The notes under the pieces were generated by a model. That model did no database searches. It worked only from the letters and a program-made list of their open reading frames with translations, and was not told the origin of the DNA. This document shows positions 1 to 64,000 of a stretch of DNA of 64,000 nucleotides, one piece after another. The position numbers were made by a program, and so were the translations under genes. Each line of letters starts with the position of its first letter. Positions within the stretch are counted from its first letter, which is position 1. Location of the stretch: the NCBI GenBank assembly GCA_905178155.1, contig CAJINV010000008.1, forward strand, positions 2,170,001 to 2,234,000, in the 5' to 3' direction. This DNA comes from Amoebophrya sp. A120. Taxonomy: Eukaryota; Protista; Dinoflagellata.

Positions 1-14
1 TGCCGCAGTTTGCC

Positions 15-922
15 TTGGGTTCCTGCCCTTTGACCCCCAACTGCAACTTTCCTGACAACGGGTCGTGCGGCAACGCGTGCTGCTTTATGAGTTTCGCTTT
101 TCTGGGTTACGAACCCGGCGAGGTGAAAGACGCGATCTTCGAAAAGCTGGCCCCGCAAACCGCGGGCGGGCCGGACGGGGGCTACACTTTGCAGTACTTG
201 GACGGCGGCAGCTACGGGTTTACCAACTTCAGCTTCCCCGCCCCGGTGGACCAGACCCGCTATACTAAGATCGCCTTCATTGGACAAGCGTGGCACGAGA
301 CGGACGGCGCAATTTCAAAGCTGCAGCACAAGAAAATAATCACACGGTACAACGACATATCGAATACAAATGCAAAGCATCTTTAAATATCGATGTGGGC
401 GGTGCTCTGGAAAATAATTCGTCATGCCAAATTATTGTCGTGAATCAAGAAATACGGCTCTGGTGCTCGTGAAGTATGCTCCCAGAAGTTTTTTCTTGCA
501 CATCGGAAGCTACTAGTTCTTGCGTACTGTGTTTGCATCACAAACCAGTGCTGCCTAGCGGTGGCCTGATGTCGACGACAGGGTATATTTATTTTTCGTG
601 TCATCCGACCCAGTCGTGCAGGTTCCAGGTTTTCACGTACTTGCGCATTTGCAAAAATGCATATCACACCATGAACTTCCTGATTTACGTGGCGAACAAA
701 AAGTACGCTAAAGAGGTGGGCGAACGATTCGGCAAGACTACTACGGTGGTGCGGGTCACGTCCACATCGCAAATCGGCGGCGCGTACGGGGATTCTGGGC
801 AAAACTTTTGCAACATTATTACGCTGATGAACGCGGTGCCGCTGAAGCATTATCCCAAGAAAAATAGGTCGTCGGCCATCCCGTCGAACTTGCCGTTTTG
901 CGATCTTTTTTTGAGAACATGA
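15..922 (+). CDS. Probable exon fragments of an unidentified gene running in from the left edge
   Basis: ORFs 15-386 (Cys-rich, coding-like codon usage) and part of 476-922. Exon boundaries not resolved and no recognisable domain. Confidence 0.3.
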
Positions 923-1214
923 GCATGACTTTTTGTGGTGCCGGAATAACGTCAGGCCATGCATTGGGTGTACAGTCCATGCCTAGTTTGTCTCCTATTT
1001 TGGCATGGCAATGAAACTTGACGATTGGTGGAATAGCGGCGCGTTGTTTGTGCAAACGTACAGCGCCCACTTTTTAAACAAAATTTCTTGTAGTTGTGAA
1101 ATTTGTGCAATTTTTCTTCAACTGCAAATAGAAATTCCGATAGCGACAGGATTGTTTTCATTCGATTAGAGCCACGAAATCTCCACCGACCGGTACGGCT
1201 GCCCATTTTCCGCA

Positions 1215-1531
1215 TATGGACGGCTCAGCTGTCACAATCTCAAAAGTGACAATTTCTGATGCAAAACTCGGAAGATCCACTGTTTGTCACGGGATCTCCT
1301 GTCGGGATGCTTTTTTTGTGCGGCATTTTCATTGAACTAAAGATAAGTCGGAAAAATGCAAGCCGTGCGAAATAATCTTCTATCATGCGAAAAGTTCTTG
1401 AAGTGCACGGGTATTTCATTTCTGTTGCACTTGTGATGCGAAGCTGATGCTGAAGTGCAATTTCGACGGTCATGTGTACAACATGCGTCGCTTTTGATAT
1501 CTTTGTGAAGCCTTAGGCTGAGCAACTGATA
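1215..1531. mobile_element. Degenerate introner/MITE, family C
   Basis: Left end TATGGACGGCTCAGCTGTCACAATCTCAAAAG resembles the 24961 element; right end GCTGAGCAACTGATA. TSD decayed (CCGCA/CTGTG). Removal joins an upstream frame to ORF 1534-1740. Confidence 0.5.
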
Positions 1532-2169
1532 CTGTGCCATCAGAGGTTCTCTCTACGACAACTGGCGAGATGAACACGGTGGTGTTGAGCGAATCTGCAC
1601 AATCTCCAGCTAGTGCTACGGCGCCGGGCTGGGTGAGCGAAGAGGATTCAACATCCGCGGCGTATCACACAGAAAAAAGCTCCCAGGCCAAGATGTTTGT
1701 ATATGCAAAATATATACGCGCAACGTTCTCTCTTGCATAGCCCAACCGCCATGCTATTGGCCTGTATATGGCAGATTTTGTGCTTATTCATTTTCGCATC
1801 CAAAATTATGCCCTGGTAGCTTTTTGTTTTTTCTCTGGGATACGGCACGGCAGACGAGCACTTCTGCGCGAAATGTTGAAGGTCGCAGAAGGGCAGGAAA
1901 ACTACTACCCGAAGTTAGTACGCGTACTGCAGAACAAGTGTCCTCCTCATTATGCAAGGAAACGAACAAGAGTGAGTTTGCTAGTGTAACTGTTCTAGGG
2001 GTGGGTCCAGCATTATTTGATAGCCCGAACAAGGGTGCGAGCAGCCATTATTCATATGTAGTGAGGTCACCGAACGGTTCTAACCGGGGAGTTTTTTTGC
2101 CATCTACCGTGAAAAACGACCGGCATTTTTTAAGCGGCCCTGGATGACCTGGCACCGAATCGCCAGCGG

Positions 2170-2520
2170 ATTCTATCGATCGCCGCTGGGTAAAACGACG
2201 CAGGGGAGCCGGCAAAAGGGGCGCCCTTCTGAGGCGCCCACCGCCTTAGTTTCTGGCGGTTTGGGGCGCCCAAAAAGCAGCGCGAAAAAAACGCGCCCAA
2301 AATCAGAACAGCGAAACAGCATGGCACGGCCGCGATTTCGGAGCATTTTGGGCGGCCGCGAAAGCGGCCGCCTTTTCGCCGGTTTCAGAGCCTGGGAAGC
2401 TTTGCAAAAAGCGCCGGCGTGGAAAATAAAAACGCGAAAAAGAAAAAGCACCCCAAACGCGCAAAGCCAATCCGCATGCTATGGGCCCGATTTTTCTTCG
2501 CTTTTTGGGCGCCCCCCTTG
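2170..2520 (+). repeat. Dispersed GC-rich repeat, copy 1 (related to 50690-51030)
   Basis: Shared blocks CTATCGAT..AAAACGACGCA..CCGGCAAAAGGGG..TCTGAGGCGCCCACCGCCTT..GTTTCTGG and AAAGCCAATCCGCATG. Confidence 0.7.
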
Positions 2521-3963
2521 GCACCCGGATCGGCCCCATAGCATGGGGGCCGGCTTTCGGAGAGGGATTTTTTTCGGAGATTTTCCAAAATTTGCGACGT
2601 TTATCGAGCGGCCGCCATACCGTGCTGCCTAACGTTACTCGCGGCGGTATGGCGGCCCCAGAAAAAGCAAAGCCGCGGCCAAGGCGACGGCCGGCAAGAA
2701 AACGCCCACGACCTCACTACCTCCGCCCCGGCGGCTATATTTGGCACCATAGCTACCAACCATACCCCGACTGCAAAAGCGTATCATGCGGAGACGGTAC
2801 GCCAATGGCACCAATAAAGCGCGCTTGTAGTATGCTGGATGCTGTAACGCATTACCAGCATGACGGACGAAATTGCATTGCATGTTTCGACGCACCGCAA
2901 ACATGCAACATACAAGGTTTTCTTCATCTTGCATACTCCGTCTACAACGTGGAACCCGCGCCGCCGCCCGCGTCCCATATGGAAGTCGTTATCGTGTGCA
3001 TCGGTTTCGTATGCGACGCAAATATCTCTGGTTCTGGAAAGTTGTGCTGATGCTGATGCGTGGATAGCCAAGATGAAACCTCCATTCGTACAAAGTCACG
3101 CATGGCAAGCCGCGTCCTTTTTACATGACGAGCAAAGAAATGGCGCTGCATTGTCCCATGCGTGACAGGTTTTCTTTTTGACTCCTGCCAGCCAAGCATT
3201 ACTAAAGTAATGTTGCACTAATCTCTCCGTCCTGGACATGTTTGCGTTCGATACTTCGCCTCAATGGCGTCCCTGGTCCTGGTCTTCTACCGTAACTTCC
3301 AGGTCTTGTCCCCGGATTTGCAAACCGCTGCGCTGCTGGCGTGATAAGTAAAACAAAGCTGGCGCCCACGACACATATTTACTGCGCACCAGGAGGACGA
3401 TGAAACTACAACGTGCTGGCGTGGGACGACGTGCTGGCGCCCTTTTACTCTGATCGCAGAGGGGCACGAGCTTCCTAAAAAAAGTCAGCTCTTCGTTGTG
3501 TACCATATATGGAAAGTAAGGTGGCGAAAAAAGAAACGGAATGGACGAAAGCTTCTTTGCGAGCTTCGTTGCAGCTTTGACAAAGGCAAGTGTTGCTGTT
3601 GACAAAAGGCAGGACGTTGCTTCTGGTAGATTCTTGAACACCTGCTTTACGAACGGTTGAGTTCAGTTTTACTCACCGTGCGTTTCTTTTGTTCTTGAAA
3701 AACATTTTTGCAGAAGCCGAAGACTCTGTGCTGTTGTGGTGGTCGCGCAAGAAGAGTCAAACGGGCTGCTGCCGTGTTCACCGATCACTCTCTATTAATG
3801 GGAACAAGTGCTGTGTTTCGCGCACCTGTCCTGCAGGCTCCCTGTTCGTTCTTGCCAGTGCCGGAAAGTTTCGGTAGAGCTCTATGTTAGTACTTCACAC
3901 CAATTTAATACATGTTTTTGGAGGACGCGCTAGAAACGAGGGTAGGTACAGGTTTTACAACTT

Positions 3964-6315
3964 ATGTCCGCCGCTGCCGGCGGAAGCGGTGGCAGAAATG
4001 CCACCGCCCGCGGTCGAACCAGCAGAGCTTTACTACAAGCGGCACTGTTGCACTTGACGGACCTGCTGCGCACGCCAGCCGGGCATCAGTTTCCTACGGC
4101 CCGAGCTCTCATGGTGCGTCGCCGCGGCGATGACCTGCCGCTCGCCACCGAAGTCGAAACCGCGCATGAGCAGTTGGAGGAAAGCGGGGAGGCCGGTGCG
4201 AAAGCCGCGCGCACCGCAAACACGGTGGCGGCAGTGTTGAAAATCAAACAGCATTTGAACGAGCTGGCAACCATCACGAAAGCCACCGAAAAACAGGCAG
4301 TGGACATGGCGCACAGAATATGCTCCGTGGTCGCGCATCTACTTAAGCTGCACCCTGCTCAGTATCTCGAGTCAGTACCTACACGTCGGGCTGGAGTTGT
4401 ATGTTTTCTTTGTAGTTTCAAGTACTACGAGCCATACAATTTCTAACTTACTTACGATGAAGGTCGAAATCATGCAGAGATGGAGATCGCGGAAAGAAGG
4501 AGAAACAGTCGCGCCACAGTGGTGGAGCGGCTCCAATTCCCTTGTAAATGGAGTGCGCAGGAGGTGAAGTTGTGGGGGACAAATAGATTCTTACGCAAGC
4601 AGGCTTTGTTCGCTTTTTCATACGGGGCGGACAGCGCTGGAAGTGTTGAGGTGGAGATGGTCGCACAAAGAAACCGGGCTGCAACGGCGCTTGACACAAC
4701 GGTCGCGACGCTGCGTGCGTTCAAAAAAAAAGCAGCACAGCTCGTGGCGACGGCGGAATCCGGGGCAGAACAGACGGTGACGAAGAAGGAGGAGCCCACT
4801 GTACAGGGGCTTCAGCAGTGGAAGCTCCAGGTCCTGCACGATCCTGCTCGCGAGGCCCAGTTCGCCTTCTTTACAGCGAGCAAACCCTACAAACAGGCCG
4901 GGGAGTTGGTCGCCGCCGCAGTGGGAAAGCTGCGGGCCAAGGCGGCGGCCGCAGATCGCGAAGCCTTCGCGGTCCGGGAAGTATGAGAGTGCACAGCTAC
5001 TTCTCCTCTCCCTCATTTGTCGTACACAGCACCGAGTCTACCCGTTGCCGCTTGGCACTGCTTGCGTGACAAGTTGCGGAAGCCGAAATAGCACTGAGAG
5101 TCGGTCGTCGATTTGTCATACAGCAGTTTAATAAGCTGCATGATTACTTACTACAGATACTTTCCAAACAAGCTAACGTTGCTCTGAATGCCATCCAAAT
5201 GAGGGGGTGGGGAAGTTGCGCATACTTATAGGAACAAGCAAGCAGCTATGGAAAGACAGCGGGGCAGCGTACCTAATTATGTTGTGCAATACGTCAATCG
5301 GAAGATGTGATCGTCGTGTGACGAAGATGCCTTGTGCGAGAATAATCATGTATGCGAATACGAATGTGAATTAGAATTTGTGCTCCTAGTACCAGCACTA
5401 GCTATGTAGCTTTTTGTTGAAGAAATGAAATGTTGCGTCGAGATAGAAAAAGCCTATCCTTCCGTCTCTTCAGGAATCCACCCCTTTCTCCGCAACACGG
5501 ACGTTGCGCAAGTCCGGCAGCTTCAGGCGAAGGCGGACGCTTTGTCGCTAAAGGGGAACAAGTATGCCACGGAAGCGGACAAGTTTGCGCTGCTTATCCC
5601 GAAGTACGCACAGGCAGCGGACTGGGTCGGGGCGGAGGCCTATCGTAAGGAAAGATCCCCCCTCCCATATTGAAAACGTATCCGTCTGAAAATTTGTGAT
5701 GCGCATTTGTGACCTCAAATCCTGTCTGTCTTGCAAGAAGGCAAATCCAGAGAGCGCCCCGCATTTTGCAGGCGGTTTGTGATGCTGTTGGGCTTAGGGC
5801 ATACACGTTGGCCATGCTAGGCGCCTACGTCAAAACCTCCCGACTGAGGCTTGACATATGTCTGCAGTCCTCTACTTTAAGACAAATCTGATTTGTGTAC
5901 GGAAATCCAGCATCAGAAACTTCGTTTCGATATGGGGAAGGGGGATTTTTCCTCACGATAAGACCGCACAACGGATTGACCCGACGGTGGTGCTACCACC
6001 CTTCACGTACTATCAAATGTAAAAATGTCTGGGTCTGGAAACTTGTGATGCTGGGTGGCGTCTCATGATGAGGCCACAAGTGCTGGCTCAGCATGACAAG
6101 TTTCTGAGCTTCTAGGTGTTGCCTATTCTGCATGACAAACTGCGTTTCTGCATCACAGAAAAGTGGACCTCTTTGGTAACGTGCGTGACAGATTTCAGAG
6201 TCATGCCAGACAAGCATGACAAACATGCATTCTTCCAGACCCAGACATTTTTGCACTTGATACGTACGCTCTGCCCCCGATCGGCGGGGACCTGCAACTG
6301 CCGGGTGACGAGTGA
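3964..6315 (+). CDS. Multi-exon hypothetical protein, Ala/Lys/Glu-rich; 3' exons split by two introners
   Basis: ORFs 3964-4446, 4480-4986 and 5425-5673. Removing 5641-5960 and 6011-6262 (each plus one TSD) gives ...WVGAE(A/T)AQRIDPTVVLPPFTYALPPIGGDLQLPGDE* ending at TGA 6313-6315. Upstream introns not resolved. Confidence 0.55.
5641..5960. mobile_element. Introner family A (about 320 bp), forward orientation
   Basis: TIR TATCGTAAGGAAAGATCCCCCCTCCCATAT / ATATGGGGAAGGGGGATTTTTCCTCACGATA; TSD AGGCC/AGACC; near-identical reverse complement at 57913-58233. Confidence 0.9.
6011..6262. mobile_element. Introner family B (about 250 bp)
   Basis: TIR TATCAAATGTAAAAATGTCTGGGTCTGGAA / TTCCAGACCCAGACATTTTTGCACTTGATA; perfect TSD CGTAC; removal restores the frame. 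Confidence 0.9.
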
Positions 6316-7813
6316 AGATGCAGCTGCTTGTTTGAAGAGAGATTCGATCTCGAATCTCTCTTCCAGACTGGAAGTACACAAGGCGACACTTCTAGTAGAG
6401 CGACAACTGCGAGTAGATGAACTCATGTTGATTTACGGTCCTCATGTGGTCCGTGTGCAACAAGCAAAGCGTCCGTGGAGAACAGCAGACAATAACTACA
6501 ACAAGATGTCCCGTCGCGTTCGATACTTACGATCTTTGTTTTCACGATTATAGATGTACGCTCCTTGAACTCGAAAAAATAATTTTTTCCGCCGGTCTTG
6601 ACCGGTTCTTAGATTTAGATCGGAGCTGACGAAGATCCTGGATCTTCACGGATCTAGTTTATTATTACACTGGGCGGAAGACCACGTACACGTTGCCCTT
6701 GCCGCAAGCGCATAGTCCTGCACGAGAGTCGGCGGGTCGATCCATCGGCCCAGTGCAATCGATTCGGCCATTGTTTCTGTGTGAATGCTACTTATGCCGA
6801 TTGGTTCTGCGAGTTAAAAATATTGTTCGCGTCACCAAGAGAAGAGGCACGCATAATGTGGTCAAGGCCCGCTTCAGACGTTGTGGCTACCTAGTTGTAA
6901 GTACTAAGTAGCCAGATGTGGTGGAAACGACCTATGAGTCGTTTCTTTCGGTGTGGTCTCACGATAGCTTGATGAAATTCGTTCGGTTTCGAGAATATAA
7001 GAATGTCTAGGTCGGTTGCCGCATTGATTTGAGAGTAAGTACCGTAAAGCGCACATCAGAGAAAAGGCTGCGTCATGTCTTGCTGAACGTCATGAGTAGG
7101 AAGTACCATCATTGTAAATAGAGTAGCTATGACCATCGATGGAAACGCGAAGCGGAAAGCAACTGTCACACTGCCGTTGGTCAAGGAAAAAAGTAGTGCT
7201 GGTTTTCAAGTACTGCCTCCACACCAGACACGACCTTTTTTGGAGGACTTTTGTCCGTGAATAAAGCTGCGCTTGATTTTGACTCGTAGACTCAGAATCC
7301 ATTCTGACAGAAGATTCCAGAACCTGTGGACAAGAAATAAGTAGCAAAGTCCGTCCCTAGCAAGGGAATTCGATGGCACTAGTACCATTTTTGGGGGAGC
7401 ACAAAAGAAATCGTTAGTATCGTAGTCGATGGAGCAGTGCAGAGGCTTTTCTTCTTTGAGTTTTATTTCAAAAAAAATCAAAGTAAGAATTTCTTACAAT
7501 GCTTCTTACTAAGAAAAGCGAGCGCGTGAGTCTGAACGGGATAACGATAAATTGGTTTAGGACTGGATGATTGACTACATCTGCAACAGAGGAGGTGTGC
7601 TTTTAGCTTCTGTAGCCATCCGAAGTATCGGAGAAACAGCATAGGTACGTATCTATGGAAACCGACTGAGGGGGACCTTTTACGGGTGAGTCTCAAGCTG
7701 AGCAAGAACGCTCTTGACTTTTATTGCGTTGATGAAGTAAAAAGTCGCTAAAACGTTTTCTCATCTTAAATCTACGTTGTTTTGTTTTTTCCACCTCGTA
7801 GGCCACTTTCTTT

Positions 7814-10800
7814 ATGAGAAAAGGAAACGAAGGCGAACACATGCTGACTGAGGCTGCAGACAAGGCGCTGCCACTACTGCAGCAGGGTGGCGAGAACACG
7901 TTAAATGCGGTCAATAAGCTCGTCCAGCAGGGGCCGAAGGGTGTCTCGATAACAAAACAAAAAGAGTCGCTCCCACCCGTCCAGAATGGAGACATGCTTG
8001 TCATGCAAGAGGACCCCGCAAGCGAACATAGATAGGCTAGAGAAGCTGCAGAAGTTCGTGTGTATAAATATAGAAAATATCTTGCAAAATAAATTATCTT
8101 CATCGTGGGGGGGTCACTACTGTCGGTGTTGGGTTTGTGAATATGATATGTGTCGTATGCAGAGCGCTGAATTGCCACTGCGTCTGCGACGTCCGCACGC
8201 ATTCATAAATAGACACGCGCATACCTATTTTCATGTTCATCTGGATCTTTGGAGAACTTCACTCGTTTGATCAAAGTAGTTGAGCGTGCTTCTATTGATG
8301 TGAACGTCGGGGGCGACCTCGTTAGATATATTTTTTTCTCCTCGGGTGAGGACGCGAACGGTTTCAGTTTCATATCCCAAGCTCGCCTTCCTGTGCGGAT
8401 TGATTACGGCGCTGGTCGGGTTACTAGAGGTTGTGCTCACCGTGCTCAGCCCGCTTTCCATCATATTTCGCCCCTTCCATCTGGTACTATAGCAGCGTTT
8501 GTTTCAGGATGTATTTGCTCGTGGTAAGCACTGTTCCTACCGTGGTCAAGGACGTGATATTTTTGCGAGTTATAGTTAGCCCCCGAGCCAACTTTTTGGC
8601 AGGCATAATCCGTTGATAGATTCGACATTCCCAGCGTACTTCTCAATCACTATGTCCTCTTTCAGAGTTGTATTTCACTTTGAGATCACCATGTGTCCTG
8701 AGATGTCTGGTGACATCTCATCATCATCGTCATCAGTCATTTATCCTGCAGTTGGGGGCATCCGAGAAAGATGAAAATTCACTCCAGGTGCTCAGCCTGT
8801 ACATCATTTTTTTTGGCCTGACCGCCGTTATACTCGAGTGCGACGCGGACTACGCATTGGAACAAAGAGATGAATCTGGATTCAGGCTGGGAAGAAAGAT
8901 TCTAGGATTCTACTCAGAGCTGGCGCTGGAGGCTAAGATGCATGGAGAAGTAGCCACTTCTGAATGCAGCAATTTATTAACGCGACAGTATGAATTGTTT
9001 GGCATGGAAATCTGGAAATTCGCTGGCTAGTGGGACGACGAAGATACAGGAACCCTTGTGCTGTATTGTGGTGGCATTTCCTGAGACAAGGCATCCTCGT
9101 ACAAACGCAAGTAGTATACTCAGGAATTAACTTTCCTGCCCCTGAAGACAAATGCTTGCAGTCCATATAAGCTGGCTTGCGACAATGAAATATCCAAGGG
9201 AAATGCGTTATATTTTGTGTAATTTTGATGCTGCAGAGCACAGACTCAGAGGCGACATCATGATCATGCTAAGAATGTGCGTTGCGCATTTCGCACGGGA
9301 ACAATAGAGCACACTTGGAAGTTTTCGTAATTTGACGGACTCTGTTATTTGATTATTAGAAGTGTTGCAGTAATTCTACAGTGCTTATTTTCCAGCAGTT
9401 TCATCTTTGTTAGCCATTTCGACATCGTTTTTTTCTCTTGGATATGGAATATGTCATGCAAATACGTCCGGGTCTGGAACTGGATTTGTGATGGAAGTAG
9501 ATTTGTTGTTCATGCACCGCAGCCAGTGTGTGTGTGAGTGTGGTGCTGGTGAGTTTCCTTCGTGATGATATTGGCAGTTTGTCGTGCGGTGTGCGAACGA
9601 ACTCAACTGGCAATAAAGTCTCGCAAAACTCGCCGTGCTGGACTGCCCTACAAGAGATTATTCTGTGATGCAAGGATCAGTAACGCGATCGAATCAGAAA
9701 TCAGCATCTGCATCTTCCAGGCCCAGACATGTTTACAGTGGATATAAGATATTGGCCCCTGGTGCAGTTCTACGTTCCGGACGCGATCGAAAAACTGGGA
9801 GAATACCAAAAGATAGTCTTTCACCGTGCCATATTATCCAAGAAAAAGGCTGTGTTGCCATCAATCTTTGAAGCAGGAGATGTCAAAAAGTGAAGCCTTG
9901 AGGAGCTTCACCCTGACTTGTCATGCGAGAAATGCGCACCAGCCAGCCTCACATCGTGGTAAGTTTCATGTACTTACTTTAAAAACAAAATTGTAGACGG
10001 GGCGCAGCCACTGCCACACAGTCTGTGATATGCTCATGCTCTCACGCTTTTAAGCGATAGCACAGCTTTTTTCGCTGAATAGACATCCTGCTGTGTAAAA
10101 ACGATCTGAGTCGCATCCCGGAATTACGGCTTGAGGAGAAGCAGTTCTGTAATCTGCTATGCGAAAAGGAGAGGAAAAGCGGCCTGCGTCATATAATTAC
10201 GCACGATGGCTGTTTTGGCGAAGCATGGAGCGGAGTCCGTGTTGTTAAGATAATTTTATGCTCTTGGTCGCTGCATGAATTTTCCTGAAATCGGGAATTA
10301 TGGTATGTGAACTGCTCGTGAAATAAATACACTACGGCCCTGCAACTTGCCAACTTCGTTTTGTATCGGCCGACTTCATCAAGCACGGCGTTGCTATACT
10401 ACGCAAGGTTCTAGCGCCAAACCCAAGCGTGGCGTCGCGGAATCGTTTTTACACAGGAAATTGCAATATCCTCACAGACGTCTATGGGCGTGCGGCTTTT
10501 TACGGCTTCGTCGGAATCTATGGTAGTGGCAGGCGGGGAACCATTAAAATGCAAATGGCTTGTTTTACACGAGATGCGATGCCGACAGCGAGCGTGTCTT
10601 TGTATTGCATAATTGCATTATAAGATGCAAGTGCAAGTAGCATGGTCGAGGATTGCGAGGCCGGTTGGAGTGAAGAGCAGGGGTGCTGACAGGTGCAGTC
10701 CTGTTTGCCCAAAACAGTGCAGCAGCCTGCCCTTTGTCCTTAGATAGTACTCAGAGAATAATTTTCCATGCGCCGCTCAGAACATCAAATATGTACCCGG

Positions 10801-13800
10801 CGCATTCGGTGATGGTGTCGACATCAGCATGCATCATGAAGACTTAGTTTATTCTTTGTCATTGATTAAGTTATTTCATCTCCATCCCCGTCATGTTGAT
10901 GTTTTCCCACCTGAGACAGCCATAGGAGCCTGTGTGGCACGCAATGCTTTCTATGTCCGTTCTTTCTGGTAACTGGAAGACTCCTGAGGTTCCCTTTTTG
11001 ACGCCCGGCTTTGGATCAGTCTGGCTTATTTTTGAGGATCTAGCTCGTCCCGGCGCTTCTCGTTATGTATGATACATATTTGGTGGAGGTGGATGCGAGA
11101 TCATGATGATGATCGCATTGCACAATGAGAAGCAAGTAGTTGATCTACTTCCCGTACATGATGATGATGTAGTAGGCCAAAAAAAAAAAACTTTGAAATT
11201 CGTAGGAGCTATGATCCTCACAATTTCGTTCGAAGGGAAATATCGTACTATCACTCCCCCTTCTATAACTCCTATTGCTGAGCGGGGGCAGTTAAAATTT
11301 CGCGCCGGGAAAGAAAATCGCCCACGTCGAAAATTTTTTGACACTTTTCAAACTTTGCAAGAACACTCAGAATGCAAATAACCTACTTAGGTTGATCCGC
11401 CTACTAGTATCCACGTCACTTGAGTTCATTGGGGTACAAAGTTCAAAGGTTCACAAATCAGGCTAAGCCGGGCACATTCGTCACGACTGTGCCGGTTATT
11501 TCTGTCACCTCTCTCTTGATCGACTTCATGGATTCATGCTGATTTGCTTGGATCTTGGCGGTGGATCAACTGAGATGTGGGTCATTTGATCCCTATGCCT
11601 ACATTCCCCCACACGGCTAACCAGTGTGCCCCTACATTCCCCCACAAGTGAAGAATGTGGAATTTGGCCCACGGATAGACGCAGAGGACAAAGTAAACTG
11701 GGTCACCACCAAACTCACACTTGAGCCATTTAGCCAACCAAGACCACACCCCAAAGAATAGGCAGAGCGTTGTGAATGCTTACCCCCGAAGCAAACTCAA
11801 CTTCAGAAGCACAAAAACCCCCGAAGCTACTCTGCTAGCCCCTAGAAAGCGGAAATCAACGCGCGATCTACGTTGGAGGAAAACACTCCGAGCACCCTAT
11901 ATCCCACTCCGCAGTCCGGGATAACCTCAATTCTCGCAGGAGAAGGATCAAGCTAGCACAGCAGCCGAATACAGTGCAGCGACTCCATCCTTTTTCTCCG
12001 GTAAGGGTTCGCGAGATAGTGCGAAAAAGCACAGAAGAGGACTTGCCATCGGCTTAGTCAACGCACGGATCAGCTTTGTTCTTGTCCGTTGGAACGTGTG
12101 CGATGTTTTCCATATGCTCTTTTACCTCATGCCATCGCAGAAGAAAGTGCTTAGTCTTCTTCGTAGGCTGGCAAACTGGATTTCGCTACTTCTATCGCGG
12201 ACTTGTAGTCAGTGAATAGAATCCCGGGTAGTTCTTGATTTTCATCAAGCCACTCCAAGAAGCCCTGGCTTTGCGTTAGTTTCAGCGTATCAAGCAAAGC
12301 TATATACTCACTTTCGCAGGTACTGTAAGCCCTCAAGGTTTGACGCTTGGAAGACCAACAGATAGGCATACCACGAAAGTGCAGGATAGAACCACTACTA
12401 CTTCGCAAGGTCACGGAGCAACCAGCGAAATCAGCATCAGAAAACGCAACAAGGTCCGGCAAAGACTTCTTGGAGCCCTGCGCTTCAAGGACTTTGCGAT
12501 AAGTTTCCCGAAACTCAGCTTCACGCTGAGGCGTGTAGCACAACCCCTGGCCCTTGGTTTGCAAGAGATAACGGGCAATCCTCTTGGCTGCCGTAATAAC
12601 GGACGCCGCTGGTTTGTTTTGAGCCCTCGCAACCCGATTTATGGCGAAAACCACATCAGGGCGGCACATCGTTCCGATGTATTGAAGCCCACCGGGGATA
12701 CTCAGGCACGAGCTTCCCTTACCCTTCCTCAAGGTCAGCATACACGCAAGGAGTTGCAAGCGGTCTACCTTCCTGCGTGTCAAACTTCTTGGCAACCAAG
12801 TTTAGCAATAGCTTCCTCTAAATCCAAAGTGAGGCATCGCTTCTCGCGATTGTAAAGCATACGCACACCCAAGATGTCCCTTTCATGTAGTGGACCATGA
12901 ACAATTGGAGGAATCATCAATCTTGCCACTGAATCTGTCAAGAATTCGCGCGCAAGCAGCTACGCGCTCTTGTTGATCTGGGCCAGTGATAAAAAAAACT
13001 ATCATCGACATAGATCGCCAAGGTGAGCTTGCCCCTCTTGAACAGACCAGGCTCTTGCGGTGATCGCTTCCAGCCATCACTGAGCAAATATCTCGAGTAG
13101 CAGTCATACCACTTTCGAGGTGCACACCGCAGGCCGTAGAGAGATTTTAACAATCTAACACGGTCCCCGCCTGGATCAGCACTCCAATGCTGTGGAAGTC
13201 TGACGAAAACTCGATCAGAATCTTCAAGGGTCGATCTGATAAAAGCGTTGGAAGTGTCAAAGTCCTCAACAAATTTCCCCGATGCCGCAGCATCTACAAG
13301 CAAGGAACGGGTAGCAGCGTGCGAGACAGTGGGAGAAAAGATCTCAGCTTTCATCACTTTGGTTTGCCTGTTACCAAGCGCAACCAAGCGAGCTTTGTAC
13401 TTTCCGCACCTCTTCCGGGTGTATATCACCACCGCAGGAACTATTTCATCCTGGTCAGTGAACTCACCATCTTCAAGCGGTCGCCAGCACTTAAGCACTT
13501 CCAGCTGCGTACGCTCTAGCGTATCAGCTTCCAACCACTTGGCGGCATCTGGCCCCTCAAATGCCTCTTTCCTTGTAACTTGTATGGTCCAACAAACTGC
13601 GTCACCATCCTTGGTTCTGGACTTTTCTGAAACCTGAATAAAAGGACTGAGCCAAATCCCAGTCGAGAATTGCCCCCGCACCATTTCCAGCTGCAGCCGC
13701 TTCCGGATTTTCATCCTTAGACGGGCCCCCAATGGGCCTAACAATATCCGAAGCGGTTTTGTCCTGCTTGGATTTCCGTCCAGGCTTTCGCCAATGTGGA

Positions 13801-16800
13801 CACTTGTCGCGAGTAAGACCTTTCGGGCGCCCGCGCCTGTTTCTCACCTTTATGAGAACTCCACCCTTCTGACGCCATTTGAATGGGTTGAGCTCGTCAT
13901 CGATAAGATCAGTGCAGTCGGGGCCTTTTACTGAAGGTCCTGCGGGTTGTTATGCTTGTTGGTCTTTTGGGCCATCTCCGGCGCCCTGCTGATCAGGCAG
14001 GTCCTTTTGACCAGGAGATTTTGGCGAACCATCGCCAGCCGTCTCCGGTGGTAGCAGCTCTTGTTGCTGCTTAGCATCGTCAGCGGCTTTGTCCAGCTTC
14101 CGACGCTTTGGCGCTGGCTCGTCGTCTTTCGAAGCCCCCACAGAAACTCCCTCTAGCCTCTCTACGACTCCATCCAACGCAGATCGAAGGGCTAGGCGCC
14201 TCCCAACTGCCTCGGCTGGGTCAAGATCAGCAGGAGATCGCAAATCTGGCGACCCTTCTAACGACTTGCGCAGCGTTGTCACATCCGGCACGAGAGTATC
14301 CTCATCGAACTTTGCGGATTTTGACTCGATCGCACAAAATTTCTGCCCATCCCGGCAATTATCATTCTCGTGAAAGACACCGACCAGATGCGAGGAGCTC
14401 TCACGGATATAGCCGAGAGAAACACCTTTCTAATACCTGTCCGCCAGTTTTGGAACCTTCTGCGGATCGTCGTGGGCATGCGTTTTCACGTAGGCCACGC
14501 ATCCGAAACGCCTGAAGTATTTGCATTCAGCGGCCCGCTGAAACTTCTTGTAGTAAGGAGTTAGGGCATTGGTCTTGCGCTGCAGCCTGTTCTTGATGTG
14601 AGCGACGTAGCGCGCACACCAATCCCAAAGCCGAGGATCTACCCCTTGAAGGTTAGCCCGAAGACCATCCCCAAGAGCCCTATGCCACCGCTCAGCGTTC
14701 CCGTTGGTTTGCGGCTCCCGGATGATGCTGTGGCCAGCAACAGCACCGAGCTCCCTGCGAGCTGCTTTCCAAGGACCATTCATCCCTTTCAGGACTGGCT
14801 CATTGTCGCAGCGCGAGGCTTTTGGCTTGCCTACCTGAGTACAAAACTTCTTCAATTCTTCACCACGCTCATCCTTGGACTTGATGCCGAAAGGCTCCAG
14901 CCAATCAGTACAACTGTCTCGGATGGTGATGCAGATCGTACTTCCATCCATGCTAGGCGGTAGCCCGCCGGAGAAGAAGTCCGTCCCGACCTGATCCATC
15001 CAATTTTCATGGAGGTACGCGACCGGTCGCTTCTTCCGGTGCGAGTGGCTCCCGTAACTCTTGCTGAGCGCGCACGCAGGACAATGCACCTTGATCCCCT
15101 GAACTCCGAAATGTCCCATGCGTTGATGTAATCGCAGCGCAGAACAGCCGGAATTCGTATTGGAAATCAAATTTGCGATAGCATCGCCATCCATCAGGTA
15201 AAACCCGACACAAGGCAGCCGCTTCACAGTATTGGCCTTATGCTTGTACCCGCTGAAATCTTTCAACCATCTCGCATCCTTCGCATGGTAGTAGCTCCCA
15301 TTCTCCTCCTGGGCGAAAGTCTCCACGGAGAGCAAACACACAGTCAGAGAAGGACGATAGAGCCCAGCGCGAGTTCCGAGGTTGTTAGGCTTAAGAAATC
15401 CGTATTGGGCCTGTTCCTTGCGCGGTCCGTCAGCAGTGTTCAGGGTGACCGTTTCGCCCGTGAAACTTTCAAACAAGTCAGGATCTGGGAACATGTTGTG
15501 ACTTGCGCCACTGTCCACAATCAGCCGCAGCTTCTGCTGCAGCTTCTATCTTATGCGACTTCCTGCCCATCACCTTATTGACCACGTGGACGCCTGCACC
15601 ACTAGGGGCTTCAGCTCCACAGACTTGACTTCGCTTGAACGTCGTGTGCGCGGCCAGGCCAGCAGCAACACGCGGACAAGACGAATCAAGGAAACAATGA
15701 CCAACCCGGGGCGAGCGTTTCCGCCTACGCCAGGCCAGCACATTACGAGAAAACCTACGACCAGAAACCCGAAGCGGAATCTTCAAGGTTTTCGCCCTGA
15801 ACTCGACATCAGTATCTCTAGGTCTACAACACATTACGGGCTGCGTAACATCACCACGCCCCCACAGAGACCACGCGACCAGCAAAGCCAGAAACGTGAA
15901 GCACACTGCTGCGGGCACAATCGTCACGAAGTCAAGACCCTTCAAAGCTGTCAAATTTGTCAAAGGCTGAGCCACGTAACCCGCTAACCCGGGCACGTTC
16001 GTCACAGCTGAAGCATTGGCAATTCTCAAACTGGTGAAAACATCTTCCCAGAATGGACCAACAGCTACTACGAGCTGGAAGACAGCGAACACACAAAGGA
16101 AAAACCAGTAGAAACGCGCCCAACCCGTGGGACTTTTCAAACGTCCACTCTCTTCCTTCTTGTTCACATTCATACTTTCGTCAGTGTTGTTGCCAGTAGT
16201 GTTTTCCTTACTTAGCAGGCTCACAGACATCAGCGGACTCGGAAGAAGACAAATCATCGTCGTCATTCTTTCCCCAGCCGAAGTCTTTGGAGGATCCGAC
16301 GCCGACGAAGTGAGTCTCTTCACCGTCATCCTCACCTTCTTCCTGCTTCTTCTTATTCTTCTTGTTATTCTTCTTTCCGTTACCCTTGGACGCCGGACGC
16401 AAATGCGGGTGCTTGACCCAGCATTTTTCAACCGGATGACCAGGGCGACGGCAGTGCGAGCAACGGACGGGGGTAGGCTTGCCGCCTTTCTTTTTGACCT
16501 CCACCTTTAACGCCTTGGCCTGGTTCTGCAGGGATTTAATCTGCTGAGCCTGGGCAGCGTTCGCAATAGGCTCTTCCTTCTTTCCATTCCCCGCACGCAG
16601 CACGCTCGTACTCCCGAAGGACATCGATCAGCGACTGAACATCGGTGGACTGCTTGACGTTAGCCAAGATGGAGGAAGTAACCGGAGCGAAGGAGGGCAG
16701 CACACCCATCAAGATGGCTCCGATAGTCAGCTCATCAGTGGTGACTTTCGATTCCAATTGCTCACGAATAACTTTGGTTTTCTTAGCGATGAAAGACTCA

Positions 16801-19800
16801 ACGCCCTCTCCCGGCTTCTGCTTTTGCGACAGCAGTTGCTCTAACCAGTACAAGCGGGAGGAAGTACGCTGCGAGGCGTATTTCTTGTACAGAGCGTCAA
16901 GGATCGCGAACAGATGACGCGCATCCGCACCGGTCAGCTCACGAGCACATTCGTGAGCTTCACCATCCAACGAAGCGACAATGGCAGCGGAAAGCTTACG
17001 CCCTTGCGCTTCATGGTAATCACCATGCTGGTTGATTTGGTTAATGGTGAAGGCCGGATCGTTCGAGCGATACCCGTCGAAGAAATCCTTGAAGGTCAGG
17101 TTAGTAGTGGAGGCAGTACCACCCTGGTAACCTTCCCAATCAGGCATCGACTCCAGGATCGTCTCGAGATCAAAACAGAGACCACTTAGACCAGTCAGAC
17201 TGGGTCTTAAGGGTCGGGATTTTCCATTTCCCATCTGCTTTGGCCATTTTGTGTTGTGTGTGAAAGTTATGTGTAAACACAGAAACTACTCGCGTAAGGA
17301 TAAATTTGCAGAGGTGTAACAACCTAGCTAGCTCTTTGGCCCAAGATTGTAAGAACACTCAGAATGCAAATAACCTACTTAGGTTGATCCGCCTACTAGT
17401 ATCCGAGTCACTTGAGTTCATTGGGGTACAAAGTTCAAAGGTTCACAAATCAGGCTAGGCCGGGCACATTCGTCACGACTGTGCCGGTCATTTCTGTCAT
17501 CTCTCTCTTGATCGATTTCATGGATTCGTGCTGATTTGCTTGGATCTTGGCGGTGGATCAACTGCGATTTGGGTCATTTGATCCCTATGCCTACAAACTT
17601 TCCAAAGCTGTCGCGACTTGGGAAGTCGCCCAGAGCCCAACGTCCCAAAGCTATCGCGATTTGGGAAATCGCCCAACGCCCATCGCCCAACTCCCGCGTC
17701 GCAACTCCAGAAATTTTGCAACCAACTCAAAACATTTTGCGACTCGGAATATTTTGCAGCGCGCCCGAAATGTTTTGCGGTTGAAAATATTTTGCAGCCC
17801 CAAAAATTTTGCAAACCAAAACTACTATGCAAGCCAGACGCCCATCGCCCAGCTCCCAACCCCCAGCGCCCAGCCCTCATCGCCCAGCTCCCAACTCCCA
17901 ACCATCGCCCAAAACCCATCGCCCCAATCCCGCCGCCCCACTCCCATCGCACGCCCAACCTCCACAGCCCAGCTCCCACATCGCAACACCAAAAGTTTTG
18001 CAACTCCAAAAATTTTGCAACTCCAAAAATTTTGCAACTCCAATGATGCCGCGACGCCGAATATTTTGCGACTCGAAATATTTTGCAAGTTGAAATATTT
18101 TGCAGCTCAAAATCCTTTGCGGGTTCAAATATTTTGCAGCTTCAAAATATTTTGCAACGCAAAATATTTTGCGAGCCCCGTTGAAAATTTTTCGCAGCAA
18201 ACTCCCAACAAAACTCCTCGCCCCGGTTTTGCAGCTTTGAAAGCGGGAAGCACGGGGAAAGCGGGTGGGAAGCACGGGGAAGGCGGGAAAAATGGGGAGA
18301 GTGGGAAGCACGGGGAAGGTGGCTGGGAAGCACGGGGAAAACGGGAAGCACGGGGCAGGCGGGAAGCACGGAGAAAATGGGAAGCATAGGAAAAGCGGGA
18401 AGCACGGGGAAAGCGAAGAGCACAGAAAAGGCGGGGGGCCCGGAGAAAATGGGAAGCGCAGCAAAAGCGGGAAGCACGGGGAAAGTGTGTGGGGGGCACG
18501 GGGAAAGCGGGTGGGAAGCATGGGGAAGGCGGGAAGCACGGGGAGGACGGGGTGCACGGGGAAAGCGGGAAGCACGGGGAAGGCGGGAAGTACGGGGCAA
18601 GCGGGAAGCACGGGGAAAGCGGGAGGCACGGGGAAGGCGGGAAGCACGGGGAAAGCGGGGAACACGGGGAAAGTAAGCGGGAAGCACGGGGAAAGCGGGA
18701 AGCGCGGGGAAGGCGGGAAGCACGGACGGGCGAAGGGCGCACGAGAAGCGGGGGGCACGGGGAACGCCGCCGGCCGGCGGCCAATCAAACACCAGGCGAG
18801 CAGCTGCCCAACACCCTCCCCCGGCGCCCTCCCTCTGTTCACGAAGGGAAAGCCGCGCCCCAGCACCAGGCCTGCAGGCGAGCAGCTGCCCACCACCCTC
18901 CCCCGGCGCCCTCCCTCTGTATGTTCACGAGGAGACCGGCAGAGGGCGCCACCGTCCGCCGTCTCTGTCTTGGGGGGTGCGCGCGAGGGAGGGGAGCACG
19001 CGGAGGCGGAACAGATTGCGTGCGCGCTACTGCGGGGGGCGACGTTGTTGTCCGGGGCGGGCTGCCGGGGGAGGGTGGGTGGCCCCTGCGCCTGGAGGGC
19101 AATCAATGAAGGCCCCACCCCGGCGCCCGTCCCCCATCCACGCACGCGGCAGGGGCCCCGGCGGGCCCCTGCACTGCAAGGCTGCGCGCGGGAGAAGGGC
19201 GGGGGGCAGGCATCAAGGCGCGCAGGGGCGGGGCACACAGGCAGGCGGCACGAACGGGCCACACCGCAAACGCGCGGGCAGGGCGTCACGCGCCAGCGCC
19301 TCGCATGGCGCGGACTGTTCCCCTGCTTCCTTCCCCCGTCCACTGGCGCCCGCCCGCTGCCGCGCTTTGCGTTGTTGCTTGGGCCTAAGGCTTGCCGCCA
19401 CGCAAACGCGCGCCCAGTGCGGGCGGGGTCCTCGCGCTCGCAAAACGACGGGAACCACGGGCGCCATGGCGCTCCGCCTTCGTTCTTTCAGCAAGAAGCG
19501 GCGCAGATGCCTGGCCCCGCCCTGCATCAAAAAACTTTTCCCTTGCCCACCCTCTGGCGCTTTTCTTTCCCCCCTGTCCACTTGTTCGCCCCCCCACTGC
19601 GCGACATAAGCTGCGGCCTTGTATCTACTTTCCAGGTTGGAGTTCTGAATGTCTGTCTCGCCATCTTGCTCACTTACTTGCAGCGAGAAGAGGGCGCTCC
19701 AGACTTGAGCTACGAGAGCATGCGGACGCAGTTTTTTCACCAGCTCGAGAACGTGCAGACGGTTGCCGCAAAGTTTCAGCAGCAAAAAGCTCAGGAAGGG

Positions 19801-20397
19801 CAATATGACAGTAGGCTCGGATAGATGTTGTCACAATCTCAGCTGAGATGATTCCGTGCATAGCAAAAATTTCTTGTGATGTAGCAGTACGCTTGTGATC
19901 ACGGTCGTCCTGGACCAATTTGACGCGAGTGACCTGTCCTCGATTTCTTTTACCGTTCACATCGACAAAGAGTAGTCTAAGTACAAATCATGTTGGAGCA
20001 GGGTCTTCTAGACTTGGTAGCTCGTCAGTTGCGCAGATGGGATTGTGACACCTCTTGAGTTGCAGGCCATACGCGAGACGCCAGGTTGTGAGACATTTCC
20101 AACAAAAGCGCCAAGAACCTTGTTCGCGCAGCGGGAAGAGGACGCGAATTACTTTTTGTGGACGTATTTTAGTTCAAATCATCATACTGTGCACGCTAGG
20201 CGCGACCAGTGTGTCACTTTTGCTCGGCTCGTGTGATGTACTTACTATCGGAAGACTGTCTCGACGTCGACAGGAAGACTGAGAACTTACTTGTGAATAC
20301 AGAAGTAGATGATGACTCAGAATTTGAAGAGCATCCGGACTGTGACCGCAGTTTTTGCTTCATCCATCGATGGATCACACTGATGGAACTGGTGTAG
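7814..20397 (+). CDS. Possible fragmented multi-exon gene (exon-like blocks near 7814-8030, 8250-8330, 8750-8960, 9410-9830, 19670-19820, 20045-20397)
   Basis: Short protein-like ORF segments on the + strand separated by AT-richer spacers. Linkage into one gene is not established. Confidence 0.25.
9450..9744. mobile_element. Diverged introner family B
   Basis: Ends TATGTCATGCAAATACGTCCGGGTCTGGAA / TTCCAGGCCCAGACATGTTTACAGTGGATA; TSD decayed (TGGAA/TAAGA); removal gives an open frame ...FLLDMEYWPLVQFYVPDAIEKLG. Confidence 0.65.
11356..17595 (-). mobile_element. Full-length Ty1/copia LTR retrotransposon (copia-1), frameshifted
   Basis: 248-bp TG...CA LTRs at 11356-11603 and 17348-17595 (about 10 mismatches by eye); perfect TSD AACTT; purine tract beside the 3' LTR; gag-PR-INT-RT-RNaseH order. 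Confidence 0.95.
12151..17234 (-). pseudogene. gag-pol of copia-1, broken into several ORFs
   Basis: gag 17234-16536; zinc knuckle CSHCRRPGHPVEKC; protease DSGASHNM; integrase LHQRMGH..CPAC..PQTNGNAER; RT YKARLVALG, LLKSLYGL, IYVDD; RNase H FSDADFAG. Confidence 0.9.
17600..18240. repeat. Low-complexity block of (A)AATATTTTGCA/AAAATTTTGCAAC and CCCATCGCCCA repeats
   Basis: More than 15 imperfect motif copies visible. Confidence 0.8.
18241..18765. repeat. About 19-bp purine-rich minisatellite (GCGGGAAGCACGGGGAAA/G)n
   Basis: More than 20 tandem copies; it produces long spurious ORFs. Confidence 0.9.
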
Positions 20398-22408
20398 TTG
20401 GTACATGGAACTAAAAAAGGAAGCCTTCAAATTCATTGCAAGAGGTGGTTCTTCATTCATCCGTAACGAAACCCTCCGACAGGAACCGATGTTCGAATGA
20501 TGTTAATGGTGGTCGTGGAAGCCTCCTGTCTGTGAGTCGTGGAAGGTTTTGTCTGTGAGGCGTGGAAGCCTCCAGCGGGGGGCGGTTGGATCGTAAGCTC
20601 GAGGCTTATTACTTATGGATACGGGATGGCGAGACGCGCCACATTTCTTCTGGCGACGGCCTTGCGAGGTTTGGGTTTGCTGACAGCGCTGGACGTGTTT
20701 TGTTCTGGATGCGCCGAGAGCTCGCCTCTCATCGGCGGCGCGGGCCCGTTGTTCAAGATGTCTTGCCTGTTGGCCATCTCACTCTTAGGCGGGAGCCGTG
20801 GTCGTTTTACCCTTTGCCCACGAGTGGACTCCGCCTGGCGGGCACGCCTTTCCGGGGTGTGTAGGACCATCGTTAGCCGCCTCTACTAAAATCTAGTATG
20901 CGTGGTCAAGTCTAGATCATGAAAGCACTCGCCGGAGCTCTTACAGCCCCGAGGACGCCCCACCCCACTCCATGCGTCCATTAAAGTTCCGATACGCCAA
21001 ACCCCACGTCGAGAGAGAGATGTATATGAATTTGGACGAGAGGGAGGTGCTGGACAGTGGCTAGTAGGAAGTGTGAAGGTAGAAGATGTCCACCTACAGC
21101 ACCCATCCAACGGCAAGCATTCTGTCTTATGTTGTTATGTAACCATCACGCCTATTGTTTCATCGGTTACAGCTTTTTGCTACCATTTGTTAGAAGGAAC
21201 CAACCGATGTTCGAATGATGTTAATGGTGGTCGAGAATAAGACTCCAGGACCGCATTGCGTCGAGGACTCCAGCACCGCATTGTGTCTTGCACGCGCTGG
21301 CGCGGTAGGCTTATTTTCAAGTCTTGCGAGCACCGAAATGTCTCGTGCAAAGAAGTTGCGTTTTGTCGTCTGCGAAAACATCTAGTCCACAAATTTTCCA
21401 AAGTACTTTAGCGCCGATCCTGTAGCGCCGATCCCGCGCGCCGCACCGTGCTCTTGGTACTTGCAAATGTGATACGTCTTTTATGCAGGATCTTCCACGA
21501 CCGCGTATTTAATTTGTTTCGTGTATGCATTACGTGTTATACATGGTGTCAACGCGGCGCGTAAATCTAAATGTGCCCGCCTGATCAAGCGGTGATTCGG
21601 TGCCTGAGAATTTTTGTTTCGAGGCGTTGGATCTTCCGTTTCCTGAGCTGTTAGCTCCATAGTTACTTCCCATGACCGTCAGCGAGTCAAAGAAGCGATC
21701 AAATTGTAGTTACTTATGTAGGACCCGGCTTAGGAAAAAGAGGTCTGTCCACGTCAGGGCGGTGCCTGGCTGCGAAGCGTTAACGCCCCGCTCCTGTCTA
21801 CTGAGGGATAGGGTAAGGGACCTCGCTTTGCCACCACCTATTGAATCCACCCGTCCAAAAATCAACATCTTTGTGAAATTCCGTTTTTAATTCGTCTTCG
21901 ATCTACTCGACTGTGTGACGAAGCTAGTTAGAGGAGGAAATTATAAAGTAGTAAGAGTCTCTGTCTATGTCACTCCTTGAATTTGTTTCAGTGCATTGCA
22001 GTGATCCTTTCATTTCCAAGAATCGTCCTCACAGTACTAGCTACCACAAAACCACGACGCACTGTGCTCATCGTTATCGCCTACTTACTTTTTATCTGCG
22101 CGTCGCCCTTGTCTTCTACAAAACCGAGGCTACAACTTTATCCATCCCCTGAGAGGACGGTCCTGCTCGACATGTTGAAGTTTGTGGATGGGAACCTCCA
22201 AGGGGACCGTTTCTGTCGTTCGAAGAAGCGCTGTCGCACCAGTAGGGGGAAAAACAAAATATCGGACCGTAGTTCATTTTTCGTTGAAAGGCCGGCCGTC
22301 GGAAAAATGTTGTCTTCGGTGATGAATTTTTTATCCTCGATATCGGCCGCGTGGATCCTGAATGTGGTGGAGGACAAATGCTTGTTCTCCCGACGTTGGG
22401 CGTGGACG

Positions 22409-25400
22409 ATGCGCCGCCAGCGGATCGCGATGATCCTGTGCGCGATCCTCGGGGTAGAGGTGTACTACTTTCGCTCTTTCACGAGAAAGAACGACGTAAA
22501 AAATACGGGAAGGGAGGAGCCGGCGCCCGGCGGGGTCGTCGTCTTCGTTTCGGCAACGACAGTCACGATTCAGGCTTCTGATTCGAGCGAGGTGCCTGAA
22601 GCCCAAGGTGTCGCCGTACGAGCGACCAATGGGTACGGGAGTGTCGTCAGCACCTCCCCATACCAGCCGGGACTGCATTTCGGGAGCCCCTTTGTGTACC
22701 CCGACGGGGTAACCTCTTTCAGTCACAGTCGTATCTGGACCACGTCTATTCCAATTTCGAAGACCCAAGACCCGAATTTCGGGACAGCGAGGGCGGCGCT
22801 GCTCGAACTTAACATTCGAGGCGAGCAGCCGTGGGCGCAGCGCTGGCATAAGGATTCAAAACAATTCGGCCGGGTCAGTTTGTGGGACAGCCTATATTGT
22901 TTCGGCAGATTGTTCGCTTTATCCGGGACAGGAAGCTGTACTTTTACGACAAACGTAGCCCAGCCTGTGGTTGTTGGGGTAACAGATGACAGGTGTACTC
23001 CCGAGGGTGGCTGCACCAACGTGGATGTGTGTGCGAGTTTTACCATCGCTTCTGCGACCGACATTACGGGCGGACATTCGCGGCCCTCGACGTACGCTGA
23101 TGGCAGTGCACCGCCTGGCGCCAATTGGTGGCGTTTAATGGCAGACTGCTCCGGGAGATCCGGGCGGTCTCTGGTGATCTACCGCCCAGCGAAGGGGGAT
23201 GGGACGCTGCTGCAGATGTATATCCGAACGTTTGAGATGACTGACATAGCGACCAATGACAACTCCCATCAAGACGATAGCGGAAATGTGAAATGGAGAG
23301 TGGAATTTGCCAAACCTGGGGGGACTCTGATGGGACTTCAATTCCACACCCAACATGGCTTTGCCCAAGCCGACTATAACAAGGTGAAGACTACCAGTCT
23401 GAGAATCGAGGCGGGTTCGCTGCTCGTTGATTTTACTGATCTGCAGACACTTATGTAGGCGTCAGGATTGAAATAGACAAAGTGGCCGACGGTCATCCTG
23501 TTTGGGGTCTGCGATAGAGCTGCTATAGTAGCATGACAAAGGACGCCTACCGTCCCTAGACAGCATGACAAACTGGATTTAGATGGGGCGTAAATTTGTC
23601 ACGCACCGCTTGGAAATTGGGCTTCCAAATCCAACTGGTATCGGTTTTATGCCTTCTAAATCACTTCAACTTGTTCGTCGATTTCAGTCCTGACACCCCC
23701 ATAACACCGCTGCCAACGGCCGTGGGAAGTGCGACCGAGGGGTACTCCGTTGGCCTCATGTTCGACCGCCCGATTCCCGTCGCGGACGTATCAAAACGAA
23801 AAAAACCTCCACCCCATATCAAATGCGAAATCTGTGATGCAGGATTTGTGTATACAAATGCGCGCTGTCTTGCAATACGGCATCGCAGCCAGATCCGCAG
23901 CCTACGGAGGGACATTTGGGTCTAGTAGGTGCTTAGCATTGCAAACGGCTGTCCTCCAGGCCCAACAGCATGCCAAATCGCTTCCATAATGGCGCGGAAG
24001 CCTCTGCGTTTGTCTTCTTGCAAGACAGACGTGATCTGTGGTCTCAAATCAGCAAGACAAAGCATGCCTTTTTGATATGGGGAGGGGGGACTTCTCCTCT
24101 CAATAGAACGGAGATTTTCTTCACCTGGGCAACCTGGGAAATGCTCTGGTTGCGGTGGAGGCTCGTATGTGTGTGGACCACTACGCATTTGAAAACGCCC
24201 AGTTCGAATTTGTTATGCAGGAAATGCTACTTCTGTGTTTGTGTAAGTACGTTTGTGTAGAAGTTCTCGCGGACGATGCGACACTTGTCATGTTGGATGT
24301 GCGTCATGTTGTACTTGTAGCCTAGTTTTCCTTTTCCCGTGCTACTTGCTGCGCGAGACAGGTCTCTACTGATGCAAAGCGAATTTGATGAAGATGTGAC
24401 GTTGCTGTCCATCCTGATGATCCTGCTGAGTTACACTATGCACAGTTTATTTTTCCTCGGATAGAAAACGGGACTTCCCTAGTGGCGGCCGGTGGCGGGT
24501 CGGCTTCCGCTTACTGCACGGAGGAGCTCGGCAAGGCTTTTTCGGGGTCCAATTGGATTTCGTGGCTAAACCCAAATGGGTATCAAAAGGAAAAATTCCC
24601 CCTCCCTATATCAAAAAGGCACTTCTCAGAAAATTTGCAATGTTGATTTGTGATCCCAAATCTTTTTTGTCTTGCAAGAAGGGAGCTCTACGGTCTCCGC
24701 CGCATTATGCGGACGGTTTGTGATGCTGCTTGGGCTACAGCATAGACATTTGTGATGCTAAGCGTCCACGTCAGAAGCTCTTTACTCAGGCGCGGCATGT
24801 GCCTGCAATGCTCTACTGCAAGACAGCTCTGATTTGTGTACGGAAATCCAGCGCCAGAAGCTTCGTTTTGATGTGGGGAGGGGGGATTTTTCTTCTTGAT
24901 AATGGCGAGGCCCTCCACGGATCGGGCGCGGTCCCGCCCCAGGACTGGACCTGGAATGAGTATACCCTGCTCAGCTGTTACAATTTCAAACGTTACAATA
25001 GAGTACGGAAATCTGTGATGCAAGAGTGCATGTTCTAGCTCACTCTCATAGGATTGCGCATGACAAATTCCGGAGTCCCAAACCCCACTACAATCTGGCG
25101 AAATTTGTATTGCAGAAAGTGGAACCTTCTGCGAGTCTGTCATGCTCACCGTGCAGCACAAGTTTCAAATTCTATTGTAACGTTTGAGATTGTAACATCT
25201 GAGCAAACCATAACGAGTGTGCGCAGTTTTGCGCCCAGGAGCCTCTCTGTGCCGGAGTCGAGTACTGGACGGACGCATGCACGTATTCGCCAGCTCGCGG
25301 ACACTGCAGACCCGTCGGCACGGCCAGCTCGCGCGAAACCGCGAAGTGGTGGAAACGGGCCACGGTGGCCCTCGTGATGACGGACGCGTGCCGTATGGCG

Positions 25401-28400
25401 ATGCTGAAGGAAGTGGAAACGCATCTTCACCACCGCCCCAGGCGTGTTCCCGCCCTGCCTCTGATCCGCGTGCCTATATCCGATTTAGATATGCTTTACT
25501 CCTCATGCCTCGGCGATAACTGCAACCCGACGGCAGCGCTCAAACGGCCGGCTAACGACGCGAGTGCTGGAACCGAGTCAAGCCCATATGTTACGCATAC
25601 AGGAAACCATACAGAATTGGGCACTTCCGCTGATTGGATCGAGGTGCGCTTCAAGGATCGCGTGCCTCGCAAGGTCGCGGGTGTGGTCCTTTTCAAGCGC
25701 AACAGAGCAAACCAAGAGCACGACGTAAAACTTCAAGAAATCGGGCAAATTTTTTTGAACGGTTCCCCCACCGCTTTCAAGAACACGCCGAGTTTGGTCG
25801 ACTTTACAGGGACCTGGATTTCTATCGACCAGGAGGCGTGGTCGATACGGCTTCAGTATGCTTGGTTAGTGATCGTCGCTGGGTGGTGGGTGTTTGATAT
25901 CCTGTGCAAAAGTATCGTACAACTCGTATTGCAAACATGCATTGCAAATCGTTTTCTTAAGGTAAATCAGCATAGCATTACATTTCTCCTACCGAGGAAA
26001 TTTGTAATGCATTTACTTAATTAGCGGCCCTTTCATAAGTCCGGACATTTCACTCCTTGTCACATACCCAACGCTAAAGAAAAAAAAACGAATTTTGAAT
26101 AAGTCGGAACGTGTCCAGGAGCTGCGTCTGCAGCTACTCGCTCTTGTACAGCAGGCGCGCTCCCTTTTTTAGTTCCGTACAACAAGAAAAGAAGCAAGAG
26201 GCCTGTTTACAAGGAGCCTGCGCTTTATCAATGGCGTAGGCTTCTGAAGCAGCTTGCGCAGGGAAATAACGCGACGGAAGAAGTAGAAACAGCCAGCCGA
26301 AGAAAGTTCTCGACAGCTCGGAAACTTTAGTCCCCGTCGGCTGCCACCCAATGCAGTGCGCCGGGCGGCTTTGGTGTTTGTGTTTCCGTATAATAAACCA
26401 CGCAAGTGTGTTGCGCATTTGCGACGCCTGTTCCTTTGTCCATCGGCGCCGCATCTGCAACACCTTGCACAGTGTAGGCATCAGGAATACACAAACACGC
26501 CAAGAAAACAGGAACACTGATAGTCCGCACATTGCTACAGGTTGCGACTGTGCAGGCGCGCGCAGTGTAGTAAGTAAGCGGGCAGTTCTCGTTCTGGACC
26601 TGGAAGATGCGCCACGCTGCGCTGTACTGTCCGAGAGACCAACCATGCTCTCTTTGCAGTAATTACGTGCTTCATGTTTTTTTTGGTTAGACCTGTGTAT
26701 TGAGTCAGCACGAGAGAGTTCTATTTGCTGTCCTAGTTCCGCCGAGCTAATTCGGCAATTCTGACGTTTTTTTATGGGCGGCGAGGTAAAAACGCGTACT
26801 CAGGTCGGCGGGTTTAGGACTCTATTTCTCGATGACAGAACTTTTGCTCAAAAACAGCACACCAAACGCCGATGCTGTGGTCCATTTTTCTGTATCTTTG
26901 TAAGTCCAAACAGCGCGCCTTGTCCCCATGCTATGGTGGACATTCCGTGCTTTTTAAGGTGAAAACTTTAAGGAAAACGTCTGCAAAAATCTGGAACTTT
27001 ACTATACCAATCTCCAAGTTTTAAACCAGTACAGCGACTCCCAAGTTCTAAAGTAATTAAGTTTTATAGTTTTTTCGAAATTCTTAATGATCTCCAATTT
27101 CTCATAGCTTAACCAATGGTCCCCAAGTCTCCCAGGTCTGTTGTCTGCTGAAAAACGGTTCTATCCTACGCGAAACGCAAACACACTATTTTACGACCGA
27201 GGTTGGTGTTGCGGTGGCGTGACACCAGTCTTGAGTCTGCGTGGAGAGGCAGATAGACGCCTTCTCGCGCAATAGCTCAAAGTCAAAAAGTCAAAGACTC
27301 AGTACTTACTCAGTTGAGCGCTTCGGAGTGCTATGCGGGGACGGCTGCTCTGCGGGGGGACTGCTGGATGGAAGCTTAGGAGAAAAATTTGCGCGGGGAG
27401 TATTGGGGCATGAATTTCGAGTAAGCAGCCCTCTGAAACGCACCAAAGCAGTGCGCGCGTATTTAGACCCAGAAAATAGGTGGGCAAGCGGCGTAGATAG
27501 GTTGCAATGCTCGGGGGCTGACGGGATATACGGGCACTGTAAGCAAAATAAAAAAAGCCCGGGTAGGAAAAATGCACTTTGCGTTTTTTCCTACCCGGGG
27601 TTTTTATTTTCAAAGCCCCGGGTAGAAAATATTTATCCGCTGCTCTGCACGTCTGTGAGGGTGATGACATGTGATAGATATTTCCTACCCGGGGTTTTGA
27701 AAATAAAAACCCCGGGTAGGAAAAAGTTGAAAACTCATATTTCCTACCCGGGCTTTTTATTTTCAAAACCTCGTAACGCCCCTCCGAAATCTGGGCGGCG
27801 CGGCAGTGCCGCGAGAAATTTTTTTTCGGATCGCGGAGAGCTATGTGAGGTTTGGAAAACCAAAACCGCGTATAGCCCCCTCGAAATTTGGGTGGCGCGG
27901 CAGCGCCGCGAAGAATTTTTTTGGTTCGCGGACGGCTGTGTGAGGTTTTCAAAGCGAAAACCTCGTATAGCCTCCTCGAAATCTGAGCGGCGCGGCAGCG
28001 CCGCGAAGAATTTTTTTTTGGTCCGCGGATAGCTATGTGAGGTTTTGAAAGTCAAAATCTCGTATAGGCCCCTCGAAATTTGGGCGGCGTAGCAGCGCCG
28101 CGAAAAGTATATTTCCTACCCGGGCTTTATATTTTCAAAACCTCGTATAGCCCCTCCGAAATCTGGGCGGCGCGGCAGCGCCGCGAGTGTTTTTTTTGGT
28201 TCGCGGATGGCTATGCGCGGATGGCTATGTGAGGTTTTGAAACCCAAAACCTCGCATAGCCCACCCAAAACTTGGGCGGCGCGGCAGCGCCGTGAAGAAA
28301 TTTTTTTGGTTCGCGGAGGGCTATGTGGGGTTTTGGAAGCCAAAACCTTGGATAGCCCCCTCAAAATTTGGGCGGCGCGGCAGCGCCGCGAAGAAGTTTT

Positions 28401-31400
28401 TTGATTTTGCAACGCGGAGGGCTATAATGTCAGGTTCCGAAAACCTAAACCCCACTTAGGCCTCAGGGGGTCGCATCGGGTAAGTCGCGCCAACGCGCGG
28501 GCGCAGGGGCTGCAGCGCTGCATTTGGTTTCTACCGTCAGTGGTGTGGGCCAGAATGTGAAAAGTCAATTGACCTATGACCTTTATGAAAGGGCCGCTAA
28601 TTACGTCATGCAGGTATACGAGTAGGTGTAGGAGTGCGGTACTTATGCAGTTTATACTTGAGGACGCGAAGTACCCCAGCAGCGTCGCGGCCTGGAACCG
28701 CGACACAGAGACACTGCGAGTTCCCGAGTCGCTTTTGCGCGCGTCACAATCCAGTATCCGCTCATCAACCTATCCAACATATAGCGCGAACAAACCGCTG
28801 CAGTACGTGATGGGAACAGCTACAGAGTGGTTCGGTGGCTACTGTGCGTACACGGATGACACTGGTAGTGACAGCCTGAACTGGTGGCGCGTCGAGTTTG
28901 CGGATCAGAAGAGGCATCACGTCTCCCTCCTTCATCTCTTCAACCGTGATGCGGACGCGCAACGCCAGATGCGGCTGAACAAAGGCACCGTTTGGCTGGA
29001 TCCCCCTATCACAGTAGACGAAGACGATCTTCCAGCGCAGGCAACCGCAATCGGCCAGGAGCTGTTCGCGCTCTTGACGGGAGGAAACCTGACCGCTGGA
29101 ACCGACTATATCCAGCTCGGAACCATAGCTGGCGGCGCGAGCGGGGGCACGCAGATTCCGCTGAACGTGGGCGGGTTGCTCGCGGCAACGCATATCCACT
29201 GCAAATATGTGTGGGTCTGGAAAGGTGCAAACTTGTGATGCTCCCTGACTGGTGTCAGACGCACAAAAATCTGTCATGCGTGAGCAGCAGTCTGTGTCTG
29301 TTTACTTACTTATGTCATCCGTGAGCAGCCGAAGCTCCTATTTTTCGCCACGCTGAGAGAGGATTTCTCATGTGGAGTAGGCATTGTGTTTGTGAAGCTC
29401 TTGGAAATAACCTGTGAAGGTAGACTCTGCATTGCGAACCTTCTTGTCAGTCTATGCAAAACCTGCACGTGAAACGCTGCACTTTTCAAGACCCAGACAT
29501 ATTTTCAATGCACAACTCAGCCTGTGCGACGAATCTATGTCTTGGCGCCGCTCGATCGTAGTAGCTCCAACGGGGCTATCGAGTGCACATATGCCTGGGT
29601 CTGAGAGATTGCAAACTTGTGATGCGTCCTGTGGGTCACACAAAAACCTGTCTTACATGATTAAGTGCCAAAAGATGCCCGCTACGACCAAATTTAGAGG
29701 TTTCTATCAAAGACAGAAACGTCACAGAATCTGTCATGCAGCTAGGTCCTGCACTCCAGACGCAGACCTCCTGGGGCATGGACAAGCTGCGTGACAATTC
29801 TCCACATGTAGTGATTGGGGCATGGAGAACCTGCACGACAAGTCTTCACATCTCCGTGTCGTCACATGTGGTTCTTGAGCTTGGTTTGCGTGTGTCAGAG
29901 GTTTGCTGTTGGTTAACACACCAGAATTTAAAGTGCACCCCTGGGCGTCTGAACGTTTGGACCAAACGAGTAAACGTCTGGAAAGATCTCTAAACCTCTC
30001 GGCTTCCTTTGCATACAAAAGTGAAGACGGTGGAAGGGTTGGGTTGGGGGTCTAGGGTTTGGGGTTTCTGGTCGTTGGCCAGGGCAGCCGCCGCGGCCGG
30101 CCGGCCGGCGGCGGCTGCCCTTGCCGGCGATTCTCTTCCGTGTTGCGTTTGCGCCGCTGCCCCGCCCCCCGCCCTCGGCCGGCCGGCCGGCGGCGGCTGC
30201 CCTTGCCGGCGATTCTCTTCCGTGTTGCGTTTGCGCCGCTGCCCCGCCCCCCGCCCTCGGCCGGCCGGCCGGCGGCGGCTGCCCTTGCCGGCGATTCTCT
30301 TCCGTGTTGCGTTTGCGCCGCTGCCCCGCCCCCCGCCCTCGGCCGGCCGGCCGGCGGCGGCTGCCCTGGTCGGCGACCCTCTTCTTTGTTGTGTTTGCGC
30401 CGCTGCTCCGCCCCTTGCCCGCCGTTCTATTGCCTCCCCTCTGCGGTTTTCCTTGCTTATCACCGCCGCGATTCTTCTCCCCTGTGCCTCCTTTTGGTTG
30501 CTTCGTTATCGCCACCATCGAGATTCTTCGTTCTCCCTGTCAGCCAGTCTCCGACAACAAGAAACGACAGACGGGCTGCAATCTCAGCGAAGCTCGCGAC
30601 GTCACGTCGATAGTTCGGGCCCGCGGGCGATCGTTTGGACGCGTGATCGTGTGGCCCGGAAAGTTTAGACGAAAAAGTTTGGGTTCTGTCCTTTGCTGTT
30701 TATGGCCTTTCCCGGCCTCTCCCATGGGTAAATAATGGAAATGGTGAACCGCGATGACTGCCGCCGGGGACATTCATACGGTGTCAGCCGGATGGCTGTG
30801 GTCTGGCTCGTACTGCGAACGCAGCCGAGTGGCCCTTACCGGGCTCGCCTTTGATGGGCAGGCGGATGATTGTGACCGGTCTCGGCCATCAACATCCCTC
30901 AGCCGTAGCGCCTGGGCGTTGTATGGTCCGCAAATGGCGCCAGGGGGGGAAGCCGGGCGGCTGTGGCGTGCTCGGGCGGGGGCGCCCCGCTCCGTTTTCT
31001 CGGTCGGCTGAAAAATAACTAAGATTCCCGGCGCTTCAAAAATTCCCCGGCGCCGATCTGCCTTTCCGTCGGTCCCGGGGGTTTTGGTGGGTGCCCTGCC
31101 CGGTGTCGCCTCGGTCTCGCCGTGTTTTGGCAATTTTGGCGTCCACCACTTTCCCTCGGTTCCGGGCACCGAATGTATTCTCGGTGGGCCCCACCCTGCC
31201 GCCTGATGGGCCGCCAAAGAAATTGAAGATTTAATAATTCGGGCAGTTTTTGATTTTATCTCGGGCGCCCAAAGGTTGCGGCCGCGCTCCCCGAATCCGG
31301 TCGCAGTCATGTGGGTGCTCTTCGCGTCGTCTTTTGGGTTGGGGCGCGTCCTGTCCCCGGGGTGTTTCGCATGTGTGGTCCCCGATGTTGGTGCATGTTG

Positions 31401-34400
31401 AGGCTCGGTTCGACGAGCATGATGGTTGAAAAATGTCAGCCATCATGTTCGGAACGGGCAGGATGTGAGGATGACGCGGCTTCGGAACTCGGGAGGGGAG
31501 CATCAAAATGTCTTCTACGCCGGCACTTTGATGCTCCCGCCCCGGCTTCTAGTTCTAATCTTCTTCGAGTTCTGTTGGTCATGTGATCAGAACCCTACCA
31601 CAACCATGTCTGAAGCTTCTCCAGATGATCTGAAATGCCTGTTCCCAAGTGAGCAAATCAATGGGCATGCCGCTTACGGGCTGAGTCCATTGATTCCGTT
31701 CTGAATGACCTGAACGAGCTAGATCAAGTTGACAGAATACGATAGAAATGAGCCATCAATGGCCTTGCCGCTTACGGGCTGAGTCCATTGATTCGGTTCT
31801 ACTGTCCAGGTCGTATGGCTCTGCTCCTTACTTGATCACTTTAGTAGTTTGCCGCGAATCAATGGCCTTGCCGCTTACGGGCGGAGTCCATCGATTTGGT
31901 TTGGATTGCTCCCCTGGCTGTACTTGGATTCCTATGATTTTGCTCATGCTTTGATACGAATCAATGGTCTTGCCGCTTACGGGCTGAGTCCATTGATTCG
32001 CATGGATCTGAGTCCGAGCGGTCCATAAGAAGGTGATGAATTTGAATGACATTGAACCCACAGGATGCAACGCAGCCAGAGGCTTTCGCCCTGTCTGCTG
32101 AGCGATTGAAGTGCTGGAATTGGTTGAGAGACCTATGCAGGTAGAAGCTTTAGTCACTCAGTGTGGCAGGTGTGTTCAAAGTCCAACACTGCGCTGCGAC
32201 TTAGACGCGCATCTGTGCTACTTACACTAGTGAAAGTAGACTCAGCAAGAAAGCAAGATGACTGTGGCATCCGCAGAGATCGACGCGAAGCTGCCGGGTG
32301 CGACGGGTTGGATTGAGTGGGATCGCTCTGTCCGTGAGGAGGTTTCGCGCCTCGGACTAGACATCCAGTTCAGTCAGAGAGCCCGCGGGCCGCGGGAGGC
32401 ACTAAATCCCAGCTAATTTTTGCGGGATTTCCCCGAAGCCCTTAGGGCGGGCGGTGGTTTTCCTCCTCGGGCGCTGAAGGTTCCCGGGCCCGCAGGGTTC
32501 CACCCTTTTCCACCGCGCCCGGGGGGCCGGGTTTTTTTCAAATCCCCCCGTTGGCCCCGCGTGTGTTTTTCAATGAAAAGCCACGACGGAAATTAAAATT
32601 TAAAAATTAGGGCCGTTTGCAGGGGATTCGGAATTTCGAACGCCGCGGGGGCTTCTTTGGTATTTTCGTACCCGGGTGGCCCCGAAGGTGGAGGGCAGCG
32701 CTCGTGGTCTGGTTTTCATGGGGGCCCTCGGATTTTCGGCTTGGGTTGTGAAGACCTGGGCCGTGTGGCCAATGTTGCTATCCCTGCACCCTATCCCTGT
32801 TTCGTTCTTTCGCAAAGCCATTGTCGTTGGGCTTTTCGAAAGCGTTCNNNNNNNNNNNNNNNNNNNNNNNNNNNNNNNNNNNNNNNNNNNNNNNNNNNNN
32901 NNNNNNNNNNNNNNNNNNNNNNNNNNNNNNNNNNNNNNNNNNNNNNNNNNNNNNNNNNNNNNNNNNNNNNNNNNNNNNNNNNNNNNNNNNNNNNNNNNNN
33001 NNNNNNNNNNNNNNNNNNNNNNNNNNNNNNNNNNNNNNNNNNNNNNNNNNNNNNNNNNNNNNNNNNNNNNNNNNNNNNNNNNNNNNNNNNNNNNNNNNNN
33101 NNNNNNNNNNNNNNNNNNNNNNNNNNNNNNNNNNNNNNNNNNNNNNNNNNNNNNNNNNNNNNNNNNNNNNNNNNAATTAGAATAGAAAATAGAGCCCAAA
33201 AATAGAAACAAAATTAGCCGCAGAATTAGCAGCGAAAATAGCCGCCCGCGGGGGGTGTTTCGTATGGCTGTAACTGGGTGGGGTGTTCAATGGGTGACTT
33301 TGCTTTTCGGGCGGTTTTGGGATTTGGGGTTTTGCTTTGTGGGAATTCATCCTGTGCGAGATTGCCGGCGTTGCCATGCTCCATGTGTAGAAGACGGCCT
33401 GCTTCTCGTTGTTTTGTTTTTCTTGTCCTGGAGCCCCTCTCCTGATTGTTTTGGGACCTCGCGCGCGGCAACTTGCGTTGTCGCTTTTTCGGGTTTGGGC
33501 CTTCAACTATTATCCCGCTTGTCGGGGTTTGAAAAAATCCCGCAGAAATTAGCTGGAAATTAGCGGCCGCCACCGCCCCGGGGTTTCTAACTGATCCACT
33601 TCAACAGCGTCGTCGTCAATCTCGGTCAGCCCGGCCTCCCCGGGGGACCCGGGCAGCAGGCTCAGGCGGTTGCTCAGAAATGGCGCAACCTGAAGGCCGC
33701 GCTGCTGAAGTCCTTGGCTGGTTCTTGTAAGACCTGGCTGCACGCTCGTCCGAATTACAACGATCTGAATGCCGGAGCGTTGTGTTTGGAGCTGCGTGAC
33801 GTCGGTCACTACAACCAGCAGAACAGGACCCAGCAGAAAATCCGGTCAGCTGGTCTTGAATCGATGAAATTCGATGACCGCGACCAACCTCAGGGTCCGC
33901 CTACCTTCCTCGCCAAGGCAAGGCCAAGCGCATCATGGACCAGTCCCCTGCGGTGTTTCCGCCTGATGCTGCGCGTCCCCTTCCCGACCAGCAGGCCCAG
34001 AACATCTTAGACTACCTGCCCAAGATGTTTTCCAAGGGTTTCAGGGACACGATCGCGCGCATGGTGGAAGACGGCGCCCAGCTGACCATGCAGCAAATGG
34101 GTGACAAGCTGGCGACCCGCCTGCAGGCCATGATCAAGGACGGCGAGCACAAGGTGGAGAGTTCCAGCATCGGCATGCAAGGCGTTCCCGACGGTTGACT
34201 ACGACCAGGACAAGGCCGGGGGAGCCGTTTCCAAGAGACGCCCCCAGGCTCGTGGCAATGATGAGGACGGTAAAGCTTTCATGTCTGCGACTGCTCTCAA
34301 GCGGTTCAAGGCTAAACTGAAAAAGAAAGTTACCGCCGAAGTCCCCGCAGCCTGCCCAGGGTGGTGATCCTTCTACCCGCAAGGGCCAGAAGGGGAAAGG

Positions 34401-37400
34401 CAAGAAGGACAGGAAGGACTACTGGAAGAATATCCAGTGCTACAAGTGCGATGACTGGGGTCGCCACGCTTGGGAGTGTCCTACCGGCGCTGCGTCTACA
34501 GGAGGGAAACCCAAAGGCAAAGGAAGGGGCAACGCGTCCACCGGTTTTGGTGGGCCCGCGGTCTACTCGGACTGGGGTGGTGCCTGGGTCTGGCACGATG
34601 CCCGCGCTGGATCGGGATCCGGCAAGCCCGGACCGAGCTGAGACGAGGATCAAGATCCGGAACGGGGAAGATGTTGTTTGAATTTTGAGGAGGGTGAGAA
34701 TTATTGCGAGAGCGTCGTAGATTCGGTAAACTCTGCCGCTACTATGTTGGCTGTCGTTGGTTGGTTATTGTGCAGCCAGTTACCTAGGTGGAAAGCAGGC
34801 GAACCTAGTGGACAGCTGTGCAAGCAGATATTTGTCGAAGCACGCTGATGATTTTAAGAAAATCACGGGCCGACGCTGTACCATCAACGGAACAGCTGGC
34901 GCACGCGATGGATTTATTGGAGAACTAAAACAAGACCAATTAAACCTGCGACGTGGTGTTTATTTCAAAGATCTACCAAAGGACATTGATAGGAGTTTGC
35001 CTTGGCTCGGTGAGGGCAACAGGTCACAAGTAGGATGGGAGCTAACCTTTCACAGCACCGGCGGAACCATTGCCCACACTGGTACCGGCCGCGTGTTGGA
35101 CGTGAAGAATCGCCCCAGAATGTGCCTTCCCGTCCTCGGTTGCAACTTGTTTGACCTGCAGGAGGCAGATAGCACGGACCTCGTCTGTACTACTGTCGCC
35201 CAGGCCTCTTCTAGTGCTTGTTATTTGGCTAAACTAGAACTACGCAGACGCTTAGGACGCTTCCACGTGGACGGGCTCAGCGCCAGCTGTTCCGAGTGCG
35301 ATAGAACTAAAGGACAGAGAAGTCCACGCGTCAGCGTGCGAAATGTCGAAAATCATACACCTCAACCATTGAAACTATTAGCGTTAGACTTCGGCGTCGG
35401 TGTGAAACCCACTTCAATGATGAGGCGCACCTGTGTCCTTGTTGGTATCTGCGATGCCATCAAGAAGTGCTTTGCCAGGCCTCTCTTGTACAAGAGCGAC
35501 TGCGTTGAGGAGATTGGAGCGATTATCAAGGGCATTCGCGCAGACTGGTCATTGTCCTTGGGTGACAAGGTCTTTTGATTGGTTCCTGAGACGGGACAAG
35601 GAGCCAGCTCTGGGCAGTGAGCACATGACCAAAGTCATGCAATTGCTGCAGATCTGTGACGCTCCGCCTGTTCCTCACAATCCTGAGCAGAACGGAACTT
35701 GCGGACGTTTTATGCGGACGCTGTTCGGCTCCTGCCGTGCAGGCACGTTCACGGCGATCGCCGATTGTGGTCCTATGCCATAGTCTACAGCGGTGATTGT
35801 TGGGACCGGCTGCCGCATAAATATGCAAAGACGCCAGAGCATGACGGAGAGACTAGAGGACTGGAAGGAACAGTGCGAAGCAAGGCATTGGCCTGCTCAG
35901 GCGCTTACTTTGGTTGTCTTGTTTACTTCCGTGAACAAATCAAGACGGACAGAGAAGGGCAAGGAGGTCCCAGGCTCAGTCCGCCCGTTCGTCGAGGAGT
36001 GTTTCGGGCTTTGTCCTAAGTCATCGGGCTGGCTCGTGGGCACCTTCTTTACAGACGATCGGACACGAGACGGACATCGGTGAGCCGAGTACTCTACTCG
36101 CGATGTCAAGTCTCGAGAGGATTTACGCGCCAAGAGCATCGACTGGCTCCTATCCAGTTCGAAGGGAGTCTTCATACCAATGGACTACCTGGAAGACCTC
36201 CAAAGTGGCGCACCGCAACCGGTTCCACCCGCGCTTGGACGGCTAGACTCGCAATCTAGTTCGGCTCATCGCCTGGAGGTTCATGGGGCGGGGCACGCGG
36301 AGGAATCGACCGCCGGCTTAGAACTTCAAGTAGAGACACTGGACAGAGAGGTAGGAGGAAGAAGGTCCAGGCGAATCCCCCGAAGCTCCTATACTTTTGC
36401 AAGCTGAGGAGTGGAACCTCGCAGCGCGCAACAGTGGAGGAGGGGAACAAGCTCGCGCACCGAGCAAGGTTTGTGGCTGGCAACCGCAATTCCAAGCCGC
36501 GTCGCGGACGCCCGAAAAGGGTCAAGGATAAGAAGAAACGCACTCGGCGCACAAAAGCACAGCTCGAGCAGCTGAAGAAGAGCGCAGAGGCGTTTGCCGC
36601 AGCGAATTGGAACGCTATAGGCATGCTTGGCGATGGTGAGGAGATCGCCGAGGCCATAGCGATGCTGACGAACGCGGACGCCTGGGGAGCTTATCTGTCC
36701 GCTGAGAAGGCTGTCAAATTGCCTGACCCCGAGCTTGCAGCTAGGTGGCGGAAGGTAATTGACAAGGAGGAAGCTCGTCTGCTAGCATATGAGACGTGGG
36801 CGCCAGCCTCTGACGAGGAGCTACGTACCTAGCTACCGCGAGGCAAGTGCTTCCAATCGCTATCGTACTGACCATCAAGCGCGATGGGACGCACAAGGCT
36901 CGAGCCTGTGTGCTTGGCAATCTTGATCGGTCGTGTGATGTTGACACGTTCGCGCCAGTGGTATCGCATGCACCTAGTCGCTTGCTCCTGGTGTCTGCAG
37001 CCGTGCCGCAGAGGGCGGCCATGTCGTCCCGCATTATCTCGATAGCGCGCTCCTTAGTGCCTCGCTAGATCGCGACGTCTACTGCCGCTTGCCACTCATC
37101 TGGGCAGCAAAGTACAGGAGTGCAGTCGTGAAACTACACAAAGCGCTCTACGGGCTAAAGGACGCACCGCGGGCCTGGTTCAAGAAGTATGAGAGCTTCT
37201 TGACCGAGTTAGGTTGGGAGCCTTGTCCTCCTGCGCCTGGTCTGTGGAGAAAGCCAAGCACATCGCACCCAGGAAGTGTTCTCACGCTTGCTGTCTATGT
37301 CGACGACAACTTGATTGCAGGGCCTGACCTTGCTGAACTTCGTGCCTCAGTCAGAGAGCCCGCGGGCCGCGGGGCGCACTAAATTGCGGCTAATTTTCGC

Positions 37401-40400
37401 GGGATTTCCCCGAGGCCCATAGGGCGGGCGCTGGTTCTCCTCCTCGGGTGGTAAAGGCCCCCCTGGCTCGCAAGGTTCCGCCCTTTTCAGCCCGCCCCGG
37501 GGGGCCGGGTTTTTTTGAAGTCCCCCCGCTGGCCCCGTGTGTTTTGTCAATGAAGTGGCACGGCGGGAATTAAAATTTGGTAAGAGAGGGAATCAGACTT
37601 AGTAAACGGAATCAGACTAATGGAATCAGACTACAAGTGGAATCAGTCTAGTAGAATCAGAATAGTGAATAGAATCAAGATACTAGAATCAAGCTTATGG
37701 ATAGAATCAGGAGAAGCGGACTCTGAGTACGTCGGCGAATGTGGTGGCCGCGCATTCTCTATCGTATGCATTCGAGACGCTCTCTCCCTGCAGGCATCGC
37801 TTTGGTCCATCATGTCTTGCAGCTCCACCTGGTCGCGTTGGTCTCCTCGCAACTTCGCCCGCAGTTCTTGAATGCTGTGCGTTGCGATTCTACTTGGGGA
37901 CTTAGTTTGCATGTTGGGTATGTATGTCTGCTTAGCTGTTTCAGTTCGCTCCTCAGCGCACTTCATGCGCGACCACTTTAAAACACGCGCCAGGGGTTTG
38001 CTACTGGCGATCCCGGTTGACAAGGTGAAATGGAAATCTGAAGAATCCGAAAAAACCTGAAAGGTGGAAAAATAAGCGCCAACCATAGAAAAGAGAAACT
38101 AGAAGAACTACGCTTATCCACTGTGCTCCCTCGGTCTATTGCTTCTCTGTGCTCCTACTTCGCTGCGTTGCTTCTAGATTGCATCAAAAAAGCGCGCAAA
38201 AGTGCGATGCTTTGTGGGAGCCGAATTTCCGGACTTAGCCGCAAGACAGCTCCTTTTTGCGATTTTTGTTGAAAAATAGGGGGGAACTCTCGCAAATTTT
38301 TAAAAATCGGCCTCGTTTTCCGTGTTTTTACTTAGCGAAACCCGGGCGAGACAGGCCGAGGGGGATGATAGGCGCTGCCTCACAGCATTGCTCTGTACGC
38401 GCAGAAGCGCGGCGCTATATATGTGCCGCGGCCGCCGCATTCGATGCTCTCCATCCCGCCCTGCCTGTCCTGGTCTGTCCCCCCGCGCCCCGCCCCGGCT
38501 GCTTTGGAGCTGCGCTCCCGGCCTTGCAAACCGACTGACGGACCAGGCGGCCCCCCCGCCCGTTCGGTGGGCCGCCTAGAAAGTTGCTCAGGTTGGTACA
38601 TCGCCGCACGGGCCGGGGCCCGCCGTGCGTCGGTGCTTCGATTTTTGGGTGGGGCGACTCCACTCGCATTGCAAGTGGTCGGGGCCGCAGTGGCGCAGAT
38701 GTGTCGGCTGGGACTGCCCTGCTCCCCCAGGCGCCGCCCTCCGACCTAGGGGAAGCCACCTCCCCGAGGGCGCAGCCATCTGTATGTCGCAGCACGGCGG
38801 CTCCCGTAGGCTAGCGACCTGGCACCACCGGCGTATAGAGGTGGGCCGTGCCGGCGGCGAGGCAGGCTGTCTTCCCGGTCCTTGTGCGCCTGTGCGCAGC
38901 GCCTCCCGGCATGGGCGGCGGCGCCTCGCACTGCCCAGATTCTTTGACTATCGGAGGCGCCCACCCTCCCCTTTCTCATACTCGCGCAGGGCAGTATGAA
39001 AGGTGTCGAGGTGCGTGGGGGGGGGGAACGAAGACACGCCCGAGCAAATGGCGGGCGTGGGGCTTGTCGGGTGGGTGTTTAGCATGTGCACGCACGTTGG
39101 CCGTTTTTCCGTGGCTCTGCGTTTTCCCAGCAGCCGACCGCGCGTGGGCGCAAGCAACGCACGGACTGGATAGCAGAGCACTAGTTTGATTCCACTAGTC
39201 TGATTCCATTGGTAAAGCTGATTCCATTAGCCTGATTCCATGAATAAGTCTGATTCCGTAAATCCTTTAGTCTGATACCATCGACGACCAATTAAAAATT
39301 AGGGCTGTTTTCAGGGGCTTCGCAATTTCGAGCGCCGTGGAGGTTTCTTTGGTGTTTTCGCACCATGGTGGCCCGGAAGGTTTCGGGTAACAGTTTTGGC
39401 CTGTCTTTCACGGGGGCCCTCGGGTCTTCTGATTGGGTTGCGCAGACCCTGGTGTTTTGGCCAGTGTTGAAATTTGATCACCCGATCCCCGATCCGTTCT
39501 TTCGCAAGGCAATTGGCATTGGGCTTCTCGAAAATACCACCCGGGTTCCCGGTTATCTCGTATTCTATTTTGGACTTCTAAATGTGCTCGCTGTTTTGTT
39601 TTCTATTTTTCTGCGGGATTCGCGTGTTCGGCGGCTGTCGTTTCAGCTTCTATTTTTCGCGACACTGGGGATTTCCAAAGGAAATCCACCAAAGCGCGAA
39701 TTTAGAAGTTGAAAGACAGCCGTTGAAGCATGCAAATCCCGCAAAAAATAGAAAGCAAAATAGAAGCATGATTTAGAAGCAAAAATAGAATACGATTTAG
39801 AGCCCAAAAATAGAATACGAAAATAGAACATGGTTTAGAGTACGAAAATAGAACACGACTTAGCAGCGGAAATAGAGCACGAAAATAGAAACAAAAATAG
39901 AACGAAAATTAGCCGCAGAATTAGCACCGAAAATAGCCGCCCGCGAGGGGTGTTCCGTATGGGCAGAATTGGGTGGGGTTCCCGGTGGGAGTTTTTGTTT
40001 TCCGATTGGTTTTGGGGTTTGGGGTTTTGTCTTGTGGGAATTCACCCTGTCCGAGATTGCCGCTGCTGGCGTGATCCACATGCTGTGGGTGGCTTGCTTC
40101 CCATTTTGCTTTTTCCATTTTCCTGAAGCCCCTTGGCTGATTACTTTGCGATCTGGTGTGGCGCAGCTTGGGCTGTCGCTTTTTCGGGTTTGGGCCTTCG
40201 CTTGTTGTCCCGGGTCTCGGGGTTCGGGAAAATCCCGCAAAAATTAGCAGGAAATTAGCGGCCGCCGCCGCCCCGGGGTTTCTGACTGACGTGCCGAACT
40301 CCAAAAGACTCTGTCGCGCGTCCCCGGGCGTGAGATAGCTGCCGAACTCTCTACCGATTCTGATGGTATTGGGTGGCGAAAGTTCGACTTCCTTGGGGCG

Positions 40401-43400
40401 ATTGCGTACTACTCTAGGGAGCACAAGTCAGTGCGTGTGACCATGGAGGAGTATATAGAGAAAATTGCAAAGAAGTTCGCCGTGACATTAGGCAAGCCGG
40501 TACGTTCTCCGAATTTTGACGAGTCAGCTCTGACGGCAGAAGATCTTGAAGAGCTGAAGGACAACCCTCGCAGATCCGTAGTTGGTGCGCTGCAATGGAT
40601 CGCGACCCCTGCGCGTCCCGACATCTGTGTGCCGGTTTCTACTTTAGCTCGCTACGTGAGCAAACCAGCCACGAAACGGATCGCGTAGGTACGCCGGTAG
40701 AAAAGTGACTACGTTCCTCCTGACGACGCGTGAAGTGGGACTGTCGTACAGTCCAGCGGAAGAAGTGAAGTTCAATGAGATTTATCAGAAGATAGTGCCG
40801 GAGGGCAGGGACGTGCCGCGTCTGAGCCTGTTCCTTCTCTGCTGCTGGTTTCGTCAGGCGGACGGCCCGGGGCGGGGCAACGCGCTAAACGCCAGCTATT
40901 TTCTGGCTAAATTGAAAAGCCGAGAGGGCCATGGCCTGGCCCCAAGGCACGAACCCCCGGGCGCCGCGCCCACCGAGGGAGCGAGCTATTGTCTTCGGGG
41001 CCCCCGACACGCCCGAATCTCGGCAGTGGAAACAGGCGGGCCGGGCGCCCCGCGGCCCGAGAAGCCGCTTCGGAATGCTTCTGGCTAGAGCGCGGCGAGC
41101 TCCGCCCCAAGGGCCCGCTACTGAAAACTCCCCAGGATCCATTGTGAAAAAGTACAGGAGATTTCTTCCGGGCCGGAGGCGAGATGATGATCATCTCGCG
41201 AGATGGTGATCATCTCGCCTCCGGACCGGATAACTCTTCTCCTAAATTGGCCCCGGGAGGCCGAAAAAAAAACGGATAAATAAGCCGCTAAATATGCCGC
41301 TAAATGTCCGGATAAATTGGGTCCCCCGGGGGGTGCCCGAGGTGCCCCGGGGGGTGCCCAGGCAAAATTCCTTCCCATTTTCACTGTCCCCCTCATTTAT
41401 CCCAATATTTATCCCAATATTTATCCCGATTTTATCCGGAATTTATCCCCATACTTCTCCGGATATTTATCCGGATTTTCTTGGGAAAATAGCCTGAATT
41501 TATCCCAATATTTATCCCATTTTCGGCTGCCGGCCGCGGGGCCTCGGCCGCCAGCTGGCAATAGGATAAATCTTGGAATAAATATCAGGCAAGGGAGCTG
41601 GCCCTTGCAAAATTTAAAAATTCGAGGCGCAAACGCTTCGAATTTTTAAATTTTAAAACGGCCGAGGGTGATGCCGGGGTGGGGCGCTGCCGGAAGGCTG
41701 TCGCCCCGGGCCCCGCGGGAAGCCGCGACAGAGACCCGCCGCCCGGGTGCTCAATGCACGGCAGGGAACGTGGCCCGGCGCGCCTAAACGGCCAAGCCAC
41801 ACGGAGCAAAAAAGACGCGCGGCAAGCGGGCAGATTTATCCAGGTCAGAGCCGGAATCTACTCGGGAAACCCGCCCCGGGTCGTCCGCCTGAGGTTTCGC
41901 GAATTGTTTGAAGACGATGCGTCCTACCACTGGCTCGATTATGTACTACCGCGGTTGCCCGATCTGTTGGCGCAGCAATCGGCAGACTTTGCGCGCGTAT
42001 TCGACGGCGGAGAGCGAGTACGTCGCAGCCTCGGACACTATTGTGCTCAGTGAGCAGAACGATTTCGCTGACTTCTTTGCTCCTCTTCCTACCAAGATGG
42101 TAGAAACGCAGCACGGCTTATCCCCATCCCTGGTTGAAGCCATCTTGTGGGTGGGCAACCAATCCGCAATCGCTACGGCCAAAAGCACAGACACACAACC
42201 CAAGTCACGGCATTACGCTCTACGCTACTTGCGTGGGCGCTGCCAGTCGTATAGTCTTCTGCCCCACGCACCTGATGAAGGCAGACGGTCGGACTTACGA
42301 AGCTGGAATGCTCAGTCCCACGGCGCAAGCTGCTTTCGCATCACGTAGACAATCTCGTCGTCGCCTGTGCCTCTTCACGCCCCGACGTCCAGTCGGATGA
42401 TGAGGATGATTTTGATGCTTCTTGCTATACTAGTTTCTACGATGATAGTGGAGGAGCTTTAGTGTTGTACGCTGTAGACTTTGGATTCTAGCCCGCGGAG
42501 GGGTGTACGTGCGTCCTTTATATCAGAGGTATATCATGGGCAAGGCATAGGAAGACTCTTGGAGGCTTACAGACTGCAGCGATTGAGGAGGGGTGTTGGT
42601 CATGTGATCAGAACCCTACCGCAACCATGTCTGAAGCCTCTCAAGATGATCTGAGACGCCTGTTCCCAAATGAGCAAAGCAATGGGCTTGCCGCTTACGG
42701 GCTGAGTCCATTGGTTCCCAATACGATAGAAATGAGCAATCAATGGCCTTGCCGCTTACGGGCTGAGTCCATTGCTTCGGTTCTACTGTCACGGTCGTAT
42801 TGCTCTGTTCCTTACTTGATCACTTTAGTAGTTTGCCGCGAATCAATGGCCTTGCCGCTTACGGGCGGAGTCCATCGATTTGGTTTGGATTGCTCCCCTG
42901 GCTGTGCTTGGATTCCTATGATTTTGCTCATGCTTTGATGCGAATCAATGGTCTTGCCGCTTACGGGCTGAGTCCATTGATTCGCATGGATCTGAGTCCG
43001 AGCGGTCCATAGGAAGGCGATGAATTTGAATGACATTGAGCCCACAGGATGCAACGCAGCCAGAGGCTTTCGCCCTGTCTGCTGAGAGATTGAAGTGCTG
43101 GAATTGGTTGAGAGACCTGGTTAGGTAGAAGCTTTAGTCACTCAGTGTGGCAGGTGTGTTCAAAGTCCAACAAGTTCTGCTGTCCAAGTCCAAAAGTAGG
43201 AAAATCCAGTGGGGTTTTACACTACAAGGAGGCCGAAGGCTTCTCGGACATGATCCGGGGAGCCGGATTTCCTCCGGATTGATTCGGAACAGAATTAGAA
43301 GAAAACTAGAAAAGGAAGTAGAAGGGAAATGAAAAGGCAGAACCAGAAAGGACGTTAAGCGGCATTTTAGAAGGAAGATTAATAGTGTTAGTGGACTTGA

Positions 43401-46400
43401 GAACACTCGCACACACTTCCACGCGCTTGCTCCACTGAGCTCGTTAGCAGCAGCAGTGTCGTGAATTCTCTCCGTTGCAAGTAAGCAAGCAAGTGCCGCA
43501 AGTCTCTGGCTGCGTTACATCCTGGAGGCCCAATTCATCCAACTTCATCGCCTTCATATGGATCAAGCGGGCTCTGATTCATGCGAACCAATGGACTCAG
43601 CCCGTAAGCGGCAAGGCCATTGCTTCGAGGTAAAACATGAACAAAATCACAGGGATCCAAGTACAGCCAGGAGAGCAATCCGAACCAAATCGACGGACTC
43701 AGCCCGTAAGCGGCAAGGCCATCGATTCGGGCGAAACTACTAAAGCGATCAAGTAAGGAGCAGAGCAATACGAACTCGACATCGGGGCCGAATCAATGGA
43801 CTCAGCCCGTAAGCGGCAAGCCCATTGATTTGATCACTTCTATCGTATTCCGGCGACTTGATCTAGCTAGTTCAGGGCGTTCAGAGCTGTCACTTCGTTC
43901 GGGAATCAATGGACTTAGCCCGTAAGCGGCAAGCCCACTGATTTGATCATTTGGGAACAGGCATCATGTGGGGCGATCGTGTTGCGTGTGTGCGGGATCG
44001 ATTTCCATGACCAACAAAGAGAAAAGATCGCAGAAGGGAAAGCAGAAAGGATTTTAGAGGGGGAAACTCGACGGCTGTTTTGGAAGAGGAAACAAATTAG
44101 CCGAGAACTTTAGAAGCGAGCCAAAACTGGAAGGAAGTTCATTGTAGAAGGGAAAAGCAAAAGGGTCGGGGCGGGGCATCATGGGAAGCGTTCGCTGTGT
44201 GTCCGCATCTCTGGGGTGGGGCAGTTGTGCGGCCGGATGTCGTCAGTAGGGTGTTGCATATATTCGGGCGCTTGGGCGAGGAGGGTCGGGCGAGACTCAT
44301 CTCCACACGGTGGAAGGAGCTCGATTCGGCTTTGCCCGCCATCTGGGTGTTTCTTTTGTCTTTGGGCTGCTTAGGTTTCCCGCCTTTGGGCGACTTTATT
44401 TTGTTGGGCAACCTGCTCCGGAATCGGAAGCGTGAACAAATCGAAACACCGGAAAAGTAGCGAAGTTTTAGAAGCCAAGGCGGAGCGGGTGTCTCCCGCC
44501 TGGGCGTGCACCTAAAGGGCGGCGGTGGTCGATCGTGCTGCTGTGGGCCCCGTGTTCCGGCTACTCCGGATCGCAATCGGTGGAGGGCGGGACATGCACA
44601 GGCGACAGGCGCTATCCAGTCAACCAGGCAAGTTTTGCAATCTTCCAAGGCCAGACATATTTGCACTTGATAGTGGCGGGGCCTCACTACAACGACACGA
44701 GTGATGCATTGGTCATCTGTGGTGCCCACCTCTATGCCCCTGCGTCGGCTCTGAACGACGTACAAAGCCGACTCAATGTGGCGCGGTATGTGGAAACTCA
44801 AATTCCTGCTGCCCTGATGCACGGCGCGCAGTCGAGTAGTCTCTACGACACATATGCAGAACTTCCGTTGCAATATCGATACGGCAGGACCACAGAGTGG
44901 CAAGAGCACGAGCAAGAGAACCAGCAAGCAGGGGGAGGGGGAGGGGGAGGGCAACATGGAGGGCGTGTGCGAAATCTACTTAGCAATCTGGAATCAAATT
45001 GTTGGAATCACGTTGAAAGTGAATTCAAGTTAATGCAATCAAGTTAATGAAATCAAGTTAGCAATGAAATCAGGTTAGTGGGTAATAGAGTCAGGCTGTG
45101 CGTACTAACTTGCGCGCCTCATCTATCCACTGCAAAGATGTCTGGTTCTGGACGGTTGCAACATTTGTCATGCAAGTTGTCTGCCACGACGACGACCCAC
45201 AGCCTCTGCATGTGAGCGCTGCATCTTTTTCGATATTCATTTATATAGGTTGGTAAGAGAGGGAATCAGACCGAACAGATGGAATCAGACTAGTGCATGG
45301 AATCAGACTAGATGCGGAATCAGTTTAGTGGAATCAGAATAGTGAATAGAATCAAGACACTTGATGCAGACTTATGCGCTGAATCTGCATCCCCATCCGT
45401 CGTCGAATGAATGTGGTCGGTCATTGCGTTCTCTGTCGTATGCATTGGGCATGTTGATGATGCCCCCCTGCAGGCATCGCTGTGGCCCATCGCTTTCTCG
45501 TCACTTCATCTGTTGGCAGTGCGTGTTCGCTGCTGCGCTTCTATTTCAGGCGGGACTTGGCTTGCGTGCTCTGTATGTCTGCGCATCAGGCCACATCTAG
45601 ACGGAGGGGGGGCAAGGTTTTCATAGTATATCTCGCATAGAAATTGTTTTCGGCGATCCGTGGTGGTCAGCCCGGGCCAACTTCTATCACAGGCTCCGGA
45701 TCATTGTCGGCGCACTCGCTTCCTCATTCTCGCGACGGCACGACTGGCAGACCGCGCGCGTGTCATGGTTGGATGACGGGGGCGGGCCCTAGCAGGTACT
45801 ACATGCAGATGCCTTGTTTTTGGTTTCAGATGCCATTGCTTTCTTTTTTGGTCAGGCGTCCGGGCCCGGGCCATGTCAGCCGGTAAAGCTTTGGCAATAT
45901 TCCGGCAATTTTTTTCAAATGCCTAGGGGCGCCGCCGGCTTTCCGTCGTTATGTGTGCCGGGTCCTTTGGCCGTGGGTGCCGGTTTTGCCCCCGCCCCCG
46001 GCCGTGGTCTTTCCCAGTTTCTGGTCGTGCTCGTGGGCGCCTTGGCCGTGGCCAGTTATTTTCGGGCTGTTCGATGTTGGGTTTCGTGTATTTCGGGGCG
46101 TGGTGGTGTGAGGCGTGATGGTTCGGCTGCCCGTCGTTTTTGTTTTGTGGTTGAAAACCTCTCTCATATTCCGACCCGCAAGCCCTGCGCTCGTGTCGCC
46201 TCGTCATGCAATTCTGTCGGATCTGTCCTGAAAGGTCCGACAGAATTGCATGGCGGGACGAAATGGTCGCCATCTTCGTTTTACTCAAAACAGCCCGAAA
46301 CCGGCATGAACTGCAGCAAAAGCTGCAACTCATGCTGCAACTCATCGTGCAATTTTCGGCCGAACACCGTCCCGACCATTTTTGAAAAGCTGCAATTGGC

Positions 46401-49400
46401 GCTGCAGTTGGCCGTGCAATTTTCACGCAATTTCAGGTCCAGGTCCGAAAACAAAGCAAATGGCTTGGTTTTCGTACCCCCCCCTGAAATTGCAGCTTTT
46501 TTGCGCACTCAATTGCAGCGTCAGTTGCAGCTTTCCGAGAGTGGTGTGGGACAGTGTTCGGGACACTTTTTGCACAGTGAGTTGCGCACTTTTTGCACAC
46601 AAGTTGCACACTCTCCTGGGATATTGTCAAAAGTTGGGGGGCGAAAGTGATGCTGCATGTGGCGCGCCCGCGCCTGTTTCCTGGGGTTTCTTTCAGAAGC
46701 GTGCCGCCCATAGCTGGTTGGAAAAATGCGCGCAGGGTGGTGATGTCGCGCATACCCCCGATTGCCCCCCGCCGGTCTCCGGGGGTTGTCTGCAAAAGAT
46801 GTCTCCGCCCCAGGCGCAAGGCCCGGCCGCAAGGCGGTGTTGCGATGAAGATGCCCGCCTGCGCCGGATGGGTGTGTTGTGAGTGCCCGCGGGGCGCGTC
46901 GATCTGCGCAGCGGGGGGGCCTCTTTAGTCTATGTCTAGGCCCGCCAGGGTGCTGGTGTGCCTGTGTGTTGGCTCCTCACCTCTAGAAAGACGCCTGGGC
47001 CGCGTGAAAAATAAAACCCACCAGGGAAGGCAACAGCACTCCTACGCAGGCGCGGCCATAAAAACTGCAGCGCCTGCCTTGGCGCAAAAAAAACATGGCA
47101 AATCCCGACGGTATGCTGCGAATTTCTTGAGGGATTAGAACAGCGCTGAAGATCACCTATTTCGTGTCTACACAGCGTGGCTGATCTGCTCGGCGATACA
47201 GAAAAAATAAAGCTACGCCCGAGCTAGAGATACACCTACGGCGTGCCTCTCGTGCGGGCCCGAGCAAAATGCTGTCGGTTGGGCCCTCCCGCCGCCGCCT
47301 GCGCTCTTCTCCCTACGGGATCGGGCCCCAGTGGGGACAAAATAAAAAAAATGATGTGCGTGTTTTTTTAAAAGGCCGCGGCCGTTTTTTTTCTTTGGAT
47401 TTTTCAAAGAAAAAAAAAACTTGCGCGCCTCTTACATGGCGCGCGCGAAAGGCCCCGGCCTCTTCAGTGTGTGTCCAGGGGATTGGCGTGACTTTTGGGC
47501 TTGCGCCGTCTTGGTTGCCGATAGGACGCAAACCCTCGGGAGCCGCCGGCCTTTGGGGTGGTGTCTGCCGTTCGCATCGGGGGAATATTTGTGGCCCTTG
47601 ACCGCTGGCGCGGAGTGAGAGGGACGAACGCAAGGACGTTTTTGTCGTAAAAGCAGCACCTCCCGGCGCCGGAGGCTTCGAGGTGCACGCAGATCATGAC
47701 TCCGAAATCTGTGGGCATCTATCTTCGAAGCCCGCGGCGACGGGGCGCGCTTTTTTTACGACAAAAAATTCCACAATTTACGACAAAAAATCTAAAAAAA
47801 TTTAAAAAAATCAAAAAAAATTGCGTCGCAAGAAAAACCTTAGGGGTCTGCGCTACCTTGGGGAATTCTGCCATTTTTCGTCCCGCCCTTGTCATTTTTC
47901 TGACACGGACTTGACATGGATTCCGGATTATTTGTCGTAAGATTTCGCCGTCAAGATTCCGTTCTGAAAAATGTGGGTGGGACATTGTGTCTTGTCTTCG
48001 GTGGAGCCTGATGATGAAGGTCTTCTTGGTGTCTTGCAAGAACCTCGCGTGTGTCCTCCCAGAGGCCGGGGCCCGATCGGCGGGAGGGTTGGTTTCTCAC
48101 TTGCGTGGCGACACACCCGCGGCCCACCTCGGAGCCACGGAAGGGGCCGGCGGTTGGTCTTGGGCGCGCCTACCATTTCCTCATTCCGTTTTTTGCCCCT
48201 GATATTCCTCGGACGCCGGCGTGGTGCATGGCCGCGACATAGTTGGCCGATGGGCGTGCGCGCCTTCGCTTTTGCCTCACCCCCTTTTCGTTTTTGCCAA
48301 TTTTTTTTTTTCCGCTTTTTTCCAAACTTAAAAATCACGGCTATTATTTTTTATTTTATGGGCCCACTGGGGCCCGATCCCGTTGACTTCTCCCTCCGGG
48401 CGTCGTTCCAGCGTCCTCCGCTCAGTAGCCCGCGCCTACCTGTGCAGGCGAGCAGCGTCTTCATCTAGCTACTCCAGTAGTCCCCACGTCCCACCACCGC
48501 GGCCGACGCAGCAAGGCAAGCGCTTCTGGGGTTTCAAGCTCGTAGTGTAGGGCTCAGATTTTGACTTCTTCGAACCATGGGAGTGCCGCGGGATTCTTCG
48601 AGGGGAGTGTGGGCAAACCATGGGAGTGTGGGAAAGCCATCCGATCTCCTGGGAAAACCATGGGAGGTGGGAAAGCCATGGGATTGGCGTGGGAATTCTT
48701 CGAACAGGGCGGGGAGCGTTTTAGCCCCCGCGGCCGCAGCAAAACCATAGGCGGGCGCGCGGATTCGTCCTTCCGGGTGGTTCCGCGGGGCCGGTGCTAG
48801 CTGGGGCGACTAAAGCAGCAAAGCCAGCTCGCTGCTTTTTGGTATGGGTCTGGTTTCTTTTCTCTCGGACAATCCTCCAGAGTCAGGAGCGCTATCCCTT
48901 CCAGCTTCTGGGGACACATGGTGGCGACGGGTGTCATGAGCAGCATACATCACCCGAAAAGAGCCCGGCCATCAAGCACTCCTGTTGTCCCGTCCGAAAG
49001 GATGACGAGGGGAACTGCGGCCGCACTAAATTGATCGGCTACATTGGGTGCCCGAGTAGCGTGATGGACTATGAGCCGGCTGCGAAAGCTTTTCTTGAGC
49101 TTTGCCGCACGCGGTACGGCGCGCGCGGACCCTTCCCGGAGCATTGGGGCTGATGTCTGGGATGGCACCAAGTCCGTGAGTGAGAAAATGTTGGGCCGGC
49201 TCTACACGCCCGCAAAGGGGCTGGGGTTTTTACGGAGAGCGAAGGCTCGGAGGCCGAAGGCGAGAAGGAGGGGAGGCAGCCTGCTCCACCGCCTCGCGTA
49301 CTTAGATAGACTCGGGGGAGCGACCGCGCTTGGTGCGCGACCTGTGTCATCGTGTGAGAAATACGACACCAGCGAAAGTGCCAGGGAGGAAGAGGATTTC

Positions 49401-52400
49401 AGAGGGCATGGAGGTGCTTGCCATACTGTGCGGGCAAATGCTTACGCAGCCAGCTCGCGACGGACCTCGGGCGCTGATGGACAGGCTCAAGGCAAAAGCC
49501 GAGCGCCATCGTCGGGATATCGCCACGAACATCGTCGACCGCCTGGCCGACGGCCGGGGGGGTTCGTTTCTATTGGACTTCGTCGGGCAGCTGGTACGGA
49601 GATGGTTCCTGTTTGTTCAAGAATCAGCCTGCCCGGAGACGCTGGGGAGTTCCTGTCTTTTCACGAAGTAGCTCCCAGACGATGCATAGGGCGGGCCACT
49701 TTTTGACTTTTCATTCATTGCAGTGAGTAGGTATGTAGCCCGCGCGCGTCGTTTCTTGATATTCTGAGGAAAGGGAACAGGTGTTGGCTGTCCAGCAGGC
49801 CCCTTGGCATTCCTTCCAGCAGCCACCCAGAATGAAGCATCGAGCGTGGTTGGAAAGACGACCAAGGCGGAAAGACCAGCGAGCGGCTTTCTGCAGATGT
49901 GTCGCAGCGAGGGTCTCGGTGTCCTGGGGAAAAACGCCCCCGCCCCAGAATCAATCCGCTCGCTGCGAGGGGGTCCGCGGCGCCAGTGGCGCTGGGGTGA
50001 TAGTTGTGCCGACTACGTGACGATGATGATGGTGATGCGTGAAGGTTTGTAGTCCGCATCCCAGGACGAGCACGAAGCGCGCCTCGTCGCGTTTCGGCCC
50101 CTATAGTGCTGTAATAAACAGGGGAAGAGGTGGATGGCTTTGGTGTGCGGCTGTCCTTGCGAACCAGCAGGCACAGCACTGACTTACTTTTCTCCGCGGG
50201 GCAGCTGAGTGGGGCAGCGGGGTTCCTGGGCCATGAGCTAGCAAGCGGGGGCGTGCTACGATCGGCTCTGCCACCGTTTGCCATTGCCATCAGATCGACC
50301 ACCTTTGCAGGGAATCGCAAATGAGGGAGTCCTGCGGTCGGCTCGTTCCTCTTTGGGCCTCCCGCCGGCGAAATGCAAGAACAGGAGCCCTCCTGTCGGC
50401 TCTTCTTAGTATTGCAGTTCCCGCGCGCGTATTTGTGAGCATGTCCTTGTCTGGAAGATCGACTGGTTGGGGTTTGAGCTTGCTCTGCAGCGCGTCCTTC
50501 CATGTCGGCGCACGAAGCGACGTCGTATGTAGTGAGGTCGCGCGCGTTGGTTCTGTCCTGGCGCTTTTTTTGCCCGTCAGACAGCAAAACGGCCGGCAGT
50601 TATCAAGCGGCCGGAAGTGTTTTTTGACATAAAAGGTCACCAATTATCAAGCCGCCGGGGCTTTGCCATCAAACAAGCACGGGCCAACTCTATCGATTAC
50701 CGCTTGACAAAACGACGCAAGGGAGCCGGCAAGCAAGGGGGCCGGCAAAAGGGGGGCCCCTCTGAGGCGCCCACCGCCTTGGTTTCTGGTGGCTTGGGGC
50801 GCTCAAAAAGGGGCGCCGACAAAAGTCCAATAATACAACAACCGCGAACCCGCATGCTATTGGCACCATTTTGGCCCACTTTTCGAGGTCGCAAAGCCGG
50901 CCACCAAAGTCGGGCATCTGTAAGGCGGGGAGCGGGCCAAACGCTGCGACTTTTCAACAAAAAAAACCAAAAAACGCGAACGCCGCCAAAAGCCGAAAGC
51001 CAATCCGCATGTTGTGGCCCCCTTTAGGGGGCCAATAGTGCCGGCCCCGGCGGAGGCCCTAGGGCGGCCATAGCGTGTGGGAAAGCGTTGCTTCTCTGGA
51101 GGCAGCAGGGGCGCGGCTTTTCCACAAAAAAAACCAACAAACGCAAATGCCGCCAAAAGCAGCAGGCTTTCAATCCGCCTGCTAGGGGCCCGATTTGGGG
51201 CGCCCAAGGGGCCGACCCTGGCGGGGACCCGAGCGGGGCCACGGCATGCGGGGAAGGCCTTCGGGCTTTGCAGACAGGAAGCGGGCGACTTGTAGCCGTG
51301 ATATCTACCGCCCCCGACACCATGCGGGGCAACGCTTTGGAGGGCGGCAGTAAAAAAAGCCACTGCGGCCTTACTATCTACCCCCGCGGGCGCGGCTATT
51401 ATTGGTGTCTATTATCTATGGCCCTCAGTCGCACTCGCAGCGCGTCGCGCGGAATCCCCTTGATGCATATAGTCCCGCGCCGATTTCTTTTCCCTCGTGC
51501 CGATTTCTCTTCCCTGGCTGCGCGTCAAAAAATGGCTGCGCTGCGCAAGCTTTCAGCTGCCAGACATATTTGTAGTGGTGGTCGGGGATGTTGGTGGAGC
51601 TCCACCGCCAAAGTTTTCAGGAGGCAGGAAAGCGCGCGGAGGAGTATCCGATCCATCTACCAGGTCGCCGGGCTACGTACGTTGGTGTGGGCGCCGATTT
51701 CAGCTGCAGCGGCACCATAGTGCTACGTAGCGCATACCCACCGAACTCAACCTCGAGAGTATTTGGCTCTGTTGTTGGTTTCTCGTGCGCCAGGGCCTCC
51801 CTTCTGTCGTAGTATAGAAATCAATGCGGGAGTATACGTGGCCCGCTCGGCTTTGTTTTTCTTTTTGTGCCGAGTTCGGGCGCTGCAGGTTACTTCCACA
51901 GCGGGAGTGGGTTCCGCGGAAGGTAGTAGCTAGACCACCTGACTTATCTAGTTAGCCCAGCCCTTAAGGCAGAACGAAGACGGGGAGCAGCGCGGGCGTT
52001 TGCTATCCATTCGAGTGCGTAGCTAGCATGGCGCTCCAGCGACTTTGAGGACTTTGGCGCAATATAATTCAATGCACTTACTGACGTCACAGGTTGCGCC
52101 CGAGCTCGGCGCGCTATCGCTCTGCGACTTGCAATACGGTGGGCCGGCGATTGGCGTCATGGATGCGCGCGCGCAAGAAGGCCTCGGTGGCCGCGGCGTT
52201 AAGCACATAACGCGCTATGTGGGCAAGCGGGCATTTGGGCAGTGGGCGGGGCTGCCATCTTATCTTGGCTAAAAACGTACCCACCCCAGCCGCGGCATCA
52301 CAATCATGCAGAGGAAGTGCCAAGTGAAGGCCCAGACACCTGGCGCGGGCCTGTCCGAGAGAGACACAATTCCCGCTCTCGTTTTTGTATGTGTGCGTGT

Positions 52401-55400
52401 AGTTGTAGAAACCCTTACTCTTTTAAGCGCCAGCATTGTCATCAGCACAGGCGGATGGGTATGGGCTCGCGATCTGGATGCATGCAGGCTCACTTGTCAT
52501 GCAGATATCTGAGCTACGAAATGAGGTGGCTAGGTTTTTGTTTAAGATTGATACGTGCTCCACGCATGACATGGGACAGTGAGCAACGCGATTGGGTTTG
52601 GATGGTTGCGAGCAATTTGGCGACAGCGACAGCGCGATCTGCAAACGTGATTCCGCAAACTTGATTTCAAATCTAAACGTGATCCCATAAACGTGATCCG
52701 ACGATAAACGTGATTCCATTAACTTGATTCCAAACGCAAACGTGATTTCAGATTTTGGCTAACTTGATATGGGAGATTTCCGAACACAAGTGCACGCATA
52801 CCGATGTTTCTGCTGCCTCGTGTGGCAACGAGGCGGCCGGGTTTAACTGGTGGCGGTAGGCACAGAAAAGGACCCATCCCCATCCAATTTGTGATTGCAA
52901 AGCATGCATATTCCATTAAATCCTGTGTCTGTGATGCAAAAAATGGATGGGGATCGTGGATTTTGTTCTGTGGATAGGGATGTCGGATTTCCTGGAGGGC
53001 GCCGGCAGTACGTCAGTCGCCTTCGTCTTTTCAACCGCGGTGGTGATGCAACTTTATTCAAGCGGCTGAACAACGGGACCGTGTGGCTGGATCCGCCCAT
53101 TACCGTGGACGAAGAAGATCCGAGCAACTACGGCGACATCGGCAGAGAGCTGTGGGCCCTGCTGGACGGCGGAACGCTGGTCGCGGGGAAAGACTATGTC
53201 CAGTTCGGGACTGTGGCCACTGGGGAGGAGGGCGGCACTTCGATCTTCCTGGACGGCGCGGGCATCGCGACAAAGCAGCCAGTGCGCCGCCTCTATGTGG
53301 CCGCACCGTTTGACCGTGTCCCCACTCCCGGTTCCGCTTACTCTTGCAATAACGATCCAATCCACATTTGTGGAGCCCTGCTGTACGCTCCTGCGTGGAG
53401 CCTGGATGAGTCGACAAGCTATCTACAGCACGCCTGGCACCTCCCGCCCCAGTCGTTCCGCCTTGTCCCGCGGACGATGCTCGAGGCCTCGGCTTCGTCC
53501 CTATTGAATCCCGGGGATGCCAGCGAACGTAGTCCTCTGAATCGAAAGCTGGGCCACGTGGATAGTTGCCAAGGATCCTTAGTCACGGCCACTACCAGTC
53601 TGGGGCAGTGGTGGGAAGTGAGCTTCAAGGACGGGCAACCCCGGCCCATCATGGGCTTCGTTGCGTTCAAGCAGACCCAGAGCAACTACGATAACAACAT
53701 TGACGACGCGCCGATCTACCTCAATGGCACACTAAGAAGTGCCATTCGCAATATGCCCACCCTGCCTCATTGGAACGCCCGAGGTGTTCCAGACTTCCAC
53801 GACGCGGGCACGTGGGTGTCCATTGGCCAGGACGCTTCAAAAATTCGCATATCCGACCCGGCTACCGCGAGGGCTAGCGGACTGAACGGCATCACGCTCT
53901 GTGGGTTTTGGTTGTTCCAAAGCTGTGTGGGGGCAACGTCTTCGGACGCCAACAACTATCGGCTCGAGAGACTAGCAGACCAGGGCGACCCGGCGGTGCG
54001 TCAGAGTTTTGCCTGCACAGAAGAACTCGGGCGGGCTTTCTCAGAGTATGACTACCTACCAGGGGTGAATGGGGAGGACGGAACTCTACCGGGGAACTGG
54101 CCCTGGAGGGAGTGCGTCCAGTGGTGCGCGCAGGAGCCGAAGTGCGGGGGCGTCGACTACGAGTTGGATGGCTGCTCCTACTCCCCAGCTCGCGGAATGT
54201 GCCGTCCCCGTAGAAGCGCCAGCACGCGCGCAGCGCTGGATCCCACCGCGGATGTCGCGCGGGACGCACGGGTTGCCCTGGTCATGACGGACGGCTGCCG
54301 TAGGAGTCTCATGCCCGCACGTCCGCTCCGCTTCGTCAGTAAGACCGACTTGACCACGTTTTTGCTGAACAATAAAGGTGGCTATCACCTTACCAGCACA
54401 CCCCGCATCGACCGCTCTGCCAACGCGGAGTACGGCTCGTGCGCGGCGGCCAGTTCGGGCCTGTATGACGCTTCGGGCCCAGACAACCCCGACTACTCCT
54501 CGCGGGGCTTCTGCAATCGATACAGCCACGGAGAAACCAGCACCGATATCCTGCAGCTCGAGGTGCAGTCCACGGACACCGCGGGCAACGATGTCAGTGG
54601 TATGTACGTCGCGGGGGTGGTATCAACTGCAAATATGTCTTGCTCGTCTAGAAGGGTTGAACTTGTGATGCTGTCTTTGGATGCTAAACCTTAGAAATTA
54701 ATGTTGCATGATCAGCAAGAGGAGACCAGTACTAGTTTGTTCCACGCGGAGAGGCCGTTTGTCATGCGGAATAGGCAGCAGAAAGTCCGGAAAAATTATC
54801 TGTGAAGATGCTGGCTCATGCATTACAGGCATCATGGTTGATGCAGAATATGTATGACAAACGCAAACCTGGCAATCTCCCAGACCCAGACATATTAATT
54901 TGCAATGCATAGTTGGTCCTGCAGATGCGGGCGGGGGACACCAACAGGGGAGTGTCGCGCGTGTACGTGCAGTACCTACCAAAGGGCAATCCGCAAATGG
55001 GCGTCTATGTCCCGGGATGCACGCGCAGCGATCCGAGGGGCTCGGCCGTGTGTTTGCACGGCTGGCGGGAGGTGGACAAAGGCGCCTTCCTGGAAACCGG
55101 GATGGACTGCCGCTCCGGAGAGGAGCAGTCGGCCCGTGTCCTCTACTTCGGGGAGCCCGTGTTGGCCAGCTCGATTCGGATCATTGGGAAGAGCCCGGGC
55201 CTGTCACCCTGCGACACCGCAAATGTCGCCTACCGCGCGGAGCTGATTCTTCGCGCCCACGACGGCGTGCGGCAGGTGGGGCGGCGCTTGGAAGCGGGAG
55301 ACGGAAACCTGAAGATACCGGGGGACTTGTCCGTCTTCCCACCTGACTACGACGCTTGTCTGCAGTGGTGCGTGGACCATCCGACCTGCGTGGCGATCTC

Positions 55401-58400
55401 GTTTTACGAACATTACAAGTGTCAGCCCTTCAAGGCTCTGGGGAAGTACCAGGGGCTGGAGACACGTTTCAGCAGCGTAGTCACCTTCGTCTCGCACAAG
55501 TATCGGGTCAAGGAGCACGGCATGCGGCTCTTCTACAATCTGGGGACTCCAGGGTACCCCATGTGCCCTCCGGAGCTGCTATCCCACAGAGAGCTAGAAT
55601 ATTATCTCACATTTGTTCGTAAAAATAAATGTGAACTCACAGTTGTAGTTGAAAAATTTCCCATAGGGTATCCGTGTGTTTGCTGCTGCATATCCAAATA
55701 GTATGCTAGTGTGCTAGCTCCTTTCTGTGCGATAGCCGCTTGGTTTGCCAATAGCGGACGAGGATCATTGCGAAGAAGCGATACATATCCTCACAAAAAA
55801 CGTCCCCACCGAGATTTGTATCAGTAGCTGGAACACCTACACCAACACTTGTAATGCGCATCCCCATGAGAGGGAGAGGGAGAGGTATCTCTCTGGTCGT
55901 GCTTCGTTTGGCATTCTTTGTAATCGCTGTTGTAACTAAAACTACAGGAACAGGATAAGCAGTGACCCGCACCTTGCTGTCCGTGCTAACCTGCACTACG
56001 ATGCTCACAGATAGAAACTGTTGATGCGTCACTTCCAACACTTCTGGCTCTGTGTTGCGAAATTCCTATCGTGACTATGTCGAGGGGGCGGCTTTCCACA
56101 GGATAGTACACTTTATCCAATACCTCCGGGTGGAGCAGCGGAAAGGTCAAGCCCGTCGCTATCAACAGGAAAAATCCGCCCTCCCCATATCAAAGTGGCA
56201 ATGAATCTGTGTTGCGGGATTTGTCTACACAAATCAGCTTTGTCTTTCAGTAGAGGACTGCAGGCAGATGCAGAGCCTAGAAGGGGCAGGCTAGACGTGG
56301 GCGCTCAGCTGCATGGCAGACGTCTCGTCTGCCCTGTAGTTGGCGCAAAAGCATTACCAATCGCCTGCGTCAAGCGGCCGACGCTCTGGCTTTGCTCTCC
56401 TGCAAGACAAACCAACCTGACTTGTGGCCACAAATCAGCATCACAAATTTTCAAAAGGATGCCTGTTCGATATGGGGAGGGGGGATTTTTCCTCACAATA
56501 GTCGCTCCGATGTGCTGGGTCACTTCGCTTACCAGCAGCCGCTCTCTTCCAACCCGGAAGGACCGGGGCCCAGCGCCTCGTGCAGGGACGCAGCAGGGGG
56601 CTGGAGTGAAGTTCCGTTCGGTTGCAGCGTGTCCAGAAAACCAGTGAATGTCGGGCGGCCACACTTCCGGGGTGGCACCCACACGGGCGGCGCACCCACT
56701 AATGAGATGTTTCTGGATCCGCGCTTATCAAAATGAAAAATCCCCCCTCCCCATACTAAAACGGAGACTTGTGTAGCATGATTGGTGACCACAAATCATG
56801 TCGTCACGCTAGAAGGCAAAAGATGCGGACTGTTGTGCTGGCTGGCGTGGGAACGCCTTGCATCTTCAGCATAAAAACAGGAGGCACCTGGAAGTGGGAA
56901 ACAGCATGACAAACTGCCTGCAATTCAGGCCGCAACTGCGTCTCGTGGCCTTCTAGGAATACAAGTCGATTTGTATCCGCAAATCCAGCATCAGAAATTT
57001 CCTTTCCGATATGGGGAGGGGGGATTTTTCCTCGCAATAGCGCTGCCACCGCCTGCCTTATCAGGTGCTGTGTGTAAAGCGCGTGTACGTTGATTACTCC
57101 CTGTACCGAGTGCGAACCCTATCAAAAGGAAAAATGCCCCTACCCCATATTGAAACGGCGATTTGTGTAGGATGATTTGTGACAACAAGTCATGTTGTCA
57201 TGCTAGAAGGCAAAAGAAGCGGACTGCAGTGCTGGGTGGCGTAGGGAAGCTTTGCGTCCTCAGCATGACACCAGGAAGCAACTGGAATAAATGGGAAACA
57301 GCTTGACAAACCGCCTGCAATTAAGGCCGCACCTGCGTCTCTTGGCCTTCTAGCAATACAAGCCGTACGCAAATGCAGCATCTAAGGACTGACCCCTAGC
57401 AATACAAGCCGTATTGGTTGAGGACTGACCCCTTCGTTCTAAGTGCCGTCAGCCATGGTATCCGCAAATGCAGCATCACAAACGTCTTTTTCAATATGGG
57501 TCGGGGGAAAAATTTTTCTTCGCAATAAACCAAAATAACCGGGGAGCCCGTCCGTTGTTACCGTGGTGCGGAGCGTGAGCAGCGCATCAGCAAGATTGAG
57601 TGCAAGGAGGTCGGCTTGGGCATGGCGTTGACGGCGCCTCTATTCTTGCCGTACTTGCGCGACCCATACCAAGGCGACCCACACGGTCTCGGTGGGCGAG
57701 AGCATTTTAAATGGGGAGCTGCAATGGAAGAGGGGGACTCAACTTCTGCCGGTTGCCAAACCGGGAGCTCAGGATGGTGCAGTGTCCCCGCCGGATGCTC
57801 ATTGTCGGACACCAGTGGCCACGTCCACTGGAACAGTGCTAAGTTCGACGAGGCCTGTTGTGCAGTGGGGTACAATTTGATTTGCGGCACTCGGCAAACA
57901 CCACCGCTGCCCTATCAAGAGGAAAAATTCCCCCTCCCCATATCGAAACGAAGTTTCTGATGCTGGATTTCCGTACACAAATCAGATTTGTCCTGCAGTA
58001 GAGGACTGCGGGCATATGTCAAGCCTCGGTCGAGAGGTTTTGACGTAGGCGCCTAGCATGGCAAACGTGTATGCTCTAAGCCCAACAGCATCACAAACCG
58101 CCTGCAAAATGCAGGGGGCTCTCTGGACTTGCCTTCTTGCAAGACAGACAAGATTTGAGGTCACAAATGTGCATCACAAATTTTCAGACGGATGCGTTTT
58201 CAATATGGGGAGGGGGAATTTTTCTTTACGATATGCCCCCGCCCCGGCGGATCCATCCCAAGTTCGAGCGCGATCGATTGTTTTTTACCCGCACCTATCA
58301 AATGTAAAAATGTCTGGGTCTGGAAAGATGCAACTTGTGATGCTGCATTTGGATTCCAGAAAAATCTGTATTGCAGGAGTACCAAAAGGAATGTAATTTT

Positions 58401-60068
58401 TGCTACGCGGAGAGAGCATTTGTCATGGGGAATAGGCATCAATAAGCTTTCAAAAAATCTGTGATGCTAGGGCATGCATCACAGACATCAGGGCTCATGC
58501 AAAACATGCATGACAAGTGTCAAGATCTTCCAGACCCAGACATTTTTACAGTTGATAGCACCGAGGATGTCACGGACCCCACCCGGATTGCCGCGCAACC
58601 CTTTCGTATCCACGACTACCCGGCCATGAAGTGGTGGCACCAGGTGGAGGGCCACCCCCTGGAGCTGCGCGTGGACCTGGACTGGGAGGACCACGGGTAC
58701 GGAAAAAGGGCTGCGGGGATTCTTATCAAGTTGTTCTGCTCTCCCTTTGCGACGCTGATGGCCGAGCGATGGATCAAGCAGGTTCCGCGCAAACGAAAAA
58801 CGGAGACGCTGCTCTTCTATCGCGACGTGGACGACATCGTTGCGTTCGCCTATTCCGTACGCATTGCAAAATAAAATGTCTGCTGGAAGGTCTGGAAGTA
58901 GCTTGTATATGCTATGTATAGAAGTGTCGACGCCCGCGACATGAAAATGAAATGATACGTCGCCAAGCATGAAAATTTTCGTCGAGGTTCTGGCCCTAGT
59001 AGATCAATGTCCTGCAGCATTCGAAGCTGCTTGCGGCGGCAGTGCAAATAAGAGTTCTTCGTTCAGATAATGCGTAAAAGCTGGCACGACGAGAGTCGCC
59101 ATCGTGAAGGGTGCGCCTGATATCACCTGACTATGTGGCACTTCTGATGCTGATCAGCTTTGTGCATCACAGGTTTACTTATTTGGTGTTATTCAAAATC
59201 GAAATGCGAATGCGCCATGCAGCGAGACTCTTTCAGTTTCACCAACCTGACGATATCTCCCTACTCTCCCAACCAGACCAGCCAGACGTGATATTTGCAT
59301 TCGATATCCCTACTCCAACGACAATATCAAATGTAAAAATGTCTGGGTCTGGAAGATTGCGAGATTTGTCATGCATATTTCGGATCACGCAAATGGCGTC
59401 TGATGCAGGCAAAAGCATCACAGGTTTTGAGCACGCCTCATGATGCCTCTCCCGCATGAGAAACTTCTTACTTGCGTGCCAAGAAATGGACAGCCTTTGG
59501 CGCTCATGCAACACAAATTTTTGTGTGTTCCAGAGTTTGCATCACAAGTTCCAACCCTTCCAGACCCAGACACTTGTACATTTGATAGACAAGGAGATGC
59601 GCACGTGCTGGTACGAGTTTTACGCCAAAGTCGGAGACAAACCGGGGCAGATATTAAAGTGAAAAATGCCCCCCACCCCTGAACTTGCAAAAATTTGTGA
59701 TGCGAAGTTTCCAAATGAAAACTTTTTGCCATGCATGAAAGGAGTATGGATCTTTCTGATGCAGAGTCTAGGCGAGGCGTGTATCGCATCGCTTGCATGA
59801 CAAGCGCCGCTCTTGCTGGGGTCTCTTGCAATACAAATTTCCGCTATTCACGATTGGAAACCTGTGATGCTGATAGATGCAAGAGGGCGAATGTTTCATT
59901 TGGAAAGGTTTGCAATACAAATGCTCCCAAGTTCGTGGGTGGGGGCATTTTTCATTGTAATAGCAGAAGTTGTTGCTTCATCATTTCTGGGTGACTGTCC
60001 GGTACTATCCTACGCAACACCTGATCACCCCCCTGGTCATTTGTCATGGACCAAAAAAAAGTAGCTAG
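22409..60068 (+). CDS. Giant 22-exon gene, about 2181 aa, putative secreted or membrane-anchored adhesin with F-type-lectin/galactose-binding-like and PAN/apple-like repeats
   Basis: Exons (left TSD kept): 22409-23451, 23709-23788, 24111-24195, 24469-24580, 24907-24960, 25218-25897, 28662-29192, 29520-29576, 44678-44902, 52775-52856, 52982-54620, 54917-55579, 55740-55785, 56111-56159, 56506-56725, 57045-57119, 57533-57912, 58239-58295, 58563-58857, 59312-59324, 59593-59651, 59968-60068. Total 6546 nt, in frame, ending in TAG. Hydrophobic N-terminal stretch IAMILCAILGVEVYYF; motifs CTHTD..NWWRV.F..LFNR and ECVQWCAQEPKCGGVDY. Start uncertain (upstream in-frame ATG at 22172). Confidence 0.8.
23452..23703. 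mobile_element. Introner, family E
   Basis: TIR TATGTAGGCGTCAGGATTGAAATAGAC / GTCGATTTCAGTCCTGACACCCCCATA; TSD ACACT/ACACC; removal fuses ORF 21977 to ORF 23596. Confidence 0.85.
23789..24105. mobile_element. Introner family A, reverse orientation
   Basis: TATCAAAACGAAAAAAACCTCCACCCCATAT / ATATGGGGAGGGGGGACTTCTCCTCTCAATA; TSD GGACG/GAACG. An in-frame GT-AG alternative (23788-24106) also exists. Confidence 0.85.
24196..24463. other. Probable old introner-derived intron with decayed left TIR
   Basis: Right end ...TTTTCCTCGGATA; direct repeat GAAAA(CG) at 24191 and 24464; removal keeps the frame (HYAFENGTSLV). Confidence 0.5.
24581..24901. mobile_element. Introner family A, forward orientation
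   Basis: TATCAAAAGGAAAAATTCCCCCTCCCTATAT / ATGTGGGGAGGGGGGATTTTTCTTCTTGATA; TSD ATGGG/ATGGC; spliced LNPNGEAL aligns with uninterrupted PGVNGEDG near 54060. Confidence 0.9.
24961..25212. mobile_element. Introner family C
   Basis: TIR core TGCTCAGCTGTTACAATTTCAAACGTTACAATAGA / TCTATTGTAACGTTTGAGATTGTAACATCTGAGCA; TSD ATGAG/ACGAG; spliced WTWNECAQFCAQEP matches WPWRECVQWCAQEP near 54100. Confidence 0.9.
26018..28603. mobile_element. Nested non-autonomous TIR element with internal palindromic and tandem repeats
   Basis: 21-bp inverted repeat TAATTAGCGGCCCTTTCATAA / TTATGAAAGGGCCGCTAATTA; no convincing ORF. Confidence 0.7.
27550..28425. repeat. CCTACCCGGG/CCCGGGTAGG inverted repeats followed by an about 90-bp tandem array
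   Basis: Recurring units CCCTCGAAATTTGGGCGGCGCGGCAGCGCCGCGAAG...GCTATGTGAGGTTTT. Confidence 0.85.
29193..29514. mobile_element. Introner family B (right end ACA)
   Basis: TATCCACTGCAAATATGTGTGGGTCTGGAA / TTCAAGACCCAGACATATTTTCAATGCACA; TSD ACGCA/ACTCA; spliced LAATQPVRRIYV matches IATKQPVRRLYV near 53270. Confidence 0.9.
30080..30425. repeat. 82-bp GC-rich tandem repeat, about 4 copies
   Basis: CCCTTGCCGGCGATTCTCTTCCGTGTTGCG at 30118, 30200 and 30282, plus a diverged fourth copy. Confidence 0.9.
32371..33593. mobile_element. hAT-like non-autonomous element, copy 1 (in copia-2 gag)
   Basis: Ends CAGTCAGA / TCTAACTG; 8-bp TSD ATCCAGTT/ATCCACTT; homologous to 37348-40288; contains the N gap. 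Confidence 0.75.
32848..33174. other. Assembly gap
   Basis: Run of N. Confidence 1.
37348..40288. mobile_element. hAT-like non-autonomous element, copy 2 (in copia-2 RT)
   Basis: Ends CAGTCAGA / TCTGACTG; 8-bp TSD TCGTGCCT/ACGTGCCG; RT sequence resumes after it. Confidence 0.75.
37579..39289. mobile_element. TIR element with subterminal GGAATCAG arrays, nested in hAT-like copy 2
   Basis: Left GGTAAGAGAGGGAATCAGACT with (GAATCA)n; right (TGATTCC)n with AGTCTGATACCATCGACGACC. Absent at the equivalent site of copy 1 (about 32600). Apparent 4-bp TSD ATTT/AATT. Confidence 0.75.
40854..41892. mobile_element. TIR element inserted in copia-2 RNase H
   Basis: TIR TCAGGCGGACGGCCCGGGGCGGG / CCCGCCCCGGGTCGTCCGCCTGA; flanking direct repeat GGTTTCG; internal ATTTATCCC repeats. 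Confidence 0.8.
43386..44016 (-). mobile_element. Solo LTR related to copia-2, inverted
   Basis: Reverse complement begins TGTTGGTCATG and carries four copies of the LTR hairpin motif; TSD AATAG/AAGAG. Confidence 0.8.
45124..45250. mobile_element. Orphan left end of a family B element
   Basis: TATCCACTGCAAAGATGTCTGGTTCTGGA; no partner right end found. Confidence 0.6.
45252..45600 (+). mobile_element. Second copy (left part) of the GGAATCAG-array element
   Basis: GGTAAGAGAGGGAATCAGAC... collinear with 37579-37950. Confidence 0.7.
50690..51030 (+). repeat. Dispersed GC-rich repeat, copy 2 (related to 2170-2520)
   Basis: Collinear shared blocks with 2170-2520. Confidence 0.7.
52857..52976. 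mobile_element. Short (120 bp) degenerate introner
   Basis: Inverted repeat CACAGAAAAGGACCCATCCCCATCCA / TGGATGGGGATCGTGGATTTTGTTCTGTG; TSD decayed; removal gives NWW(R/D)VGF, like NWWRVEF. An in-frame GT-AG alternative (52856-52977) exists. Confidence 0.7.
54621..54911. mobile_element. Introner family B
   Basis: TATCAACTGCAAATATGTCT / CCAGACCCAGACATATTAATTTGCAATGCATA; TSD GGTGG/GTTGG; fuses ORF 52895 to ORF 54913 (YVAGVVLQMRAG). Confidence 0.85.
55580..55734. mobile_element. Short introner, family D
   Basis: TATCCCACAGAGAGCTAG / CTAGCTCCTTTCTGTGCGATA; TSD GCTGC/GCCGC; frame restored. Confidence 0.8.
55786..56105. mobile_element. Diverged family-A-like introner (320 bp)
   Basis: TATCCTCACAAAAAACGTCCCCACCGAGAT / ATGTCGAGGGGGCGGCTTTCCACAGGATA; TSD ATACA/GTACA; join CEEAIHFIQYL. 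Confidence 0.75.
56160..56500. mobile_element. Introner family A, reverse orientation
   Basis: Family A TIRs; perfect TSD GTCGC; frame restored. Confidence 0.92.
56726..57039. mobile_element. Introner family A, forward orientation
   Basis: Family A TIRs; perfect TSD GCGCT; frame restored. Confidence 0.92.
57120..57527. mobile_element. Introner family A, forward orientation, with internal duplication
   Basis: Family A TIRs; TSD AACCC/AACCA; duplicated CTAGCAATACAAGCCGTA and AGGACTGACCC blocks. Confidence 0.88.
57913..58233. mobile_element. Introner family A, reverse orientation
   Basis: Perfect TSD TGCCC; reverse complement of the 5641 copy along its whole length. Confidence 0.93.
58296..58557. 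mobile_element. Introner family B
   Basis: TATCAAATGTAAAAATGTCTGGGTCTGGAA / TTCCAGACCCAGACATTTTTACAGTTGATA; perfect TSD GCACC. Confidence 0.93.
58858..59306. mobile_element. Diverged introner family B
   Basis: TACGCATTGCAAAATAAAATGTCTG..GGTCTGGAAG / CCAGACCAGCCAGACGTGATATTTGCATTCGATA; TSD TTCCG/TCCCT; frame restored. Confidence 0.7.
59325..59587. mobile_element. Introner family B
   Basis: Family B TIRs; perfect TSD GACAA. Confidence 0.93.
59652..59962. mobile_element. Introner, family A variant
   Basis: TATTAAAGTGAAAAATGCCCCCCACCCCTGAAC / GTTCGTGGGTGGGGGCATTTTTCATTGTAATA; perfect TSD GCAGA. Confidence 0.9.
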
Positions 60069-61168
60069 CACAGGTCCGCCAAGAGGTAGCTCTCGCTCTG
60101 TAGGCGTCATGTTCATTTTGGACGATGGCAAAGAAATCAAACTGAAACTCGCGTACAATTGATGACGTTTTGCTGAGCGCGGGTGGCCGAAAATATACGC
60201 TGCCGGCCCATTTTTCACCACCCCCTGCCAGGCGGCTAAAAAGGGAACTCCCGGATTCGCGCTGAAGGGAGCGAACAGGAGCAAGATCATCGGGATAGGA
60301 TCCTGGTTCCGGCTGAATTTGTTACCCTGCTCGGTGTTAAGTTTCACCTATGTCGTGACAGCATGATGACGAATGATCAATATGAATTCATGTGCAAGCA
60401 GAGCGTGCAGACACTTGTCTCTCTCATGCGAAGAACGCTGCGTGAGCGTGTCGTCTTTTACTGCTGCTCAGATCAACATGATACATACCATACAAAGAAA
60501 AGGGTGGGGGCAGGTGTTGCGCAGGATAAGCACGAACCATCCGACCCGCGGACGCTAGCGACGTTGAGAAAGCGGGCCACGAATAAAGAGCCGGCGCATT
60601 TGGAATTGTAAAGACCGCAGCGAGAAGGAGAAAAAGAAACTACACTGGCAGCATGTGCGACGCGGCTATCGTTAACAAGCAACAAATTTGCGTTCCGTAC
60701 TACTCACGACCATACTTCTGATTGATAGATTTGTTCGTCAATGTGGTGTCTACAAAAATGGAAGTGCAATGTTGATACAACGTCCCTATCTGGAAATAGC
60801 GCTAAATGGCGCTGACTGTGGACTCACTTCGGTGTCCAAGGCACTTGCTCCGCTTCTTTTGTACAAACGAAAAAGGTAGCTGATAAAGAAGGAAAACAGA
60901 GTGCAAAGGAGAGGCTGGCTCCTACTTTACTATTATTGCCGGCCAAAGGAATGATTTGACAATCTGGAGCAAGAGCCGTGTCAAAAATGAAAGTGAGACG
61001 AAAGAGATTTGACGACGATGAGGAGCGAGGGAAGCTGCTTCTGGTAATCTTGTTAATCCTTGAATATCAATGGATACAACTCGATGCACATAGATAGCTC
61101 CTGGCGTTGGGGTGGCAAGCACATCGTCGCCTAAAAGCAGCCTGCTGACAGCAGTAGGAACTAAAACT

Positions 61169-62551
61169 ATGGTAGGCGCTCTTTCAGATCCGTACCTTGC
61201 GACGTCTCTTTTCCGAGTGTGGAGTCTTGGCAACCCTAGCAGTGGTGGTCTATCGGGTGCAAATCTGTCTGGGCTAGCGCTGGGATGAGGATGCAATCAA
61301 CTTGTGATGCTCAATCCAGAAAGTTTCTTTGATGTGCGATTGCCTGAGAAGCAAGTCTTGCTGCCCTATTTTTTGTCGCACAAAGAAGCAGCAGCTGCCC
61401 CAGCATCATCTCTGGGAACGTTTCATTAAACACTGATGCAGCGTTGGCATGCAGATGCATCACAAACTCAAACGTTCTACTGAGTTGAGAGGAGTCTGAA
61501 GCATGCAAACAGTGTGTGCTGAAATTGAAAAATGAACAGTACTTATTGTAAATATGAAAATTCTATAGCCTGCTCCCTAACAATCCGTAGGAGATTCTCC
61601 CTCTGATCGTGCCAGTCTGGACCGCGGTTACTACCGGGGGCTAACCAAGCTCCGGCGACAAGCGCCATCCAACCAAGCGCACAAGAATGTCATCACTTTT
61701 CCAGCCGGACACCCGGACATTTTTGCGTTTGATGTGTTCCCGTCGATGAAGATTCCAGTTATGATGTTGAGCGGGATATGCGTTTCTTACGTGCCGGCGG
61801 TCGAGGCAGCGGTGGTGGGGCTGCGCACGGCGCGTGGTTCTACGTGTTGGTGACCCTTCCTGTGCTCCTATTGCTGGCCGCAATTCGCATTTATGTCCTG
61901 TATACTGGCGGCCGCTTTCTTATGGAAGTGCCACCTGGAGAATCGCCGAAATGGAAAAAATTTGTGATGCATACTACAATGAATTTGAATCGACACAGGT
62001 CCAAATCAATGGGCCCACCAATTCATTTAGTTGGTGGCGGCGCACGACGAGTCTCTATGCCTACGTAGATAAAGTAAGATCCAGTCTGTCACGCTGTTTG
62101 AGTCGAAAACGAAAATCTGAAAGCCCCATGTTCGCCATGCTGTTGTTTAAGTTTAACATTCTTTCCCATGAGTCTGCACCTGTTTGCGATCGGCTTCATC
62201 ATTTGCGTTCCCGCGATTTATAATAAGGACATTTTGTGCGTCGGGCATCTCATGCATGGTGTTGCACCATAATTGCTATTCCATTTTATTGCTTTCCCAC
62301 CAGGTGAGGCATCCATATTTACCGGACTCGTGGCCTCGCTCCAGCTTCGCCCCCTTGGTGGCGCTGCGCAGGCGGAGAAGGTCGCAGGGCTTGCCTGTTT
62401 GTCCGGATGCTGCACACTGGACTTCTGGGCGTACTGGTGCTGCTGCTGTTCCTTCTGCGTGCGCCCTTGCAGATCAACCCCACCGGCTGCGGGGCCCCCC
62501 TCGGTGACCAAGATTGCGCCAAAAGGGGAGAGCCAGATATCAGACGTGTGA
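61169..62551 (+). CDS. Small multi-exon membrane protein with a Cys-rich C-terminus
   Basis: ATG 61169 exon joins ORF 61778 after removal of 61251-61734; TM-like WFYVLVTLPVLLLLAAIRIYVLY; probable last exon within ORF 62273-62551 (second intron unresolved). Confidence 0.55.
61251..61734. mobile_element. Diverged, expanded introner family B
   Basis: TATCGGGTGCAAATCTGTCTGGG / CCCGGACATTTTTGCGTTTGATG; TSD TGGTC/TGTTC; frame restored (SSGGPVDEDSS). Confidence 0.75.
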
Positions 62552-63345
62552 AAAGCAGCCATATGTTTTCTGTAGTTGGCTCTACAAAATGAAATTATAC
62601 AACAAGAATTAATTTGCGATGTCGTTCTTGCACCATTTTCCTCATCGGAGCATCATCATGATCGAAACAAAAGTAAGCGTGGTCAGGTCGTTTTTCATGC
62701 GTGGTGTGTGCTTGCTATTGCGACCGTTATATAGTCGTGATGTAGAATCAGAATGTTCATGTTGACGGCTCACACCTTTTTCTGTTCCTAGCAAGGCATC
62801 AGCATCTGCAGCGTGCTGCAATCGGCGACGTGAGAAAGTGTCGCCGGCGCCGTCTGTTTAGCCTGACAAACAGATTTGAAATTGGCAGCTTCTACAATGC
62901 AGGCTTTCGAGAAAGACAAGGCACGTCACAGCACTCCTACTTACAAGTATTCAGTTAGTATTTCCCCCCCTGCAACATGACAAGACCAAGACATATGCAC
63001 TTCAATCTACAGTGGATACTAGAAGGACAATATCGCACATGAAAGACTGTTTGAAGAATGGTGTAGTACTAGTTTGATTGTCTTGATGACCTGCTTCTCT
63101 CGCAGTAGCAGCACTGGATGCCTGATGCGGAAAAATGAGGATCAAGAAGGAAGTGTGGCTGCTGATAGTCATTGAGAATTTTACAGCGTAGCTAGCGGGC
63201 ATATTTTTTCGCCACTTGCGTTATTTCTCCTTTTTATTTCTACCCGTCACAGGAGCAGGACGAGCTGCACAGTCGCACTGTTTGCGGTTTCATTTCGTCG
63301 TTGGCATGTAGTTAAAGAAACCGTGTCAGCCGGTGACTGCGTTCG

Positions 63346-64000
63346 TTGGATAGATCAAGAATATTTCAGCATGCTTTGATTGCCTTTTTTTGTGCGATAT
63401 CAGAGGGGACACGACCATTGGAACCCACAGATCGTGACGTTGGAGTTGACCCACCAGCATCCCCGCACCCGCTGACCCTGCGCGGCGACTCGGCTCCCGG
63501 TCGCGGTGGGGCTAAAGAGCAGAAGCTTGGAGGCGTCCGCAGAGCCGGCGCGTTCGTCGGCAAGCAACTGAGCGCCGCACGGTATCAAAAGGAAAAATCC
63601 CCCCTCCCCATATCGAAAAGGTATGTTTCCGAAAATTTCTGTTGCTGATTTGAGGTCACAAATCATGTCTGTCTTGCAAGAAGACAAGGGCAGAAGCTTC
63701 CGCCCCAATATGGAAGCGATTTGCCATGCTGTTGGGCCTAAAAGTGACCCGCTTGCCGTGCTGAACAACTAGACCCATACGCCCCTACCCAGCCTGGGGA
63801 TCTGGCCGCAGTACCTCTCTGCAATACAAACCCGATTTCGGTACACAAATCCAGCATCAGAAATTCCGTTTTGATATGGGGAGGGGGGATTTTTCCTTTC
63901 GATACACGGGAAGCAGTCGCTTCTCGCTTTAGCGGGGGAGCTAGGAACAGGAGAAAATCCGACCTACCGGGGGAAGCCTGCACTTTGTATCACGTGGCCC
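63346..64000 (+). CDS. 5' part of a hypothetical protein gene, runs off the window
   Basis: ORF 63346 (non-ATG start, true start uncertain) continues in frame to the window end after removal of 63583-63904 (LSAAREAVASRF). Confidence 0.55.
63583..63904. mobile_element. Introner family A, forward orientation
   Basis: TATCAAAAGGAAAAATCCCCCTCCCCATATC / GATATGGGGAGGGGGGATTTTTCCTTTCGATA; perfect TSD CACGG. Confidence 0.93.

Follow-up and report, generated by a model that had tools for sequence, protein, structure and literature searches.

Small mobile introners in both orientations, and a cut register that follows the transcript, in Amoebophrya sp. A120

In Amoebophrya, more than 60% of the introns lack GT-AG borders and U1 is apparently absent, and the mechanism by which such introns are removed is a standing question. 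The window analysed here, a stretch of 64,000 nucleotides of Amoebophrya sp. A120 (contig CAJINV010000008.1, positions 2,170,001 to 2,234,000), poses this question in a specific form: can the same element be removed from a transcript whichever way it is inserted? The analysis confirms, with the corrections given below, that closely matching copies of a single small mobile element lie in genes in either direction and are absent from the gene product, according to probable-RNA contigs for the reversed copies and published gene models for the forward ones. The two copies concerned and their host genes are as follows.

3964..6315, plus strand: host gene of the copy at 5641, NCBI model P0004, 333 aa, in which a single GT-AG intron (5269-5473) accompanies four non-canonical ones
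5641..5960, plus strand: family A introner, forward, its target duplication reading AGGCC/AGACC; an intron of 325 nt (5640-5964) is predicted, with the junction of NCBI model P0004
22172..60611, plus strand: giant host gene of 2,297 codons with 22 non-canonical introns and weak PAN domain matches
57913..58233, minus strand: family A introner, reverse, 93% identical to 5641, flanked by TGCCC as a perfect duplication; an intron of 326 nt (57912-58237) is predicted in a plus-strand gene

Canonical and non-canonical introns stand side by side in one gene, P0004. The giant gene at 22172-60611 is cut into two NCBI partial models, P0003 and P0001, and truncated.

The initial annotation described the two copies as near-identical reverse complements that both lie in plus-strand genes and both restore the frame, and each of these points holds. 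The identity between 5641-5960 and the reverse complement of 57913-58233 is 92.5% by BLAST and 92.8% in a global alignment (~93%), each copy has a 5-bp target-site duplication, and, once the end repeats are set aside, the inner parts agree at 94% in the opposite-strand comparison and at 55% in the same-strand one (100 shuffled controls: mean 49%, maximum 55%). Taking 325 nt off 5641 yields P0004, whereas for 57913, in the giant gene, a removal of 326 nt is implied by paralog P0002 and by the length of an RNA-like contig, so called because the runs with spliced forms, X1 included, are RNA by guess only. One piece of this contig stops at 57907, and its last 185 nt reach 58685 only with both 57913 and 58296 removed. 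The mirrored 60-aa ORFs noted earlier (5709-5891, plus; 57982-58164, minus) are also present; being a trivial by-product of the reverse complement, they are rejected as genes.

Further copies of this family and of its relatives occur in the window:

24581..24901, plus strand: family A, forward, in the giant gene; 78% identity to the reverse complement of 57913; intron of 326 nt; model P0003
23789..24105, minus strand: family A, reverse, in the giant gene; intron of 322 nt, with model P0003 as its only basis
56160..56500, minus strand: family A, reverse, in the giant gene; intron of 346 nt; model P0001 and RNA-like contig
63583..63904, plus strand: family A, forward, with perfect duplication CACGG
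56726..57039, not orientable relative to A: subfamily A2, sharing its ends with A; intron of 319 nt
57120..57527, no strand assigned: subfamily A2, oriented like 56726 and carrying an internal insert; intron of 413 nt
54621..54911, plus strand: family B introner, orientation 1; intron of 296 nt, whose skip is seen directly in an RNA-like contig
58296..58557, plus strand: family B introner, orientation 1; intron of 267 nt
59325..59587, minus strand: family B introner, orientation 2, in the same gene as 58296 and 74.5% identical to its reverse complement; intron of 268 nt
6011..6262, minus strand: family B introner, orientation 2, in the host gene of 5641; intron of 257 nt
29577..44672, no strand assigned: family B-type ends with nested repeats spanning 15 kb between them; the annotation has a single 15,101-nt intron here, in the same register

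Family A is thus represented by three forward (5641, 24581, 63583) and three reverse (23789, 56160, 57913) copies. The earlier orientations stand for 24581 and the reverse copies, but 56726 and 57120 had been called forward as well, and this assignment is rejected: their interiors score alike both ways against all six core copies (differences of -19 to +19, as compared to 85-333 among the core copies). The eight A/A2 copies in 64 kb all have a 5-bp duplication (four perfect, four with one mismatch). The inverted ends of the window elements read TAT-N7-AAA ... TTT-N7-ATA and, together with the fixed-length duplication, the short length and the non-coding nature, agree with those of MITEs; no transposase family was detected among the 40 window proteins and ORFs, and Rfam gives no match in the window. 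Invariance of TAT and ATA is equally expected of transposon ends. In run X5, the summed contig depth, which is a measure of depth and not of copy number, reaches up to 2.4e5 over the elements as against ~45 on unique DNA.

The window elements belong to an already published class, the non-canonical introner elements (IEs) that Farhat et al. 2021 (PMC7789003) described from Amoebophrya sp. A120; exact protein matches show the genome to be the one studied there. Within the available text of that paper, the shared traits are TAT + 7 nt + AAA inverted ends, non-canonical borders, a hairpin, 3-5 nt direct repeats at the borders (5 bp here) and thousands of copies. The same text calls the border position variable and unknown, in contrast to the one fixed register found here, and the portions of text and supplement text searched hold no orientation analysis of IEs, although the figures may show part of it. 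We did not find a fixed register and two-way use in print for the A120 IE class; PMC13149111 makes no mention of Amoebophrya, introners or Euglena.

With respect to the position of the cuts, 20 of the 21 annotated junctions fit a single register, N-TA(T)...A(T)A-NNNN, in which the removed length is that of the element plus 5 nt; the remaining junction is GT-AG. The terminal TAT and ATA on which removal had been proposed to depend are present as motifs but are not the intron ends, given that the first intron base lies 1 nt ahead of TAT and the last one 4 nt beyond ATA. At 24212 and 44979 this register is the sole possible placement, and an RNA-like piece beginning at 52981 yields the same cut. 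The mirror register, with the cut after the first base of the duplication, is ruled out for forward 5641 and reverse 23789 alike. The register is directional (1 nt / 4 nt) and tracks the transcript, not the element. GT/GC-AG borders are absent from the 20 annotated element junctions in any equivalent placement and from the 26 window introns in this register. Across these 26 introns, U+2 and A+3 are invariant, as is A at both -7 and -5; all four bases occur at position +1, 12 different dinucleotides occur at the intron end, and G at +1 (7/26) never coincides with a final AG (1/26). The introns at 44980-52773 and 29576-44676, of 7.8 and 15.1 kb, as well as one with a decayed stem, hold the register.

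Among the matches listed, RNA-like contigs cover 13 introns, with gaps (296, 92, 75 and 109 nt) that equal the prediction exactly. One skip is direct, that of 54621, where pieces stop at 54617 and restart at 54914; the other absences follow from exact length sums, as at 56160, where the contig picks up at 56501 and the 92-nt gap is the summed prediction for three removals, and at 59325, where the 109-nt gap in RNA-like record 2 is that for four. Could these contigs represent DNA, either excised in the manner of ciliate IESs or by a transposase, or derived from an insertion-free allele? A DNA mechanism would naturally be blind to orientation, the loss of element + 5 nt is the exact empty-site state, and the RNA status of X1 is a guess. 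Nevertheless, a single 3.4-kb piece of DNA-like run X5, at single-copy depth and with 0 differences, still contains three of the elements; the X1 pieces do not differ from the window over 3,337 nt and still lack 13 elements, some of which are old enough to have decayed duplications; and the cut register tracks gene direction. We therefore regard an explanation at the DNA level as very improbable. Contigs drop rare variants, and low-level DNA excision could occur beside the X5 result.

The absences from RNA-like contigs extend to the reverse A copies 56160 and 57913 and to family B in both orientations. For the forward A copies (5641, 24581), removal is a prediction on which gene models built from transcripts, homology to the paralog and the restored frames agree; raw RNA runs X8 and X9 contribute 99 and 3 partial reads, all of them confined to a repeat. 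An alternative is that only some orientations or families are spliced, with forward family A representing gene-model artefacts or poorly spliced copies. A second assembly bears on this point. When element + 5 nt is removed, 116 of its 253 elements fall in frames of at least 250 codons, compared to 37-47 in the other phases and 12 with the element kept. Among these long restored frames, reverse family A copies outnumber forward ones (15 vs 6, p 0.078), and for family B the two orientations give 14 and 7. In the L002 CHD/SNF2 gene, homologs bridge the reverse junction (84/150) but never the forward one; among 68 exon pieces, Pfam analysis finds a single domain interrupted by family A, namely SNF2 in L002 with a reverse copy, and no domain interrupted by a forward one, and a homolog search with an L058 exon gave no match. 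On the other side, predictors having failed, the published A120 models were assembled from aligned transcripts, and at 5641 and 24581 their junctions correspond exactly to element + 5; the paralog alignment runs across the 24581 junction; and the six forward copies lie in frames of 275-1,164 codons that are shortened if the copy is kept. Taken with the two-way absence of family B, this makes selective splicing improbable.

In the same assembly, 185 of the 253 elements have a perfect 5-bp duplication, a trait that the scanner favours; it also selected on TAT/ATA ends. The composition of the duplication is flat (93 elements), that is, any target sequence is accepted. Several asymmetries appear only in the 26 window introns: the fourth duplication base is never T, CAATA occurs on the 3' side without TATTG on the 5' side, position 7 of the stem is mismatched, and A-C is in excess at positions 4-7 (p 0.0009). 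As transcript-side features they were not upheld in the 93 second-assembly elements, in which arm variants track the element's own orientation.

What, then, recognizes the elements? The initial annotation attributed removal to the terminal stem, as opposed to a strand-specific signal. Tolerance of both orientations and the lack of such a signal stand: among 119 elements, the pyrimidine share of the last 40 nt is 0.524 in sense and 0.526 in antisense, the branch motif CTRAY is present in 27 and 28 elements, respectively, and none of 626 5-mers is significantly strand-biased after correction. The contrast with classical introns holds to this extent only, considering that the symmetry of the end repeats places a U-run and a candidate branch A inside the 3' arm in either orientation; the arms may thus hold signals both ways, which leaves room for a spliceosomal route. 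Dependence on the stem gained no support from the G-U test. The sense strand shows no G-U excess that would mark selection on an RNA stem (101 G-U vs 120 A-C; 109 elements) and no advantage in folding energy (59 vs 59 of 119), and the mismatch type follows element orientation. Terminal stems are strong in both orientations (z -4.6 and -7.9; z < -3 in 25 of the 26 window introns), and annotated intron 4318 shows no significant terminal duplex (z -0.8). The stem as a requirement for removal is therefore a candidate role and is unproven, no selection for RNA pairing having been detected.

Our preferred explanation, to which we assign a probability of about 0.6, is that small non-coding transposons inserted in exons in either direction are removed by a divergent, U1-less spliceosome that would cut at fixed distances from the mirror-image ends of the element. 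In the RNA-like contigs and gene models, the element and one of its two 5-bp target repeats are missing, and the direction of the cut would be set by transcription. The 5' end, N-U-A, may act as a relaxed GUA donor with U+2 and A+3; the 3' cut could be measured 4 nt past AUA, with the invariant A at -7 or -5 as the putative branch point; and pairing of the two arms might join the ends in U1's stead. Since both arms carry the same motif, the same signals would be present in either orientation, so that insertions would be neutralised in any direction, frame or target. In A120, the U2, U4, U5 and U6 snRNAs and 83 of 89 proteins are present, with U1 undetected. According to the accessible part of Farhat et al. 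(PMC7789003), 9 of 9 predominant A120 classes in Table S4 are NT-NN and 9 of 9 A25 classes are TT-NN, and A25 repeats begin with TTA; thus, two different repeat sets both give U+2 and A+3. Against a spliceosome speak the lack of a G rule at +1 and of AG, and the pairing of the donor bases and the candidate branch A in the predicted stem, which would need unwinding. The invariance of TAT/ATA, which transposon ends would show in any case, and the missing G-U excess and energy advantage on the sense strand count against this reading as well.

An alternative is orientation-independent RNA removal by a separate, non-spliceosomal machine, such as a structure-guided nuclease plus ligase or a system of the Euglena type, with its cuts placed 1 nt upstream and 4 nt downstream of the terminal helix. 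The free junction bases on both sides, the strong stems, the coexistence of canonical and non-canonical introns within one gene, and an architecture shared with N3CDG...CH'GN5-6|R, the Euglena code that was attributed by its authors to a distinct machinery, are all in line with such a machine. The match of U+2 and A+3 to the spliceosomal donor in A120 and A25, the lack of detectable selection on RNA pairing, and the register kept by the 7.8-kb, 15.1-kb and decayed-stem introns argue against it, and we consider it unlikely, although a serious contender.

Several known systems can be compared with the A120 elements. Introners in both orientations occur in Aureococcus and Micromonas (Huff et al. 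2016, as cited in PMC10228655 and the Roy preprint) and in Polarella glacialis (bioRxiv 10.1101/2020.10.14.339549). As far as the available text of these sources goes, they share with A120 a DNA-transposon origin, target duplication and two-way, often biased, intron creation, but they carry or recruit a G[T/C/A] donor and an AG acceptor, whereas the A120 elements do neither and accept any target. The nonconventional introns of Euglena (PMC12501133; PMC11282704) resemble those of A120 in their inverted terminal motif, fixed unequal distances to the two cuts, borders blurred by direct repeats and MITE-like origin; the codes differ, N3-CDG...CH'G-N5-6|R in Euglena and N1-TAT...ATA-N4 in A120, where the next exon shows no preference for an initial purine (12 of 26 window introns). 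In Fritillaria borealis, the accessible portion of PMC11282704 describes non-canonical introns that are likewise MITE-derived, with TIR and TSD, and reports their removal by an adapted U2 spliceosome; they prefer AG-AC/AG-AT ends and an exonic TAC, in contrast to the free junction bases of A120.

More tentatively, the data may point to a second, sequence-blind splicing code, in which a non-spliceosomal or radically rebuilt machine reads paired transposon ends and places its cuts, along the direction of transcription, 1 nt upstream and 4 nt downstream of them. If this is true, any element with TAT...ATA ends, up to 15 kb, would be erased from mRNA in any orientation, frame or target, and the system would be a convergent counterpart of that of Euglena. 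A register that follows the transcript, together with indifference to orientation, yields the concrete code N1-TAT...ATA-N4, which predicts lariat branch positions or circle junctions and is open to a check in existing RNA-seq. The register also corrects gene models, such as that of the giant gene, now split in two and truncated. Finally, the irrelevance of direction, frame and target would account for the mass invasion of exons by these transposons.

Small mobile elements with inverted ends and 5-bp target duplications (introners) occupy the window in both orientations. The copies at 5641-5960 and 57913-58233, described in the initial annotation as near-identical reverse complements, are 92.5% identical by BLAST and 92.8% by global alignment; after trimming of 45 nt from each end, their interiors agree at 94% between opposite strands and at 55% within the same strand (100 shuffles: mean 49%, maximum 55%). 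Both begin with TATC and end with GATA, with these duplications:

5641-5960, forward family A copy: AGGCC/AGACC
57913-58233, reverse family A copy: TGCCC/TGCCC

A scan of the window for ends of the TATC/GATA type returned 38 candidate pairs, compared with 2, 5 and 5 in three shuffles. Interior alignment assigns 5641, 24581 and 63583 to the forward core of family A and 23789, 56160 and 57913 to the reverse; the earlier calls of 24581 as forward and of 23789, 56160 and 57913 as reverse thus hold. The elements at 56726 and 57120, also called forward, share only their ends with the core family; their interiors score alike in both orientations against it, and we reject them as oriented core members. 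The copy at 63583-63904 has a perfect duplication. Family B likewise occurs in both directions (54621, 58296 and 29193 versus 59325 and 6011). Elements of different introner families (5641-5960, 6011-6262, 58296-58557, 59325-59587 and 59652-59962) share a subterminal motif, which reads TGTGATGC close to the 5' end and GCATCAC/GCATGAC at 53-67 nt from the 3' end; it may be a site for a transposase, or else a branch-like signal of symmetric form.

Exon queries matched proteins listed at NCBI under Amoebophrya sp. A120, which were mapped to the window by exact peptides. The host of 5641 is the NCBI model P0004, on the + strand as had been stated. The models P0003 and P0001 are partial and overlap, both belonging to a single + strand gene which, joined under one rule, has 2,297 codons (22172-60611). 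This giant gene has internal repeats and weak PAN matches; its second partial model ends at 57816, and RNA-like contigs and a paralog extend the frame to 60611. Among the 21 annotated junctions, loss of the element plus 5 nt accounts for 20, the remaining one being GT-AG; the A120 models are described as built from transcript alignments, standard predictors having failed (Farhat et al., PMC7789003). A paralogous protein from another contig, P0002, spans 56726, 57120, 57913 and 58296, where it implies lengths of 319, 413, 326 and 267 nt, and its alignment also crosses 24581. Introner ends also surround nested repeats of 15.1, 7.8 and 2.8 kb (29576-44676, 44980-52773 and 25897-28660), each annotated as a single intron with the same register; the published intron analysis is described as confined to 1 kb (PMC7789003). 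A copia-type reverse transcriptase piece (36978-37379) lies within these repeats, and the 15-kb intron, which contains a run of N (32849-33175), is of approximate length. Elsewhere, a copia-type LTR retrotransposon lies on the - strand at 11355-17595 (its 249-bp LTRs share 96% identity, and separate ORFs match gag, pol and RT), and tandem arrays with units of 17, 18, 97 and 82 bp occur at 17983-18172, 18239-18725, 27764-28402 and 30094-30414.

None of the runs that share words with the window is recorded as RNA; X1-X4 are taken as RNA by guess (0.51-0.53 of words, against 0.79-0.84 in X5-X6). Sequence from four of ten listed runs (X1, X5, X8 and X9) was compared with 52800-64000. The first X1 record matches 52981-54617, 54914-55577, 56501-56720 and 57528-57907 with zero differences. 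Its first skip, of 296 nt (54617 to 54914), is directly visible; two further gaps in it, 92 and 75 nt long, match exactly the sums predicted if 55580, 55786 and 56160, and 56726 and 57120, respectively, each lose the element plus 5 nt, and a 109-nt gap in the second record equals the prediction for 58858, 59325, 59652 and 60006, these sums fixing totals and not individual intron lengths. Given removal of 57913 and 58296, the final 185 nt of the first record finish at 58685, the very position at which the DNA-like run breaks as well. The visible skip and matching sums therefore indicate that, for one gene, the RNA-like contigs lack reverse family A copies and both family B orientations. Removal of the forward family A copies 5641 and 24581 is predicted from gene models and homology. 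Excision from the DNA itself is unlikely: the DNA-like run X5 retains the elements at single-copy depth. X8 and X9 gave no mapping on 52800-64000.

When all placements reproducing the annotated peptides were enumerated at each junction, a single register, starting 1 nt before TA(T) and ending 4 nt after A(T)A, fitted 20 of 20 element junctions and was the sole possible placement at 24212 and 44979; GT/GC-AG was impossible at all 20 under any peptide-compatible placement. The X1 piece from 52981, where the duplication has decayed, shows the identical cut. The mirrored register is ruled out at forward 5641 and reverse 23789, and the direction of the cut is therefore set by the transcript rather than the element, as tested on one copy per orientation. 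Across 26 window introns, U+2, A+3 and A at -7 and -5 are invariant; position +1 varies (C9 G7 A6 T4) and the final dinucleotide takes 12 forms. Table S4 of Farhat et al. gives the predominant classes as NT-NN (9/9) in A120 and TT-NN (9/9) in A25 (PMC7789003).

Metagenome contigs scanned with the end motif yielded 59 loci, all from one assembly, that carry families A, A2 and B at no more than 95% identity to the window copies (95% being reached with 5641). An element scanner found 253 elements there; removal of the element plus 5 nt places 116 inside frames of 250 or more codons, against 100 and 111 for the in-phase alternatives +2 and +8, 37-47 for the six other phases and 12 for retention. 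The orientation tally covers 29 loci and the 93 elements in them whose host strand is clear, the other 160 being dropped; this selection assumes the removal rule and is based on sequence. Forward/reverse counts are 6/15 for family A, 3/2 for A2 and 14/7 for B, with 46 unclassified. The family A counts hint at an orientation bias (p 0.078); such bias is reported for Polarella classes (bioRxiv 2020.10.14.339549). Among the copies that share more than 90% identity with 5641, those in L045 and L058 lie forward and those in L014, L049 and L038 lie in reverse. At L002, a 1,164-codon frame (427-3325) of the CHD/SNF2 helicase type contains family A in both orientations and one family B copy; its SNF2 domain breaks off at profile position 225 and continues at 228 across a reverse family A copy, which 84 of 150 homologs bridge, whereas the forward copy within that frame is bridged by none. 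Splicing in one orientation only is nonetheless an unlikely reading.

The initial annotation attributed removal to the symmetric terminal stem rather than to a strand-specific branch point or polypyrimidine tract. The second part of this claim agrees with 119 elements, in which sense and antisense 3' ends do not differ in pyrimidine share, branch-like motifs or 5-mers. As for the stem, the ends of 5641 and 57913 pair in predicted folds (z -4.6 and -7.9). Against it we weigh that the sense strand shows no excess of G-U over A-C (101 versus 120 in 109 elements, 10 being dropped for poor ungapped pairing), that the G-U:A-C ratio in family A reverses with element orientation (11:1 forward, 7:28 reverse), and that the intron at 4318 has no significant terminal duplex. 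In the second assembly the two arms have equal base profiles over 16 positions (1-3 being set by the scanner), and the target duplication shows no sequence preference. The symmetry of the ends is explained by transposon origin, and a requirement for an RNA stem is hypothetical.

We favour, at a probability of roughly 0.6, a divergent U2-type spliceosome lacking U1, because A120 and A25 arrive at U+2 and A+3 with two repeat sets that are unrelated and because U2, U4, U5 and U6 are retained in A120. U+2 and A+3 would then correspond to those of a GUA donor; the distance from AUA would define the 3' cut, and the A at -7 or -5 would be the branch point. Fixed branch-to-acceptor spacing is present in some protists. 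A separate machine, Euglena-like or of a nuclease-ligase kind, is a less probable alternative, with the U+2 and A+3 shared by A120 and A25 against it and the predicted pairing of the ends in its favour.

The system is already known, since the class is published for this genome and two-way introners have precedent: several Polarella classes are reported to function in either orientation, as in Aureococcus (bioRxiv 2020.10.14.339549), and Huff 2016 is cited for introners in both orientations (PMC10228655). In the literature covered, which mostly excludes subscription journals, we found no account of orientation or a fixed register for Amoebophrya introners. Introner families are described as strain-specific (PMC7789003); if the second assembly is another species, families A, A2 and B are not, contrary to that account. 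The present analysis adds a testable code for the borders of this introner class.

Follow-up and report, generated by a model that had tools for sequence, protein, structure and literature searches.

Introns that depart from the GT-AG rule are already well documented in Amoebophrya A120, the organism from which the DNA considered here derives. More than 60% of A120 introns are reported to be non-canonical, with RNA-seq support in general, and the introner elements found among them carry direct repeats of 3-5 nt and inverted repeats of 8-20 nt that start with TAT, fall into many families and are considered MITE-like in origin (Farhat et al. 2021, PMC7789003). The same paper records the U2, U4, U5 and U6 snRNAs of A120, U1 not having been found. 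A direct repeat of 5 bp, as observed here, is given in the legend to its Fig. S19, and the legend to Fig. S23 places A120 inverted repeats '1-5' nucleotides from the splice sites and suggests 1-6 for A25, whose termini are TTA; the accessible portion of its text, however, states no single register and calls the border 'unknown', whereas one register fits the introns described below. Gozashti et al. (2025; PMC12130899) distinguished 58 A120 families, and their reference to 'tens of introns in a single gene' fits the present host gene. The A120 rows consulted from that paper, which cover part of the 58 families, are mostly TIR DNA elements of unknown superfamily, and 21 of these rows give TSD lengths, called automatically, of 2-6 together with calls that vary between 'co-opt both' and 'carry 5'', with no common spacer rule.

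Related systems have been described in other lineages. The nonconventional introns of Euglena (PMC12501133, PMC11282704) resemble those of A120 in having terminal complementary triplets at fixed spacers, slidable repeats and a MITE-like origin, but the triplets are CAG/CTG with 3- and 5-nt spacers as opposed to TAT/ATA with 1 and 4, and the lineages are unrelated. The Euglena fixed-spacer code has been proven genetically (PMC12501133), and the excised introns have been reported as circles (PMC11282704). In Fritillaria borealis (PMC11282704, PMC13326754), introns with TIRs and TSDs occur in mass, as in A120, and the spliceosome has adapted to them; conserved AG-AC/AG-AT ends and a duplicated U2AF are described there, whereas the introns of A120 lack a conserved terminal dinucleotide and its U1 was not found. 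The introners of Micromonas and Aureococcus (PMC11282704) are likewise non-autonomous TIR elements that become introns at insertion, but these carry canonical GT/GC-AG sites or co-opt them from the duplication, whereas the A120 elements need no particular target letters.

Here, a gene carrying 22 such introns was examined within a window of 64,000 nucleotides, that is, the whole stretch of DNA analysed. The host gene occupies positions 22172-60611 of the + strand and comprises 23 exons, with a CDS of 6894 nt that encodes 2297 aa from the deposited start; counted from the ATG at 22409 the exons sum to 6657 nt and the protein to 2218 aa. The last exon closes at the TAA at 60611, matching both the deposited protein P0004 and the paralogue P0002. 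Three deposited A120 proteins map to the gene, namely P0003 (CAD7957953.1, GSA120T00006200001), P0001 (CAD7957955.1) and P0004 (CAD7957957.1, GSA120T00006198001), and each is reproduced from the window with 0 mismatches, the largest exon (52985-54619) matching P0001 with 100% identity over the full query length. The public record therefore splits the host gene into three partial models, all in one frame, which are taken to be one gene because P0003 and P0001 share an exon and P0002 spans the P0001 region through to the end of P0004. The paralogue is 77% identical over 841 residues, junctions included. The deposited models, which were built from BLAT-aligned assembled transcripts and protein alignments (PMC7789003), carry 20 of the 22 junctions, at each of which the element and 5 nt are taken out, with junctions 17 and 18 absent from every one of them.

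In agreement with a preliminary description of this DNA, the locus is a real gene and not a pseudogene, and the proposal made there that TIR-element introns are removed precisely without GT-AG is borne out by the 20 junctions in the deposited proteins. Its outline of the gene, on the other hand, required correction: 21 introns and 22 exons totalling 6546 nt had been proposed, with an end at 60068, but the stop at 60068 sits in the left arm of the 22nd element (60006-60528). The figure of 6546 nt can be reproduced, as a reconstruction, by shifting junctions 3 and 9 by 18 and 78 nt to repeats that resemble theirs. The earlier reference to non-canonical introners with inverted and direct repeats in Amoebophrya was accurate, but these had been invoked as an analogy when A120 is in fact the source organism. 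The intron system is accordingly already in print, and the locus itself is an example of it rather than a discovery.

Elements were located by searching for paired TAT and ATA ends with inverted arms and then by mapping of the deposited proteins. All 22 interruptions of the host gene are bounded by inverted termini, with a 5' end of TAT in 19, TAG in two and TAC in one, and a 3' end of ATA in 21 and ACA in the other. Agreement between the flanking direct repeats is highest at a length of 5 nt, where 82 of 110 letters match, compared with 23-33% at lengths of 2-4 and 6-9. Six of the 22 repeats are perfect, 11 match at four positions, two at three, one at two and two at none, such that a repeat matching at three or more positions is present in 19 introns and absent altogether in two. 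Grouping by terminal repeats yielded two multi-copy families in the host gene, of 7 and 6 members, together with nine singletons; the cut-off lies near the top of a shuffle null (99.9% at 25, maximum 29), and identical groupings were obtained at 28 and 32. Copies of the same family occur in both orientations within the gene (introns 2 and 4, 4 and 17, 18 and 20, compared as cores with the arms trimmed). The elements fit the traits of MITEs in being short (120-523 nt in 19 of the 22), TIR-bounded, non-coding and associated with a TSD of fixed length. No transposase family was found by Pfam in 32 ORFs of the window or in 86 of the 118 long ORFs of the metagenome loci described below, and the elements are assigned to no superfamily. 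As judged by these features, the 22 introns are A120 introner elements, with TAT...ATA TIRs and 5-bp duplications. The ends, the inverted termini and the presence of at least five TIR families had thus been correctly recognised beforehand.

The coordinates that follow are for the + strand, in the register fitted below, in which an intron starts 1 nt before the 5' triplet and ends 4 nt after the 3' triplet. Assigned to family A are introns 2 (23788-24109; GGACG/GAACG), 4 (24580-24905; orientation opposite to introns 2 and 17), 14 (56159-56504), 15 (56725-57043), 16 (57119-57531; AACCC/AACCA) and 17 (57912-58237), the perfect repeats of introns 14, 15 and 17 being GTCGC, GCGCT and TGCCC, respectively. 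A further family-A element, with the perfect repeat CACGG, stands outside the host gene at 63583-63904. Family B includes introns 7 (29192-29518; 3' end ACA), 11 (54620-54915), 18 (58295-58561; perfect repeat GCACC, and a strong predicted hairpin with a z of -9.0), 19 (58857-59310; 5' end TAC, repeat 3/5) and 20 (59324-59591; perfect repeat GACAA), the last of which follows a 13-nt exon and is oriented opposite to intron 18. Introns 17 and 18 have no deposited model, and for intron 17 the paralogue is the sole support. The termini of family B also bound intron 8 (29576-44676; 15.1 kb), around a broken Copia-like retroelement (Pfam RVT_2 at 36978-37379, E 1.4e-16) and more nested repeats. The remaining introns are 1 (23451-23707; element 23452-23703, repeats ACACT/ACACC), 3 (24213-24467; ends TT-AA), 5 (24960-25216; ATGAG/ACGAG), 6 (25897-28660; 2.8 kb, with tandem and inverted repeats inside), 9 (44980-52773; 7.8 kb, 5' end TAG, ends TT-GG), 10 (52856-52980; 5' end TAG, repeat 2/5), 12 (55579-55738; GCTGC/GCCGC), 13 (55785-56109; ATACA/GTACA), 21 (59651-59966; perfect repeat GCAGA) and 22 (60005-60532; GGTAC/AGCAC). 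The published intron analysis spanned 40-1000 nt (PMC7789003), whereas introns 6, 8 and 9 keep the same ends over 2.8, 15.1 and 7.8 kb, with introns 8 and 9 following the same end rule throughout. A neighbouring gene, P0010 (3964-6315, + strand; 333 aa), contains four elements, at 4318-4626, 4981-5234, 5640-5964 and 6010-6266 in the same register, and one canonical GT-AG intron at 5269-5473. Position 4981, considered as a canonical donor, is actually the start of an element that begins G-TAT.

Removal of each element plus 5 nt leaves one open frame of 2297 codons to the TAA at 60611. Removal of 0, 1, 3, 4, 6 or 7 additional nucleotides results in a stop by codon 548, while with 2 or 8 the stop comes late (codons 2293 and 2251). 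The position of the cut was read from the proteins. Aligners can slide junctions within perfect repeats; where the flanking 5-mers differ, the letters retained in the mRNA can be told from the deposited protein, k being the number of nucleotides removed before TAT and 5-k the number removed after ATA. Mismatches to P0003, P0001 and P0004, summed, amount to 5, 0, 3, 6, 11 and 14 for k values of 0 to 5, and k = 1 is compatible with all 20 host-gene junctions in the deposited models and with the four in P0010, each of which allows k = 1 and which jointly restrict k to 1 or 2. Thirteen of the 20 are informative, with k = 1 as their sole common register, and the other seven carry no information. 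Junctions 3 and 9 permit k = 1 only, junctions 1, 16 and 19 require k to be at least 1 (introns 1 and 16 rule out a cut flush with TAT), and junction 10 requires k to be at most 1, with a 5' spacer of 0-1 nt. When a random register was drawn for each junction, a common register fitted all 20 in 83 of 100,000 trials (158 of 200,000 in a separate run); without junctions 3 and 9 the null gave 1,647 of 100,000, the register still being 1. The paralogue P0002 independently leans towards k = 1 or 2, though narrowly (647 versus 643-645 identities of 841), and six of its seven informative residues side with the exonic copy, the one at junction 19 with the intronic copy.

Junctions 3 and 9 were placed from the protein, and the TA at +2 and ATA at -7 were seen only afterwards. 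Their flanks match at 0/5, yet exactly 5 nt are lost beyond the element, and the rule is therefore not one of element plus one TSD; with only six of 22 repeats perfect and two at 0/5, the repeat is, moreover, not needed for removal. The preliminary description had phrased the rule in precisely those terms, and of this the loss of element plus 5 nt in one frame holds but the role given to the TSD does not. Its six perfect TSDs are right, and none gives GT-AG or GC-AG in any register, nor does the CACGG copy at 63583 on the + strand. The claim that no canonical register exists stands for these perfect repeats, but two imperfect junctions do offer one, GC-AG at junction 10 and GT-AG at junction 11; the deposited proteins exclude both, and at junction 11 the canonical cut would turn Val into Leu, contradicting the deposited protein and the paralogue. 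In the fitted register, GT-AG or GC-AG is found in 0 of 22 host-gene introns and AT-AC in one. The GT/GC donor and AG acceptor of U2-type introns are thus lacking, with only T+2 and A+3 kept, and the introns do not show CAG at +4 and CTG at -8 as in Euglena, indicating a system that works alike without being a member.

It is likely that these introns start 1 nt before TAT and end 4 nt after ATA, and that this is the hidden splicing code. The register is based on proteins translated from transcript-guided models, for 24 junctions in one window, and synonymous slips are invisible because it is read from proteins. An explicit statement of a fixed register for Amoebophrya was not found in the literature searched, most subscription papers being outside that search, although Fig. 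S23 of PMC7789003 may already contain the register implicitly. Extended to the whole genome, the proposal is that the tens of thousands of 'variable' non-canonical sites of A120 share a single code, N-TA(T)...A(T)A-NNNN, which acts as a ruler matched to the 5-bp duplication and makes any element with such ends a scar-free intron at any site, in either orientation and at any length; the chances that this is correct are put at about even.

T+2, A+3, A-7 and A-5 are unaltered at all 24 junctions that the deposited models cover (0 of 96 positions), compared with 33 mismatches in 120 letters of the direct repeats (Fisher, p 5e-10; 3e-5 without the four junctions that match at two positions or fewer), and T+4 and T-6 show four changes in 48. 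The pattern indicates that the ends are under purifying selection, and since they are kept while the duplication drifts, the duplication is a scar and not a signal. In 24 of 26 elements, and in 21 of the 22 within the host gene, the z of the duplex predicted for the terminal arms lies below -2. Changes are one-sided, T+4 being altered three times and its partner A-7 never, and the element at 4319-4622 in P0010 has no predicted stem (z +0.4), yet fits the register. Together, although numbers are small, these observations point to a reading of letters rather than to pairing alone. The terminal stem of intron 3 pairs when folded alone but is lost when folded with its flanks (z -0.66).

A search of a metagenome collection with a 23-nt family-A motif returned 119 matching stretches, and 80 of the 80 matches listed fall on contigs with one prefix; no match was obtained in viral contigs. 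Locus L004 shows 92% identity to the retroelement of the window over 3.1 kb. The shared prefix and this identity make it likely that the contigs stem from a related organism. Of 107 distinct paired elements, 11 lack TA at both ends, and a perfect 5-nt repeat flanks 79 of the 96 family-A copies that remain, any other length reaching at most 9, with varied target letters. In 68 of the 119 loci (3 kb or more, with two or more elements; overlapping loci unmerged), removal of 2, 5 or 8 nt raised the mean longest frame from approximately 360 to 511-517 codons, 5 not being separable from 2 or 8, and these lengths won 45 times versus 5 and 3, with 15 ties. The same removal restores a SNF2-family helicase frame of 1164 codons in locus L003. 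In L003, L057 and L076, four junctions whose repeats are imperfect picked out no single register, and the 44 left ends without a near partner among the matches listed led to no long element flanked by matching repeats in the metagenome loci. Searches of these loci with the proteins by tblastn gave no match, and an orthologous empty site was not found; a match in L028, considered as an orthologous site, represents two unrelated insertions with similar spacing.

The mechanism proposed for removal is splicing of the RNA by a relaxed spliceosome that counts from the terminal motifs and cuts at the fixed 1/4 spacer, the most likely of the readings considered, at about even odds. Insertion of an element would duplicate 5 bp of target, and in the transcript the inverted termini would pair, drawing the intron's two ends close to each other. 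The TA of the element at +2/+3 would take the place of the TA in a GTA donor, N-TA-T resembling such a donor without its G, and the spliceosome would probably dispense with both the G at +1 and the AG at the 3' end. One invariant adenosine, either A-7 or A-5, may serve as the branch point from which the 3' cut is counted. Because one plus four equals the length of the duplication, coding sequence would be restored at any target and in either orientation, and because +1 and -1 to -4 are target-site letters, the published splice dinucleotides would appear chaotic; the rule would thereby explain both this apparent chaos and the mass spread of the elements. The canonical intron of P0010 also has TA at +2/+3, which counts for the spliceosome. 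The spliceosome normally needs G at +1 and AG, and that most introns here are without both counts against it. Fritillaria nevertheless provides a precedent for a spliceosome adapting to introns of this kind (PMC11282704, PMC13326754).

In the main rival reading, the same register could, more tentatively, be the work of a non-spliceosomal endonuclease and ligase that read the terminal stem and 1-nt and 4-nt overhangs, as suspected in Euglena. Symmetric termini, removal in both orientations and the low z of most arm duplexes would suit such machinery, as would introns without G+1 and AG in an organism in which U1 was not found (PMC7789003) and the Euglena code itself, N3-CAG...CTG-N5 with circular products (PMC12501133, PMC11282704). 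However, paired positions are conserved on one side only, the stemless element at 4319-4622 follows the rule, the stem of intron 3 is lost with its flanks though present when folded alone, and the letters at +2/+3 are those of the canonical donor. It is unlikely that there is no fixed register at all, that is, that the cut can fall at any point of the direct repeat, the seeming 1/4 pattern being a product of chance or of the annotation pipeline. The legend to Fig. 3 of PMC7789003 does call the sites variable, and evidence for the fixed register is at the protein level only. Published tallies bear on this point: in Table S4 of PMC7789003, T at +2 is found in 9 of 9 predominant A120 non-canonical motifs, as the register predicts, but A at -2 in 8 of 9, compared with 6 of 22 introns in the host gene, and family 3 of PMC12130899 (ag 1014 and ac 762 of 3852) has more A at -2 than the register predicts, while ag and ac are absent from family 26 (gt 20 and at 10 of 32). 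Mixed strands or aligner sliding in perfect repeats could be the cause of this excess. Against a sliding cut, moreover, stand the null (83 of 100,000), junctions 3 and 9, which offer no repeat to slide in, the concurrence of the paralogue residues, and the fact that the pipeline ignored an available GT-AG at junction 11.

Two further explanations carry far less weight. That the locus is a MITE-riddled pseudogene, or that its junctions are template-switch artefacts of reverse transcriptase, is highly improbable: deposition as three partial models might suggest as much, but there are 2297 stop-free codons, a paralogue 77% identical across the junctions and, in L003, a helicase frame restored likewise, and template switching requires repeats, of which junctions 3 and 9 have none. 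Excision of the elements from DNA before transcription, whether programmed or somatic, seems more improbable still. Ciliate IES excision combines TA-bounded termini with precise restoration, and the present elements resemble it in both respects. The elements nevertheless remain in the assembly, junctions without repeats are restored exactly, and the cuts fall outside the element ends, asymmetrically and following the direction of transcription. The 1/4 rule would make the mechanism of removal testable. It specifies four letters that do not vary and two adenosines as candidate branch points, and it sharpens the question of how introns that lack GT-AG are taken out in Amoebophrya, apparently with no U1. 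The rule predicts every junction from DNA alone and would allow re-annotation, the host gene being represented by three public models, and its parallel with the Euglena fixed-spacer code suggests that transposon-tolerant splicing rulers arose twice.

The host protein itself contains repeated PAN/Apple and F5/8-type-C-like modules. PAN_1 was detected by Pfam at the cut-off (E 1.8e-4), Atlas clusters of fucolectin-like F5/8 type C and PAN kind were returned with high confidence (152 of 256 features) and serve as a lead only, and in the paralogue P0005 a galactose-binding F5/8 domain scores above the Pfam cut-off. On these domains, the host protein is probably lectin-like and either secreted or located at the surface. 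Nothing was found in the window by Rfam at the gathering score. The named relatives found for the host protein are from A120 only, and P0009, considered as another, looks like a chance match. As a separate observation, a hydrophobic stretch lies immediately after the Met at 22409 and could be a signal anchor.

A Copia-like LTR retroelement is located outside the host gene at window positions 11354-17300, on the reverse strand, and carries gag together with RVT_2 (E 3.2e-24). Comparison with L004, a locus from the metagenome collection, revealed 92% identity to this retroelement across 3.1 kb. Elsewhere in the collection, contigs L003, L057, L044 and L076 contain ordinary genes interrupted by the same element family as several host-gene introns (family A), namely those encoding an SNF2 helicase, ALAD, a glycosyl hydrolase 5 region and an alpha/beta hydrolase.

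Retroelement sequence is also present within intron 8 of the host gene, where direct repeats of 616 nt (31573-32188 and 42594-43172; 90%) enclose a broken Copia-like pol, and a third copy of the repeat lies inverted at 43497-43964. The same region (31573-43964) holds two copies of another element, one of which is split by a further insertion. Since an assembly gap of 327 N (32828-33174) falls inside the intron, its length is approximate. Tandem arrays were observed both here (∼82 nt, 30091-30420) and in intron 6 (∼96 nt, 27545-28451). Outside the host gene, short repeats are densely packed at 17500-18900; the core of this stretch, at 17748-18189, is an inverted repeat, and a tandem array rich in G+C is also present.

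Further TAT...ATA introner candidates were located in the window at 1663-1842, 3010-3253, 10519-10924, and at 9191-9444 and 9443-9751, which abut or overlap one another. The sole canonical GT-AG intron seen (5269-5473) belongs to the neighbouring gene encoding deposited protein P0010, the transcript of which also includes four introners. Finally, an exon of only 13 nt (59311-59323), with an introner on each side, is included in the deposited host-gene protein P0004.

What the first reader, a model, noticed from the sequence alone, without database searches (positions are those of the whole stretch)
29577..44672. 15.1-kb introner: an about 260-bp family B element inflated by a nest of transposons, with flanking exons still intact
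Seen: the left family B TIR at 29577 has no partner until 44672, where the TSD matches (GGGGC/GTGGC). The join APLDRSSSNGAGPHYNDTSDALVICGAHLYAP aligns with uninterrupted APFDRVPTPGSAYSCNNDPIHICGALLYAP near 53300-53400. Inside are copia-2, two hAT-like elements, two further TIR elements, a solo LTR and an 82-bp satellite, nested up to four levels deep. Inference: TIR pairing may define an intron over 15 kb, and introners may act as safe harbours for other TEs. Caveat: one N gap lies inside.
Basis: partly seen in the sequence, partly recalled or inferred. Interest (0 to 1): 0.82.

Follow-up and report, generated by a model that had tools for sequence, protein, structure and literature searches.

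The report
15-kb transposon nest spliced as intron
In a marine parasite whose introns are mostly small jumping elements of about 300 bases, one such element is 15,101 bases long, holds a nest of other transposons, and is still cut out of the RNA exactly and in frame, likely because its two matching ends pair up and mark the cuts at fixed distances.

Summary
The host protein matches Amoebophrya sp. A120 annotations. Spliced contigs of two runs of one sample join 29573 to 44675, skipping 15,101 nt, in frame, with no GT-AG or GC-AG register; a DNA run holds both junctions unspliced. The ends are TAT..ATA inverted repeats (22/30) with a 4/5 direct repeat. Inside lie a copia element, two hAT-like and two other TIR elements, a solo LTR and a satellite, each with its own duplication. 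Four paired features span the N gap, so a mis-join is unlikely. Across 16 junctions of this gene one register fits 14 directly: cut 1 nt before the left TAT, 4 nt after the right ATA. Long-range end pairing is inferred, not shown. A120 introners are known (PMC7789003; analysis capped at 1 kb) and the public gene model already has this join; the nested anatomy, the fixed register, and two further inflated introners (2.8 and 7.8 kb) in the same gene were not found in print. New variant of a known kind.

The parts
28658..29190 (+). upstream exon (leftmost placement)
   Evidence: X3 record 9, 0 other letters; P0003 residues 770-946
29193..29514 (+). ordinary 322-bp family B introner with a decayed right end, spliced (joint 29190|29518)
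29518..29573 (+). 56-57-nt exon just before the giant intron
   Evidence: X3 record 9 and X5 record 14
29574..44674 (+). 15,101-nt non-canonical intron (leftmost placement; slides 3 nt; inferred true register 29576-44676, ends CT..GG)
   Evidence: joint 29573|44675 in X3 and X5; registers
29572..29576 (+). left direct repeat (target-site duplication) GGGGC
29577..29855 (+). left arm of the family B introner (TIR starts TATC); holds a second TAT-like end at 29705
   Evidence: profile positions 1-241, E 2.8e-14
29933..44511 (.). possible further TIR element enclosing the copia (uncertain)
   Evidence: TIR 12/16, duplication 4/5
30094..30414 (.). 82-bp satellite, 3.9 copies, 96% matches
31573..43172 (+). 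decayed Ty1/copia retrotransposon; LTRs 31573-32188 and 42595-43172, 5-bp duplication
   Evidence: PF07727 E 1.9e-16 at 36978-37343
32371..33593 (.). CAG..CTG element with 8-bp duplication (hAT-like), inside copia gag; holds the N gap 32848-33174
   Evidence: TIR 12/16, duplication 7/8; gap span 343 vs 347 nt in its relative
37348..40288 (.). second hAT-like element of the same family, inside copia RT
   Evidence: TIR 13/16, duplication 6/8
37579..39289 (.). TIR element with 11-bp duplication, inside the second hAT-like element (deepest level)
   Evidence: TIR 10/16, duplication 10/11
40854..41892 (.). TIR element with 7-bp duplication, inside copia pol
   Evidence: TIR 15/16, duplication 7/7
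43386..44016 (-). solo LTR of a related copia family
   Evidence: 17% from the 5' LTR, duplication 4/5; contig loose ends at both borders
44604..44672 (+). right arm of the family B introner (TIR ends GATA)
   Evidence: profile positions 198-268, E 2e-6
44673..44677 (+). right direct repeat GTGGC
44675..44979 (+). downstream exon (RNA placed to 44895; end 44979 from public protein P0001)
25894..28657 (+). second inflated introner of the same gene (2,764 nt; TIR 25898-28656; inner TIR element 26019-28602)
   Evidence: X3 loose end maps to 25864-25893; P0003 junction
44980..52773 (+). third inflated element (7,794 nt) with a decayed left end; spliced in the public model only, its last 163 nt retained in an X3 contig
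   Evidence: P0001 junction; X3 record 11 begins at 52611
22172..59966 (+). host gene region: modular surface-type protein with PAN/apple-like and F5/8-type-C-like repeats, annotated as two partial proteins

Best explanation
This is a spliced, non-canonical 15,101-nt intron whose ends are those of a small TAT..ATA introner of Amoebophrya A120 and whose interior is a nest of later transposon insertions; it is likely removed in one step because the two terminal arms pair and set the cuts, likely 1 nt before the left TAT and 4 nt after the right ATA. Shown: the in-frame RNA join, the non-canonical ends, the nested parts with their duplications. Inferred: a MITE of about 300 bp inserted into the exon with a 5-bp duplication, then took a copia, which took three TIR elements, one of which took a fourth; the splicing machinery (U1 not detected in this organism, PMC7789003) reads only the ends, so the interior can grow; the terminal duplex loops out 15 kb as long-range pairings do in animal genes. 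Existence of the intron about 0.93; origin by nesting about 0.9; fixed register about 0.8; pairing over 15 kb as the selector about 0.6.
For: Joint 29573|44675 in X3 (depth 9.03, 1965-nt record over three exons of the stretch, 0 other letters) and X5 (depth 3.5); open frame across both joints; retention would stop after 11 codons. DNA run X1 crosses both borders unspliced and shows no such joint. Register (1,4) is the only one shared by 14 of 16 junctions of P0003 and P0001; a 15th fits when the left TAT is placed at 24214, where the direct repeat has decayed; all 16 allow the 3' offset of 4; RNA fixes 52855|52981 at (1,4) with no slide. The 6 of 9 predominant A120 splice types seen in Table S4 of PMC7789003 all have T at +2. 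The two arms are each other's best partner: -49.3 kcal/mol against -40.1 and -30.7 for the best of 2916 windows in the intron and -16.6 +/- 3.4 for 500 shuffles. The intron holds 11 left-like and 4 right-like ends of 7 bits or more that the contigs do not use, while 6 of 36 ends of other paired elements score under 7 bits and the spliced neighbour 29193-29514 lacks even the terminal ATA. Euglena uses a comparable fixed-spacer, paired-motif code (PMC12501133); a 30-kb pairing acts in human ATE1 (PMC7797038 abstract).
Against: No experiment or read shows the duplex. The true ends are also the top motif scores on both sides (11.8 and 14.7 bits), so motif ranking plus exon definition could pick them. 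The arms are 8/30 mismatched, with no sign tested or seen of compensatory change. The left arm of the neighbouring intron (29193) pairs slightly better with 44672 than with its own right arm (-42.0 vs -39.5), yet skipping of the 57-nt exon was not seen (contigs drop rare forms). One of 16 junctions (44979|52774) breaks the 5' offset. X3 and X5 are one sample, their kind is a guess by the tool, they are contigs of copied RNA, and the public model may rest on similar data, so it is not counted as independent. The register comes from one gene.
Confidence: 0.6

Rival explanations
1. The intron is real, but each end is recognised on its own (nTAT as a donor-like motif, ATA plus four bases as an acceptor ruler, with exon definition across the short exons); the arms need not pair over 15 kb.
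For: The true ends have the best motif scores inside the intron; flanking exons are short (57 and about 300 nt); the annotated 5' cut of the 7.8-kb element sits 1 nt before a TAG-type motif 8 nt inside its decayed arm, as a motif-seeking donor would.
Against: Ends weaker than the unused decoys work in short introns; a right-like end of 8.6 bits lies only 440 nt from the 5' cut and is not used in the contigs.
Confidence: 0.25
2. The 15 kb are removed stepwise, inner pieces first (twintron-like or recursive splicing).
For: Decoy TAT-like and ATA-like ends exist inside, one at 29705; Amoebophrya splice sites are very tolerant (PMC7789003).
Against: No inner TAT..ATA pair with a matching direct repeat was found among 35 x 37 candidate ends (best 16/25); the copia and the four TIR elements have other termini; no RNA joint inside the intron among the 3 joints listed.
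Confidence: 0.08
3. The join is made in the test tube by reverse transcriptase slipping across a hairpin between direct repeats, or by trans-splicing of two transcripts.
For: Hairpins flanked by short direct repeats give false introns in copied RNA (PMC8240250, passages); this join has 3 nt of microhomology; no direct RNA reads were at hand.
Against: A neighbouring joint has no microhomology at all (52855|52981) and another has a decayed repeat (24212|24468); the contigs join across the intron with no cover of its unique interior, so no unspliced template is seen; without the join the frame stops after 11 codons; false introns in that paper had a median of 353 nt.
Confidence: 0.04
4. The span is an assembly mis-join at the N gap, or the element is excised from DNA in part of the cells.
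For: No listed contig bridges 32848-33174 (233 records not shown); no long genomic read was seen.
Against: The outer TIRs and repeat, the LTR pair with its 5/5 duplication, the hAT-like TIRs with 7/8 duplication and the gag frame all continue across the gap, whose span equals that of the related element (343 vs 347 nt); RNA links the exons on both sides; the DNA run shows no empty site.
Confidence: 0.03

Closest known systems
Amoebophrya A120 introner elements (Farhat et al. 2021, PMC7789003)
   Same: Non-canonical ends, inverted repeats starting TAT, 3-5-nt direct repeats over the exon borders, many families, same organism label.
   Different: About 60 times the mean length (240 nt); their analysis took introns of 40-1000 bp only (section 32); they left the cut position relative to the hairpin as variable or unknown (Fig. 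3 legend), here one register fits 14-15 of 16 junctions. Their Table 1 already lists a longest A120 intron of 35,152 bp without describing it.
A120 introner families with retroelement homology (Gozashti et al. 2025, PMC12130899)
   Same: TIR-bounded introns that carry copia or gypsy sequence; family 38 noted with 5-bp duplication and TA..TA termini; family 3 (3,852 copies) has PF07727, PF00665 and cd09272 hits and coordinates to 16,127.
   Different: There read as retrotransposon-derived or of unknown mechanism; the main text has 0 occurrences of 'nested'. Here the copia has its own LTRs and duplication inside the introner, so it is cargo, which may also explain those rows (not tested; column heads were merged).
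Euglenid nonconventional introns (PMC12501133, PMC11282704)
   Same: Non-GT-AG ends set by a short paired motif at fixed spacers from the cuts; lengths up to thousands of nt; likely MITE origin.
   Different: Motif and spacers differ (3 and 5-6 nt around CAG/CTG, purine at the exon start, against 1 and 4 nt around TAT/ATA); unrelated lineage; works-like only.
Fritillaria borealis MITE-derived non-canonical introns (via PMC11282704 section 6 and 10.1101/2025.08.15.670264 passages)
   Same: TIR transposon ends serve as splice sites; spliceosome adapted.
   Different: Preferred dinucleotides AG-AC and AG-AT are carried there; here the cut bases come from the host duplication and vary freely.
IS3EU/GingerRoot DNA transposons (PMC10045372)
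   Same: TA..TA termini.
   Different: Their duplications are usually 6 bp, here 5; no transposase in the element.
Long plant and animal introns filled with nested retrotransposons (recalled, no call)
   Same: Intron growth by secondary insertion.
   Different: Those keep GT-AG ends and U1 recognition; here the boundary signals are themselves transposon ends.

Membership tests
Amoebophrya A120 introner element (IE) | removed from the transcript, non-GT-AG ends | tested here: met
   joint in X3 and X5; four possible registers GG..GT, GC..TG, CT..GG, TA..GC
Amoebophrya A120 introner element (IE) | inverted repeat at the intron ends starting with TAT | tested here: met
   22/30 complementary, TATC/GATA
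Amoebophrya A120 introner element (IE) | 3-5-nt direct repeat over the exon borders | tested here: met
   GGGGC/GTGGC, 4/5
Amoebophrya A120 introner element (IE) | repeated family in the genome | tested here: met
   7 further paired family B copies in the window; arms match their profile at E 2.8e-14 and 2e-6. Only the arms are repeated, not the 15-kb whole
Amoebophrya A120 introner element (IE) | length within 40-1000 bp (operational limit of the original survey) | tested here: not met
   15,101 nt; an analysis filter, not a biological criterion
IS3EU/GingerRoot transposon | TA..TA termini | tested here: met
IS3EU/GingerRoot transposon | usually 6-bp duplication | tested here: not met
   5 bp in all perfect copies in the window
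IS3EU/GingerRoot transposon | DDE transposase of that lineage in an autonomous partner | not testable with these tools
   no genome held
Ty1/copia (inner element) | TG..CA LTR pair with 4-6-bp duplication | tested here: met
Ty1/copia (inner element) | copia-type reverse transcriptase | tested here: met
   PF07727 60.8 bits, cut-off 31.6
Ty1/copia (inner element) | integrase before RT | tested here: inconclusive
   no Pfam hit in the broken frames upstream of RT
hAT (two inner elements) | 8-bp duplication and short CA..TG-type TIR (criterion recalled) | tested here: met
   7/8 and 6/8; TIR 12/16 and 13/16
hAT (two inner elements) | hAT transposase | not tested
   frames inside these elements were not scanned
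Euglena nonconventional intron code | N3-CDG ... CHG-N5-6 then purine | tested here: not met
   ends read n-TAT ... ATA-nnnn in the inferred register
Euglena nonconventional intron code | base pairing of the ends required for splicing | not testable with these tools
   pairing predicted only

The most novel reading that the evidence does not exclude
In A120 the TIR duplex itself is the splice signal, standing in for U1: it works as a length-blind ruler (1 nt out on the 5' side, 4 nt out on the 3' side) across at least 15 kb, so each of tens of thousands of introners can swell into a transposon nest without harming its gene, and the 'retrotransposon-derived' introner families reported for this genome are such inflated TIR introners.
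Probability: 0.35. Interest if true: 0.82.

Novelty: new variant of a known kind. Interest (0 to 1): 0.62.

Why it matters
How Amoebophrya removes its non-canonical introns without a detectable U1 has been open since 2021. A 15-kb case shows that the interior and the length do not matter, narrows the signal to about 50 nt at each end, and supplies a precise, testable register. Inflated introners with intact, decayed or competing arms (three in this one gene) are natural experiments for pairing against motif recognition. The locus also shows how an introner acquires copia domains by secondary insertion, which bears on claims that retrotransposons create introns in this species. Tempering: the join is already in the public gene model, introns of 35 kb are listed for the genome, and intron growth by nesting is ordinary elsewhere.

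Tried and rejected
No whole genome is held, so no genome-wide count of inflated introners, no search for an autonomous partner and no test of insertion preference. No listed DNA contig bridges the N gap. The 7.8-kb element could not be shown spliced in RNA: 397 joint rows were hidden and an X3 contig retains its last 163 nt. No partner was found for the TAT-like end at 29705; the 29933-44511 element stays uncertain. Pfam found nothing in 11 of 14 frames scanned. My working note of '15 of 17' junctions was a miscount: it is 14 of 16 directly, 15 with one end re-placed by eye. The idea that nTAT mimics a yeast-type donor and the right TIR a branch point is only a resemblance from memory and was not tested. 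Earlier findings of the scan: none returned. Literature searches for a description of nested or giant Amoebophrya introners listed none; figures of PMC7789003 are not held, supplementary files 13-14 and rows 39-58 of the A120 table of PMC12130899 were not seen, and subscription papers (Henriet 2019, Roy 2023) were not read; these may bear on the novelty claim.
Full report
Observation. The left arm begins at 29577 and the right arm ends at 44672, both of the window's family B (TATC..GATA), with 22 of 30 terminal bases complementary and flanks GGGGC and GTGGC. Among 20 positions of the window that match the left arm at 17/30 or better, 44672 alone has a 4/5 direct repeat. Seven other family B copies of 244-322 bp are paired locally. 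The B-like arms are 29577-29855 and 44604-44672; they overlap in the family profile, so the rim is not a single clean copy.

What organism and gene. A search with the downstream exon returned three proteins, all named Amoebophrya sp. A120 by their source; P0001 is 100% identical. P0003 (1049 aa) and P0001 (1041 aa, partial) map in 9 blocks each from 22172 to 57816 and overlap at a G-rich repeat. The protein has weak PAN hits and language-model look-alikes among F5/8 type C domains for residues 820-1000 (0.94, a lead only). The region around the join aligns with an uninterrupted paralogous unit at 44.8% over 223 columns.

RNA. Of 10 runs listed six were laid. On 28450-45000, contigs of X3 and X5 (one sample; kind guessed as RNA, but they join many exons) show the joint 29573|44675, skipping 15,101 nt; the X3 record of 1965 nt lies on three exons with 0 other letters and also removes the 327-nt neighbour. 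The four possible registers give GG..GT, GC..TG, CT..GG and TA..GC; the AG at the end of the right arm is excluded. The frame is open across both joints; retention stops after 11 codons. DNA run X1 has contigs across the left border (28584-29639) and the right border (44300-45346) and no such joint among the 3 listed, so the removal is not at DNA level as far as contigs show. On 44300-59700 an X3 record of 3498 nt removes the small TIR elements downstream. The 2026 raw RNA runs do not cover the gene.

The nest. Copia 31573-43172 has TG..CA LTRs 4.5% apart, a 5/5 duplication and an RVT_2 hit. It is interrupted by 32371-33593 and 37348-40288 (one family, 8-bp duplications 7/8 and 6/8) and by 40854-41892 (7/7); the second of these holds 37579-39289 (10/11). 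A solo LTR lies at 43386-44016 and an 82-bp satellite at 30094-30414. A further enclosing element 29933-44511 is possible but weak. The N gap lies inside 32371-33593; its span (343 nt) equals that of the related copy (347 nt), and four paired features continue across it. No contig listed bridges it. The same gene has two more inflated elements, 2,764 and 7,794 nt; the three hold 25,659 of 30,564 intronic nt (20 introns, four of them inferred from TIR pairs alone).

Register. For each of the 16 junctions of P0003 and P0001 I listed the cuts that give the annotated protein. One register is shared by 14: 1 nt before the left TAT and 4 nt after the right ATA. A 15th fits when its left TAT is placed at 24214, and there the direct repeat has decayed. 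The 16th, the 7.8-kb element with a decayed left end, keeps the 3' offset only. RNA fixes 52855|52981 at this register without slide. For the giant intron it gives 29576-44676. In Table S4 of PMC7789003 the six predominant A120 types that I saw (of nine) all have T at +2, as this register predicts. This is one gene, and the public models were built from transcript alignments, so they are not independent of RNA data of this kind.

Mechanism. Shown: exact one-piece removal at mRNA level. Inferred: the terminal arms pair and loop out the interior. They are each other's best partner in the intron (-49.3 against -40.1 and -30.7 kcal/mol; shuffles -16.6 +/- 3.4), and 11 left-like and 4 right-like decoys of 7 bits or more are passed over while weaker ends work in short introns. 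Against: the true ends also score best as motifs, the arms are 27% mismatched, and a neighbour's arm pairs with 44672 slightly better than with its own partner without visible exon skipping. I give pairing 0.6, independent motif or exon definition 0.25, stepwise removal 0.08, a copying artefact 0.04 (hairpins with direct repeats do cause such artefacts, PMC8240250, but neighbours without microhomology are joined alike), mis-assembly 0.03.

Comparison. It is a member of the A120 introner elements of PMC7789003 by every biological criterion tested; that study limited its analysis to 40-1000 bp, left the cut position open, did not detect U1, and lists a longest intron of 35,152 bp. PMC12130899 reports A120 TIR introners with copia and gypsy homology and classes its largest A120 family, which has RVT_2 and integrase hits and coordinates to 16 kb, as non-LTR; nesting as seen here is an untested alternative reading. 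It works like the Euglena fixed-spacer code but is not a member; termini resemble IS3EU/GingerRoot but the duplication is 5, not 6 bp. Another Amoebophrya has mostly GT-AG introns and U1 (PMC12005148).

What I saw of each paper. PMC7789003: abstract, Results parts 1 and 3, sections 10, 16, 25, passages of section 32, supplement legends and part of Table S4; no figures. PMC12130899: passages; supplementary file 8, rows 1-38 of 58 for A120. PMC11282704: passages and section 6. PMC12501133, PMC10045372, PMC12005148, PMC8240250, 10.1101/2025.08.15.670264: passages. PMC7797038: abstract. Plant and animal nested introns and the hAT criterion: recalled. Searches listed no paper on nested or giant Amoebophrya introners.

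Verdict. A real, spliced 15.1-kb non-canonical intron built on an introner; new variant of a known kind. Its value lies in narrowing an open splicing mechanism to the element's ends and a fixed register. 'Safe harbour' is descriptive only. Interest 0.62.

Noticed in passing
window 44973-52773: Third inflated element of the gene (7.8 kb). Its left end reads AATC; the public protein P0001 places the 5' cut 1 nt before a TAG motif further in, which keeps the frame, while exact removal would shift it; an X3 contig starts inside its right arm (52611). It holds a family B left end at 45124.
   Followed up: partly
window 25898-28656: 2.76-kb inflated introner holding a TIR element (26019-28602, 20/20) with a 97-bp satellite; RNA loose end supports its removal.
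   Followed up: partly
window 22172-59966: One long gene appears split into two partial public proteins at a G-rich repeat near 44900-44960; all 16 mapped junctions are TA..TA-type TIR elements. Weak PAN hits (best E 1.8e-4) and F5/8 type C look-alikes (0.94) suggest a lectin-like surface protein; the giant intron falls inside such a module.
   Followed up: partly
window 11356-17595: Second copia-like element on the minus strand, 5/5 duplication, LTRs 4% apart, outside the gene; followed by satellites to about 18770.
   Followed up: partly
window 29705: TAT-like left end (10.8 bits) inside the left arm of the giant intron, no partner found.
   Followed up: partly
window 32590-32610 and 37568-39300: The first hAT-like copy has a short AT-rich duplication at the site where its relative carries the 11-bp-duplication element: possibly an excision footprint.
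   Followed up: no
window 30036-30068: Short telomere-like G/T tract just before the 82-bp satellite.
   Followed up: no
window 59324-59358: Raw RNA run X8 does not hold the gene but has reads matching 34 nt of the family B end with other flanks: the same end motif exists in that material.
   Followed up: no
PMC12130899 supplementary file 8: Short A120 TIR families show coordinate columns of 4-19 kb and copia domain hits (families 3, 16, 21, 135), as expected if some members are inflated.
   Followed up: partly

What the first reader, a model, noticed from the sequence alone, without database searches (positions are those of the whole stretch)
53990..54310. Internal paralogous repeat supplies the empty site, indicating intron gain after domain duplication
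Seen: the PAN-like block CTEELGRAFS..NGE..WPWRECVQWCAQEPKCGGVDY..SPARGMCRP..VALVMTDGCR is uninterrupted here. Its paralogue at 24510-25400 is cut by two elements (24581, 24961). Likewise 53270-53400 is intact while its paralogue is cut at 29193 and 29577, and NWWRVEF near 28880 is intact while its paralogue is cut at 52857. Inference: these are independent insertions after repeat duplication, and the alignments fix the excision length.
Basis: seen in the sequence. Interest (0 to 1): 0.7.

Follow-up and report, generated by a model that had tools for sequence, protein, structure and literature searches.

The report
Transposon introns in duplicated protein repeats
One 38-kb gene of a parasitic dinoflagellate carries 22 transposon-like introns without normal splice signals, and they sit at different places in its duplicated domains, so they were likely gained after the domains duplicated; this is a clear case of an already described intron invasion.

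Summary
Observation confirmed; interpretation mostly right; phenomenon already published. The five named positions are the first bases of elements with terminal inverted repeats and a 5-bp direct repeat, and the sister repeats are uninterrupted there. Removing 22 such elements with one fixed cut (1 nt before, 4 nt after) gives one open 2,297-aa frame (22172-60611) that reproduces two public 'partial' Amoebophrya A120 proteins letter for letter, so the repeats are internal to one gene. The element at 29577 is 15.1 kb long; others are 2.8 and 7.8 kb. None of the 22 introns can be GT-AG. A spliced contig confirms element+5 for 7 introns. Seven introns lie in repeats, none at homologous positions; repeats are old (dS 1.2-1.5), direct repeats mostly 4/5 identical: gain after duplication is likely. 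The claim that alignments fix the excision length holds at only 2 of 5 sites and misleads at one. These are the A120 introner elements of Farhat et al. 2021. Not found in the papers read: a constant cut register and multi-kb introners. Against: the same contig retains the end of the 7.8-kb intron.

The parts
22172..60611 (+). One gene model, 23 exons, 6,894-nt coding sequence, 2,297 aa; hydrophobic stretch at aa 85-103 (possible membrane anchor); galactose-binding-like (N, D) and PAN-like repeats
   Evidence: equals P0003 at aa 1-1049 and P0001 at aa 1046-2086; C-terminus resembles that of P0002
54011..54310 (+). PAN-like repeat 2 (aa 1438-1537), no intron; lies in the 1,639-nt exon 52981-54619
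   Evidence: Pfam PAN_1 21.7 bits for P0001 against cut-off 21.4; inside one piece of the X1 contig
24512..25403 (+). PAN-like repeat 1 (aa 503-605), cut by two introners; 52 of 96 aligned residues identical to repeat 2
24581..24901 (.). Introner, 321 bp, direct repeat 4/5; intron 24580-24905, ends GT..GG; 79% identical over its length to the element at 57913, in the opposite orientation
   Evidence: junction as in P0003
24961..25212 (.). Introner, 252 bp, direct repeat 4/5; intron 24960-25216, GT..GA; alignment fixes +5; no relative in the window
   Evidence: junction as in P0003
25458..25896 (+). D repeat 1 (aa 624-769)
25898..28656 (.). Enlarged introner, 2,759 bp, direct repeat 4/5, holds a tandem-repeat block; sister site at 53915-53919 is empty
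   Evidence: junction as in P0003
28661..44771 (+). N repeat 1 (aa 770-997), exons 28661-29191, 29519-29575 and part of 44677-44979; holds the empty site (28886-28890) for the 52857 element
29193..29514 (.). Introner, 322 bp, direct repeat 4/5; intron 29192-29518, AT..TC; here the paralogue alignment would wrongly suggest +8
   Evidence: junction as in P0003
29577..44672 (.). Enlarged introner, 15,096 bp as assembled, inverted repeats 19/24, direct repeat 4/5; contains an N gap (32848-33174), broken copia-type retrotransposon pieces and other repeats
   Evidence: RVT_2, E 1.4e-16, at 36978-37379; junction as in P0003
44769..53422 (+). N repeat 2 (aa 997-1241), in tandem with N repeat 1; 112 of 212 aligned residues identical
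44981..52769 (.). Enlarged old introner, 7,789 bp, arms 72% alike over 92 nt, direct repeat 0/5; left boundary chosen with the help of P0001; its last 159 nt are retained in the X1 contig
52857..52976 (.). Introner, 120 bp, direct repeat 2/5; intron 52856-52980, GT..GA, cut fixed to the base by the X1 contig; in-frame GT-AG and GC-AG pairs within 4 nt are not used
53453..53920 (+). D repeat 3 (aa 1252-1407), no intron; 51 of 136 aligned residues identical to D repeat 1
23452..24463 (.). Three upstream introners: 23452-23703, 23789-24105, 24214-24463 (left boundary of the last chosen with the help of P0003)
54621..60528 (.). Twelve downstream introners starting at 54621, 55580, 55786, 56160, 56726, 57120, 57913, 58296, 58858, 59325, 59652, 60006 (155-523 bp)
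   Evidence: the first six checked against the X1 contig; the last six rest on the open frame and likeness to P0002

Best explanation
The stretch is an intron-free copy of a duplicated domain inside one 38-kb gene whose 22 introns are transposon-like elements with inverted ends, and these elements were likely inserted one by one after the domains had duplicated. Shown: element anatomy, 5-bp direct repeat, one open frame after removal of element plus 5 nt, no shared intron position between repeats, and spliced sequence for 7 introns. Inferred: a non-autonomous DNA transposon is moved by a transposase supplied from elsewhere and duplicates 5 bp of its target; in the pre-mRNA its two ends pair, and the cuts fall at a set distance from that stem, 1 nt before it and 4 nt after it, so exactly one copy of the duplication is left and the protein is unchanged whatever the target sequence or orientation. 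Three elements later took in kilobases of other repeats and, by the public models, still splice because only their ends are read.
For: One fixed cut on 22 elements gives a stop-free 2,297-aa frame and reproduces P0003 and P0001 exactly. The X1 contig (0 other letters in the 5 listed pieces) fits the model at 9 of 9 landmarks besides the anchor; element+5 holds singly for 2 introns and in sums for 3 and 2 more; X5 contigs hold these introns (52704-56233 unbroken). 0 of 22 introns can be read GT-AG or GC-AG under any equivalent placement; at 52857 and 54621 the contig passes over in-frame canonical pairs within 4 nt. 0 of 7 introns in repeats share a position. Repeats are old: dS 1.23 (PAN), 1.46 (N), saturated (D); dN 0.42, 0.46, 0.68. 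Direct repeats are young-looking: 82 of 110 bases identical, 4/5 at each of 24581, 24961, 25898, 29193, 29577. The 24581 element has full-length relatives at 79% and 76%. Same-family elements lie in both orientations in this gene (24581 against 56160 and 57913). Left ends start with TAT in 19 of 22 and right ends in 21 of 22, as described for A120 elements (PMC7789003 section 11).
Against: No outgroup or true nucleotide-level empty allele was found, so polarity rests on parsimony and rough clocks. The elements at 52857 (2/5) and 44981 (0/5) look old, and 52857 and 24961 have no relative in the window. Five of the seven empty sites lie in one 1,639-nt exon, which is also what loss through a spliced copy would leave. 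Elements were partly recognised by their direct repeats, which inflates that identity. The upper limit of the cut register rests on one independent junction (52857) plus two whose left boundaries I chose after seeing the public models (24214, 44981). Junctions upstream of 52611 have no RNA check of my own. The X1 contig runs unbroken through the last 159 nt of the 7.8-kb intron.
Confidence: 0.85

Rival explanations
1. The introns are older than the domain duplication and were lost precisely from the sister repeats, for example by recombination with a spliced copy, or a repeat arose from a spliced copy.
For: Five of seven empty sites lie in one long exon, 52981-54619. The 52857 and 44981 elements have eroded direct repeats.
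Against: It needs seven losses, in both directions between N1 and N2, with no position kept in both copies. The five introns whose empty sites lie in the long exon all keep 4/5 direct repeats while synonymous sites between the repeats are near saturation. A gap of that length among 23 exons is not rare under random gain (my rough arithmetic: about 1 in 10).
Confidence: 0.07
2. The locus was one gene, but the multi-kb insertions now break it: the downstream half is transcribed from inside the 7.8-kb insert and the halves act as separate or truncated genes.
For: The X1 contig begins at 52611 inside the insert, with stops in all three frames of that part; the first in-frame Met would be at 53477. 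The public annotation has two partial models. The 15-kb intron holds an assembly gap.
Against: P0001 begins upstream of the 7.8-kb intron and crosses it by a non-canonical junction, P0003 crosses the 2.8- and 15.1-kb introns, and the two overlap by 4 residues. That gene set was built from transcript alignments (PMC7789003 section 25). All exons keep an open frame. One contig may be unspliced pre-mRNA.
Confidence: 0.15
3. The elements are removed by the ordinary spliceosome at nearby GT-AG or GC-AG sites, with small indels tolerated.
For: 6 of 22 introns start with GT under the fixed cut; in-frame canonical pairs lie within 15 nt of both ends for 11 of 22.
Against: The other 11 of 22 have no such pair; the X1 contig skips the canonical pairs at 52857 and 54621; the public proteins match the non-canonical cut for introns 1-16.
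Confidence: 0.03

Closest known systems
Introner elements (IEs) of Amoebophrya sp. A120 (Farhat et al. 2021, PMC7789003; sections 10, 11, 12, 16, 25 and supplement legends seen)
   Same: Non-canonical ends, inverted repeats starting with TAT and ending in a run of A, direct repeats of 5 bp, repeated families, lineage-specific positions read as gains.
   Different: The paper calls splice sites variable relative to the hairpin (Fig. 3 legend; inverted repeats 1-5 nt from the sites, Fig. S23 legend) and gives a mean length of 240 nt; here one register fits all 22 introns and three are 2.8-15.1 kb. It polarises gain with orthologues, not with internal repeats. Figures S19-S23 could not be seen and may already show the register.
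TIR/TSD introners of other eukaryotes (Gozashti et al. 2022, PMC9860276, and 2025, PMC12130899; passages seen)
   Same: Non-autonomous DNA transposons that become introns on insertion; tens of introns in single Amoebophrya genes are noted in PMC12130899.
   Different: Those described in the passages carry or co-opt recognisable splice dinucleotides; here 0 of 22 introns have a GT-AG or GC-AG reading.
Euglenid nonconventional introns (PMC12501133 abstract; PMC11282704 passages)
   Same: Ends brought together by pairing of inverted repeats, non-canonical junctions, set spacing between stem motif and exon edge, lengths up to several kb. The closest 'works like'.
   Different: Euglenid motif is CAG/CTG with 3 and 5-6 nt spacers and a purine at the exon start; here the stem starts with TAT, with 1 and 4 nt spacers. 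Unrelated lineage.
A120 proteins with PAN and F5/8-type-C-like repeats (P0002, P0004-P0007)
   Same: Same N, D and PAN-like modules; P0002 is 65% identical over aa 1223-2297 and also has both PAN copies.
   Different: P0002 lacks the N1-N2 pair between its D repeats; its introns were not available. Relatives were found only under the A120 label, bar one weak bacterial hit.

Membership tests
Amoebophrya A120 introner elements | Terminal inverted repeats of 8-20 nt that can pair | tested here: met
   9-19 of the first 20 bases match ungapped in the 22 elements (element 19 re-bounded); six end pairs fold as duplexes at -23.6 to -51.5 kcal/mol, no shuffled control
Amoebophrya A120 introner elements | Direct repeat of 3-5 nt overlapping the exon-intron boundary | tested here: met
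   Five columns at 15-19 of 22 against 3-7 of 22 outside; absent at 2 of 22 (24214, 44981)
Amoebophrya A120 introner elements | Inverted repeat starts with TAT | tested here: met
   19 of 22 left ends, 21 of 22 right ends; definition
Amoebophrya A120 introner elements | Non-canonical splice sites, removed from RNA | tested here: met
   0 of 22 canonical; 7 of 22 checked against a spliced contig; 16 of 22 agree with public proteins
Amoebophrya A120 introner elements | Repeated copies forming a family | tested here: inconclusive
   Of the five named, 24581 has full-length relatives, 29193 and 29577 share end sequences, 24961 and 52857 have none in the window; the bin holding 52857 has X5 depth 1628 against about 46 beside it. 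No whole genome was held
Non-autonomous TIR DNA transposons (MITE-like) | A cognate transposase that recognises the ends | not testable with these tools
   No genome held; PMC7789003 section 16 reports none in A120, PMC12130899 assigns A120 introners to diverse TIR transposons
U2-type spliceosomal introns | GT-AG or GC-AG ends | tested here: not met
   0 of 22 under any equivalent placement
Euglenid nonconventional introns | CAG/CTG-type motif at positions +4 to +6 and -8 to -6 | tested here: not met
   Ends listed begin with TAT at +2; motif. Works alike, not a member
Euglenid nonconventional introns | Excised as full-length circles without a lariat | not testable with these tools
   Needs intron RNA; feature
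PAN/apple domain | Pfam PAN_1 above its cut-off | tested here: inconclusive
   P0001 21.7 bits against 21.4; P0003 11 bits; P0002 21.6. Fold not obtained
F5/8 type C / F-type lectin (galactose-binding-like) domain | Profile or feature match for the N repeat | tested here: inconclusive
   No Pfam hit in P0001 or P0003; Atlas feature score 0.96 to F5/8 type C clusters; relative P0004 has PF22633 at E 1.3e-8
F5/8 type C / F-type lectin (galactose-binding-like) domain | Fucose-binding His...Arg-x-Asp-x4-Arg/Lys motif (recalled, from no call) | tested here: not met
   No match in the model, nor in P0002 or P0004

The most novel reading that the evidence does not exclude
A120 introners are spliced by a ruler mechanism: the paired ends alone set the cuts 1 nt before and 4 nt after the stem, whatever the dinucleotides, orientation or length (120 bp to 15 kb), which removes exactly one 5-bp target duplication. 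That would make every exonic insertion silent, explain the invasion in a lineage reported to lack U1, and allow the gene set to be predicted from inverted repeats alone.
Probability: 0.55. Interest if true: 0.7.

Novelty: new member of a known kind. Interest (0 to 1): 0.4.

Why it matters
The intron invasion of this lineage is published, so the finding itself is a confirming case. Its value is as a test bed: internal repeats give a within-gene control for intron gain, and the junctions give a concrete positional rule for a splicing mechanism that PMC7789003 leaves open. It also corrects an annotation (two partial models are likely one 2,297-aa gene) and warns that a diverged repeat is not a true empty site: it misjudged the excision length at 1 of 5 sites and could not decide it at 2.

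Tried and rejected
No whole genome held. Run search: no RNA holder listed; X1 is only guessed to be RNA. Raw-read runs X7 and X8 laid 102 and 3 reads, all partial and on element ends, so they say nothing about this gene; the joint table of that call was filled by X5 repeats. No reads were laid on 21.8-29.9 kb, so the junctions there rest on P0003. First readings dropped: two separate genes; a right end for the 29577 element at 51581 (44672 fits better); exons at 51590-51800 and 52558-52640 (not among the top 6 hits); an element at 25857 (no partner); a left end of the 7.8-kb element at 44973 or 44902 (the first is out of frame, neither matches P0001); element 19 at 58851 (frame broke; 58858 fits). 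Self-BLASTP printed only the self hit, so repeats were scored pairwise. Single-sequence structure prediction failed, pLDDT 31; no fold search followed. No outgroup: 15 pattern matches in metagenome contigs, none confirmed; 2 hits among 7,992 candidates; 7 hits in the 50% library, 6 labelled A120 and one weak bacterial hit. A blind test of the cut rule on a neighbouring gene (7400-11300) was abandoned because I could not fix its frame. No earlier scan findings. Literature searches showed no paper devoted to the A120 cut register or to multi-kb A120 introners; subscription papers are not covered and supplement figures could not be seen.

Full report
1. Observation. The PAN-like block is present in one open frame at 54014-54301, and its sister at 24515-25400 is broken into three pieces. 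An unbiased scan for elements that start and end with TA and have inverted ends returned 24581-24901, 24961-25212 and 52857-52976; an end-motif search gave 29193-29514 and a left end at 29577. The repeats score 255, 440 and 137 against shuffle maxima of 55, 58 and 45. The direct repeat is 5 bp wide (15-19 of 22 per column inside, 3-7 of 22 outside).

2. One gene, not two. The two blocks are 23-29 kb apart, with an assembly gap and retrotransposon pieces between them, so I first suspected two genes. The best partner for the 29577 end in 29700-52800 is 44672 (19/24 matches, next best 14; direct repeat 4/5). The exon after it carries the missing end of N repeat 1 and the missing first half of N repeat 2, each the top non-self hit among 2,237 stop-free stretches (scores 71 and 76). 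A further element, 25898-28656, joins D repeat 1 in frame to N repeat 1. Only after this did the protein search return P0001 and P0003, two partial proteins labelled Amoebophrya sp. A120 on a contig of the same length. Removing 22 elements, each with 1 nt before and 4 nt after it, gives a stop-free frame of 2,297 aa from 22172 to 60611; it equals P0003 at aa 1-1049 and P0001 at aa 1046-2086. Two left boundaries (24214, 44981) were chosen with those proteins in view and one (58858) to keep the frame. Introns make up 31,546 of 38,440 bp. The public models may come from the same assembly, so they are no independent check of the DNA; their non-canonical junctions, however, would come from transcript alignments (PMC7789003 section 25).

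3. RNA. The tool only guesses that run X1 is RNA. Its 3,498-nt contig lacks sequence that X5 contigs hold unbroken (52704-56233), with no mismatch in five listed pieces. The model predicts its coordinates at 9 of 9 landmarks besides the anchor: element plus 5 holds singly at 52857 and 54621 and in sums for three and two more introns, 7 of 22 in all. At 52857 the cut is unique: 52856-52980, GT..GA. In-frame GT-AG and GC-AG pairs within 4 nt are not used, nor is the same-length GT-AG at 54621. No reads were laid upstream of 51000. Against the single transcript: the contig starts at 52611 and runs through the last 159 nt of the 7.8-kb intron, with stops in all frames.

4. Gain after duplication. 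Seven introns lie in repeated modules (24581, 24961, 25898, 29193, 29577, 44981, 52857); none falls at a position shared with the sister repeat. The repeats are old: 54%, 53% and 38% amino-acid identity, dS 1.23, 1.46 and saturated, dN 0.42, 0.46 and 0.68, so they diverged under purifying selection. P0002, on another contig, also has both PAN and both D copies; D1 and D3 each score best against their positional counterpart, the PAN copies do not sort cleanly. Direct repeats start identical at insertion; they are 82 of 110 identical overall, 18 of 25 at the named sites and 22 of 35 in repeats (distances 0.31, 0.35, 0.51). The numbers are small and biased by how elements were found. The 24581 element is 79% and 76% identical over its length to elements at 57913 and 5641. 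The two oldest-looking elements (52857, 44981) are polarised by parsimony only. Five empty sites share one long exon, which keeps loss through a spliced copy alive as a minor rival. No outgroup was found.

5. Do alignments fix the length? Each junction was re-cut at in-frame lengths from -4 to +14. +5 wins clearly at 24961 (313 against 284 or less) and 52857 (74 against 63 or less). At 29193 +8 wins (180 against 163), against the direct repeat and P0003. At 24581 and 29577 scores are flat (341-364 and 149-159). At 44981 the junction lies in a low-complexity insertion. The claim holds at 2 of 5 named sites.

6. Mechanism. Shown: anatomy, constant removal of element plus 5, absence of canonical ends (0 of 22), same-family elements in both orientations within the gene. 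For introns 1-16 the only 5' offset that keeps the public proteins in all cases is 1; offset 0 is excluded by four introns, offset 2 by three, two of which are the boundaries chosen after the fact. Inferred: cut-and-paste or copy insertion by a transposase in trans with a 5-bp staggered cut; pairing of the ends in the pre-mRNA; cuts set by distance from the stem. The catalyst is unknown; PMC7789003 reports nearly all spliceosomal proteins but no U1 (section 10), so a spliceosome that reads the stem in place of the 5' site is my preferred guess, an endonuclease-ligase route the alternative.

7. The protein. A hydrophobic stretch at aa 85-103, PAN-like repeats at the Pfam cut-off, and N repeats with a feature match to F5/8 type C galactose-binding domains (0.96; relative P0004 has PF22633). 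Likely a surface adhesin or lectin-like protein of an expanded family; untested, and the recalled fucose-binding motif is absent.

8. What is known. PMC7789003 (passages; sections 10, 11, 12, 16, 25; supplement legends) describes these elements, their 5-bp repeats, TAT ends and strain-specific gain. PMC12130899 and PMC9860276 (passages) place them among transposon-derived introns. Euglenid introns work alike but have other motifs (PMC12501133 abstract; PMC11282704 passages). Four searches showed no statement of a constant register or of multi-kb A120 introners; figures S19-S23 could not be seen.

9. Verdict. Real, correctly located, and mostly correctly read; a new member of a known kind. Interest 0.4, carried by the testable cut rule and the very long introners.

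Noticed in passing
window 52611-52769: The X1 contig retains the 3' end of the 7.8-kb intron while 7 shorter introns are removed; unspliced precursor, internal start or trans-splice acceptor are all open.
   Followed up: partly
window 29577-44672: The 15-kb intron holds copia-type pieces (34800-42200, similar to the element at 12150-17300), repeats at 31570-32840, 37340-39530 and 42570-44030, and an N gap at 32848-33174.
   Followed up: partly
window 45124-51581: A probable second, nested element of the 29577 end family inside the 7.8-kb intron (17/24 end matches, direct repeat 2/5), and another at 52261-52553.
   Followed up: partly
window 51868-52301: Low X1 depth (4.1) inside the 7.8-kb intron over near-single-copy DNA; possibly a small nested transcript. 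The accession numbers of P0003 and P0001 skip one number.
   Followed up: no
window 12150-17300 (minus strand): Copia-type retrotransposon with gag (E 1.5e-4) and RVT_2 (E 3.2e-24) matches, split over several frames.
   Followed up: no
window 5641-5960 and 57913-58233: Two introners 93% identical over 321 nt in opposite orientation, 52 kb apart: a recent family expansion.
   Followed up: partly
window 56726-57039 and 57120-57527: Neighbouring introners 82% identical over 270 nt, 80 bp apart: possible local hop.
   Followed up: no
window 44902-44979: Gln/Gly-rich low-complexity insertion of about 26 codons in N repeat 2, where the public annotation splits the gene.
   Followed up: partly
window 1663-10924 and 63031-63904: At least ten more elements of the same type in neighbouring genes, some back to back (9191-9444 then 9450-9744).
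   Followed up: partly
window 2077-2515 and 50550-51020: A shared non-coding repeat with an internal inverted repeat, one copy inside the 7.8-kb intron.
   Followed up: no
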